The notes under the pieces: model-generated | Database searches by the model: none | Told to the model about the DNA's origin: nothing | The model's input: only the letters and a program-made list of their open reading frames with translations | Assembly (NCBI GenBank): GCA_905178155.1 | Contig: CAJINV010000011.1 | Span: 3,071,144 to 3,135,143, forward strand | Direction of reading: 5' to 3' | DNA from: Amoebophrya sp. A120 | Lineage: Eukaryota; Protista; Dinoflagellata | DNA length: 64,000 nt | Translations under genes and position numbers: made by a program | Shown here: positions 1 to 64,000 of the stretch, piece by piece | How the letters are laid out: each line of letters starts with the position of its first letter | How positions within the stretch are numbered: position 1 is the first letter of the stretch

Positions 1-1598
1 AGCATGGAGCTGCTGTTGATCGATGCTGCTGCTGTCCCACCACCGGTGCTCACAGCACTCCTTTCGCTAATTTTACTGTCCCCCCGTTGCAAAAGCGGAG
101 GTAATAGGAGACCACTGCTTCCATTCTGCAGCAAGTCCCCTTGTTGATGTTGTTCGTAGGTTTTGAAAAAGGAAAACACCCGCGGCGGGCCCTTGAGCGC
201 GGTGAGCAGTTGGCGCACGTCGAAGCGACCCATGAAGATGCTGGTAATGCCGATGTCCATGACGGTCAACACCTGCATCATCGCGTACCACGGCACCATC
301 TCCTTCAGCGTCGCCGGGTCCAGAAACCGATTGTTCTTTTCCCACTTGGGCCCGAAGGAGAGTAATAGCTTCTGTCCGAGGAACCGCTCGCTCACCAGAC
401 TGACGAGCAACAGCCCGAAAAAGTCCACCGTGCAGAGCAACTGCAGGCCGACCGGGTGCGACAGCAGCGTGTCGGTCACGCTGTCCTTGCAGAAAAAATG
501 GTGGATCCAGCCGCCGCGCAAACTGCTGCTGCTTTCGTCCTCCGCGAGCATCAACAGCGTCAGCCAGTACTGCAGGGCGACGAGCGAGGTGAGCAGCGTG
601 GCATTGCTCACAAACTCTCGGCCGGTGCGGTGCGCGGAGAAAATCACGGTGGTCTTCGCCGAGGTGAGCAGGGTGTAGGTCGCCGTGTTTGGGTTCGCGG
701 CCGCCGTGATCTGGTCCTTCATCTGTTTACCGACAGTCCGGGCCAGGTCATCCAGGTTTTTCAGGTTCAAAGCATTTTTGACATCATCTTCTTCGCCGTT
801 GTTGTAATTATTATTCACTGTATCGCGGACGGAGCTTGTGCTACTTGTCTGACTCCTGGCCTCGCTGCCTCCGCTCGGTCTATCATCTGTCTTGAAATCA
901 TGATTATCCTCTCCGTCGTCAAACATAGACTTCGTGAGCCCTCGCCGAGAGCCCGGCGCTGTCGCTGATGATGCATTGGCAGTCTCAGTTCCCGCTGTGG
1001 GTCTACCGGAGTTTTTACTCTCCGCTCGTCCTCCTCCTGTGCTGCTAGTTACAATGTGTCCGGATTGCGGGGTTGAAGGGCCCCGCTGCAAAGAACTCGG
1101 CTTCTTCGTTCCACTTCCACCTCCCGAAGTAGACCTGCCGAGGTACACAGCGTTGCGGTGCTGCTTGACGAATGATTTCCCTAAATAAACCGCGCTGAAG
1201 GCCCAGTCTCCAAAGTAGACGGTAAAACAGGAGAACGGGGTGGCCGCCAGGGCGAAATAGATGGTGTCGCGGATCCCGAAATTCTTGAACAGATCGAAGT
1301 TCTTGATCTTCGGCGTGTGCGCGATCACCGTGAGGACCAAAAACAGGGTCAGGTAGTTCACGAAAAAGAAGTACCGGTTGCCCTGGTCGCGCCGCTCCGT
1401 GTGGGGAAAGGTGAGAAACCGGAAGGCGGCATACAGAATCGCGTGCCCGCCGAGGAACAAAAACAGGTCCTCGACCGTGTCGCCGTGGGAGAATATTAAA
1501 GCGGAGGGGAGCCAGCCGGAAGTAGATGTCGTGTCGTGAGAGTCTGATGCTGGTCCCATCAGGCCGGCAGACCAGCTACTGGTCGAGGAGGATAACAT
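1..1598 (-). CDS. Uncharacterised multi-pass membrane protein, 3' end runs off the window (at least 532 aa from the first in-frame ATG)
   Basis: Manual translation shows a stop-free minus frame from about 2030 to position 1. It is missing from the ORF track, presumably because no stop lies in the window. First ATG is at 1598 (MLSSSTSSWSAGLMGP...). Hydrophobic segments include LFLFLGGHAILYAAF, YFFFVNYLTLFLVLTVIA, IYFALAATPFSCFTVYFG, LLTSLVALQYWLTLLML and LQLLCTVDFFGLLLVSLV, with a Ser/Gly/Asn-rich loop between them. The true start may lie on an upstream exon. Confidence 0.7.
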   Translation of the reverse strand, partial: MLSSSTSSWSAGLMGPASDSHDTTSTSGWLPSALIFSHGDTVEDLFLFLGGHAILYAAFRFLTFPHTERRDQGNRYFFFVNYLTLFLVLTVIAHTPKIKNFDLFKNFGIRDTIYFALAATPFSCFTVYFGDWAFSAVYLGKSFVKQHRNAVYLGRSTSGGGSGTKKPSSLQRGPSTPQSGHIVTSSTGGGRAESKNSGRPTAGTETANASSATAPGSRRGLTKSMFDDGEDNHDFKTDDRPSGGSEARSQTSSTSSVRDTVNNNYNNGEEDDVKNALNLKNLDDLARTVGKQMKDQITAAANPNTATYTLLTSAKTTVIFSAHRTGREFVSNATLLTSLVALQYWLTLLMLAEDESSSSLRGGWIHHFFCKDSVTDTLLSHPVGLQLLCTVDFFGLLLVSLVSERFLGQKLLLSFGPKWEKNNRFLDPATLKEMVPWYAMMQVLTVMDIGITSIFMGRFDVRQLLTALKGPPRVFSFFKTYEQHQQGDLLQNGSSGLLLPPLLQRGDSKISERSAVSTGGGTAAASINSSSM

Positions 1599-2654
1599 GC
1601 TGGATGCCCCGCTGGAGAGGATTTGATAGTACGATGCAGGTTCTTCGATGGCAGGAGAAACCTCAAGGTGTTCGTGTTGGCATGAATGTGTGTTCAGATT
1701 GATAAAAATGTCAGTCGTTGAGAGGGTTATTGGAAGTCGCCATGGTGCGGGGCAGTAGCGGCAGGAGCATGTTACAACATGTGGACGAGTAAAAAGTGGA
1801 ACAGGGTAGAATGTAGGAAATGTGTGAGTATGAAGGACGAATGGCTTTATGATTACACGTAGAAAAAATTTCGTTCGCCTAGGGTGGGAGTACGACCGGC
1901 AAGATGGTATGGAGGAGATAGAACTAAAGGGAGAACTTCTAAAAAAGGCTGGACTCCTACCTTTTCCATTGCTGGGGTAAAAATCATGCCACGACAGAAC
2001 CCGGGTGAGGTCTTCACTGGTTGTTTTTCAAGAACGAAAGAATGATCTTTAATCAAGCAAGAATAGCAAAAATAGCCCATCGCTTCTGGCTGATGAAGTG
2101 AGTAGAAGAATTATCGACAACTGCATTCAAACCCGCTTTTGGCTACTACAATACTTGGATTGATTCGTCATCATCTCCTTACGCAAACGGCAAAAAAACA
2201 GCATCGGGCACCAAACCGAACAGCATCGGGCTCGGGCATCATCAAACCGATAGAATAGAACAAGTCTACTCATGTTCCAAAGAGCAAGCAGATGTGTATG
2301 GATGAAACCGATTCTTACTCGCGATACAGCCTCAGCACACTCTCCATCTTACATGATCTTAGTCATCTACCGATAAAATCTCAGCTCGATGTGCTGGTGC
2401 TGCGTTAAGCTTTATTACACATCATAGTGCTGCTCCTGGACAAACACAAAACATGATGGATAGCCGCTGGCCGCTTACTCTTAGCGCTAGTGCGGCTGCA
2501 GGCGTGCTGCATAGTGAAACATCTTAAAGATGCTCTCTTTATTCAGCCTTGCTGTTTATTTGTTCGTACTTACATCGCGCAAATAAAACTTCCAGGTGCA
2601 AGTCGCGTAATCCGTTTTGGTTTTCGTTTTGATTTATTTCCACGCGCTACAACA

Positions 2655-3514
2655 TCACAGCCGCTTCAGTGACTGATGCCACAGCTCTGCAGAATAAAAC
2701 CGCGATTTCCCCAGAGAATTGGTCGCGCGCAGGTAAACCGTGTAGTAGACGACGCTCACGAGGGTATGCAGGCAGTAAAGCACTGTGGTGTCAATATTTT
2801 TACCGGATTTTTTTTGGCATTTTCCGACAAAAAACCATCGTAGCGATGTACCTACTACCGGCTTTGCCGGTGGTGCCCGTGCAACGAGGGGTCAACCAAA
2901 TATATTCGGATGTATCAAAAAAAGTGTAGAAAGCGTGAAGTACGTACGTTATACCTATGTAGAGACTTTCGTCCCAGTACTCTGCTATTTTCCAGCCTCC
3001 GACCGCCGCCATGAGCCTTGGTATTCTACTTGCGAGCATCAACACCAAGCGGACGAATCCGAGCAAGTAGATGCTCCGGAAGATTTGAAAGGCCTCACCG
3101 AGAAGCCCGAACCGCAGCAGGAAGGTGTGCCATAGCAGGGTAAAGTACAGAAGAAGCAGCAGGCAGTGGGACAGAACGACAACTGATTTTTATCATTTAT
3201 ACATTTATGATATGTGATCATCCTCGTCCTGACTGTTGAAACAAATGAATCAAGCTCAACACATTTCAAAGAAACGATGCATACCGAGGAGAACGCGGAA
3301 TTTACCAGCAAAGCCAGCGAGAGGCAAGGATGAAATCACGGTTATTTCTGTTGCATCGCTTTATACCTGCAAAAAGCGCAACCACGATGCCCACGTTGTC
3401 GTCGCCCCAGAGGTGCTCGGTGAATGAGTTTGCGATGCAGTCCAGTATGACGAGGCATACCATCCCATGGACCTTCCAAGAGAAGGCTTTCGGGTCTACG
3501 GATTGCTGCTGCAT
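2655..3514 (-). CDS. TMEM138: Transmembrane protein 138 (ciliary), 167 aa, 3 exons: 3514-3367, 3182-2955, 2782-2655
   Basis: Two GTATAA...CAG introns (3183-3366, 2783-2954) give a 504-nt in-frame CDS: MQQQSVDPKAFSWKVHGMVCLVILDCIANSFTEHLW...LLWHTFLLRFGLLGEAF...VLYCLHTLVSVVYYTVYLRATNSLGKSRFYSAELW. Motifs DxxxNSFxE, TFxxxxGL and the C-terminal R..xLGxxxFY...LW, plus the size, match TMEM138 as I recall it. Confidence 0.85.
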
Positions 3515-4255
3515 GGTGAAGAGGTCGTCTTTCGGGTGGATGAACTAGTTGGTCCGCTATCCTCGTGTGACCCCGAAGTCAGTAGACTTCTGCTCCAGCG
3601 CGTCTCTACTCTGTGCGAGCCTTTTTCGAGCTGAAGAGAGGATCGATGCTGGTAACACGAACCTAGTATCTTCCAGCGCGGCGCCCAAGCTGAGGTTCCT
3701 CACTGGCAAGCAACACGGTCAAAAGCAACCGTATCACTTCTGCGGCGCGGACGGGGGTGATGGCGGTAGTATTCGGTGGTGAACGTCATCTTGTCGGATT
3801 AAAAAGGTAGTTTTCCTGGCAACGAAGATACCAACAGAGCCAATAGAACAAAAATCTCTACTTGGGCAGACCGCGGAACAGGGGGGAAAGAGATAGACGA
3901 GACGAAGATCATGATTGAGCGGGGGACCGATCGTGACAACTGGACAACCGAAATTTTTTGTTCCATATAGACAACGAACAATAGACCTACTCATGTGTTG
4001 CAGAGAGAACAGAGAGATGACACCTGCTGGCCAATAAACGCAACAATCATCTTCGTGCTCGCGCCGTTTCTCTTTCTAGTAGCTAATTTTCCTTTCGGAC
4101 CGTGGAAACAGTGGTGGAAACGGTTCATTCAAGCGTGAAACGAAACTGTCCAATTCGCAACCTAGCTTTCTCGTCAAAACGCCCGCGTTTCTGTTTGTTC
4201 ATATTCATCCTCGATCATGCACTTCTGCATGCTACGGGTACAACCAAGGAACCAT

Positions 4256-6194
4256 CTACAAAAACGTCGCCGCATCGGTTGCCAGCTGGCGAATGCGGCG
4301 CAAGTCTTCAACCACCATTCTATCTGCCCGCTCCACCCGTGGCATGTTCCGCTCCATGCGGTCGATCTCGTCGTCGATCGCCTTTCCCAGTTTTTCCTTG
4401 TCCGCGTCCGAATCGGTGAGCCGGGTTTTCAAAGACTGGTAAAAGTGCTCGAACGCGTCCGTTTGTCGGGTGCGTTTGACTTGGAACATCCTTTGGTGCC
4501 GTCGGCAGTCCGACATGAAATCGCTTGCCGCGTCGATCGCGGATCTTTGGTATCGCAAGGAAAAATCCACCCTCCCCATATTGACGTGGTAGGTTTTCGA
4601 AAATTTGCGTTGCTGATTTGTGCCCACAAATCGCGTCTGTCTTGCAAGACGGCAATTCCACCGGCTCCGCCGCATTATGCGGGCGGTTTGTCATGCTGTG
4701 GGGCCTACAGCACGGACGTTATTCATGGGTCCTCTGCAGTCCTCTCCAGCAAGACAAATCTGATTTGTGTACTCAAATCCAGCATCAGAAACTTCGTTTT
4801 GATATGGGGAGGGAAGATTTTCCTTTTGATATTTGGTCTTCGATCCCGACGTCTTTCGTGGTCGCGGCGTGCTTATCAAATGCAAACATGTCTGGGTCTG
4901 GAAGAATGCAACTTGTGATGCTACATTTGGATTCCAAAAAAATCTGTATTGCATGAGTAGCAAAGGGAATGCAATTTTTGCTACGCTGAGAAGGTGTTTG
5001 TCGTGCGGAATAGGCATCAAGAATCCCTCAAAAAATCTGTATTGCTAGGGAATGGATCGCAGACATCATGGCTCATGCAAAACGTGCACGACAAGTGTCA
5101 GAATCTTCCAGACCCAGACATTTTTACAGTTGATAGTGCTTGAGCCGGGCCATGCGGATCTGCTGTCGCAGTCCCGTGTCCGCGCCGAGCGCGGTTTCGC
5201 GCAGGGCACGAAGAGATCGCAACGCACGCTTCAAATGGTCTTCATCTTTGTCCACAGTTGCTTTTTCCTCTCCACTGCTGGCGGTACGAGAAGGAGGAGG
5301 AGTCACAGGAACATCATCACCCGTCGCTGCTTTCTTTGCGCCCCCAACTTGATGCTCTCCTTTCGCCGCGGCAGCTGCTGCTTCCTGCTTTTCCTTCAAA
5401 TTTTGTTTCGCCGCCTGCGTCTTCTCCTCGGCTGACATGCCCGCCCAATTTTCCTGATCCGAGACCCACTCGCCAAATCGCTTCTCCAGTCGCTCCATGG
5501 GCCGCACGTCGAACACAGACTCTGGGTACGCTTCCGGCAGGTACGCGCGCACCAGCGGTTTCTCGAACTTCTTCGTGGTGTCCATTAGTTTCTCCACCGC
5601 CTCTCGTGAGTTCCTTGCAAATTCCCGCTTGGTTTCGCCGGGAACCGGCTCGGGAGGAGGCGGAGTTTGTGTTTGATCCCCTCCTGCGCCGTCGGAAGTT
5701 TGGTCATCTCCGCCTACCGCCTCGGTGCTGTCGTGGTGGTCTCCTGGTTGCAGCGCCGCGGTGCTTTCCTCCAAGGTGCGAAACAAATCAGCCACCATCG
5801 CCTGGTGACTGCGGACCAGGTCCAGCTCGTAGTCGATTCGCGGCTTTTTCAGCTGCAAGTCGTCCACGGGAACCGGGTGCCCGTGCGTGACTTGCACGAG
5901 CGGCTCCTTCAGGTCGACCTTGATTTCCTCCTCTTCATCTTCACCGCTCAAGTCGGCCGAAGCAAACTCGTACAGCTTGTTCATCTTCTTGCCGATGCTC
6001 TTGGTCGTTGCTGCCGCACTCTCCATCACGCCCCCGATCGCGCTGAGGAAAAAATCCGTCTTTATCCTCTTGGTCGTGTTCTTGTAGTGTGGCAGTAAAT
6101 AACGCGAAGGGTCAGTGTCGTGTGCGTAGGCGCCACGTCCGTCCTGCAGCATCGGCGCTGCGCTGTAGTTGGTGGCAAAATGAAAATAACTCAT
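4256..6194 (-). CDS. Uncharacterised 461-aa charged/helical protein, 3 exons (6194-5136, 4868-4832, 4545-4256) separated by two TIR-element introns
   Basis: Removing each element plus one target-site copy joins ORF 5124..6194 (...RMARLKH) to AATTKDVGIEDQ and then to RSAIDAASDF...ATFL* of ORF 4256..4675. Total 1386 nt, in frame with no stops. No family recognised. Confidence 0.75.
4551..4831. mobile_element. 281-bp MITE-like introner, family B, acting as a non-canonical intron
   Basis: Imperfect ~30-bp TIRs (tatcgcaaggaaaaatccaccctccccatat / gatatggggagggaagattttccttttgata), with 5-bp direct repeat tttgg at 4546-4550 and 4832-4836. Excision restores the host frame. Confidence 0.85.
4874..5135. 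mobile_element. 262-bp MITE-like introner, family A copy 1
   Basis: TIRs tatcaaatgcaaacatgtctgggtctggaaga / tcttccagacccagacatttttacagttgata. TSD gtgct at 4869-4873 and 5136-5140. Carries the in-frame stop that ends ORF 5124..6194. Confidence 0.9.
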
Positions 6195-6672
6195 CGTTCT
6201 GCTGCTAGCTTCTATGGTTAACTTTCAGTTTCATGTTCATCGAACAGAGGTTATTAGATGCGGAAGTGTCGACGTCAAGATATTTGTTCACCTTCTGCGT
6301 TAGGACTAGTCATTTTTTCTGTCCCAGTGCATCGCCCCAAAGATAGACGCCGAATAGATGTAAGTAGCTAACCCCTTAGAAGGGCGCCGAATCCTATTTT
6401 TTTGTGAATGTGTGCGATTGGTAAGGCTCTACGGGCGAAACGAACGACGAATAAGTGGAGGCCTCGTTAATACGAACAACGTGCAGGCCGCTCTCTTGTC
6501 AAGATGCCTCGGTCTACGACAGAAGCTGGCCAAGCGATTACGAACTACGATGCGTGTACTCGGTGCGTTGTCCTACTGCGACGCAACGTCGATTCTACAA
6601 AGAATGCAGTTTGTCTTGCGACTTTTTGCATTAGCGCTAGTTTTTCATACTTACAGTACTGCGTTTCTTACA

Positions 6673-9283
6673 TCATCCCCCCGTGATCAGCGTTTGAAAC
6701 TTTCCGCACATTAACTTCTCACTCGCCATGCCTCGCCGGTCCACCAAGGACCAGAAGAAATTGTCTTCCTGCTCCTTTTCCGGGGGTTTCTTTTCGCCCT
6801 CAAGTAGACCCACCCTTTCCGATGGTTGCTCCCACAGAAAAATGTCCAGGTGGCGGAACTTGTCGTGCCGCAGCATCTATCAAATGCAAATATGTCTGCG
6901 TCTGGAAGGATCCGAACATGTGATGCGTGTTTCGGATCGTAAAAAGATCTGTGATGCAGAACGTGGAAAAGGTGCCCACTTCTGGTCATGCTGAGAGGGC
7001 ATTTCTCATGCAGAATACGCATCACCAAGGAGCTGCAGAGCCTGTGACTCTAGGCCCTGCATTCCAGACGTGGGGGAGCTTGAAAAAACTGCATGACAAA
7101 TCTCGGAATCTCCCAGACCCAGACATTTTTGCATTTGATAGCATCTTCGTCACGACCGGGACATTCACCTCCAAGGGGTCCGGTGCCGGAAGAACAAGAG
7201 CCTTCAACCCGAGAACCCGCTCCAAGTGCGCGACGAGGCCCAACAATCGCAGCCGCTGCACCCAGCAGTGTTCGAAGCAGACTTTCGTTGTGTCTCGCAG
7301 CATTTCGCACCTTTTCTTCACTTGAGATAAGTTCAAATCAATGCGGTCCGTCCGGCCAACCTCCAGCAAAACCGACTGCAACCAGGCAAACGCCGCTAGG
7401 CTCCAGGAATAGTGGTAAATGCCGAAATGCGCCTCGATTTCCTGCACCAGCGCGTCCTTCTTTTCTCGGGTGGCTCCGGCGGAGTTACTGTCTAAAACCG
7501 TGGGGAGCATCGCGCCAATGCGCTGCTCGCGGGCGAGCTGGTCTGGGGTAAGAAATTGGCTGAAATTGCCGCAATCCGTGCAGAAATAGCGATCTAGTGG
7601 TGCTGTTGACGTTTTCGAATTTATTGCAGCTGGTTTCCCTTTGCAGTAGAAATCCGCATCGGCGAAGTCTGATGTGTAGGGGTTATTTTTCAGTGGGTTT
7701 GTTGGTCTGAATTTTATTCATCTTGCGTAAAAGCAAATTGTTTCGCATAAAGAACTTCATTTTAAAAAGCAGTGTGGAATCCAGCAGTAGCGGTAATGCA
7801 AAATGAATTTCATTTCGATCAAAATCAGGAAAACCAATTTGCCGACTTCAATCATTACCAGGTATGATCTTTTCGCTCATGTCTGCAGCCTCTACTTCAG
7901 CGTTTGGTGCTCCCGCGGTTGCCTCGTCCTTCCCAGCATTCTTCCGGTAAGCCCGATCCAGTTTGTCTTTCAGCGCTGCTTCCACCACTTTATTTCTTTC
8001 ATCGTCCACATCCGTTTGCCTCGTAAACTGCAGTATGTGACTCCGGTTCACCACGAAGCACTTGTGGCTTTTGCACGCTTTGCACACCCCACCCCGACTG
8101 CGATCCACCAGTTCGCAGCACCGATCGCACGCACACACGAAGCCCAGCTTCCGCAACGCCGCGCGCCGGTCTACCGTGTGCCCGCACACGTTGAGCCCGT
8201 CGCCCACGTAGGAAAAGGAAAACACTTCGCCCTTGGCGATCTTCCGCGTTGCCACGTACTTCAGCTTGCCCGCGCTCGTCAAACTCCAGCTGGCATTGGA
8301 CGCGCAAGAGTGGGAAAGTCATGCAATACAAATTTATTCTCGTACATGTGTCGTGTCCAAGAAAGATGCATCACAATTTTCAGTTGCACCAACTTAGAGT
8401 GTGAGAACATGACTGGTCACGCTAAACTAGGATGTCGAAGCCAAGTTTTGTCATGCCGAGACCGCATGTCTTGTACGTCGTGCGTCGTGTACGGGAATAG
8501 ATTCACCGTGGATAAAAACTTCGACCCGATCACGAAAATTCCGCACCGCGAATCCTTGTCCTCCCCGTCCTTGTGAATGTTAATGTCGATCAGCTGCAGG
8601 AGGTTGAACAGATTCTTCGCGGTAAACGACTTCTTGGAAGAAGTACTATAGTGCTTCTTAAAAAGTTTGGACAAAAACTCGGTGCATATCCTGTCGCAGA
8701 CCTTCAAAGCCTCTTTATGAATCTGCTCCAATTTTTTCTCTTTATTAATCGTAGAAGCTGTTGTTCCTGTCGAAGAGGCGGAAGTGCTCGCTTGCTCGGT
8801 GGTTCTTTTTCCAGCTTCACTACTCTCTTGTGTGAGTTCTGCTTGTGCTTGTTCATCTCCCCCGGGCCAGTAAAACAGGTCAAACGCTTTGAACAGTACA
8901 TCTTGCGTGGTTGCCAAACTGGGCCAATCGAGGAACATGCAGGGACTGAAAAACTCGATGCTGGGCAGGTGGGACTTTAGTACAACTTTTTCAACATCTT
9001 GTTCCTTCTCCTCGTTAGACAGATTGATCTCGTACCTCCTCTTCTCCTCGTTGTACAGATGGAGCAACGCAACCTTGTCGATCCCCGCCCCGACGTCCTC
9101 CCGCTCGGCCCACTGCAAATAGGGTTTTTCCTCCAAAATCGTGTCCCCGGGGTTGAAATCCTTGGCTGCAAATGCGGTTTTGCCCTGGTACCGACGCACC
9201 TCGATGAAGGGCAAATTGTAGGGTTTGAATTCGGAGCACAGCTCATAGTTTTCGGCGGAGGTGGGTCGTACAGGCGCGGCCAT
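6673..9283 (-). CDS. SET-domain protein-lysine methyltransferase, SMYD-like, 650 aa, 4 exons (9283-8516, 8315-7859, 7668-7141, 6872-6673)
   Basis: N-SET motif GKTAFAAKDFNPGDTILEEKP. Spliced catalytic motif GIFVIGSKF|SHSCASN. Also ATRKIAKGEVFSFSY and post-SET GFVCACDRC, followed by CKAC and CTDC pairs. Exons sum to 1953 nt in frame using one GT-AG intron (7669-7858) and two non-canonical introns. Confidence 0.85.
6878..7140. mobile_element. 263-bp MITE-like introner, family A copy 2
   Basis: TIRs tatcaaatgcaaatatgtctgcgtctggaagga / tctcccagacccagacatttttgcatttgata. TSD gcatc at 6873-6877 and 7141-7145. Excision joins ...VVTKM to LRHDKFRH.... Confidence 0.9.
7669..7858 (-). other. Canonical GT-AG spliceosomal intron (190 nt) in the SET gene
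   Basis: cct g|gtaatg ... acatcag|ac ttc joins the flanking exons in frame. The interior is AT-rich. Confidence 0.8.
8316..8515. mobile_element. Degenerate 200-nt introner-like non-canonical intron inside the SET catalytic motif
   Basis: It must be removed to form GSKF-SHSC. No GT-AG is possible at the junction. Decayed subterminal inverted repeat aatttattctcgtacatg (about 8331-8348) pairs with cgtgtacgggaatagatt (about 8486-8503). Only a short T-run direct repeat remains, so boundaries can slide by 1-2 nt. Confidence 0.65.
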
Positions 9284-11441
9284 GATTTTTGAGGGGGAGG
9301 ACAGAGTGTATTCTTTATTTCAGTGTAGTTGTATAGTTTTTGTTTACTTAGATAGATTCATAATTTCGGTTGCAGTTTCAACATCAGCCAAGAGATGAAG
9401 TACAGTTCTTCTTGTGTTTCTTTGACAACTGTCCGACGGGCCGATCAATCAATCGGTCGCCGATATTCTCTGATCTTGTAGCTGAATGAGCGGATCCAGT
9501 TTCGCCTCGACTTGTTCGGGAGCTGACAGAGGATTAAACCGAAAAATTCTTCGGGGTCTCTCAACATAAGATTTTTTGCATCACGAAAACTGTTGAAAGC
9601 GACATCACCAACGACCAGGAAACGACTTTGCAGCAGAGAACATGCCCCTGGCCCAAAAAACCCGGTTGGGTCGCTGGGATCCAGAAGAACTGGCCAAAAT
9701 TATGACTTGGCCACAGAAGTTCATCTGCCGTCAAAACACCAGACGACATTGTACTTCCAGCAGAAGCTATTGATTGATTCGAGCATTATTTCTTTTCTTC
9801 GGAATAACCAAAGTATAAAGTGTCATTCTGAAGAGCGAAAATTCTTTTGGCGGGTGAAACTGTTTTTTGATATTTTTAGTTCATGCAAGAGAAAAAAATC
9901 GTTCACGTCTTTTAACTGTGACACAGTTTGCTTTGTCCTAGAAAGCATTTAAGTACTTACTTTGGCTGAAAAGAATTGATAGAAAGAAAAGCCGAGCGTC
10001 ATCTGGGAAGACCAGTGATACTAGTACAACGCAAGGAGGCCTGGAGTATGATCATGCACCTGCAGCGCAAGACCCCACCAAGCGCACACATGCGTGCACT
10101 ACCTAGCCTGATGATTTTCGCTTTTTGTTTTTCTACTGCTGTGAATAAGAATATTAGACAAACTCGGTCTCCGCTGCTTGCTGCGAGACGCAATTTCTGT
10201 ATCATCCTGTGAATCAAGTCAAAATAAAAGTAGTCTCTGTATCAATTTCAAGAATATTTCTGTAAACCTGTTAAGAGTTGTTGTGACATGCAATTTTAGG
10301 TTGAGGTATTGTCTTTTGACCGTGACTGAGACAAGCAGTTTTCGTTTTGTAAAATTTCTGCGATTCATCTACTCCGCTTAAATGATGATTCGTAGCCATC
10401 TGTTTACCACAGCAGACGTGGCTGCTGTGGTGAAACTGTAAAGGAAAGATAGCACGATATTTTGGACGAACCTGTAAAGGAAACTCCGCAGTTGGCAGCA
10501 ACGGAATTCCCCACAGCTTGTTCAACCCGGTGCTTTTTTTTGGCTCTGTAACCCAGACCCTCGAGCAGGCTATTGGCAGTAGCGCGGCCCGAGGAGTAGA
10601 GCTTGTTCATCTCTAATAGCAGTGAGTATGGCTACTTATTTCCGTAGATGGCAAAAGTATTTGTCGCTTGCGGTCTCCGTAGGTCAATGTGCTTCTTTTG
10701 GATAGCTTTTGGGTAGTCTTAGTCAAAGAAATGAATTTTGGTAGTGCTTTTGGTTTTGGTAGGAATTGAGAAAGTCTGACTGTTGCTGCTGGATTTTGGC
10801 AAATAAACATTTTCCTCGAAACGGGTCAATTTCAATCAAACTGTTTGATATTCCTGCGTATTTAAGTGATTTTTTTGCTATAAGTGTCAAACCTAACTAA
10901 ACCTTCATCAGAAAAGTGTCAATGCGAAACGAGAAGTAAGTTTAGAGAGAACAGGTATTTTTTCTTCAACGCGCAATCTTCTATCTTCATCAGAAAATTA
11001 TTTGTGCGATCTATCTATCAGAGTGTTATTTTGGAGCGTGCAAATTGGCTGTGCCTACTGCCAGGAAAGGTGTTGTTGTATCTGGTAATCTTCAATTTAG
11101 TCACCTAACCTGTGAAATAGACGTACCCGCCAACTGCACTTCCATAGCAATTATCAAGTAGAATTAAGTCAAAGCGAAACAAGAGTAACATATTTAGGAT
11201 TTTTCTGTGTGATAATATTACTGGCTTCTTACTGCTTGTTTAGAAATTAGGTCTTCTCAACTTGCGATCATTGTGCTCGAACTAAAGAACTGTATTGACT
11301 GACTTTTTTTCGAATAACTTCAACATACATTTTCGATGTCTGTTCTACATTTTTTTTTTCCTTCGGTCAATTTTCTCCTGTAGGTTTTCTTGTTTTTTAC
11401 GATCCCTTCTTCTAGAGGATGACTCTTGCTTTTTCCTTCCT

Positions 11442-14400
11442 TTACCCGGATTTCTTTCCTCCTTCCGCAAGTCCTTTCTGCGCGCTTTTTGCGGCTTTGC
11501 GGCGTCTCAGCTGCTCTTCGGCAACCTTTTCGACAGTTTCGTCGCGGCGCAGCTTTGCGATTTCTTTCTCCAACGCCCGGAGTCTATCCGCCTGGGCGTG
11601 CACCTGCGGCGCTTGGTGGGTGACAATGGTCTCCGTGACCCGTTCGACCCGAGTGGTGACGATATCGAGCCGCTGCATGCGCTGCTGCACCATCAGGGTC
11701 AGCACCGCGATAATGTCTTGGTATCGGATACCTGTGATAGGGGAGGGTAGAGGAAGATAAAACGGAATTGAAAATTTTTCAACATTTATTTCATGTTGTA
11801 ACTACATCACAACAGTTCCACCCCGAATGCAGATCACTAGATGGAGTACGAGCATTTGTAAATTATTTGCGAAAAAAAAACTCAGCACAATACCATATTT
11901 ATCCGCAGCGGTTTGGGTCACCAACGTTGGGTACAACTCGCCCAACTCTTGCGCGATGAACCCGTAGTAGAGTTGCTTCGCTTCCACGTCGCGCTTCAAG
12001 TGGTAACTCACCGGCTTCAAGGCCTTGAACTCGAGCAGAGCCTCGTACATCAGCGCTTCCTTTTCGGTATCGAACCTCGTGGTGACGTTGGTTCCGTTCG
12101 GGAGGTTCTCGGTGACGACCCAGGTGGTGGTTGGTCTTGGTTGGTCGTTCGCTGCATGTATACTATGTTGATCTGGTACCGCGATTTCCGTCACGTTAGT
12201 GTGCACTGGCCGGAGGTCGGTCATGTTGTAGTGTAAGTCGACCGGGTAGGACAGACGCCTGTTGATGAAGATTTTTACAAGGATGGACGATTGTCTTGTG
12301 TAACAAGTTTGCATCAAGACGGCAAAAAACGAATTTCAGTATGCTATTTGGAAACCACGAGGGTCAGGATGGTGAAACTGGTTTTCTCTTTATCCCTGAC
12401 CCTGACACAAGAAACCAAAATCCTATAATGCTATCTCATACGGTATGATACCTGTGCCTGATTTCCGCCAGACTTTCGTACAACGGTCGGACTTCTTTCT
12501 TGAGCCGTTGATCGGAGATGGTGGAAATCACGCTGTCACTGGACCAGGTGCCGTGGAAGATATTACTGGCGATGTGGGTTCCCGCCACGGTCACCCCGCT
12601 GTAGAACGAGATCGCCCGGCCAGAAACTGAACTCTGCTCGCGCCACATCTCCCACGCAATGGGGGACGTCTGTTTTTTAAATTAGGATTGGGAATAAATA
12701 AAAACTCATCGCAAAGCAAATGAGCCCATAGCTATTTCTCTACTTCAGCGGCGCAAGAAATGACAAAAAATGTAAGTAGTAGGCACAATAAAGATCGTTG
12801 TCGTTCAAAAAAAAGCATTATACCCCTTCCTTGAAGTAGTTGGCTTGTTTGTTGGAATTGAAGTAGACCGGGACGCTGTTGGCACCGCCGAATACGACAC
12901 TTCCGGCAACACTCAAGCCTGATTTGGAATTTTCGAAAAATCACGATCAGTCTATCAAAATGGACATCAACTTTTGCTGTCTATGCATGAGATATTTTTG
13001 TGCTCATGTCCATGTGACTTGAGCATTACAAGAATTTTCAAAAAAATCAATACTGCTTCCCAGTCTTGCAGCGCTGCGGACGGACAGAGCCGATCCAAGA
13101 TTGGTAAAGTCCAGGACTGAGATGTTGCCTCCCAGCCTTGCGAAGCTCCGGAGCGACAGGGAGGAGCCCAGGGTAACTGTTTTTTTGTGGATTTTTCAAA
13201 AATTTTTGTGTCTTGACTATCGGGGACGAGTTTGTTTCGACAAAGATGAGCAAAAGAATGACTCACTGTAAAACTTCTTTATCCGTTCGCGAGGAGTAGA
13301 TGATGGAACAGATACACATCAAAACAACGACTTATTAGTACGTGATCTCAGGATGCTGACGGAGCCCGACGTGGTCGTGGGACCACCCACCACGGAGACA
13401 GCACTTCCTACCCGCATGTACGCCCTGACGGACAGCGTGGACCCCAGCGCCAGGAAGTTGCACACCGAAGACCGGCTGCCAATACGTTTCAAGCCTCGCA
13501 CGGAGAGGGTGCTGCCCAGCACCGCCATATTTATCACGGACAGGCACTTGGCGCCACTGTTCATTTTTTGTGTTGGGTTTTTGTCTTCGAGTTTTTTCAG
13601 TAGCACGCCGAATACATTTGCACTGGTGAAAAAGCAACAACTAAAGCTAGGCAAGGGCAACAACAAAAAAATCATCAATACATTGACTTTGCTCGGAGGC
13701 TGAGCGCGCTGCCCAATGTGCATGAGGTGATGACGGACAGGCCGTGGCTATTCAGCGGACCGAGACCATTAACGGACAGCGTAGAGCCCAGACGCATTAC
13801 AGCGCGCATGGATACACCTGATTTTTGAAAATTTTTTCAAATGCTACTCCATTTGCATCGAAATAACTACCGCCTGTACGCAATAATTTGAATGCTCTGA
13901 CATGATCAGCAGAATGTTCTAAAAGAGAAGCCTAACAAAAACAAAGAAAACGAATCCAGTTCTTTAAATACTTGATCCGAGCGACACGTAGTCGAGCACG
14001 GACGCCCTGCCCCCGAAGCGCATGGAACTCCGGAGGGACATGGCGCTGCCGAGGTTCAGGTTCTCCATCAAGCTGAGTCGGGTCATGTGCGACGCCCCGA
14101 TGTTGAGGCAGGTTGACGTTCCCGTCGCGCTGACTCCGCTCCCCACGCGGCAGAAGGACCGGACGGAAAGAGCGGATCCGAGTTCCAGGAAATCAACCAG
14201 ACTCATTCTATCGGCGATTTTCATGTACCCGCGGAGGGAGATCGTGCTGCCGATGTGGGCGAAATTCGAGGCACTAATCGTGCTGCGCACGTTCAGGGCC
14301 TGTGTGGTTTTTATTTTGGAAGTGCTTTGTGACTGATAAAGTGAGCTGGTTGGACTTTGGTTTCATTTTCATTTCGCAAGCGCATGACATGCGTAACAGA

Positions 14401-17400
14401 TTTCATTCGTGAATTGGAGAATCAGCATGTGCATGACAAAATCAAAAAGCATTCTTAAATACCGATCCGAATTTGCCGTGGACGACCGAAAGAGTCGATC
14501 CGAAGCGGGCGAAGCCACGAACGGAGACCGAGGAACCCATGTTCACGAAGTCCAGGACGGACATCGTGCCACCAAGCCGGTCTGTTTTGTTTTTGTGATA
14601 ATCGTAGTACAGCATGACAGTTGCAGATCTGGTTTCTTACCTCATTCAGCATTCATAAAATCCAGTTTTTTCCTTATAGGGCGACGCATATAATTCGACA
14701 ACAAAAAAGGACAAGTCAAGTACTCATGGTCCTCAAGGACAGGGACGATCCGAGACTTGTGGCGTCGAGAACGGAGCATCGACTCCCGAACCTCGTATTT
14801 GTCCTCACAGAGAAGGAAGAACCTGTTGTAGTAGTTTATTTCGGGATATTTTCATCAATTATTGTATGTATTCTTTTTTGCAGTCAAGTTCATCAAGGAT
14901 AGAAATTCCTCAAACAAAGTTGCATAGAAAACGCGCAAAAATCATTGCGATTGCTATTCGATAAGCTGAAAGAACGTGAGAAGAAAACATCGAAAGAGCT
15001 GAAAGTTCTATACCCATTTGGACGAAGTCCAAAACCGACAGCCCCATTCCGCCCTGCAGTCTCGTCGCAGCCCGCAGCGAAATGTTGGAGCCGAGGCTGC
15101 AGAACTGGAGGATGGAAAGCGTGTTATGTAATGTACTGCACCGCCGGACGCTCAAGGCCGATCCCATGTGAGCCGCGTCCATCACACTGATGAAGGAGCT
15201 GCACTTCACAAACTGCCGCAGGGAGAGGGCGGAACCTGTGGGGTTTTTGATTTTTGGTTTTGATGTTGTATTTTATCTGTAGGTATGGCGCAAGCGTAGC
15301 ATTCAGATTCTTCTTCTAGAGTCTGGAGTCTTGATCTATTTAACATTTCGTGGCAGTAGAGCGAAGTCTGTAACTGCATTTTTGAAACGCGGAAAGAACC
15401 GCTCAGCCTTCTCTATCGATGAAAACAAAAAAACCACGTACCCATGAGCACTTCGTTGATGACCGAGAGCTTGTAGACACTCCCCAGCCCGCCGCAGGTC
15501 GAGCAGCCCCGGACGCTCATGGTAGAACCGCAGCGACTGAACTGTCGTACCGACAGCGCGGATCCCAGGCTGGCGAAGTTTATGACGGAAGCGCTGCTAC
15601 CAATCTTCACGACTTTCCGCATGGACAGCGAGGAGCCCAAATGCGTAAACGACAGGGTCGAAAACGCCGCTCCTGGTTTGACGTGTCCACGCAGGGAGAA
15701 GGAGGAACCCAGGGCAAGGTGGTCGAGAACCTGTTTGTGGAAGTTTGTTTTCAAGTTGTTGTTTTCATCTGGCACTAGTGCGAAATGAAGTTTTGCTCTT
15801 TGCACAACTCAGTGAACAAGTATGGTCGTGTTTTTAGTTTTTCTTGTGTTTTGCATTTACTCATGATCTTCAAGTTTCGAAAATTATACCGAGATTCTGC
15901 TGCCGAATCGGACGAAGCTCCGGACAGACAGACTGGATCCCAGTTCGACACGGCTGTGCAGGGAGCACTTGCTCATGAACGTGATCTTCCCCGTGGTTCC
16001 AGTGCCCGCGACGCTGAATGCGGATCCGAGTCTCGCAACCGAGCGCAAGCTCATGGAGCTGCCCAGGTTGACGAAGCTCAGGACCGAACATTTCCAGTGG
16101 ACTCTTGACATGCCGCGAATCTGTTTTGCAATGTTTTTTGGAGGTTAAAAGCTTTTTGCAGGAATACTACATGGTGGACAACGTTTTACTTCCATGCCAC
16201 AAGCTCATTCGCCTAGACAGCACGACAACATATCTACATCTACTCATCATCATTCAACAAAAAAAGCAAAAAAAACAATCAGTACGCTGAAAGTCGATCC
16301 CATACTGAGGTAGTCCAGGACCGAGCCTCGGGAACCCAACCGCGTCTGCCCGTTGCTGGACAAGCAGCTGCCTAATCTCGCGAACTGCCGCACCGACAGA
16401 TTTGAGCCGAGGGTGACGAAGTCCAGGACCGACATGCTGCTCCCCATTCGCGCCATAGACCGTAACGACAGAGTCGACCCCAGGTCCGCAATGTGGACGA
16501 CGGATAATTTGTTCACCTTGCCCTCATGCGACCGCACGTAACCGGTTACACTCAAACTCGAGCCGCACCGGACAAACGAACGGATGCTGACCGTGGAACC
16601 GAGGGCTAAGAAGTCTAAAATAGACAATCTGTCGCCCAATCTGCTCTGGCACCGGATGGAGCAACTTGACCCTAACGCGAGGAAGTTCAACACGCTGGAT
16701 CTCGACCCGACATTGCAGACTGACCGGACGGACAAGCTACTCCCTAGATGCACGAAGCTCAGCACCGACATTTTCCCCGGCATCGCACGGATGCCCGCGC
16801 GGATGGACATGGAGGATCCGAGCGTCAATGCGTCAAGTAAGGAGACACGATTCCCCGCTTTCATGTAGCTGCGCAAGGATAGGCTGGATCCGAGGTAGAT
16901 CGAGTCCAACACGGAGAACTTGTTGCCGCACTGCATAAGATTCCTTACGCTCAAACTACTCCCGCAAGACACCGCGTCGATGACAGACAATCGGTAGACG
17001 GATCCCAAAAAGGATGCGCTGTGGACGGAACACGACGACCCGATCCGGATGTAGCTGCGAATGGACATGCTGGACCCGAGGTTCGCGAAGTTCAGCACGC
17101 TGCAGTAGCTGCCGAACCTAGCGTGGCTGCGCATGGATAAACACGAGCCGAGAACAACCGCGTCGAAGATCGACAAAGTGGAGCTGAACCGCGCGAAGTT
17201 CCGCAAGGAGACGGAGCTGGCCATGTTGACAAACTGCAGAACCGACAACGCGTCGCCGAGTCTACTTTGTGCCCGGATGGAGAAAGAGGAACCGAGATGC
17301 AACTGGGAAAACACGGAGCACCGACTCCCCAGTCTATTACTCCCCGCCACACTGAAACCGCTGCCGCAGCGGGCGATGGCGCGGACGGAGAGTGCACTGC

Positions 17401-20400
17401 CTGTGTTGACGAAGTCGAATAGTGAGGTAGTTCCTCCCACCCGGATCAATGACCGGAGCGAGAAGCTGCTACCCAAAGACGTGGCGTCTAATACGCTCAT
17501 CCTTCCGCTCATCGTCAGAGATCCGAGGATAGACGCGGACGAGCCGACGCGCGCGTAGTTCCGGAGAGACAAACAGCTGCCCATGGCGATGGAATCGAAC
17601 AAGGACAGCCGACTGCCGAAGTTGGCGAAGCACCGTAAGGAGCAACTGCTTCCTAATGTCAGGCGCTCCAGCACCGACATGGAGGTCACCGAGCCAGTTC
17701 TTAGACAACCGTGGACGCTGAACGCAGAGCCGATGCGGACGTAAGATCGCAGAGACATAGTGGATCCGAGCTGTAAGAAGTCGAAGGTGGAGAATCGCGA
17801 GCCTGTTCTGGTAAAACTCCTGAGCGACAAACCACTTCCGAGCGTGCTGCTGTCCAGAATCGAGGCTTTGGTCCCCAGTTTTCCGAAGCTACGTAAGGAG
17901 AACGAGGAGCCCATGTGCAAGAAGTCCATAATCGACATTCTGCTACCAACGTTGGCGTACGACCGTAACGAGAGTGCGGACCCGAGGTTGAACGTATCCA
18001 GCACACTGCAGTTGCTGCCGAATCTCGCCGAGTTGCGGACCGACATGGCGGATCCGATGTTCATGAAGTCGAGAACGCTAAGTCGGGAGCCGAGTCGCGC
18101 TTGCGATCTCAACGAGACGGAGGAGCCGAGCTGCACGAAGTTCATGACGGACAGCCGCAAAGCCGACCCGACAAAGTTCAAACCGACCGAGCTGTAGCTG
18201 TCGCCCGCCTTGATGAAGTTGCGCATCGAGAGGGAGCTGCCGGCCTCAACAAAGTTGAGGATGGAAACTTTCTCGCCGAACTTCGCGTACCCGCGGACGG
18301 ATAAGGCGGATCCGAGAGAGCAGTAACTCAGCATCGAGAAGTAAGTGCCGAACTTCATGCCGCACCTCACGGACATCGCGCTGCCAATGTGCAGGAAGTC
18401 GAGCACCGAGGCGCGCTCCCCGACGGCGACGGCGGAGCGGATAGAGAGACTCGACCCGAGGATGCCGAAGGAGAGGACGGAGAGTGCGCCACAAGCCCTG
18501 CTAGTTCCAACGACGGATAATCCGGAGGAAATCTTCCCGATGGATCTGCAACTGACCGAACTGCCCAGTTCTAGAAAGTTCAACAAGCTACATCTCGACC
18601 CCGTCTTGGAAATCGCCCGGACAGAGGTGGAGGACCCGATGGATAAGAAATCCAGGACTGAGAGCCTCTTCTGGCAGTTCAGCTTCGCACCACCCGCGAG
18701 GGACAAACTGCTGCCGACCCGCGTGTAGCCACGGATGGATAACGCACTGCCAATGTGCAGGAAGTCAACGATGGACAATCTACTACCCATGCGGACGGAG
18801 GACCGGAGGGAGAACGACGACCCGACGGTGGCAAATTCGAACACCGAAATGCTGCTGCCAACGCGCGCGAACGCCCGGAGCGACAGAGACGATCCGAGGC
18901 CGAAATAATCCGCAAGGGAGGTTTTCCCGCCCGACCTGCAAGTCGCCCGTACGGACAAACCGCTGCTGATGCAAACGAAGTTCAACACCGACAACCGTGA
19001 GCCGCACCGAGCCGCCAGCTGCCGCAGAGATAAGGAAGACCCGAGCGTCACCGCATCCAAAACGGACAACGCATTGCTGTGTCTAGCAAAAGTCCTTAAA
19101 GACATGCTGCTCCCGACCGACGCCGTGTGCATCACGGAAAGTTGCAATGCGGAATTGCACGCGAACAACCCGACGCAAGACACACCGGAGTGCATCCTGG
19201 AGAACGACCGGATGGACATACCCGAACCGATGTTCGTCACGTGCAGCACGGACAGAAACCCGCCGACCCGCGCGGTGGACCGTAAGCTGACGGAAGAGCC
19301 CAAATGCGTGTAGTCCAGCACGGAGAGATTCCCGCTCATGGCGAGATTTTTCCGCAAAGAGAAGGTGCTGCCCAAGTGGAGGAAGGACAAAACGCTGATC
19401 TTGTTCGCCAATCTAGCCGTGGACCGGACGGACAGCGAAGATCCGACGTTGACGGAGTTGATGATGCTCATGCCGATGCCGCGGCCGGCCAGCTGCGAAC
19501 TGCCGAGTATCGCAGCGCCGAGGACGGACACTGCGGACGCGTACCGGAAGCAGCTGCGCATAGAGAGTGCAGATCCCACGGACAGGAAGTCCAACACCGA
19601 CGCTCGGGACGACATCCGGCTGGATGTTCGGACAGACAAGTTGCTGCCGAGACTGGCCATGCAGAGGACACTGCACTGGCTCTCCACGCGCGCGTTACCT
19701 AGAATGGAAACGCCACCAGACATGCGGACAGCCGCCCGGATGGAGATACTGCTGCCGAACTGCGCGTAGTCGAGCAGCGACATGCTGCCGCCGAGGCGGA
19801 CGGTGGACCGGACGGACATGGAACTTCCTAATCTCACGTACTCCATCACGGAGAGGCGGGAATACATCTTATCCGTGTACACGTGGCCCTGCATGCTGCA
19901 CGCGTTCCCGAGACGGATGAACTGGCGGATGCTCATGCTAGATCCAACATCGACGGCTGACAAAACCGACAACGCCGAGGCGAACCTTGCTAAAGACCGC
20001 ATGGACATGCTGGATCCGGCCTTCATCCAACCTAAGATGGAAATCTGCAATCCACCTTGCCTGCCATCTCCACGCACCGACAACCCCGAGCTCAAACGCG
20101 CGAACGCCCGGATGGACATTGCGGAGCCGAGATTCAAGCAGTCGATGACGGAGGTCCTTGCCGCGAGCTTTGAGAAAGTTCTCAAAGATAAAGAGCTGCC
20201 GTAGGTCTTGAAGTGCATCACGGACAAGGCGTACACCGAGCCGGTCCTGACAATGCTCTTGACGGAGAGACTGCTGCTGCAGCGCATGTACTGGCGCACG
20301 GAGAGTGCGGACCCGAACTGCACGTAGTCGAGAAGAGACAATCTCGACGACGAAACGCATTTTTGCCGAACCGACAAGCTCGAGCCGACGGTCACAAAGT

Positions 20401-23400
20401 TCAGCACGCTGGTGTTACACGTTGGTTTTCCGGTCTGCAAAGATCCGACGATGGAGTAGCTGCTGCCGAGTTTCGCGATCGAGCGGATCGAAATCGCGGA
20501 GGAGATGGTCGTGAAGTCTAACAACGAGACCGCGCTGCTGAGTCTCGCGAAGCTCCGGACAGACAGACTGGAGCCGCAATTGAGCATGTTCATCATGGAC
20601 AAGTTGTTCAGCGACCCCTTCAGGCAGAGCAGGGACACGGAAAGAGCGGACCCAATCCTGCAGTAGTGTCGGATAGACATCGAGGAGCCCATGCCGCAGT
20701 AGTCCAAAACGGAGAACTTCGTGCCCGCGCGGAAGCTGGCCCGAAGAGATAAACTGCTACCAAGCGAGACGGAATCCATGACGGACAAGTGGTTTCCGAC
20801 GTTAAATCTTCTACCCCGTAGAGACAAAGAAGATCCGAGGTGGAGCTGCTCCAGGACGGAAAGGTTCTCGCCGGAGGTCACGCTACTCGTCACCTGCATT
20901 CTTTTCCCGGTGCGGACGAACGCACGGCAACTAATCGTGCTTCCGAGTCTGGATTGATCCAACACACTCAACCCCTTCCCTGCGCGGACGACAGATCGGA
21001 TGGACAATGAGCTCCCCAAACCGACGAAGTCCATCAGAGAGGTTTCCTTGATGCCGACCCGCGCCGCGCCGATCACGGTTAAGCCCGACTGCAGCCGGAG
21101 GTACGAACGGATCGACAAGGTACTGCCAAACATCGCGTAGTTCAAGGTGGAGCAGGATTTTCCCATCCGCGCGATCATTCTCAAAGACAACGAACTACCC
21201 AACGACGCCGTGCCGAACAGGGACATCTGCGGCCCGACTTCAGAAAAGGAATCCAAACTAAGCCGGTTTCCGCTCGCATACAACCCCGCGGTGGCTACCG
21301 ACAACGTCGAACCCAGACGCGCGTGCGCCCGGACGCTGATGTTGGACCCGAGGTGGACGAAGTCGAGCACGCTCGCCTGCGCGCCGAACCGGATGAGAGA
21401 CCGTAAGCTCATGCTACTCCCCAAAACCGTGTTGTCCAGAACGGAAATACTATGGCCGAACCGGGCGAAGGTCCGGAGGGAGAGAGAGCTGCCCATGCCG
21501 AAGAACCCGACGACGGACAATTTTTGCACGGAGCCGATCTCCACAACGCCGTGGACCGACATACTGGACCCGAGTCGCATCGATTGGCGAATGGATAACG
21601 CGCTGCCGCAGTGCACGAAGTCCAAAATAGACATCGCGGAGCCAACCCGCATTTTGTTCCGCAAAGAGAGAGTAGACGACAGCATGACCGCGTCAACCAC
21701 ACTAATCGCGTCGCCGAACTTGGTCATGCGCCGCAAGCTCATGGTGCTGCCGAGGTAGACGGCGTCTAGGACTGACACCCCGCAGGCCGCCCGGATTAAA
21801 CTGCCGGCCGCTCTGACCGAGAGGGACGACCCTAAATGGAGCTCGTCGAGGATGGAAAGACGCGATCTTTGCATCACCTGCTTGTTGATCGAGAAGCTGC
21901 TGCCCACCCGCAGGTACTGCCGGATGCTCATCTGACTCCCGCAGTGCGCGAAGTTCAACATGGAGCAACAGCTACCAAACCGGCTGACTTTTCGAACCGA
22001 TAACGAGGACCCCAAATGGATCTGCTGCAGCACGGAGAGCGTACCACCAGCGTTCGCAGAAGCGAAAATCGATAAGCTGCTACCTTTCCGCGTAAACGCC
22101 CGGGTGGACAAGCTGGATCCGACGTTGACGAAGTCAATCACGGACAGCACGGATCCTAGTTTGGCGTACGCGCGGAGCGAGAGACTGCTGCCGATGTGTA
22201 GATAGTCAACAGCGGACATCGCGAAGCAGGAGCCCGCGGCGAGAAGCCCGCGGACGGAGACACCAGACCCGATTCGGCAGAAGGATCGGAGGGAGACAGA
22301 AGAGCGCAAGAACGTGAAGCTCAAAACGCTCATCTTCCCCTGCATCTGCCCGACGCCGCGGATGGAAATGCTGGACCCGAGCGCGAGGTAGTCTAATACC
22401 GACAATCTGTCTTCCATCTTCGCCAAGCCGAGTGCGCTGCAGCTGGAACTCAATCTACCGACGGATCTTACCGAGACCGAGGAAGCCAAATGCGTGAAGG
22501 TCAATAACGACAGCGGGCCGCCGAGTCTGCCCGTGCTGCGGAGAGATAGTGTCGACGCTGCAGTTGTGAAGTTGACGACGGAGCAGTTTTGGCAGGACCC
22601 AATCGCCGTGCTACCGATGCAGGACAAGCCGGAGCCGATTCGCGCGAACTTCCGGATGGAAAGAGAACTACCCAAGTTGTTGAAATTCAAGACGGACATC
22701 GTGTTCCCGAAATTCACCTTCTGTCCGCGCAGCGAGAAGCTGGAGCCGAGATGTACAAAGGCGAGCACGGACGTACTTTTACTACTTTGCACAAAACAAC
22801 GGCCGAACACGGAGGTACTGCTGCCGCAGCGCGCGGACGTCCGGATGGAGAGTGCGGATCCCATGTGGAGGCAATCGAGGACGCTGGCGCGACAGGAGGT
22901 TCTGACGAAGGACCGAATCGAGATGCTGGAACCCATTGTTAAATACTGGATCACACTCATCTTCATGGTCGACCCGTGGGTATGTAACCCGAAGGCAGAC
23001 AAACTCGAGCCGCACCTGGCGAACGACCGGACAGATAAGCTTGATCCCATGTGGCAGAAGTTCACGAGCGACAAGGCAGCGCCGCCACGGATGTTAGACC
23101 TTAAGGACAAGCTGGAGCCCAGGCTCGCGAACGACAAAACGCTCATCTTCTCGCCAAACCGGGTTTGTGCATTCGTGGACAGACCGCTTCCGATGCGGGC
23201 GTATTGTCTCACGGACAAAGAGCTTCCGAGCAACACCATGTTCAGGGTGCTGCACATGCTACCGACCTTCATGCAGGACCGCAAGGACAAAGCCGACCCT
23301 AAAGACACGCCGTCCAACACGGAAAAGCTCGTCATGCACCGGACTGCGTTCGCTTCGCTGAAGACGGAGAACGCCGACCCGAGTCGCGTGAAGGTCCGGA

Positions 23401-26400
23401 GGGATAACGAGCTGCCGATGGACACGAAGTTCAGGGTGGAAATAGCGCTGCTGAACCTAGCAACCGTACGGAGACTAACCGTGCTTCCCATATGGAGATA
23501 ATCGATCACGGACGCCCGATTGCAGCTGCCGATCTGGAGCAACCCCTTCACGGACAGGTTCGATCCAACACGAATGAAACTCCGGAGTGACAACGTCGAC
23601 CCGATGTGCCCGAAGTGCAAGGCAGAAGCGCCCATCGAGCAGCGCACGTGCGCGCGAACGGATAAAGAGCTGCCGAGCAAAATGCTGTCGATCACGGAGA
23701 GCGAGCTTGACAATCTCGCAACCGCAAGTAAACTGCAGCTCGAACCAACCCGGCACATGTTGCGCATCGACGCGCCACTCGCTAAATGCGCGAAGTTCAG
23801 CACCGAAAATCTCGTTCCGACTTCAAGAATCCTTCTGACAGACAGACTGCTCCCGATCGCGCACATGTCGAGGACGGAGGTGCCGCCGCGGAATCTAGCT
23901 TCCGGTCCGCAAATGGAGATCGACTTCGCGATCCGCACGTACCCGCGGAGGGACAGGGAGCTTCCCATGTGGAAGGTATCCAAAATCGAGGGTTCGCCGG
24001 CGAACCGCGCGAAGCTGCGGAGGGATAAATTGGAAGAAACCGTTGTCCACTCCATCACACTCACCCGGTAAACACTCCCCAGATCCGCCCGTCCGAGCGC
24101 GGAGAGTGAATGACCGAGTCTTGCGTAGTTCCGGACGGAGAGAGATGACCCCAAATTGCTGAAGTTCAGGACGGACACCTGACTCCCCGATCTGGCGGTG
24201 GACCGGAGCGAAATCGTGCTGCCGATGTTGAAGTAGTCGAAGGTAGAAAGAGATGTTCCGACCTTGACGAAGTTCCGCAAGGATAAACTCGATCCGAGAA
24301 TCGTCATGTCCACGACACTGCACGTCGCCGCCATCCGCGTGTGCGACCGGACGGATAAAGCAGAACCCGTGAAGCCGTAGTCCAGAATCGACAATTCTCC
24401 GCGGCTGTGCTCAAAGTTCCCGGTGAGGGAGAGGCTAGACCCGAGTCTCGCCAGGCACCGCACGCTACAGGAACTTCCCATGTTCAGGTAGTCCAATAGC
24501 GAGAACGTGCTGCCGAGCTGCGCTTTACTGCGCAGACTGCAAGATGAGGACAGCGTGATGGAATCAAGCAGACTGAACTCGGACCCGAATCTAGCCTTGT
24601 TGAACAGGGAGAGCCCGCTGCCAATTCTGTTATACGCGCGAATCGACACGGTGGACCCCAATGCGCAGAAGTCGAACACGGACAAGGTCGATCCCATCCG
24701 CGCCACCCCGCGCAGGCTCATGCTGCTCCCCAGCGCCAGGTAGCTCACCACCGAAGCGCGGTAGCAGGAACCGAAGCAGCGCGTGTTGTGGATCACGGAC
24801 AACGAGCTTCCGAGGCGTACAAACGCTCTGATCGACACGCTGGACCCGCAGGTGAAGTGGTCGAAGACGGAGCAGCGGCCGGCGAACCGGATCACATTCC
24901 GTACAGACAAACTGCTTCCTAACTCCACGTTGTCGAACACGGAGAGGGAGTCCGCCAGGCGGCACATGCTTCGTAACGACAGAGCGCTTCCAAGCGAAAC
25001 CGACCCCAAGATGGACAGACAGTCCCCGATCCTAGAACTCGCTCCGAAGACGGAGACCGTGCTGCCGAGGCGGGAGATCGCCCGGAGGGAAATGGTGGAC
25101 CCGAGCGCCATGTAGTCGAACATCGAAATGCTGGAGCTCAAACGCATCACCTGCCGCATCGACATGGAGCTTCCCAGCTCGACCTGGTTCAGAATCGACA
25201 GTCTGCAGCAGCTGCCGAGCTTGGTCAAGCCGATCACGGATAAGGTTGATCCAGTTCTCACATACGCTCGGAGAGACAAGCTGGACGAGAGGTAGACCGC
25301 GTCGAGTACGGACAGCGATTTCCCCATTCTAGCAGTCCGCCTTAGCGAAAAGCTGCTGCCGAGTTCGAGTTGGCTCAAGACCGAGCATCGTCCGCCGAAG
25401 ACGGTGCTTCCAAGACAGGACACCGTGGACCCACTGCGCAAGAAGCTGCGAATGCTCATGCTGCTACCGAGGTTCAGCTGATCTAAGACCGAGACGCGCG
25501 AGCCCAATAAACCGCAGTGGCGGACGGAAATCGTACTTCCCAGGGTGACGAAGTTCAACAAGCTTGTCGTGTGCAAACCCATGCTCTTGAAGCTTCCTCG
25601 TAGACTCAAGCTCGATCCGAACACGACGGAATCGAGAATACTGAGGTCTGCCCCCATCCGCGAGAAGCTGCGCATGCTGACCGAGGAGGCGAGCTGCACA
25701 AAGTCAATCACGGAGACGGACTTGCAGGAGCCCATGGATTCCAAACCGACGACCGAACATTTGCTGCCCAGGCGCGCGAAGGTACGGACAGACAGGCTCG
25801 ACCCCAGCTGCACGAAGCCCAAGGCGGAGACTCGATGACCGGCGCGGGCTTTGTTGCGGACGCTCAAGCTGGATCCGAGATGTAGGTGGTCAATGACGGA
25901 CAACCGGTACACCGATCCGGTGCTAGTGAGCAAGCCGTGCGCGGACAAACCGCTGCCGAATCGTGCGTAGGACCGAATGCTGAGACTGGAACCCAGTGCG
26001 ACAAAGCATAATGTCGACAATTTTGACCCGAGACGCGCAGAACTCCGCAACGACATGGAGCTGCCAAGCTCAATTTGCTGCAAAACCGAGCAAGTACTGT
26101 CGATCCGCGACCGTCCGCCGATAGACAGACCGGATCCGATTCGCGTCACTGCCCGAATGGACAAGGTGCTGCCGAGTTGCAAGAACCCGAGGATGCTTGT
26201 GCCGCTGTGCGCCTTCACGAATCCCCGCACGGATAAGGAGGAAGCGAGGATGGTCGAGGTCACGACGGACAACCTGTACACGGAGCCGACTCTGGTGTTG
26301 CTCATGATCGACAATCCGGACCCGATCCTGCCGCAGGCGCGGAGGGACAAGCTGGATCCAAGTTGACACATGTCGAGCAACGAAAACCTGCTTCCCGCCT

Positions 26401-29400
26401 GCACGAAGCTTCGTACAGACAAGGCGGAACCCATTGCGAGGTGGTCGAGCACGGACAGTCGGTGGCCAAATTTAACCGTCGCGCCGCGGAGAGACAAAGT
26501 GCTTCCGAAGGTGACCTTATCCAACACGGAGCACAACCCGGCACCGCTCGCAACGCCCTTCGCCAGGATCGACAAACCGCTCCCCACCCGGCAATAGGTC
26601 CGGACGGACAGCGCCGAGCCGGTTGTTACCATGTTCAATAGAGACGCTTTGCCCGTCGCAATCACTCTTGACAACAAGGACACGCTGCTTCCGGCGCGTG
26701 TGAACGCACGGAGCGAAATCCCGGAGGCGAGGTTGACAAAGTTGAGCATGGACAAGTTCTTGCCCGCCTGGCCGAAGCTGCGCATGGACATGCTGCTCCC
26801 CAGTTCCACCTGGTGCATGACGGACAAATTGTACGCCGAGCCGACCGCAAACGTCCCCGCAACCGAGAAAGCGCTGCCGACACGCACTAATGGCCGGATT
26901 GAGACGCAGGACCCGAAGTGGCTGTAATCCAGGAGGGAAATTTTCTCGCCGACCTTGCCGCACACCCGGAGCGACAACGAGCTGCCGAGGGTGGTATACT
27001 GCAGGGTCGAGAGTTGGGAGGAGCAACGGCCAACTGAGCGAAGCGATAAACAGCTGCCGATGGACATGAAGTCCAAGACCGACATGCGGCTGCCCAATTT
27101 CCCGTGCGCCCGCAGACTGGTTGTCGAACCGATCGTCATAAAACTTAAAACGGACAGTCTCGAGCCCAGTCGCGACTCGCCGAAGATGGAGGTGGAAGAG
27201 CCGAGTCTGGAAACTGCCCGCACCGACACCGCGCTACCAAGCCCCAAGAAGTCGAAAATACTGACGTACGACCCCAGTCGGGCCATGGCGCGGACCGACA
27301 TGCAGCTCCCGACCTGCGTGCTGTCTAGCACGGAAAGCGAGGAGCCGGCCATGTAGTTTGTGAAGACGGATAAGCCGGAACCGGCCCGGACGAAGCTTCT
27401 GATGGACAACATCGACCCGAGGGAGACCGCGTCAAACGTGGAGCAGCGCATGCTCACTCTCGACCGACTTCGGACAGACAACGTGCTGCCTAAATCGACG
27501 AAGCTGAGAATCGAAGCCTGTTCCCCCATGCGTGTAAACGTGCGTACGGACATGGAGCTTCCCAGGTTGAAGCAGTCCAGCACACTGCACGACGCCTGCT
27601 GCCGCGCGAGCGTGCGCACGGACAGCGAACTTCCCAGATTCATGCAGTCGATGACGGATAAACGCAGACAGGAGCCGAGCACGTTCATCTGCCCGTGGAC
27701 GGAGACGCCGGATCCGATCCGCGTCAGTGCGCGGATGCTCAAGGCAGAGCCGAAATTGCCGAAGTTCAGAATCGAAATGCCTGAGTCCGCTCGGCCGAAG
27801 GCCCGGAGACTGATCGACGACCCGAGGTGCGCGCGGTCCAGAACCGAGCACTTGATGCCGCACTGGGACGAGCCGGTGATGGATAGAGAAGATCCAATTC
27901 TGCAGTATGTGCGCACACTTAAACAGGATCCGACTGAAACACTGTCGAAAACGGAAATCTGCCCCGCAAACCTTCCGAACGTGCGCAGCGACATCGTGGA
28001 CCCGAAGACGACCTGCTCCAACACCGACATGCAGCTGTTGACGAAGGAAAACCCGGTGAGGGATAACCCGCTGCCCGTTCTGGCGTAACTGCGGAGGGAG
28101 AGAGATGATCCCATGAGAAAAGCGTCGTACATGGAAACGGTAGAGCCGAATCTTGATCTCCCTCTGACGGACAAGGAACTCCCGAGCTGCGTCGCGTCCA
28201 ACACAGAACACGTCAGACAACTGCCCAGCATCTTCATCTGGCCGCTCATGGAGAAGCCGGAGCCGAGGCGGAGGTAATTGCGGATGCTCATGGAGGACCC
28301 GAGCTGCAGAAAGTCCAGGGCGGAAAATCGGCTGCCGCACTTCTGCATACTTCTGACGGAGAAGGACGAGCCGAGTTCCAGAACGTCCAAGACGCTCATC
28401 GCCCCACCGAGAACCGCGTTCTTGCTTTTCAACGTGAAGATCGAGAAGGTCGAGCCCAGCTTTGTTGCCGCGCGGACGCTGATAGAAGATCCGATTGAGA
28501 GGAAGTCCAAAACCGAGCAGCGACTCCCCATCTGGGCAACGTGTCTCAGACTCAGCGAGCTGGCCATCGCAGTGGCGCCGATGATCGAGAGTTTGGTAAG
28601 ACTACCCACGCAGCCCGCACCGAACACGGATAAAGTACTGCCGCACCGGACGTTGGCCCGCATGGAGAGCGAGGAACCTAAACTGGTCGCGTCGAATACG
28701 CTGCAGTACAACCCACCGAGCCGCATCTGGCTGCGGAGCGAGACTGTGGAGCCGAGAAGGGCCGCATCTAATACACTGATCGCGCTGCCGCAGAAGGTGG
28801 AAGACCGGAGGGACAACGAACTCCCGAGCTGGAAAAAATCCAACAAGGAAATCCGCATACCATGCCGGCTTTTCCCAAGCACGCTGAAGGTCGAGCCGAT
28901 GCGCGCATTTGCACGTAGAGACATGGACGAACCGAGCTCCAAATTGTCCAACAAAGACAGGCGGCTCCCACTCCGGACGGTTGATCGCAGCGAAATCGTG
29001 CTACCGAGGTGGACAAACTGTAAAGTCGACAGCGCATTTCCAATTCTCCCGAAGTTCCGCAAACTGAACGCGGAGCCGAGTGCAACGTGGTCAAGAACGG
29101 ACAGTTGCTGACTCAAATCCGTTACCCCCGCTGCGGACAGACTGGAGCCGAGTCTGGCGAACTGGCGGAAGGAGAGCGTGGATCCGAAGTGCACCGCATC
29201 CAACACGGACAAGGTTTTTCCCATCCGCGAGAAGCTGCGGATAGATACAGAGCTCCCTACCAACAAGTGGCAGAACAGCGACGTTGTTTCTCCCAAGTTC
29301 ACCTTCGACCGGACGGAGAGTGTGCTGCCGATGTGAAGGAAATCCAACACGCTCATCGATATTCCCCCGCACGCCTGGCCGCGGAACACGCTGCACGCCG

Positions 29401-32400
29401 ACGCGAGTTGCGCCACCGCGCGGAGGGACAGCTGGCTACCTAAAGCGAGCGTGTCGAGGAGACTTAACGTGCCTGACATCCGGATGTGGGATCGGACCGA
29501 AATACTGCTCCCGAGGGTTAAGAAGTCCAGAACAGACGTCCGCATCACGCTGCCGCACTCGATCGCGCCCTTCGCGGACAGGCCGGAGCCGAACCGCGCG
29601 AACGTCCGGAGGGACAAAGTCGACCCTAATCCGAGGTAGTCGCAGAAGGAGCAGGAAGACCCGAACTTCGTGACCCCCCGGACAGATAATGACGATCCGA
29701 GAAGCGCCGTGTCGTAAATCGAAGTCAAAATGATACTTCCACATCGGGACAACCCGAACGCGGAAACACCCGACCCGAGCCGCACTGCGGCACGGATCGA
29801 CAGCGTGCTTCCCAAGGCCATGCAGTCCATGACACTCGCCCTTATGCCCGCGTAAACGTGGCTGCGAATGGATAAACTGGACCCGAGCTGGACGAACTGC
29901 AAGAGGCTGAAGCCGGACGAGAGTCTGGTGGTAGATCGGACCGACACCGAGCTGCCTAACTGCATCATGTCAATCACGGACAATTTCAACACCGAGCCCG
30001 GCCGGAAGAGTCCGATGACGGAGAATCCGGACCCCACGCGAACCATGTTTCGGACCGATACAGTGCTGCCGAGATGGAGGAAGTCCAGGACAGATACGCT
30101 AGAGCCGAAACGAGTGAACGCACGTAAAGACATGGAACTGCCGAGTTGGATTTGCTCCAACAGACTCACCCTCGGGTTCACGTGCGTGTGCAAGCCGGTG
30201 GCAGACAAGGAAGATCCGAACCGTCCAAACTGCCGGATGGACAGAGCGGAGCCGAGGTTCGTGAACCCTAACGTCGAGATCCGGCTGCCCAGCTTCGCGC
30301 TCGACCGCAAACTGCAGCTGGACCCGAACGACACGTAGTCAATCACACTGTTGGAGGATTGAAACGTCGCTTTGCCCTGCAAAGACAGGCTGCTGCCGCA
30401 CCGCGCGTAGCACCGAAGGGACATGCTGGACCCGAAGTTGATGTGGTTTAAAACGGAAACCGAGGAGCCGAACGACGCGAAGGACCGGACGGACAGGGAG
30501 GAGCCGAGACACGCGAAATTCATCACGGACATGCAGTGCACACTCCCGCCAGTCTTCGTCAACCCGAGGAGAGATACGCTCGAACCGAGCCTCAGGTAGT
30601 TCCGGAGCGACAAACTGCTGCCTAAAGTGAAGAAGTCGAACATCGAGCTACTCAAAAGTGATCCGCGCAGGCAGCCCCGGATGGAGACGGAGGAGCCCAG
30701 CGTCAAGTAATCCACCACGGACAGGCGGAAGCAACTGCCGTAGTTTTTCGTCAGCCCAAACACGCTCACCGAGCTGCCGAACCGCGCGAACGCCCGGAGC
30801 GACAATGAGCTGCCGAGCGACAAGCAGTCGTAGACGCTGGCTGTCGCCGGGACCCGAACCATACCGCGGATGGACAGGCTGGAACCTAAGGTTGCTTGGT
30901 CCAAGATGGATGCCTTCGTACCCAATCTGGCGTCCACGTACACACTGCAGGAACTGCCGAGCCGGGACACCGTTCTGACGCTGAGCATCGAGCTGAGACT
31001 GGTGAAGTCCAGCACCGACATGCAGCTACCTGTACGTGCGAACGCACGGATGGACAAACTGCTGCCAACGGAGACTTCCCGCAGGACCGACAGCGCCCCC
31101 CGCATGCTGTTCAGACCCGCACCGGCCAAACTGGCGGAGGAGCCTAACCGGGTGAAGTTCCTTAGCGAGATGGACGAGCCCATGCTGAGGTTCGACAAAA
31201 CCGACAGGGAGGACCCGAGCTTCGACGTCATTCTGAGGGATAGAGACGAACCTGCGGACACAGTATCCGTCAAGCTGAAGGCCGCGACGGAACCGACCTT
31301 CATCAGACCGCAGATAGACGCCTTAGACCCGAGGCGCGCGTACGCGCGGACGGACAGTCCACTGCCAAGAGCGAGGAAGTTGAAGATCGACGCTGAGCTG
31401 CCGCAGAGCGCGGCTTGCCGAACGGATAGTTCTTCCCCGAGGTGCAAGCAATCTAAAACAGACAACTTGTTGTTGAACCGCCCGTTCTGTCTGACCGACA
31501 GGGAACTTCCGAGCTCGAGATAATGCAGGACACTGGTGACACTGCCGGTACGGACGAAACTTCTGATGGACAGCGAGCTCCCGAGTTCCGTGGCGCCTAA
31601 CACGGACAAGTCGAGGGCCATTTTCCAGCTCTGCACCAAGCTGCAGCTAGATCCGAACCTGACGTAGTTCCGGATCGACATGGACGAACCGAACTGCGAA
31701 AAGTTCAGTACAGACACGGCGCTTCCCAGTCTCGCGTACATCCGGAGCGACATGGTAGATCCCATGTGTACATGAGACAACACCGACGCGTCCCGGCTGA
31801 CCTTCATAGCGCCGAACATCGACAAACTGGATCCGAACCTGGCGTACTCCCTTAACGAGAGCGCCGAGCCCAAGTTCACCATATCCAAAATCGACATTTT
31901 CGCGCCGAACCGCGCCGTTTGCCGGACCGACATCGCAGACCCGACTTGCATGAAGTCGATCACGGAGAGCCGGAGGCAGCTCCCAATCGCGGTTCTACCA
32001 ATTACCGATGCGTCACTTCCGCAGCGGAGGTATTGACGTAACGAGACAGACGACCCGAGCTCCAAAATGTTCAGAACGCTCATGTTTTTCCCGATCGCCA
32101 TCAATCGCCCCCGGAGAGAGAGCGACGAACCCGTGTGTGCGCAGCCAATGACGGAAAGCATTCCGCCAATGTTGCTGGTAATCCCGGCGACGGACAAGTC
32201 CGATCCGATTCGGCAGAAGTTCCGCAGGGACAAACTCGAGGCCATCGTGAGGAAGTCGAGAATGGAGGATCTGTCTGCGGTTCTTACAAACGACCGAATG
32301 GACAAAGCGCTACCAAAGGTGCCGAAAGACAACGCGCTGCAACTGCTGCCCAAATTCGCGAAGGAACGGAGCGACACGCTGGAACCGATGTTGCTGAATT

Positions 32401-35400
32401 CCATCACGCTCATCCAGCTCATGGAGCCAAAGGCACATAACCCCGCGACACTCAAACCGGATCCCAGTCGGGCGTACGCACGTAAAGACAAGGTGCTCCC
32501 GAGGTTGCAGCAGTCGAACACGGAGGTTGCGCCCTGGATGAAAACCCCCTGCTTCACCGACATGTTCTGGCTCCCGTTCAAAATGATTCCGGACGCGACG
32601 GATAATGAGCTTCCGAACCGGACGAGGGAGCGGATCGAAAGAGTGCTCCCCATCGACATGTAATCGAGAATGGATAGCCCGCGGTTGTTCTGACTCTCCA
32701 CCATGGAGCGGACCGACAAAGACGATCCGAGCGCTTGGTAGTCCAGAACAGACGCGCCGTTGAACCCGGATCCGACTTTGAGGTTAGTCAAAACGGACAA
32801 CGTGGACCCTAGTCTTGCGTAGTTTCGTAAGGACAAACTGCTTCCGAAGTCCGTAAACCCGAGAACGGAAACCGCACTGCCAATGCGCGCGAAGGTTCTG
32901 AGCGAGAAGCTGGACCCGAGAATCGACGCGTCAAGCACGGAGAGGTTCGCTTTTAGCATGGTCCTTTGCGCCGCACCAGCGACGGAGAGCGACGAGCCGA
33001 ACCGGCCAACGGAGCGGACGGACAAAGCGGAAGAGACCGCCATCATGCCCAGCAAGCTCACACTCGCGTCCACGCGCGAGAAGCTGCGAATGGAGAGGGA
33101 ACTGCCGAGGTTCAAATAATCCACGCAGGAGAGGCGGTAGATCGAGCCCGTGTCAAACCTTCCCATAACACTGCAACCGCTGCCGACCCGCGTGTATGTT
33201 CTGAGCGATAAAGAGGAACTCATCGATAAACAGTCCAACACGGAGAACCCGTACCGTCCATAGGTAGCATGCGACCTAACCGACAGTTGCGACGCGAGCT
33301 GCACGAAGCTGAGGACCGAAGCAGACGCTCCGAGTCGGCCGCAGGAGAACAGACTGAAGCCGCTGCCGCAGCGGGCATACTGTCTCAAAGAACAGGAGCT
33401 GCTCATGGTCATCGCGTCCAACACGGAAACGCCCTTGCTCAGCTGCGCGAAGGCCCGGATGGACAACCCAGACGCTAAATGTCCGTAGCCCATGACGCTG
33501 AGTTGCACGATGCTGCCGATTGCGGTTCGCCCGAAGCAGGAGGCGGTGGACCCGATGCGTGTGTAGTTCCGGATCGACAAGCTGGAACCGAAGCTCGAGA
33601 ACAAGAGCGTGGACAACGCGCACCCGAACCGGCCGGTAGACCGGAGGGAGAGGTTGGAGCCCAAGTATATCGCATCCACGACTGAGACACTGCTGCCAAA
33701 CTTCGCGATTTTCCGGACCGACAAGCCGGAAGCGAGGTTCAGGAAATCGAACACGCTAACCGTACTCCCCGCGTACCCTCTTCCCCGCAAGGAGAGCGAG
33801 CTCGCCATCGTGAGCTGGTCGAAGACGGAAATGCCGATGCCCAGCTTCTTGGTCGCGAACTGGCCGTGCACGGAGATCGCGGAGCCGAACCGCGTGAAGC
33901 TGCGTACAGAGACACTAGAGCCGACGGTGACACTGTCGAGCAGGGAGAATTGTGAGCTGACGCGGGTAAAAGCCCGGATGGAACAGGAGGAGCCGATCTG
34001 CATGAAATCCATCACGGAGGTTTTTAGCCCGATCCTGCCGTGCCCGCTGCTGTAAATCGAAAGACAGCTCGAGATCTTCGCGGTGGTGCGGAGCGAGAGC
34101 TGCGAACCGAGATCGTAGAAGGAGATCACGGAGAGGCCTCCCAAACCCAAATGGCCCATCTGCCGCATGGACAACGTCGACCCCAGGTGGACACAGTTGA
34201 TCACGGAGGTCGCGCCGCAGCTGCCCGGGCGGAACAGGCCCATCAGCGAGCAGCCGCTGCCGATGCGGACAAACGTGCGGGTTGAGAGCGTGGACCCGAG
34301 ATTCATGCAGTCGAGAATCGACATCTTGTTCGCGAAGGACGACATGGTGCGCAGGGAGAGCGCTGATCCCATCTCAGTCTGGGAGAACACGCTGAAGGCG
34401 TTGTTCGCACGCGTGTTTTTCCCGATGACGGAAACGCCACTGCCTACTCTGGAGAAGTACCGGATCGAAAGCGACGATCCCATCTGGCAGAACGCAAGGA
34501 TCGACATGGACCCCATTTTTGCGTTCGCGCGAAGCGATATTGAACTCGACAGATTCAAAGCTCCGTAAATGCTCATTTCCGATCCAATACGGCTATACGT
34601 GCCGACAGACAACGTGTTCGTCACATCCAATCGCTCCCCGCACACCGTGCCCGAGGTGGCGACACTCAGCGCGGAACCGCAGCGCGAGAACGCGCGGACG
34701 GACATCGCGGAGCCGATCTGCATGAAGTCGAAGACAGACACTCGACTCCCCATGCGGTTCACGCCGCGGATGGAAAGCGAACTTCCCATCTCGAAGAACT
34801 CGAAGAGGGAGAGGAACGTGATGCTCCCCACCCCGTTCAAGCAGCCGCTGCATGAAAAGTCGTGGCCGAGCCGGCTGAAGGACCGCATGGATAAGGACGA
34901 TCCGTACGTGACCGCATCTAAAACCGAGAAGCTGCCCCCGAGCTTCACCGCCGTGAGAGCGGATAAGCTGGATCCGCACCTTGCCAGCGCGCGGAGACTC
35001 AGAGAGCTTCCGAGCATGACCGGGGAGAAGATGGATGAGCAGTTGAGAATGCCGGTACTGCGGATGGACAGACTGGAGCCGCACTTCAAGTAGTCCATGA
35101 TCGAGAACCGGCCGTCTCCTACTACTCTCGCACCGCTGTGGACGGAGAATCCGCTCCCGATGCGCGAGTACGCACGGAGGGATAAGGCGCTTCCCGCGGT
35201 GTGGGCACCCAGCATGGACAGGCTGTCGCCGAGATTGGTTCGTCCGAATACGGAGAAATAGGAACCGACTCTCGCTAAGGACCTGAGCGACATACTGCTC
35301 GCGCAAAACATCGCGTGCGTCAAGCTGAAGTCGTGGCTGAACAGGATCAGGTTCTTCACGGAGAGACTGGAGCCCAATCGCACAAACGCCCGGACGGACA

Positions 35401-38400
35401 GAGCAGAACCCAGCATACTCGCATCCAACACGGACACCGGCGTGTCCGTTGCGGACCGCTTCATGGCGCCGAAGATGGACACGGAGCTGCTGATCCGCGT
35501 GTACGCGCGCAGGGACAACGAGCTGCCGAGGCAGAAGCTGTCGAGAGCGGAAAACATGTTGGAACTGAGGAAACTCTGGCCGAAGATGGACAGACTGCTT
35601 CCCTTCCGCAACATCCCGCGGATGGACAGGTTAGACCCGACATCGATGTTCCCGAGGATGGATAACGTCGAGCCGCACTGCACCGTCGACGCGAACAGAC
35701 TGACGGCGGACCCGCACCGGGCGTAGGTGCGGACTGATAAAGTGGAGCCGATGGAGAAGTAGTCCAACACCGACGTCTTCGCACTCATCGTGCCGCTGCC
35801 CATCACCGACATGCCGGAGCCGAGGCGGCCAAACGACCGCAGACTCAAACAGCTGCCGACAAACTTGTGCTGCAGGACGGACAATGACGCGGCGGTCTTA
35901 AACCTGCCGTACAGACTGCAGCCGGAGCCGTTGGCGGCTAACGCGCGACACGAGATCGCGGACCCCAGTTTCAAAAAATCCAACACGCTGAAGCTGTTCC
36001 CCCGGATGCTACTGAACACCGAGAACGCCGACCCGACCTTCGCGCACACGCGCACGGACAACGAGCTGCCCAGGTTCAGGAAGTCGTAGGCGGACAGGCT
36101 GTCACCCAGTCTCGCGTACCGTCGCAAACTGATGGACGACCCAAGGCTGACGTAGTTCATGACGGACAGGTCCTTTCCGCACAACCCGTACAGCTTCGCG
36201 CCCGCGCCGACGGTGGAAATACTGGAACCTAGCCGGATCAGGTTGCGGAGACTGCAGGTCGAGCTCATCTCGATCCGGTCCAGCACGGAGAAAGACCCCG
36301 CGCGGAGCATCCCGACGGCACTGATGGAATCCGACATGCGCGCGAAGTTCCGGATGGAGAGAGAGGACGCGAGGAGGAGGTAATCGACCAAGCTGACGCT
36401 GCACCCCAGCAAACTATTAGCCCGGATGGACAAAGTACTCCCTAAATGCAGCATGTCCGTGACGCTCATCCGACCGTGTACCCTACTGGAATCATACACC
36501 GAGATCGCGGAGCCGAGGCGCGAGAACCGGCGCAGACTGATCGAGGAGGACAGTGTGGAAAAGCCCAGACAGGACACCGCATTCGAGATCTGCGTGCAAC
36601 TCCGGACGGACAGCGACGACGCGAGCTGACACAATGCTGTGACGGACATTCTTGTCCCGCCGCACCCGTGATCCGCTTTGAAGGTCCCGTAGATGGAGAG
36701 CCCGGAGGAGAGCCGGACCACGTGCCTTAAGCTCAACGAGGATCCGCAGTTCCCGAAGGTCAGGATGGACAAACTTCGGCCGATCTGGACGTGTGACCGC
36801 ACGGAGCAGGAGGAACCTAAGACCGCGTAGTCTAAGAGCGAAAGACTCTTCCCGATCTTCACGTTATTCCTGATACTCATGCTGCTGCCGATCTCCATGT
36901 GACTTAAAAGCGATAAAGTCCCGTGCGCGCGGCCGGAGACCGCGTGTGCGGAGAGGCCAGAACCAACTCGGGCAAAATTCCTGACAGAGATGGAACTGGA
37001 TAAATACGCGAAGGACAGAATCGAGCAGTGGCTGCAGGCGTAGGCGGAGGACCGTAGGGACAAACTGCTGCCGAAGTGGGCGAACTGTAAAACGGATAAT
37101 TTCGCGCCAACACGTGCCGCCTGCCGCAGGGAGAGGGAGCTGGAGAGGGCGGTCTGGTCCAGAATCGACGTCATGCACGTGACGCGGGAGTGCTGCCCGC
37201 AGACGGACAACGTCGATCCGATACGCGCGTACGCACGAATGGACAACGCACTTCCGAGATGCGAGTAGAACAACGTCGACACGTTCGAACTGCACCGGGC
37301 CCAGCTGCGAAGGCTGATGGTGGAGCCAAAGTGGCACTTATCCACGATGGAGACCTTCGCGAGCAATTCCGTTCGCACCCCAATGCCGCTACAGGACAAG
37401 CTGCTGCCTAATCGCGTGTACGTTCGCAACGATAACGAACTGGCAAACTCCCCGTGCCGCAAGACGGACAAACTCCCCCCGACGCGCAACTGGCTGAAGA
37501 TGCTGATGCCGCTGCCGAACCGACAGGCTGCCCGCATGCTGACACCGGACGAGACGCTGACGAAGTCCAAGACGGACAAGCCGCCTTTGCCCGCGTGCGC
37601 CATGCGCCGGATCGAGAGCGAGCTGCCGAGGATGGTTGAATCTATGACAGAGACCGAGCCGGCAATTCTGACCGCTTGCCGGACCGAAATCGAGCTTCCG
37701 AGGGTCAGGAAATCGAGAACAGAAAGCTTCCCGTAAACGACATTCCTTTCCTTCGCCGGCCCCGTCCCGATCGACAACGCCGACCCGATCCGGGTGTACG
37801 CCCGGAGGGAGAGACTAGACCCGCAGTGCAGGTAGTCCAGCACACTCATTCTGCCGCCGAACCGACCGTAGCTGCGTAACGAGAGCGTGCTGCCGACGCT
37901 GACTTCCGCTAACACCGAAACCGTGCCGCCGCAGCGGGCGATGCTTTGCAGCGAGAAGGCCGATCCCAGTCGCGCGTACGCACGGAGTGATAAAGCGGAC
38001 CCCACGTGCGAGAAGTCGATCATCGAGAAGGGGGAACCAACACGTTTAGTATCGCGGAGGGATAAAGCCGATCCCATGAACATGCTGTCCAAGACGGACA
38101 AGTTCGCCGCCAGATCGATCCGCGCGCCAAACACGGACAGACTGGACCCGATCCGCATGTAATTCCTTAAGGAGCAGTTGGACGCCAGCTCGATGAAGCT
38201 CAAGGCGGACAATGAACTGCCGAACCGCGTGAACTTGCGCAGACTCAGACTGCTTCCCATCTCCATCTGGTAGGCCACCGAGATCTGGTGCGCCGCGGTC
38301 GCCGCACCGAACACCGAGCACGTGCTCCCGACCCGGACCACGTTCCGGAGCGAGACGGCAGAGCCGAGTTGCACAAAGCTGAGGACGGACACAGATTTCG

Positions 38401-41400
38401 CCAGGCGCTGCACCCCGCGGATCGACAGCGACGACCCGAAGTGCGCGTGCTGCAAAATAGAAGTGCACGAGCCCAACCGAACGTGGCCGACCACACTGCA
38501 GGTGGACGCTAAGCGAACGCAAGACCGGAGACTGAGCGCACTGCCGAAGCAGTGGCTGTCAATCACGGACAATTGGTGACTGGTGATCGCGCGGGCGAAG
38601 ACGGAGAGGGTGGACCCGATTCGCTGTGTCGCTCTTAAACTGATCACCGATCCGAGTTCGCAGTAGTCCAGCACCGATGCCCTTGGTTGCACCTTCGTTA
38701 CCATGCGACAACTCAAGCTGGAACCTAAACTCACCGCGTCGAAGATTGACAAATGCGCGGAAAACAGCGCCTTTTCCGGTTTCAGCCCGTACAGCGAGAA
38801 GGTGGACGCCAGTCGCACGTAGCTGCGCACGGACAGGCTGCTCCCGAGATTGGTCGCATCCAGCATCGACAACCCACTGCCTAATCTGAGCCGGCTGAAC
38901 ACGCTGACGTTCGACTGCATGCGGATCACAGACCGGAGAGACACCACCGATCCGACGCGCAGGAACTGAATCAGCGAAACGCCCTCGTTCGCGCGCGCAA
39001 ACCTTCGGACGGAGAAGCTCGACCCGCAGTGCATGTAGCCGAAGCAGGACACTTGGTGGCCGCCGTCGGTGCGCCCGAACACGGAGAAGTGGGAACCAAT
39101 CCGCATGTAGGACCGCAGGGACAATGTGCTGCCGAACTCAACGAAGTTGAACACGGATAAAGATTCTCCAAACCGTCCAAAACTCCTGACGGAACAGCTG
39201 GATCCGAGCTTCAGGTAGTCCAGCACGGAGTTTGCGTTGTTGATCTTCGACGTTCCGAAGAAGCTGCAATTGCTACCGAACCGCACGTACGCCCGGACGG
39301 ACAACGAGCTTCCGAGCAGAAACTGGTCGAACACGGAAAACTTGTGGCCACTCCGGAACGTTGCGCGCGCAGACATGGAGGACCCGAGATGTAGGTGGGA
39401 TAGAACGGACAAAACGTTGCCCAGTCTGCTCATGTTGAACATGGACAGCGTCGATCCCAGCTTCGCTTGCGACCGCATCGAAATCGCGGATCCGAGAAAA
39501 GTCGCGTCCAACGCACTCATGCTGCACCCTTGCCGCGTGAAGGACCGTAACGAAAGGGACGATCCGAGTTCGGAATTGTCGAGAATGCTTAAGTGCAACC
39601 CGAGGCAGCACTTGGTGAAAAGCGAGAACGTGCTGCCCGCGCGCAACATCCCTCGGATCGAAATCGCACTGCCGACGGCGAAGTAGTCGATCATGCTGAA
39701 CCGCTCCCCGAGTTGCACAAACCCGCCCCGGACGGAAAGCGTGCTGCCGATGCAGGCCGCATCGAGCACGGAGACTTTCTGGAGCAGGCCCTGGCGGTAG
39801 AGGGAAAACGCCGATCCGATTTTCAGGAAATTCCGAACAGAAGTTGAACTGCCGACCGCCATGAAGTCCAACACGCTGCAGGCCTTCGTGCATTGGGAAA
39901 AGGCGCGAAGGGAACAGCTGGAGCCAAGTGCCTGGTAGGCGAGCGTGGAGAGCGCTTTGCCGAACATGACGGATTTGAAGACGGAAACGTTACTCCCCAT
40001 CCGACTAATCCCCCGTAGCGACATCGCAGACCCTGCACTAGTGAAGGCAAACACGGAAACCCGCTCCGTTCGCGTGAACGCACGAATTGATAAGCTAGAT
40101 CCGCAAAGGACGTGGTTTAACACGGACAGCGCACTTCCGACCCGAAATCCGTTGCACAATGACAGCTGCGAGCCGCAACGCGCGTAGTTCCTCAGGGACA
40201 ACACTGAACCGCATTCGAACGCGTTGAGCATCGACAGGGACGAGGTGAACCGCATGCCGCCGAAGATGGACAAACTGGACCCGAATCTCCCGGTCCCCCG
40301 GAGGGACAGTGTGCTCCCGAGGCGGACCATGTCCAACATAGAAATTCCGTCGCCGAAACGAGAAACGCCCGCACGGATGGAGAGACTGCTACCTAATGTG
40401 AGGAATTCCATAGCGGAACAACCCCCGCCGTTTATCCCCGCGGAACCCATAACGGAGAAGGAGCTGCCGAGCCTGACATATGACCGCAGCGACATGGCTG
40501 AAGCCAAATGCACCGAGTCCAAGACCGACACGCAATTATTCGCCCGCATCTCGCCGAACATGGAGAGACGCGACCCTAACCTGCTGTAGCTGCGGATGGA
40601 CATGTTGGAGCTGCCGGTAATGTAGTCGAAGATGGACAATCTGGACCCGCACATCCCCCCCTTCCGGAGGGACAACGTCGACCCGAGGGACACGCGATCC
40701 AACACGGAGAACATGCCGCCGCCCCTGTAGGCGTTGCAAACCGACAGCGTCGACCCCAGACGGCTGTAGCCGCGGAGGGACAGTGTGCTACCGAGCAGCA
40801 TCGCGTCCAGGAGTGAACAAGCGCCGCTGCCCGCTCGGACTTTCGCAAACGTGCTGAAGGAAGACGACAGCCGGGCGACCTGCCGTACGGAAATTGTAGA
40901 CCCGAGAATCACCGCGTCGAGCAACGAGCAGCTGCTCGCGACGATGCCACAGCCGAAGATGCTCGCCCGGGAGCCCATCCGGATATAGTTCCGGAGGGAC
41001 AAATTCGACCCCAGACAGGACGCATCGAGAACGGATAAGCTGGATCCCAATCGCGTCCAACCGAACAGGGAGAACGAGGATCCCATTCTCGCGACCACGC
41101 GCATCGACATGGAGCTCCCGAAGTGCGCGCGATCGAGGATGGAAACGTGGGCGCCAAATCTTCCTTTCGCCCCGTTCGCGACAGACAACAAGCTGCCGCA
41201 CCGCACGTAGGCGCGCAGGGACAGATTCGAAGAACACGACGCGAAGTCGAAGATCGAGAAGTTTTTTCCGCAGCTGACGAATTGCCTCACGGACAGCGAG
41301 GATCCGACGTGGTAGAAGTTCAGCGTCGAAATCGCCGAGCCGATCATCATGTGCCCGAAGCAGCTGAAGTTACTTCCGAGAGACTGGAACGACCGGATGG

Positions 41401-44400
41401 ACAAAGTGGATCCGATTGTCGCCGCGTCAAACACGGATAAGTATTCGCCAATCCGGGTTCTCCTGCGCACCGACAATTCCGCCCCGCAGTTCGAGAAGTC
41501 CAGCAGGGAAAACGCCGACCCGACCCGGACCTGGCCGTGGATCGATAAGCCGGACGCGAGGCGCGCGAACCCACGAATACTGAACGCTGAGCCAGTGGTG
41601 GTGTGGTCAATGATCGAAAAGGATCCGCCCATCAATTTTCCCGCGAAGGACAGTGTCGATCCGAGTCGGCAGAACGACCGGAGAGAAATCCCGGACCCCA
41701 TCTGCGCAAACTGACAAATCGACAATTGCCCCCCGCACCGCCCGAAGTGCCGCAGCGACATAGAACTCGCGAGCGTCACGTAGTCGAGGACGGATAAATT
41801 TCCGCCCTCACTACACCTCACTCGGCTGAAGATCGAGATGTTGGACCCGAGCCGGTTCGCCTCGCGCATGGACATGGTGCTGCCGATGTAGACGAAGTCC
41901 AGCACGGACACCGGGGATCCGAACCGCGGCATCGCGCGAATGGACAACGAGGAGCCCATCGTCATGAAGTCGCAGGTGGAAATCGTGGAGCCGAGTCTGC
42001 AATAGGAGAACAGACTCAAATTGCTGCCCATCTTCCCGATCAACCGCATGGACATCGCGGAACCGAGGTTCATGTAGTCGAAGGTGGAGATCCCGGTGCC
42101 GCTGGGGCCGCCGAACCGGAAGTCGCCGAACAAACTGCAGCGACTACCGAACCGGCAGTAGGTCCGGACGGATAGAGAGGAGCCGAGGGTAAACCAATCC
42201 AACACGGACATGCAGCTGCTCATGACCACCTTGCTGAACATGGAGAAGTTGCTGCCCATCCGCGTGCACGCGCGCAGGGAGAGAGAACTTCCGTGGAAGG
42301 CGGAGTCCAACACACTGTAACTCGATCCGAGCGTCGCGGCGCTGAAAATGCTGCAGTTGCTGCCCATCCTGGCAAACGCCCGTAAGCTCGTCGTCGACCC
42401 GAAGTGCAGCGCGGAGTAGCCGGACAGACCCTCACCGAGAAACGTGCACCGAGAAACGGACAGCGTCGAGCCGATGCGGCAGAACCCGCGGACGGACGCT
42501 CCGGAACCTAGGTGGACGAAGTTCAGGATGGATAAAGAGTCGCCGGTTTTATACCGGCTGTAGACGGACAAACCGCTACCGGCGCGGACATAGCGGCGGA
42601 TGGACAGAGTGGAGCCGATGGACAGGAAGTCGAAGACAGAGATGTAGGTGCCACATCTTGCCATGTTCCTGATCGACAGTTCTTCCCCGACACCAGTGGA
42701 GTCTAAAACAGACAAGCTGCAGCCGAGGTTCATGCTGGCGATCACCGACAGTGTGGAGCCGAACTTCATCACGCTTCTCAAAGAGAACGCGGACGCGAAG
42801 TTGACAAAATCCAACACTGAGATGTTGGATCCGGTGGTCAATCTGCTGTAGATTGACATACCACTACCCATCCTTGCAACCCCCCGCAAAGACAGCGTTG
42901 ACCCGAGTTCCTGGCTCATCGCCAGCGACATGCGCGTCCCCATGCGGAGCGCCCCGAAGATGGAAAGCCCGCTTCCGAGCATGGTTCTGGCTCGCACGGA
43001 CATGCTGGAACCAAAGTTCGTATAGTCTAACGCGGATGCCGTCACCGCGACTCGCGTGTTGCCGAAGATCGAGAAGGTGGAACCGAGTCGCGTGTACTGT
43101 CTGAGCGATAACGTCGACCCCAGTTCCATGTAATCCAACACACTCGGCGCGGGGCCCGGGACGTTGATCCGGCCGAGGAGGGACAAACCACTTCCCGCGC
43201 GCATGTAGTGCCGGATCGTGAGGGAAGACCCGGCGTAGACCGCATCCAACACCGAGCAAGCGGATCCAATCGCCCACCGGCTGAACAACGACATGACAGA
43301 GCCGCACCGCATGTACGAGCGGACGGATAAAGTCGATCCGAGCTCGAAGTACCCGCAGACGGACGGCACGCCACCGAACTTCACAATGTTCCGGACCGTC
43401 ATTGCAGATCCCAGACGAAGCACACCCCGCAGAGAGATCGTGGAGCCTAAGTGGAAGTAATCGAACATGGAGATCGCGCTGCCGAAGCTGGTCCTCTCCC
43501 TTACTGACAGCGTGCTGCCGCAGTAGGCGAAGTCCACGATGGACAACGTGCCGTGCAACCGCATCTGCCCGTCGAACATGGATAGAGAAGATCCGAGGCG
43601 AAACGCCGACCGGAGAGAGAGGGAGGAACCGAAGCTCACTCTATCGTACACCGACAATCTTGCGCCCAGCCGGACGCGCGCGCGGACGGAGAGAGTGGAA
43701 CCAAGACCCAGGTAATCCACCATCGACAACGTCGAACCGCACTTCAGCCTTGAAAAAACGGACCAGCTGCTCCCCAGCGGTCGCACGCACCGGAGCGAGA
43801 CCGCGGACCCGCAGTGCGAGAAGTCGAGCAGGGAGATGCTGCTGCCGAACCGCTGTTGGGAAAACACGGAAAATTCGCTGCCGAGCCGCATGTAGGCGCG
43901 CAGGGACAAAGATGATCCGCACTGGGAAAAGTCCAGAATCGAAACGGTCGAGCCGGATCTGCCCTGCCCGTAGATCGAGAAGCAACTGCCGAACCGCATG
44001 TAACTCCGGATCGACAGAGCACTACCGCCGAGAACTGAATCCAGCACGGACAATTGACTCCCCATGCGCATCCGGTTGAACAGCGACATCTGGCTGTTTT
44101 GTCGGAAGACACAGCGCAACGAGAAACTGGACCCGAGCTCCAGAAACTCGACAAAGCTCGTCCTGGACCCGCACCTCGCGAGGTGGCGAAGGGATAAACC
44201 GGACCCGAACTGGATGAAGTTCAGGATGGACAGATCGCTACCGCACCGCACGTGCCCACGCAAAGAGAAGCTGGAGGATAATTGCAGTGCGTCCAACACC
44301 GAGACCTCGTTTCCGATGTGCGTCTTCCGGAGAACAGACAAGGAACTGCCGACTCGCAGGGTGTTCCGCAAGGATAAGCTACTGGATTGCTGGCAGATGT

Positions 44401-47400
44401 CCAACATCGACATGCTGCTCCCACACCTTGCCATGCTGAAGATCGACAGGGTTGACCCCATCTGCATCGCCGCCCGCAGCGAGTACGAGCTCGCGAGGAA
44501 CAGAGTCTCGAAGACGGAGGCTCTATGACTGATCCTCGTCACACTCCGGAGGGACAGTTCCGACCCGAAGTTGACCGCGTCGCAGACGGACAGAGAGCTT
44601 CCCAGTCTCAAATTGTTGAACAGCGACATCGAACTGCCGATCCGGAAGTAGTTCCGGAGGGACAAAGACGAACCGAGGAAGAAGTAGCTGCAGACCGACG
44701 CAGAGTCCGGCAGGTTCAAGCACTGCCGAAGCGACAGACTCGAACCAAGAGCGCCCTGGTCCAGCACGGAAAAGTGCTTCCGTGTGATGATCCGATCGGT
44801 GATACTACACGTCGACCCTAGCCGGATGTAGGACCGCATGGACAGCGAGCTGCCGAAGTGGGTCACGTCCAGGACCGAAACCCGGTTTCCAAACGGGACT
44901 GCCATCCTCACGGATATAGAAGACGCGAGGTTCAAAAAGTCCAGCAAACTGCAGCTCCCGGAAATGCGGAACTTCTGGAAGACCGACATGACCGAGCCCA
45001 TCTTGGCGTAGCTTCGGAGACTGATCACGGAGCCCAGTTGCATGTAGTCAATCACGGATAATTTCTCCCCGAGGTTCACGCGGGTGAGCAGACTGAACGT
45101 GCTCCCGGCCCGCTGGTAGGCGCGGACAGACAAGGTGGACGCCAGGTTGCAGAACTCCAGCACGGACATGTTGTCGCCGAACCGCATGGCGCGGATGACG
45201 GACATGGTGGACCCGAGCTTGGTGGCGCCGCGAAGGGAAAAACAAGAGCCGAGGTTTACGTAGTCAAACGTGGACATGCTGCACCCTAGCCTTGGTCTTG
45301 CCCTTAACGACAGTTGGCTCCCTAAATCCACGTGTTGGATGATGGACAAATGTTCCGCCACGCGCGCCCGCGTGAACACGGACAAAGTGGATCCACACCT
45401 TGTGTACTTCCGAAGTGAGAGTCCAGACCCAACCGTCACCTGGGCTAAAACCGACATCGAGTCCGCAAACCGCACGTTCGTCCGGATGGAGATGGAGCTG
45501 CCGAGGCGGGCCACTGCTCGGACCGACAAGTTGCTGCCGAGCAAAACGGAAGTTAACACGGAGAGCGTGCTGCCGAACCGCAGTTGGCTGTAGATGGACA
45601 GCGTTTCCGCGCACCGCCAGCCGCCGCGGATCGAGATGGAACTACCGAGAGTCATGAAATTCATCATGGACACATCAGAGCCGGTTCTCGTCGTGCTGAA
45701 AACCGAGAACGTCGACGACATTCTGCAGTACCCGCGGAGAGATAAAGAGCTGCCCATCTGGAAGTAATCCAACACGGAGATCGTGCTCGCAACTCTTGTC
45801 GCGTCGAAGACCGACAAGCTGGAACCGACCCGGATGATCGACCGCAGACTCAAACTACTCCCGAGGTTCAGGAAGTTCAGAATCGAGGTGGAAGTCCCGC
45901 CCCGGAACGCACCGAAGATAGATAAGGCACTGCTGATCCGCAAGTAGTTGCGGAGCGAGCAGGCCGAACCCATGTTCATGAAGTCGAAGGTGGATACGTT
46001 GTGTCCGCAGCGGACGACGCTGCGGAGGGACAAGGACGATCCGAGCTCAAAGAAGTTCAGCATCGACAGCCCCTGATCTTTCACAATCGGTGCGTAGACG
46101 GAGAAGCAGGAGCCAAGACTTGTCATGCCCCGGACGGAGATCGTGCTCCCGACCGCCGCGAAGTCCAGGATGGAAAGAGAACTTCCCGTCCGGAATAAGC
46201 CGCAGCAGCTGCACACGGAGCCCATTCTCGTGTACGCCCGGATGCTGATTGCGGACCCGAGCTGCTGCGAGCTCAATGTCGACAGACAACTGCCGAACCG
46301 GACTTGGGAAAAAACCGACACAGTTGACCCTACGCGGTTGAAGCCGCGGAGCGACAAAGTGCTGGCGAGCGTGATCGCGTTGAAGGTACTGAGCTGTGCT
46401 TCCCCACCTAACCGGAGCCGGCTCTCCAGGGAAATCGTCGAACCGATTCTAGCGGTTAACCGCAAAGACAGCGCACTGCCCTGGTGCACGAAGTCCAGCA
46501 GGGATAAAGCGCTCCCGCACCGCATGAACCGCCGGACGGACAATGCAGACCCGACGTGGACCGAACTTAGCGTCGACAACGCGTTGCCCATCTGAATCCT
46601 GCCGAACAACGAAACCCGGGATCCGAACTTGACCATTTGCCGCAGACTCATCGTACTGCCGAGAGCCAGGAAGTCGAAGAAGGACACGATCCCGCCACTC
46701 TGCGCAAACACACGCAGAGAAAGTGAACTCCCGAGATTCGCGCTGTTCAGAATGGAGAACGCCGCACCGAACCGACCAAGAGCGAACACGGACGGCGTGG
46801 CGCTGCCCATCTTCGCGATGGCACGGAGTGAGAGTGCGGATCCGACCATGCTGTGCTCCAACAGCGAGTAGCTGAAGCCCTGCTGACGGAGCATCCCAAA
46901 CACAGAACACATCGAACCGACACGCACTGTCCCCCGTAGACTCACTGCGGACCCGTAGGCCGCGAAGTTCAAGACGGAGAACCCGCTGTGCATGTTGATG
47001 CGCCCGTACACGGAGCAAGCAGAACTCATGCGGATAAACTTCCGTAGCGACTGCGAGCTGCCGCACTGCAGGTAGTCCATCGTCGAGAACGTGCTGCCGA
47101 TCCTGCAGCCGCCGAACAGCGAGAACGCCGACGCCATCCGCGTGTAAGCACGTAAAGAAAGCGATGACCCGAGCTGGTGCCGACCATACGCTGAGCAGTG
47201 CTCGCCACTGATCTTGCAGAACCCGAGCAGGGAACACGCCGATCCGGCGCGCATGAAACCACGGATGGACAAGGCGGAGGATAAACTGCTGCAATCCAAC
47301 AAGGATAAAGAGCTTCCCATCCTCCACTGCGAGAACACGGACAAAACCGAGCCGCACCTTGCGTATTCCCGGAGAGACAACGTCGAGCCGAAGTTCACGA

Positions 47401-50400
47401 AGTCCATCACGCTCGTAGCGCTGCCACACCGGAGAAAGCTGCGAATCGAGAAGGTCGAACCCATGTGGAGGTGGTCCAGCACGGAAAACCGCGAACCGAG
47501 CCTTACTTGTCCGAAGATCGACACGGTGGATTGTGAGCGGATGAACGCGCGGACAGACAACGCGGACCCAAAGTTCGCCGCGTCGAGGACCGACAACGTC
47601 GATCCCGCCCGCACGTGGCTGAAGATGGACAAGGTCGACCCCAGTTTCAAGAAGCTCCTCACCGAGAACATAGACCCGAAGTGCACGCAGTTCAAAACCG
47701 AGAACATCGCGAGCCCCGTTGGTTCAGTTCCTCCCAACATCGTTCGGCCGTAGACGGATACGAGCGAGCCGGCCCTGGCGAAATTCCGCAACGACAAAGT
47801 CGACCCGAGCTCCGCCTGGTACATGACACTCATGCAGCTCCCGAACCTTACCCGGCTGTACACAGACAAAGCAGATCCCACGCGCATGTACCGACGAAGA
47901 CTGAACGCCGATCCGAGGTTGACCTGGCTGAAAATCGACATGTTGGACCCCAGTCTGGCGAGCCCGTATAACGACAGTGCGGACCCGCACCGAGCGAACG
48001 AACGGCACGAGATCGCGCTCCCCGCCTGCATCAAGTCCAGGAGGGAAAGGGTGCTGCCGATGTACGCCATGCCATAGACGGACAAAGAGCTGCCGAGGCG
48101 GAACATGGAGCGCACACTGAATCCGCTGCCGAAGTGCACGAAGTCTAGCACGGAAATGCTGGACGCAAATCTCGACATTCCGTACACGGACAAAGTCGAT
48201 CCGCACCGCGCGAGTGAGCGAACGCTCAAACTCGACCCGCAGCAAAAGTAGTCGAGCAAAGAGCAGCCAGAACCCAAACTCGTCAGTCCGTAGATGCTGA
48301 AGCTGCTCCCCATGCGCATGAAGCTGCGGCAGGACAAGCCTGAGCCGGCTTGAATCGAGTCCAGCAAGGACAAGGACGAACCGAACCGCGCTAGCCCATA
48401 CACGCTGATCGTGCTGCCGGTTCTGATCATGGACCGGATGGAGATCGTGGAGCCGAGAAGGATGGAATCCAAAACCGAGAAGTGGGAGCCCAACCTCGAG
48501 ATCCCGTATAATGATAACGCGGATCCGAACCTGGTGAAGCTCCGCATTGATAACGCCGACCCGATGTGGTAGTGGTCCAACACGGATAAAGAACTGCCTA
48601 AACGGAAACTGTGGAACATGCTGACCGCAGATCCCTGGCGGTACATCGTTCGCACGGAAAACGCCGATCCCGCGTGTAAAAAGTCCAGAAGCGACAGAGA
48701 ACTGCCCATCCGAGACGTTCCGTACAACGAGAGCGCAGATCCGAACCGCGAGAAGGACCGCATGCTCACCATGCTGCCGATGCAGACCATGTCCAAAACG
48801 GAGATCGCCGAGCCGAACCGCGACACCCCGTATAAGGACAGGGAGCTGCCCAGGCGGGAGAAGCCGCGTACCGACATCGTCGACCCGATGTGGATGAAAT
48901 CCAAGACGGATAAAGAACTTCCAAACCTTCCGATGCTGTAAACCGAGAAGCTGCTCCCCAGTCGGCTGAAGCTCCGCAGGGAGAGCGAACTGGCGTACAC
49001 CGCGCACTCGACGAAGGAGATCGTGGAAGCCAACTTCAACGCCGCGAACACCGACAGCCTCGATCCCAACCGTTGGTAGCCGCGGATGGATAAAGAAGAT
49101 CCAAGCTGCACGTAGTCGAGACTGGAAAGAGAGGATCCCAACGTCGTCATTCCGTACAGACTGAACCCGCTTCCCTTCCGGACTAACGAGCGGAGGCTGA
49201 TACTGCTACCCAGGTGGAAGTAGTCGAGCATGGATAAAGAGCTGCCAAATCGGATGAACCCGTAGACGGAGAGAGTAGATCCCATGCGCAAGCTAGACCG
49301 CAACGACATCGCGGAACCGAGGTAGGTCGCGTCCAAAACGCTGCACATCGAGCCCAGCCTTTGCGTGGTCATCACGGACATAGTGCTGCCGAGTCGCAAG
49401 TACCTTCTCAAACTACAGCTGGAACTTAGCACGATCTGATCCAGCACAGACATGGTGCTGGCGAACCGGCTGACGCCGAACACGGACGTGTTCGACCCAC
49501 CGCGGTAGAACGATCGGAGGGACAGCGCGGAGCACAACCCGACGGTATCCAGGATCGATAGAGAACTTCCCAACTTCGTGATGCCGAAGATGGATAAAGA
49601 ACTCCCCAGTCGTGAGAAACTTCTGACGGAGATGCTGCTCCCCAGGCAGTTCGAATCCAAAACGGACAACGCGCTACCTAGCAACGTGCAGCCGTACACA
49701 GAGATCGAGCTTCCCACGCGGATGAAGTTGCGGATGGACAGCGAGGACCCGAACGTCATTAAGTCCAGCGAGGAGAAATTGGATCCGATCCTCGTCATTC
49801 CGTAGAGCGACAAAGTCGACCCAATTCGCATGAACGACCGGACTGATAACGAAGAACCTAGCATCAGCAAATCCAGCGCCGACAAATTCGATCCCATCGT
49901 CGCGATTCCGTAAATGGATAAAGTGCTGCCGAACCTCGCGAAATTCCGCATACTGAACGAACTTCCAAAGCAGGCGCAGTCGAGTGTGCTCAAAGCGCTT
50001 CCCATGCGGGCTTTGCTAAACAAGGACAAGGAACTTCCGAACCGCGCGTAGCACCGGATCGACAAAGAAGAGCCCAAGAAGCTGTTGTCCAGCAACGAGA
50101 TTGAAGATCCGAGCACTGCGAGTCCGTATAGAGACGCCGCGGAACCGCATCTTGCAAATGATCGGACGGACAAAGCGGAACCTAAATTCAGCATGTCGTA
50201 CACCGTGATCGTGGAGCCCATGGTCTGCCGGGAAAAGACGCTGAAGTGGCTGCCCTGCCGGAAGTAGGAGCGGATGGACAGGGTGGATCCCATGGTTAAG
50301 TGATCCAGAATCGAGAGTCTACTCCCTGCTCGGAATTGGGAAAACAGGCTCATCGAGCTCTGCATCCGCATGTAGGACCTTATGCTGAACGCCGAACCCA

Positions 50401-53400
50401 ACCCGAGGTGATCGAGTAAAGAAATGCTGGAACCGCAGCACACCTGCCCGAATAAACTGCAGCCGCTCGCCTGGCGCATCACGGCGCGGATACTGAACGC
50501 CGAGCCCATGTGGTAGTAGTCGATCACGGACACCGGCTGGTTGAAGTTCATCCTTCCCTGCACGCTGATATGCATTGCAAATATGTCTGGGTCTGGAAGA
50601 TTAAAACTTGTCATGCTAAATCGGAATCATGCAAAAATCTGTGTTGCATGAGTGCCAAAAGCTGTCCACGTTCGACCAAGTTGGGAGGGAGTTTCTCATG
50701 CAGGAAACGCATGATAGAGACCGGACAGAATCTGTCATGCTAGGTCTCGCATTCCAGACCTCATGGCTCATGCAAAACGTGCATGACAAGTCTCAGAATC
50801 TTCCAGACCCAGACATTTTTGCAATCCATAGCTGAAGTTCGAGCCTAATTTCAGCATCTGCCGCATGGACATGCCCGAACCGAAGTTCGTGTAGTCGCAC
50901 AGCGACATCATGCTGCCGAGTTGGAACTTGCCAAACATGGAATACGACGACCCCAGTCGCACATACTTCCGCAGACTTAAACTCGACCCGAAGAAGACAC
51001 GGTCCAAAAGACTCATGCTCGACCCCAGTCGGGTCATGCCATACACTGAAATGGTGCTACCGAATCTCGCGAAAGAGCGGCAGGAGAGCGTCGACCCGAA
51101 GTTCGCTGCGTCGAGAATGGACGTGTCGTATCTTCCCTTGTTCACCCGCGTGTGGATCGACAGTTGCGAGCCAAACCGCGAGAACGAGCGGACAGACAGT
51201 GCGGATCCCAGTGCCGCTTGGGAGAGAATGGAAATGTCAGATCCCAGTCTGGTCCGGCCGAACATCGACACCGTGGACCCGAATCGCACCATGGCCCGGA
51301 CGGACAGCGTGGATCCCAGGTGGCTGCTGTCAATCACGCTACACTGGCTGCCCATCTGCATGTGCCCGAAGAGCGACACCGAGGAACCGAACCTCGCGCA
51401 CGCGCGAAGGGAAAAGACCGAGCCCAGGCAGACGGTTTCGATGATGGACAACGACGACCCGACGGATTCGGATTTGTACACGGACAGGCAACTCCCTAAT
51501 CGCAGCCGTGCTCTGAGTGACAGCGTCGATCCGAGGTTCAAGCAGTCCAAAACGGATATCCGCGAGCCGAGATTCACGCGGGAGAACACACTCTGCGCGG
51601 ATCCCGACCGGATGAAGTGACGCAGGGATAAAGCGGACCCGAGCGTGAGCATGTCCAAGATTGACAATCGGCTGCCGAAGCTGGTCATGCCGTAGATGCT
51701 GATCGCGCTGCCCATGCGGGTGTAACTTCTTGTCGAGAACGTCGACCCGAGATTGAAAATGTCGACCAGGGAGATCGCGGATCCGAGCCTGCTGATCCCG
51801 AACACGGATAAGGAGCTTCCAAACCGCCCGATAGAACGGAGGGAGATCGCACTCCCCACGTAGCCCAAGTCGAGCATCGATAGAGTGCTACCGAGAGTGG
51901 AAACCCCGTAGAGACTCAACGCAGAACCTAGTCTCCCGAACGACCGGACAGACAAATTCGAACCCAAACAAACCGTGTCGAGCAAGGACAGCGTGCTGCC
52001 CATGCGCGCCATGCCGTAGCAACTACAGCCGGAACCGAAGCGCGCAAACCCCCGCACGGACAGGCACGATCCGAGGTGCACGAAATCCAAAACCGACACG
52101 CCGGATCCGAGCAGACCCATCTGGTAGATGGACATGCTGCTGCCGAATCGCGCGTACGACCGCATGGAAACAGAGGACCCCATGTGCAGGAAATCCAACA
52201 GACTCGTCCGGTCGTTGCTGTTCCGGAACCGCGTGAACACACTCAGTGAGGATCCAACCCGCGCGTAGGACCGGACGGATAACGTACTGCCGAACGTGGT
52301 CGCGTCCAAAATCGACAGCTGCGACGCCAGCCGGTTGATACCGTAGACGGACATGGCGGACCCGAGGCGCGCGAAGCTGCGGCAGGACAACGTGGATCCG
52401 AGCGACGTGCTGTCCAGGATGGACACTTGACTCCCGATTCTGCCGATCCCGTAAAGACTCATTGTAGAGCCTAATCTCCCAAGCATCCGGATGGAGACAG
52501 AAGACGCTAGGTTCACCGCGTCGAGGACCGAAAACCGCGACCCGAGGGTCAGCGTCCCGTAGATGGACAAAGAGGAGCCGAACCGCACGAACTTCCGGAG
52601 CGACAAGGCGCTGCCAAAGTAGCTTTGATCTAGAATCGAGCAGCTACTACCAAGTCGCAGTAGTCCGTACAGGGAGATCGAACTTCCTTCACGCCCGAGA
52701 CTGCGCAGGGAGAAGGAAGACCCACACTGGAGCATGTCGAGGACAGAGACCGTCGCCTGGCCGCGCGTCCACCCGTAGATCGAGACACTCGAACCTAACC
52801 GGCCGAACCCGCGGAGACTCATGGTGGACCCGAGGTGAATGGTGTCAACGAGCGACAGCGTAGATCCAAACCTTGCCATTCCGTAGATGCTGCAGCTACT
52901 ACCAAACCGGGTGAAACTTCGGACGCTGATCGCGCTACCGACACTGCAGAAGTCCAACACCGTCAACGTGCTGCCGAAGATCTGCGCCGACCAGACGGAG
53001 AGCCTGGACCCGCCGCGCGCGAAGCTGCGCAGCGAGTAGCTGCTGCCCAGCGTCATGAAGTCCAATAACGACATCGAACTTCCGAGCCGCGTCATGCCGA
53101 ACAGACTGATCGTGGATCCCATTCGCGCGAAGCTGCGCGAAGACATGGCACTGCCCAAAAAGCACATGTCGAGCGTGGAGAGTAAAGATCCGACCCGTGT
53201 TTGCGACATGATCGTGAACGTAGACCCCAGCCTGCAGTATTTGCGCAGGGACAGAGCGCTGCCGAAGTTGGTCACGTCCAGGAGCGACAAAGTGCTGCCC
53301 GCGCGCATCTGGCTGAAGATGGAGTACTGCGAGCCGAACCGCATGTAACTGCGGACCGACAACGTGCTTCCCAAGCTCATGTAGTCTAAGACAGACAGCG

Positions 53401-56400
53401 CCGAACCGAGCCGGGAGATCCCGTAGATCGAGACACACGACCCGAGTCTAGCGAAGCTTCTCACACTCAAGCAGGAAGACGTTTTCACGTTCCCCAGCTC
53501 CACGCCAAATTCGTTCGCGCGCCAGACTTCGTAGTTGCCGCATTCCGCCTTGACCTTTCCGTACACGGATAGAGCCGACCCGAACCGCATGTACGCCCGC
53601 ACTGACATGGTGGAACCGAGGGTGAGGAAATCCAGGACGGATAAACTCGACCCCAGCCGCTGCATGCCATACACCGACGCCGAGCTGCCGAATTTTAAAA
53701 ACCCTCTCAGCGACATCGCAGAGCCGAAGTGCGTGTAATCCAAAACCGAAATGCAGCTCCCCACCCGCATCAGTGCGAGAACGGACAATTCCGATCCTAA
53801 CCTCGAGACGTTCCTCAATGACAGCGCCGTTCCCAGCTGCAGAAAGTCGCACACGCTCATGGGTTTCGCGAGTTTCAAATGGTGGAACAGCGACATGGCG
53901 CTGCTCTGGCGGAGGACCGTGCGGAGAGACAACGAACTTCCCATGTGCAGGTAGGAGATGATCGACATTCGGTGTCCCAGCTTCGTCGTCGTGAACACGG
54001 ACATGGTAGATTGTGTCCGGATGAAGCCCCGCAACGAGCAGCTCGACCCGAAGTGCGCCCAGGACGGCATGGAGAATTCCGCCCCCAATCTCGTCTGCGA
54101 CATGATCGACATCCGGCTGCCAATCCGCACATTGGCCCGGACGGAGAGGGCAGAACCCAGATACGTGTAGCTCATGGTCGACATCTTTTGCGAATTCACG
54201 TTGAAGTTCGTCAGTAAGGACAACCCGGAGCCCAACCTCGTGTAGCTTCGGCAGGACAAAGTGCTTCCAAGAGTTAGCGCTTCCCCGACGGAGAACGGCT
54301 GCTCGAACAGCACTTTTCCCACCAACGAGTAGCAGGACCCGCAGCGGAGGAAGCCCCGGAGCGAGATCGCAGAGCCGAACGTGACGTAATTTAACACGGA
54401 GATGTTGCTGCTGATCCGGTTCCAGGATAAAACGCTCAGATGCGACCCGATGCGCGCGTAATTCCTCAAGGACAGCGAGCTGCCCATGGCGAACTGATCT
54501 AGGATGGAAACGTCTTTCGCGAACTCCGTTCTTGTGATCACGGAGAGGGTAGAACCGAGTCTGGCGTACCCGCGTAGCGAAAGCGCACTTCCCAGCGTGC
54601 ACCACTCCGAGAGGGACAACGCTTCGCCGAGCGTGCACTTTCTGATCACCGAACACGTGGAGCCGATCCGGAGGTAGCTGCGGAGGGATAACGAGCTGCC
54701 GAGTGCGGTGTACGTCGCGGTGGAAAGATGTGAGCCTAACCTGGTTAACCCCAACACAGACATCCCCGACGCGCAACGCAGAACGTTCCTCAATGAGAGC
54801 GCGGACCCGAGCACCGTGAAGTCAAACACGGACAAGCTAGATCCGGCTCTGACAAGCGATATGACGGACAAAGCGGATCCAACTCTACTGTACTGCCGCG
54901 TGGACAAAGAAGTCCCAAGCACGCAGAAATCGAACAAGCTCATCCTCGCCTCGATCCTCAGCTGCGGGCCGAAGACCGAGAGGTTAGAACCCATTCGGCA
55001 GTAGTGGCGGAGGGACAACGTGCTGGAGATCTCGCAGCAGTCCAGGACCGATAGCATGCTCCCCATCCTGCTCATCCCGTACACGGACACCGCGGAGCCC
55101 AGTCTCGTGTAGCTGCGAACACTCAACGCAGAGCCCAAGCCGAATAAATCGACCAAGGAGCACGAAGAGCCCAGTCTCGCCACCCCGTACACAGACAAAC
55201 TGGACCCGAACCGCATGCAGTTCCTGACCGAAACGGTGCTTCCCAAAATGAGGAAGTCGAGCAGGGAAATCGTCGACCCCAGGCGACTCATCCCGAACAG
55301 GGATAAAGAGCTCCCTAGTCTCGCGCAGTTCCGGATCGACATTGAACTCCCGATGGCGCAGAAGTCGATCAAAGACAGTGCAGAACCTAATCTCGAAACG
55401 CCGAAAACGGAGAGACTAGAGCCGAATCGCGCGCAAGACCGGACGGACACGGTGGAGCCAATGTGCAGCATGTCGATTAAGGAGATTGCTGATCCAAGCC
55501 GGTTCATGCCGTACACAGAGCAGGAACTCGATAGCCTCCCGAAATTCCGCAAAGAAACCGAGCTGCCCATCGTCGCGAAATCCAGGCAGCTGGTCGCCGT
55601 GCCGATCCGCGCCATGCCGTAAATCGAGCAGCTCGAACTGAGTCTCGCGTAGTTCCTTAGGCTGACGGACGAGCCGATGCTGACGAAATCCAATATCGAG
55701 ATGTTGGAGCCGATCCGCGCAATGCCGAACGTCGACATGGAGGAACCAAGCCGGGAGAAACTCCGGCAGCTGATGGACGATCCGAGACTGAACATGTCCA
55801 GCATCGACATGCAGCTGGCAACCCGTAATAGCCCGTAGACGGAGAGACTCGAGCCGAACCGGGCGAAGTTTCTGCAGGATACCGTGCTGGCCATCATGAC
55901 CGAGTCGAGCACCGACAACTGGCTGGCGAGTAACGCCGTGCCGAACACGGAAATGCTGCTGCCGAACCGCATGTAGGTGCGGAGGGACAAAGACGATCCG
56001 AGTTGCAATAGATCCAGTATGCTCATGTTGGAACCGAGTCTTGCACTCCCGTAGAGGGAAATGCTGGATCCGAATCTGCAGAACCCGCGCAGGCTCATCG
56101 AACTACCCAAACTCGTGGCGTCCAAAACGGAGAGCGAGCTGCCGCACCGGAGAATGCCGTAAACACTCGCCGCAGATCCTAGTCGCGCAAAGCTGCGGAC
56201 CGACAAAGCGGACCCTAAATGCACGCTGTCGAGGACGGAGAGGTTGCTACCGTAGCCCAGGCAACGTAGAATCGACAAGGAACTTCCGAAGCGAGCGTAG
56301 TGCCTTAAGGACACCGAGCTCCCCAGCTGCAGCATGTCCAGCACGCTCAACGTGCTGCCCGCCCGCATCTGCGACATCACGGATAAAGCGGACCCGAACC

Positions 56401-59400
56401 GACTGTAATGCCGCACGGATAAAGTGCTCCCCAGCAGCAAGCAGTCGAGCACGGACATCTGGGACCCGAGTCTGCACATTCCGTAGACGGAAACGCTGGA
56501 ACCGAATCTGGCCCACTGGCGACAGGACAAAGACGAGCCGAGCTGCAGCCAATCTAAAACTGAAACCCCAGTTCCGCCCGTCGCGGAGCCGATCCGCACG
56601 GTTTGCAAGACCGACAAGTTGCTCCCGAGCCGCAAGTAGCTTCGCAGGGACATGGAAGATCCAAATTCGGTCATCGCCAACACCGACAGATCGCTGCCGA
56701 ACCTGTTTTCTCCCACGTTCCTCAGCAAACTCAAGGAGCTCCCGATTCGCATGTACCCCCGCAGCGACAAGCTGGATCCGAGGTCCGTGCGGTCGAGAAC
56801 GGAGAGGTTTCCACCTAAATATTCCTTCCGGTAAATCGAAACTGCCGATCCCATGCGCTGGTAACTGCGGAGCGACAAGGTACTACCCATGTTCACGAAG
56901 TCCAGCACCGACGCGGAGGAACCCAGGCGGCTCAATCCGTAGACGGACAAGCTCGATCCGAACCGGCTGTACGCACGGAGACTCATCGAGCTTCCCAGCT
57001 GCATCCAGTCGAGCACGGAGTAGACCGAACCCAACGTCTCCCGGCTCATCACGCTCAGGCAGCTGCCAAGGCGGATGGTCGAGCGGAGCGACATGTTGCT
57101 GCCGATGTGGATGACATCCAACACAGACAAACTGCTGCCCAGCGTCATGACCCCGTACAGACTGTACGCCGATCCCATCCGGCAGAAGTGCCGGAGCGAG
57201 ACAGTGCTGCCTAAGTGTAGGAAGTCCAGGACGGATAAAGACGAGCCGAATTTCGTGCTGTGGAACAAGCTGAAGCCACTCCCGATTCGGAGCATCTGGC
57301 GGACCGACATGGAACTGCCCAGCTGCACGTAGTCCAGGATGGAAATCCGGGATCCGCACCTCACCTGGTCGAACACGGAAAGGCAAGACCCGCAACGGAG
57401 GTAGTGCCGGATGCTCAAACTTGATCCCAAGTACACGTTGTCCAACACGCTCAAGCACGTTCCCAGGGTCAGTTTCGCGAACACGGACACACCTGATCCC
57501 ATTCTGGAGTAATGACGCAAGGACACGGAGGATCCCAGCACCAGCATGTCCAGCACGCTTGCTACACTCCCTAACCGGCAGCACCCGTAAAGCGAGAAGC
57601 TGGAGCCCAAACGGACGAAGGAGCGGAGGGACAAAGCGGATCCTAATTGCAGCATGTCGATGATGGAGAGTTGTGAGCCCATGCTGGTCTTGCTCATCAC
57701 CGAGATCGTTGACCCGAACCGCATGTAGTGCCGCAAGGACAACGTCGTGCCGCACTGCACGTAGTCCAGAATCGACAAATTCGAACCCAGCGTCACTTTT
57801 CGGAACACCGAAATCGCGGAGCCGTGCCGGATGTAGTTCCGCAGGGAAAGTGACGACCCGAAGAACGCCGCGTCTAGGATTGACAAATTACTCCCTTGCT
57901 GGAACTCGCTGTAGACACTGCAAGCAGACGCCAGTCGGATGTAGTTCCGGAGGGACAAAGAGGTCCCTAAACGCGTCGCGTCAAGAATGGACAATGTCGT
58001 GCCACACTGCATTTTGCTAATAACGGAGTAGCAGGACCCGAACCGCATGTAGGAGCGTAAAGACATGGACGTTCCGAGGTGCAGGCAATCCAGAATCGAC
58101 GTCGTGGACCCCAATCTTGCCCAGTTGATCACGGACACAATGGATCCGAGTCGCTGGTACGACCGGAGCGACAAAGTCGTCCCGAGGCTCACCGCGTCCA
58201 GAACCGACAATGCCACGCCGGTGTTGCCGCACCGGAGCTTGTCAAAAACGGATACCGTCGACCCGTAGCGGAAGTAACTGCGCATAGACAAGGAACTCGC
58301 TAACTGCGAGAACTCCAGCACGGACAGGCAGCTGCCGAACCGCGTTCCCTCCATCATGCAGCTCATCCCGCTTCCGTACCTCAAATAGCTCCTTAAAGAC
58401 AAGTTCGACCCCAAGTTCACCATATCTAAAATCGACACCCGGGACCCAAACGTCGCGCGACTGCAGACCGACAAGTTGCTTCCAAACCGGAACACCGCCC
58501 GGACGCTCATGGCGGAAGATAATTGCGTGAAGTCCAGCACGGATAACACACTCCCCAGCCTGCACTGCGAGAAGAAGCTGGTTGTGGACGCACACCGGAG
58601 GTAATGGCGCATCGACAAGCTTGACCCCAAGTTCAAGCAGTCGAGCAAACTGAGGGTGCTCCCGAGTCTGGCTAAGCCGAAGACAGAGATGGAAGATCCA
58701 CAACGGATATAGCTTCTCATGCTCAAACAGCTACCCAGCTGCGTGCTGTCCAAAACCGACATGGTCACGCCGACGCGGAGCGTGTTGATGATCGAGGTGG
58801 TGGAGCCGAAGCGGACGTAGTTCCGGACGGACAAAGAACTCCCCAGCCCGACGAAATCCAGCAAGCTAATCGTCGTCCCCACGCGGCACCAATTCATCAC
58901 GGAGACCACAGAGCCCAGTCGCTTGTAACAACGGAGGGACAACGTCGATCCCTGGTTGATGAAGTCCAATATCGAGGAACTAGACCCGAGTCTCGCAATC
59001 CCGTACAGCGAGATCGTGCTGCCGAACCGGACGTAGGACCGAAGGGACAGACTCGACCCGAGCTGGAGCGTATCGAGTAAAGAGACGTTCGACCCCATTC
59101 TCGCCCATTGCAAGACGGAAATCGCCGACCCCAGTCGGATCATGCTCCGGAGGGACAAATTGCTGCCGCAGTGGAGGATGTCCAACACACTCAACGTACT
59201 GCCCAACAGCGTCATGCCGTAGACAGAATGCGCGGACCCGAGGCGCGTGTAGGATCTCATGGACAAGGTGGAGCCCAATGGTAAAATGTCCAAAATCGAG
59301 ATACTCGACCCCAATGTGTACATTCCGTAGACGGAAAAGCTACTCCCAAGCCGGCAGCAGTGTCTTAGCGACAGAGAACTGCCCAACTGCGCGGAATCCA

Positions 59401-62400
59401 AAACGCTCAGATGGTGCCCGAGCCGCACCTTTTCAATCATGGACAACGTCGACCCGATGCGGAGGTAGTTTCGGACGGACAAACTTGACCCGATATCCGT
59501 GAAATCCAACACGGAGAAGCTGTAGGTCTGGTCCACACGGGAAATGATCGACACGCCACTCCCGAGACGCAAGTAACTCCGCAGCGACAGGCACGACCCG
59601 AGGTAGGTGCTATCTAAGACGGAAATCCCGCTGCCCAGTCGGAACATTCCGTAGAGACTAACACTAGAGCCAAGCCGGGAAAAGTTCCGGACGGAGATCG
59701 CTGACCCTAATTCCAGCAGATCCAGCACCGACAAGCAACTTCCCACTTTGCTGATTCCGTACATGGACAAAGTGGACCCCAGTCGCGTGTAGGATCTTAC
59801 CGAAATCGTGGATCCGAACTGGATGAAATCGATTAAACTGCAGTTCGACCCGAGTCTCGTCATCCCGTAGATGCTCATTGCGCTTCCAACCCGGCAGAAG
59901 TTCCGGACGGAGATGCAGCTGCCCATCTGGACGTAGTCCAATGTTGACAGCGCGGATCCGAGTCTCGTCGCGCCGAACACGCTGATCGTACTCCCCAACC
60001 TGGCGAAGGATCGGGTGGATAACGTTGACCCCAGCTGGCAAAAGTCGAGGACGGACACCGCGGACCCGAGTCTGCTCATCCCGTACACGGAGACGGTGGA
60101 AGAGAGTCGCATGTAGGACCTGACGGACAATGTGCTGCCTAAATGGCAGATGTCCAGGATCGACATGGAGGAGCCCAACTTCGAGATTCCGTAGACACTC
60201 GCTCCGCTGGACAGCCTCGAGAAGTACCGCATGGAGACGCACGAGCCGCAATGTAAAAGGTCCAGCAAAGATAACGACGATCCCAGCCTTGTCATGCCGT
60301 ACACGCTGCAAGTGGACCCGAGTCGCGCGTAGTTCCGGAAGGACAAGCTGGAGCCGAGCTCGAGCACGTCCAGAATTGACAAATTTGACCCTAACCTCGT
60401 CAACCCGAACACGGACGTGCTGGACCCGAGCCGTAGGAAGTACCGCATGGAAACGGAAGAACCTAAGTGCATCAGGTCCAACACAGAGACCACCGACCCG
60501 ATCCGGTTCATCCCGTAAATTGACATGGAGGAGCCAAGTCTCGCGTAGTACCTGACGCTGATACTGGACCCCAGCTCCAACATGTCCAACACCGAGATAT
60601 TCGATCCCATCCGCTGCATCCCATAGACGCTCATCGAACTACCGAGGCGGGCGAAGTTCCTGACGGAGAGATTCGACCCCAGCCAGAAGTAGTCGATTAA
60701 CGAGACAGACGACCCTAATTTCACCGCGCCGTAAATCGACAAAGACGAGCCGCACCGTGCGTAGGTTCTGACGCTGATCGTGGAGGAAAGACTCAAGAAG
60801 TCGATCATGGAGGTCGCGGAGCCCATTTTCACCATGCCGTAAACCGAGAGCGAACTTCCCATCCGGGCGAAGTTCCGAACGGAGAAGGAACTGCCGATCT
60901 GGATCTCGTCTAACACGGACAAGTTGCTACCCAATCTCGTCATTCCGAACATGCTGCAAGTGGAGCTCAATCGGAAGAAGTTCCGGACGGAAAGACAGGA
61001 TCCGAGTTGAATGGTGTCAATCAGCGACAGATTCGAGCTCAACCGCGTGATTCCGTATACGCTCAGCCCGCTGCCGAGTCGCAGCATGTTGCGCAGACTG
61101 AAGCTGGAGCCGAGCTGCAGCCAGTCTAGTACCGACATGGAGGACGCCGTGTGGATTATCCCGTACACGGATAAGCTGGAGCCTAACCGGTAAAAGTTCC
61201 GCATGGAAATCGACGAGCCGATCTGCAGGTAGTCCAGAACCGAGCACTGGGAAGATAATGATACCGCGCCGAACACGGAAATCGTGCTACCGACTCGGGA
61301 CCAGGCTCTGCACGACATCATGCTGCCGACGTGCAGGAAATCCAGCACGGACAAACAGCTGCCGAACTTGGACAGACCGTAGACGGACAAGCAACTGCCG
61401 ATCCGGGAGAAGTTCCGGACGGACAAACTGCTGCCGATGTGCGTGCAGTCCAGGATGGAAAACGACGATCCGAGCCGGAGTAACCCAAACACGGACAGAC
61501 TGCTCCCGATCCGGAGGAAGTTCCGCAAAGACATGCAACTACCCAACTGCAGTGTGTCGAGCACGGACAATCTGCTTCCCAATAACGTCGCACCATACAC
61601 CGAGAAGGAGCTCCCGAATCGTGCGAAGCTGCGGACCGAGATGGAGCTGCCCATGTGGAGGATATCCAAAACTGAGATGTTCGACCCGAGTCCCCGAATC
61701 CCGTACACCGAGCAGCTGCTCCCCAGTCTGACGAAACTGCGCACGGACATGGAAGATCCAAGCGCCAGCATGTCGATTAGGGAGAGCATTGTGCCAATCC
61801 GCGCCATTCCGTACACGGACAACGTTGATCCAACTCGGCAGTAGTTCCGCACCGACATGGTGCTTCCCACGCCGAGGAAATCCAACAACGACAGGTTACT
61901 CGCGAGCCGGTTCAGCCCGAACACGGAGAGGGAACTTCCGATCCGCAAGAAGTTTCTCGTGGATAAAACCGACCCGAAGCTGTTGAAGTCCAAGGCGGAC
62001 AAAGCGGACCCCACTCGCGCCATGCCGTAGCAAGACATGGAGGATCCCAGTCGCGCGAACCTGCGGAAGGAGAAGGAAGAGCCGAGTTGCACGTAGTCGA
62101 GAATGGACAAACAACTCGACACTTTCCCGATCCCGTAGACGGACATGGAGCTTCCCAGTCGGCAGAAGTACCGCGTGGAAATGTTCGACCCGACCTGGGA
62201 AAAGTCCAAGGTGGACAACATCGAACCCAGCCGGATCTGCCCGTAGAGGCTGCAGCTACTCCCCAGTCTGGAGAACGTTCTGGTGCTGAACGCGGAGCCC
62301 ATGTTCACGAAGTCCAAGATCGACAACGCGGACCCGAGCTTGGAAATGCCCCAGATGGACACGCAGCTGCCGAGTCTGGCGAACCCGCGGACGGAGCAGG

Positions 62401-64000
62401 TGGAGGACAAAGTCAGTAAATCCAAGACGGATAAGCTGCTGCCCATCCTCGCCATTCCGAACACGGAGATCGAGCTGCCCAACCGCGCCATCGACCGCAA
62501 AGAGAAACTCGACGCGAGATGCGTGAAGTCCAACACCGACAAGGAACTCCCGATCCTGCCCATGCCGTAGAAGGAGCAGGTGGATCCTAACCTTCCGAAC
62601 GTCCGGAGCGATATGGTCGACCCGAGCGAGTTGAAATCGACGACGGAGACGAAGGAGCCCAGTCGTTGCATTCCGAAGACGGAGATAGAAGACCCGATCC
62701 TTGCAAACATCCGTAATGACAAGCAACTCCCGACCTGGAAGAAGTCCAAGGTGGATAAACACCGGTTTGGGTCCCTGCAGTCGAAGTGCCTTTGCGCCAA
62801 CCTCGCGCCGCCGAAGATGGACAGAGTTGATCCCATTCGCGCGTAACCGCGTAAGGACAGCGCCGACCCGATGTAGCAGGAATCCAACACGGAGCACGGG
62901 TGGAATTTCGATAACCTCGCCAGCCCGTACAGCGATAAACTCGACCCCATCCTGGTGAACTGCCGGACTCTCGCGCCGCCGCCCCGCACATTCCCGCGGA
63001 ACTGGAAGTGGAAACCGTTCTGGTTGTTCGCGAGAATGGTGGATGGGAAGTACGCCATCACGTACCGGGGGTTCTCGATCGCCTCGCCGAAGGTCACCGT
63101 GCCGGTGTGGAAGGTTTCAATCCGATTCCACACTGTCGCGCTTGTCACCGCGAAATCGTGTGTATAATACGCTTGGAAGTAGTTCTGGATGTAGTCCGTG
63201 TCCGCGCCGGTCACTTCGAACCCAAACGGGTGCTGATCCCGTAGGTCAAAAGTCACCTCAAACTGCCCGTTCCCAGACACCGCGACACCGTCGGTCGCCG
63301 TCCCCCCGATCGGGTCCGGGAAAATGATGTCGTTTAAAGTCCCGCCGGAAAGCGACGCGACGCCCGACTGAATGAAGTCGGTGATCGACAGTTTTCCCGT
63401 GAGAGGTCCGCCACCGAGTCTTGTCGGGAACATCCCTCGGCCGAGATTCACGAAGTCCAACACGGAGAGACTCTTTCCGATGGTTGCGACCCCGTAGGCT
63501 GAGAAGGAAGAACCCAGTCTGACAAAAGACCGCAGCGTTAAGCTCGATCCCATCTGACAGAACGACATCACGGACAGGCTGGACGCGAGCTGCACGAGCC
63601 CGTAGTTGGACAAAGCCGAGCCTAACCGGAAAAACTTCCGAACGGACAGTTCATTCGCACCGACGCCGAAGTCCAAAATCGACAGGCAGGACCCCAATCG
63701 AGCGCATTTGTAGCAACTAGCCGAGCTGCCGACGCGGAAGAAGGACCTTAACGAGACAGAAGACCCAAAAGTCGCAAAATCCAAGCAGGATAAACACGAC
63801 CCCAGCCTCGCCATCCCGTACAGAGATAACGCGACGTTGCCCCGTTGGTGCCTGCTCGCGGCGTTGTTGTGAATGGAATACGCCGCGCCGATTCTCGCAA
63901 AGTGCCGGACGGAAAGGCTGGAACCGAAGGAAACGTAATCCAACACGGACAAGCAACTGGACAGTCTCGCCGTGCCGAACACGCTGATCGTAGATCCGGC
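11442..64000 (-). CDS. Giant repetitive beta-fibre-like protein with C-terminal Peptidase S74 (intramolecular chaperone) domain; 5'-truncated, at least 16,725 aa, 15 exons in window
   Basis: Exons: >64000-50831, 50563-16286, 16120-15890, 15730-15442, 15235-15014, 14822-14724, 14581-14463, 14299-13972, 13817-13682, 13556-13342, 13176-13054, 12918-12824, 12669-12452, 12258-11894, 11731-11442. All junctions keep phase and continue the repeat or the S74 motifs. The frame is open to the window edge; the track's 'M' at 63982 is a GTG valine inside a repeat. Confidence 0.88.
11682..12516 (-). other. Peptidase S74 / ICA autocleaving chaperone domain (spans the last 3 exons), followed by a coiled coil to about 11500
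   Basis: ISTI-SDQRLKKEVRPL (Ser codon 12514-12516, Lys at +5) ... ALKPVSYHLK ... YGFIAQELGELYPTLV ... YGIRYQDIIAVLTLMVQQ, then ...ADRLRALEKEIAKLRR. All hallmark motifs of the phage endosialidase/tailspike chaperone appear in the expected order. Confidence 0.9.
11732..16285 (-). other. Cluster of 13 short canonical introns (125-206 nt) at the 3' end of the giant gene
   Basis: Introns at 16121-16285, 15731-15889, 15236-15441, 14823-15013, 14582-14723, 14300-14462, 13818-13971, 13557-13681, 13177-13341, 12919-13053, 12670-12823, 12259-12451 and 11732-11893. All begin GTA[C/T], end CAG and are AT-rich. Confidence 0.85.
50569..50830. mobile_element. 262-bp MITE-like introner, family A copy 3, splitting the giant ORF
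   Basis: TIRs tatgcattgcaaatatgtctgggtctggaagatt / aatcttccagacccagacatttttgcaatccata. TSD gctga at 50564-50568 and 50831-50835. Contains in-frame TGA (50768-50770). Removing 267 nt gives KLGSNFS-VQGRMNF, a normal repeat unit. Confidence 0.93.
62975..63439 (-). other. About 155-aa non-repetitive globular insert in the fibre, discoidin/F5-8 type C (galactose-binding-like) candidate
   Basis: The repeat is interrupted by RGMFPTRLGGGP...QFEVTFDLRD...FQAYYTHD...WNRI...VTFGEAIENPRYVMAYF...FHFQFRG, flanked by Gly-rich linkers. The motif order resembles the discoidin xIDL / FxxPxxARYV / ExxG pattern. Confidence 0.45.

Follow-up and report, generated by a model that had tools for sequence, protein, structure and literature searches.

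A giant spliced gene of Amoebophrya sp. A120 probably encodes the precursor of an extracellular glycofibril of the TLP-12 type

Described fibres and their relation to the locus

ICA domains nucleate intertwined triple beta-helices, and one is carried by MYRF, a membrane-bound transcription factor of metazoans and Dictyostelium. The closest described fibre is the TLP-12 glycofibril, which was solved by cryo-EM at 3.0 Å in a CryoSeek preprint (bioRxiv 10.1101/2025.09.30.679562). This fibril, obtained from a freshwater pond, is an interwoven trimeric triple beta-helix of GSxxSx7 dodecapeptides, in which each 12-mer makes two rungs with a rise of 9.6 Å and S2 and S5 are O-glycosylated, giving a thick glycan shell (bioRxiv 10.1101/2025.09.30.679562). 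The preprint counts giant Amoebophrya proteins that end in an ICA domain among the kin of TLP-12 and describes UniProt entry A0A8J1ZHD7 from Amoebophrya A120 as having 19,853 aa, 1,263 repeats and a C-terminal ICA domain (bioRxiv 10.1101/2025.09.30.679562).

The gene analysed here lies on the minus strand of a 64,000-nt stretch of strain A120 DNA, referred to as the window. With TLP-12 and A0A8J1ZHD7 the gene has in common the G1/S2/S5 signature, a length of about 20,000 aa, about 1,270 units and a C-terminal ICA domain. Compared by description, the 19,853 aa of A0A8J1ZHD7 stand beside about 19,980 aa in our whole-gene model, and the gene may be A0A8J1ZHD7 itself or one of its three paralogues. 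The protein family and the fibre fold were already published in 2025, and the original prediction that automated annotation would break the locus into several genes and lose the connection between shaft and chaperone is doubtful, given that the preprint reports a model in UniProt holding both repeats and ICA. From motif and homology rather than direct observation, we infer that the protein would adopt the TLP-12 fold, and we consider it probable that the product of the gene is the precursor of an extracellular glycofibril like TLP-12.

Gene layout and transcripts

The gene starts beyond the window end and terminates with a stop codon at 11444-11442. Its model comprises a signal-peptide-like segment, a conserved domain near the N-terminus, some 1,275 dodecapeptide units, one 150-aa insert and the S74 domain, distributed over two giant open frames (7,502 and 11,454-11,458 aa) and 13 small exons. 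Mechanical ORF calling on the minus strand returned 16250..50614 (11,454 aa) and 50768..63982 (4,404 aa within the window), the latter growing to 7,502 aa once the adjacent 10 kb were added. About 16,730 codons of the gene were counted inside the window, in agreement with the predicted protein of more than 16,700 aa over more than 52 kb, with transcript support covering the 3′ end. The features are as follows, in window coordinates, with the basis of each in brackets.

50825 to 64000, minus strand: giant exon 2, in-window part, its frame open upstream to about window+9,276 (ORFs)
62948 to 63514, minus strand: non-repeat insert, about 150 aa inside a 189-aa slice (repeat scan)
50575 to 50824, minus strand: introner-like intron between the two giant open frames (terminal inverted repeats; predicted splice sites)
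16286 to 50574, minus strand: giant exon 3, about 11,430 codons (ORF; donor 16286/16285 from transcript contigs)
12824 to 16120, minus strand: ten small repeat-bearing exons (transcript contigs)
16120-15890, 15730-15442, 15235-15014, 14822-14724 and 14581-14463, minus strand: small repeat exons 1 to 5 of ten (transcript contigs)
14299-13972, 13817-13682, 13556-13342, 13176-13054 and 12918-12824, minus strand: small repeat exons 6 to 10 of ten (transcript contigs)
Between the ten small repeat exons, minus strand: GT-AG introns of 125-206 nt (transcript contigs)
12452 to 12669, minus strand: exon encoding the neck (HGTWSSDSVISTI) and the first part of the S74 domain (transcripts, S74 profile)
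11894 to 12258, minus strand: exon encoding the S74 core, LKPVSY...YYGFIAQELGELYP, and a linker of about 75 aa peculiar to the family (PF13884, PHROG, paralogue profile)
11442 to 11731, minus strand: last coding exon, IRYQDIIAVL and, after it, a helical tail rich in charge (transcripts, translation)
11200 to 11441, minus strand: start of the 3′ UTR, the transcript contig continuing for about another 1.4 kb downstream (transcript contig)

Transcript contigs came from two samples (run X1, 11,085 nt; run X4, 4,766 nt). They skip 13 minus-strand introns, each bordered by GT..AG, and across the 13 consecutive junctions between giant exon 3 and the stop codon one frame is held, uninterrupted by an in-frame stop or a new start context. 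The single spliced frame proposed originally was borne out across these junctions by contigs that join the shaft frame to the S74 exons in phase. These results confirm that the locus is one transcribed gene linking the repeat shaft in phase to the S74 exons, which sit C-terminal to it. Read support for splicing covers the 3′ end, and the join of the giant open frames (about 50575-50824) and the exon 1/2 junction outside the window belong to the gene model. At the former, the introner-like intron is bounded by 28-nt terminal inverted repeats (50824-50797 and 50602-50575, 27/28 complementary), and removal of 249 nt at 50575-50824 keeps the frame, as computed from the sequence alone. In the strain A120 genome two thirds of the introns are non-canonical, and introners with inverted repeats are present.

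The contigs are assemblies and not single molecules, and a contig running across two genes would show no single transcript. Amoebophrya genes are moreover arranged in unidirectional clusters, so the S74 exons could in principle form a separate downstream gene, the spliced contigs being chimeric across co-directional neighbours. We regard this as extremely unlikely: all 13 GT-AG junctions between the giant exon and the stop codon leave the frame open, with neither a stop nor a new start context along the way, two samples give the same structure, and the order of repeat and S74 is also found in three paralogues and in environmental proteins.

Repeat shaft, insert and S74 domain

Identity autocorrelation of the shaft peaked at lags 12, 24 and 36 (0.25-0.44 versus a baseline of 0.08), and exact GSxxS units numbered 1,096, with 12 as the commonest spacing. 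A PSSM anchored on G1, S2 and S5, the invariant residues of the dodecapeptide, detected 1,275 dodecapeptide units over the entire gene compared with 0-7 in shuffles. By proportional estimate about 1,050 recognisable motif units fall in the window, so that the roughly 1,300 repeats first proposed hold as 12-residue slots in the window but not as recognisable motif units. Within the dodecapeptide, L/V is preferred at positions 4, 6 and 12 and R at 7 and 11; positions 4, 6, 10 and 12 are mostly hydrophobic, which at the sequence level is the strand pattern of TLP-12 (residues 4-6 and 10-12), and a 6-residue hydrophobic beat shows in the autocorrelation of hydropathy, which reaches 0.37-0.43 at lags 6, 12 and 18. 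Exon 2 is built of 36-aa super-repeats of three 12-mers, a (GSSLSLRSFARL), b (GSSLSVYGMARL) and c (GSSLSVLDFLHL), with a lag-36 identity of 0.44 and 76 a-b-c patterns counted, and giant exon 3 mixes 24-aa (a-c) units with 36-aa (a-b-c) units.

A Pfam search of 3,000 aa of shaft returned no family, and phmmer of the shaft against PDB gave only non-significant matches to gp12 and LpxA-type proteins (LpxA-type E 0.05-0.4), TLP-12 not being found by sequence. An AF2 monomer of a 216-aa shaft segment, modelled from an alignment of 63 in-register segments, was all-beta with 36-residue periodicity at a pLDDT of 53.9, a low confidence that is expected for an obligate trimer; a Foldseek search of PDB with this low-confidence model found nothing at E <= 0.001 and very weak matches to GlmU, LpxA and LpxD. 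Together with the 6-residue hydrophobic period and the periodic all-beta monomer, these similarities would suit a shaft that is a single-chain beta-solenoid (hexapeptide-like, 18 residues per turn), with S74 merely bundling three such solenoids. We find this quite improbable, since all matches to hexapeptide proteins are non-significant, the known role of ICA is to nucleate intertwined triple beta-helices, the low monomer confidence fits an obligate trimer, and cryo-EM of the same dodecapeptide revealed an interwoven fold.

The insert of about 150 aa is the only sizeable non-repeat stretch in the shaft and occurs only in the paralogue described here. It had no Pfam match and no PHROG match; ESM Atlas gave a weak, sub-threshold F5/8 type C lead (0.80-0.83), and an AF2 model from the single sequence was unusable (pLDDT 36.6). 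At the other end of the shaft from the S74 domain, a signal-peptide-like N-terminal segment and, with it, a domain some 160 aa long are kept in the four paralogues, and ESM Atlas linked the N-terminal domain to phage tail-fibre clusters with scores of about 0.9 and few shared features, which we take as a lead only.

The C-terminal peptides on which the original prediction was based were all located in translated exons: SDQRLK at 12516-12499 within HGTWSSDSVISTISDQRLK, LKPVSY from 12020, GFIAQE at 11963-11946 and IRYQDIIAVL in the last exon. Searched exon by exon rather than on the joined protein, the core exon (11894-12258) matched the predicted Pfam family Peptidase_S74 (PF13884) at 29.3 bits, above the curated cut-off of 22, over profile positions 15-57, and it scored 31.2 bits in a six-frame search of the genome (115,520,608 bp). 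Exon 12452-12669 matched profile positions 1-21 at 13.8 bits, below the cut-off by itself; SDQRLK aligns within this part and provides the predicted Ser-Lys dyad, in the context S-D-x-R-x-K, at the domain start. The linker of about 75 aa that splits the S74 domain is specific to the family. Searched singly against PDB sequences with phmmer, the S74 exons had no match. A profile built from the C-termini of the four paralogues matched the tail-fibre ICA chains 6f45 (E 9e-6) and 8jov (5.5e-4) and MYRF 7dc3 (0.016), and through it the helical tail aligned with those of 6f45 and 7dc3. In a crude heptad test, 143/500 shuffles reached the score observed for the tail, which is not significant, and a C-terminal coiled coil is plausible by homology. 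Cleavage is predicted directly before the Ser of SDQRLK.

Four S74 loci were found in the genome, corresponding to four giant paralogues of about 20,000 to 30,000 aa each, which lie on different contigs and together amount to about 98,000 codons. Paralogue open frames reach 26,593 aa (79,779 nt, contig C13) and 18,586 aa, and the paralogue on contig C2 has about 29,700 aa. The order of repeat and S74 recurs in the three paralogues, which score 32-44 bits against Peptidase_S74 and carry the dyad motifs SDRRVK, SDKRRK and SDVRLK; the environmental kin P0001 and P0003 have the same architecture, with SDKRLK and SDRRLK as the dyad motifs of environmental kin. Each of the four copies has spliceosomal introns or introners.

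Both shaft and C-terminus match phage families (phrog_5353 at 3.4e-11, the tail collar fibre family phrog_910 and tail-fibre PHROGs), the core exon matching PHROG tail-fibre families. Taken with the weak Atlas leads of the N-terminal domain, these matches could mean that a phage-like or giant-virus element brought viral fibre genes into the genome, where they became endogenous, and that they serve no cellular structure. This is very unlikely in our judgement: the four copies are dispersed, transcribed, and each equipped with a signal-like segment at the N-terminus and with introns or introners; 20,000-30,000 aa far exceeds any known viral fibre; and no viral neighbours were seen, the flanking ORFs (window 3-9283) containing no Pfam family.

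Proposed fibre and comparison with known systems

The reading of the locus as a homotrimeric beta-helical filament nucleated by a self-cleaving C-terminal S74/ICA chaperone, which was the core of the original prediction, is supported by the Pfam S74 score, the dyad present in all four paralogues, the paralogue-profile matches, the transcript link and the TLP-12 structure. Points that weigh against it are the low-confidence monomer model of the shaft segment, which had no significant PDB match, the sub-cut-off score of the N-terminal S74 segment by itself and the lack of phmmer matches in PDB for single exons. On the basis of the ICA literature and the TLP-12 structure, three chains would enter the secretory pathway, where their C-terminal ICA domains would trimerise and nucleate an intertwined triple beta-helix zipping towards the N-terminus, each 12-mer contributing two 6-residue strands on two sides of a triangular core with a rise of 0.96 nm. 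The ICA would then cut itself before the Ser of SDQRLK and release a fragment of about 239 aa, and S2 and S5 of every repeat would take large O-glycans, forming a shell around a fibre about 1.2-1.5 µm long, twice the larger value of the original prediction. Because a 12-mer spans two rungs in TLP-12, the in-window shaft would measure about 1.25 µm at that rise of 9.6 Å, in place of the 0.65 or 0.2 µm first calculated. By analogy with TLP-12, the conserved S2 and S5 are putative O-glycosylation sites, a point that the earlier analysis had missed; in this protein, the features that favour glycosylation are these serines and the signal-peptide-like N-terminus.

The parasite Amoebophrya controls dinoflagellate blooms. 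As a speculative guess at its role, the protein may form a hair on the surface or flagellum of the infective stage, which swims freely, or a fibre used in adhesion. More specifically, the infective dinospore might use the fibre for host contact or as a flagellar hair, with four paralogues setting length and glycan display and adding to host range, a proposal to which we assign only a small chance. No such role is known to have been described, and the preprint assigns no function. One paralogue carries a unique shaft module, which would be lectin-like in the dinospore host-contact reading. The genes are among the largest protein-coding genes known, one single open frame spanning 26,593 codons, and in the glycofibril reading a phage fibre-assembly device would have been reused by a eukaryote to make micrometre-long sugar-coated fibres. 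The transcript structure, the signal-peptide-like segment, the predicted cleavage site and the paralogue-specific insert offer handles on the location and role of the fibre.

Relative to the available preprint text, four features are additional to what is described for TLP-12 and its kin: the signal-peptide-like segment, the N-terminal domain kept in the paralogues, the a-b-c super-repeat of 36 aa and the insert of 150 aa unique to this gene. LpxA and GlmU resemble the shaft in the 6-residue hydrophobic period, with weak, non-significant similarity in sequence and fold, but they are single-chain solenoids of few turns that trimerise side by side, and we claim no membership. Phage fibres and tailspikes (K1F endosialidase, T5 pb1, long tail fibre distal subunits) likewise place an S74/ICA domain, with its Ser-Lys dyad, behind a beta-helical shaft, and sequence similarity extends to the structures 6f45 and 8jov as well as to tail-fibre families of PHROG. 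In contrast to them, the protein described here is 20-100x longer, is eukaryotic and has introns and a signal-peptide-like segment; its shaft would by analogy be a regular glycosylation scaffold, and a linker splits its S74 domain. With MYRF it has in common the eukaryotic use of an ICA domain, the S-D-x-R-x-K motif and a weak profile match (7dc3, E 0.016), but it is without a DNA-binding domain and without a transmembrane segment after the ICA; whereas the ICA of MYRF releases a transcription factor, the ICA here would release a structural fibre.

Gene structure and transcript link

On its minus strand the window carries two very long open frames, 16250..50614 (11,454 aa) and 50768..63982, the second of which leaves the window end and reached a total of 7,502 aa when the next 40 kb of the contig were examined. 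Upstream of this frame, and separated from it by one GT-AG-compatible intron ∼9.2-9.4 kb past the window end, lies an exon starting MRIVAFFSLLTEIAQA followed by FVLVSNTGAITLLGPIDIDP. G+C content was ∼58% in the coding parts versus ∼45-50% in the flanks.

Features of the giant gene (coordinates, strand, description)
50575-50824, minus strand: introner-like intron that separates the giant frames; ∼250 nt, bounded by 28-nt terminal inverted repeats with complementarity at 27 of 28 positions
62948-63514, minus strand: non-repeat insert of ∼150 aa, the sole sizeable non-repeat stretch of the shaft
window+9374..9916, minus strand: N-terminal exon, with a signal-like segment and a conserved domain common to the four paralogues

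RNA reads and transcript contigs were mapped to the region 11200-16700. Two transcript contigs from different samples, one from run X1 (11,085 nt) and one from run X4 (4,766 nt), covered it and skipped 13 segments, all of which had CT..AC ends on the plus strand, that is, GT..AG on the minus strand, with exact boundaries. A script check showed that, once these 13 introns were taken out, the frame of the giant ORF stays open across the 13 small exons and ends with TGA/TAA at 11444-11442. The S74 chaperone therefore belongs to the same gene as the shaft, in one continuous frame, as the original prediction had proposed; its description of one spliced frame with 12-aa repeats and a C-terminal S74 domain proved correct. 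Among the raw RNA reads of 2026 only 2 fell on 11200-16700, too few for an expression level.

The two giant frames are joined by prediction. Removal of 249 nt from the element at 50575-50824 maintains the frame and, judged by its sequence, the element would be an introner of the type with inverted repeats described for Amoebophrya in the genome paper. The resulting gene model has a length of 177 + 7,461 + 11,430 + 909 = ∼19,980 aa. Introns are very unevenly spread along it: 13 GT-AG introns of 125-206 nt lie in the last 4.8 kb (11442-16286), and the 57 kb upstream of 16286 (∼48 kb of them in the window) hold one introner and one further intron. The X1 transcript contig extends ∼1.4 kb beyond 11200 (window 9773-11441), and this extension may represent a 3′-UTR measuring ∼1.7 kb or else read-through in the direction of the following co-directional ORF (8417-9283). 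Neither this ORF nor the other flanking ORFs matched a Pfam family.

The S74/ICA domain and its relatives

Endosialidase, the T5 fibre and MYRF are the established ICA systems behind the mechanism proposed below for this C-terminus. A Pfam search performed exon by exon showed that the core exon (11894-12258) matches positions 15-57 of Peptidase_S74 (PF13884) with 29.3 bits (cut-off 22), which confirmed the S74 identity assigned from the sequence. The preceding exon, which carries the SDQRLK motif, matched positions 1-21 of the same family with 13.8 bits (cut-off 22). A genome search revealed four S74 loci, and in 4/4 of them the S-D-x-R-x-K motif lies one exon upstream of the S74 core and the domain sits behind GSxxS repeats. 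A profile built from the four C-termini matched solved chains bearing an ICA domain, namely the long tail fibre distal subunit 6f45 (E 9e-6) and the tail fibre 8jov (5.5e-4), and also MYRF (7dc3, E 0.016). In PHROGs, the core exon fell near the C-termini of tail-fibre families, and the shaft was assigned to phrog_5353 (3.4e-11) as well as to a tail collar fibre family. Homology further suggests a coiled coil in the C-terminal tail.

A 360-aa segment of the shaft matched only four places in the genome: this gene (contig C11) and copies on contigs C13, C3 and C2. The C13 copy (C13:1786878-1874245) is open without a break over 26,593 codons (79.8 kb); it would rank among the longest exons known and comes close to the longest exon of strain A25, 79,744 bp according to the genome paper. 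The C3 copy has an open frame of 18,586 aa, and in the C2 copy (C2:12897002-13002304), the largest paralogue, the repeat-bearing frames add up to ∼29,700 aa within 104 kb, interrupted by many introns and by assembly gaps totalling 4,276 N. All four copies conserve an N-terminal exon directly upstream of the array, which encodes a signal-like hydrophobic segment together with the motif FVL(V/I)S..G.I(T/S)LLGP(I/V)DIDP; for its conserved domain, Atlas pointed weakly to clusters of phage tail fibres (T4 gp36, gp9/10 N-terminal). The insert at 62948-63514 is unique in the genome to this copy. It had no match in Pfam or PHROGs, and Atlas gave a weak lead to F5/8 type C (discoidin-like).

A HMMER search against 1.84 billion cluster representatives retrieved 1,338 proteins at E ≤ 1e-3, 48 of them at E ≤ 1e-30; among the best 150 of the 1,338 matches the longest reached at most 4,226 aa. 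Motif [ST]DxRxK followed by G.IAQ[ED] was found in 25 of the 154 environmental sequences examined (P0001, P0003 and 23 others), and P0001 and P0003 contain Pfam S74, so this architecture occurs commonly in environmental data. These 25 proteins measure 330-2,800 aa, and many of them probably represent just the C-terminal part of a giant gene. Most also have GSxxS repeats; P0039, P0063 and P0134 carry the ICA motifs with almost no GSxxS.

The repeat shaft

Residue identity along the shaft was 0.25-0.44 at lags 12, 24 and 36 versus a baseline of 0.08, and the commonest GS-to-GS spacing was 12. Anchoring on GSxxS yielded 1,096 units with the consensus G-S-S-L-S-V/L-R-x-F-x-R-L, and a PSSM detected 551 + 691 + 33 = 1,275 units, compared with 0-7 in shuffled sequence. 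In the N-terminal third, three 12-mers, a (GSSLSLRSFARL), b (GSSLSVYGMARL) and c (GSSLSVLDFLHL), follow one another as a clean super-repeat of 36 aa; beyond it, a-c units of 24 aa are mixed with a-b-c units. Hydropathy has a period of 6 residues, with an autocorrelation of 0.37-0.43 at lags 6, 12 and 18. The AF2 monomer of a shaft segment was of low confidence and a fold search with it was without matches, an outcome that an obligate interwoven trimer would be expected to give and that speaks neither for nor against one.

Comparison with the TLP-12 glycofibril

According to the CryoSeek preprint (bioRxiv 10.1101/2025.09.30.679562), the TLP-12 fibril, solved by cryo-EM at 3.0 Å, is trimeric; its dodecapeptide repeats have an invariant G1, and their positions 2 and 5, mostly Ser, bear large O-glycans. 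Residues 4-6 and 10-12 of each repeat form short strands that lie on two sides of an interwoven triple beta-helix, which is triangular, with a rise of 9.6 Å and a twist of -11.3 degrees. On such a triangle, six sides correspond to the 36-aa super-repeat, the interval at which a chain returns to the same sheet and the same strand type; the 36-aa period may have this structural meaning or may just be the duplication unit. At the TLP-12 rise of 0.96 nm per 12-mer, 1,275 units would give a fibre of 1.2 µm, and the full repeat region (∼19,200 aa) ∼1.5 µm. The shaft within the window would measure ∼1.25 µm, twice the larger of the lengths originally estimated for it (∼0.65 or ∼0.2 µm), because each 12-mer would span two rungs.

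By analogy with ICA biology and TLP-12, the protein would enter the secretory pathway and trimerise through its C-terminus, and the interwoven triple beta-helix would zip from C to N. Self-cleavage is predicted immediately before the Ser of SDQRLK; it would release a fragment of ∼239 aa and leave a shaft ending in SVISTI, and S2 and S5 of the repeats would be O-glycosylated. The structural reading of the original prediction, a trimeric beta-helical fibre with an ICA chaperone, appears essentially right.

The same preprint (bioRxiv 10.1101/2025.09.30.679562) traces the TLP-12 motif to giant Amoebophrya proteins of ∼20,000 aa, reports ∼150 candidates of this type in six alveolates and leaves their function open. 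Its representative, A0A8J1ZHD7 from strain A120, has 19,853 aa, 1,263 GSxxSx7 repeats and an ICA domain at its C-terminus. Every sequence-level feature of the family described there is present in this gene, which comes from the A120 genome and is therefore either A0A8J1ZHD7 itself or one of its three paralogues. The family, the fold and the ICA domain had already been described in this preprint a year before, for a protein apparently from the same genome.
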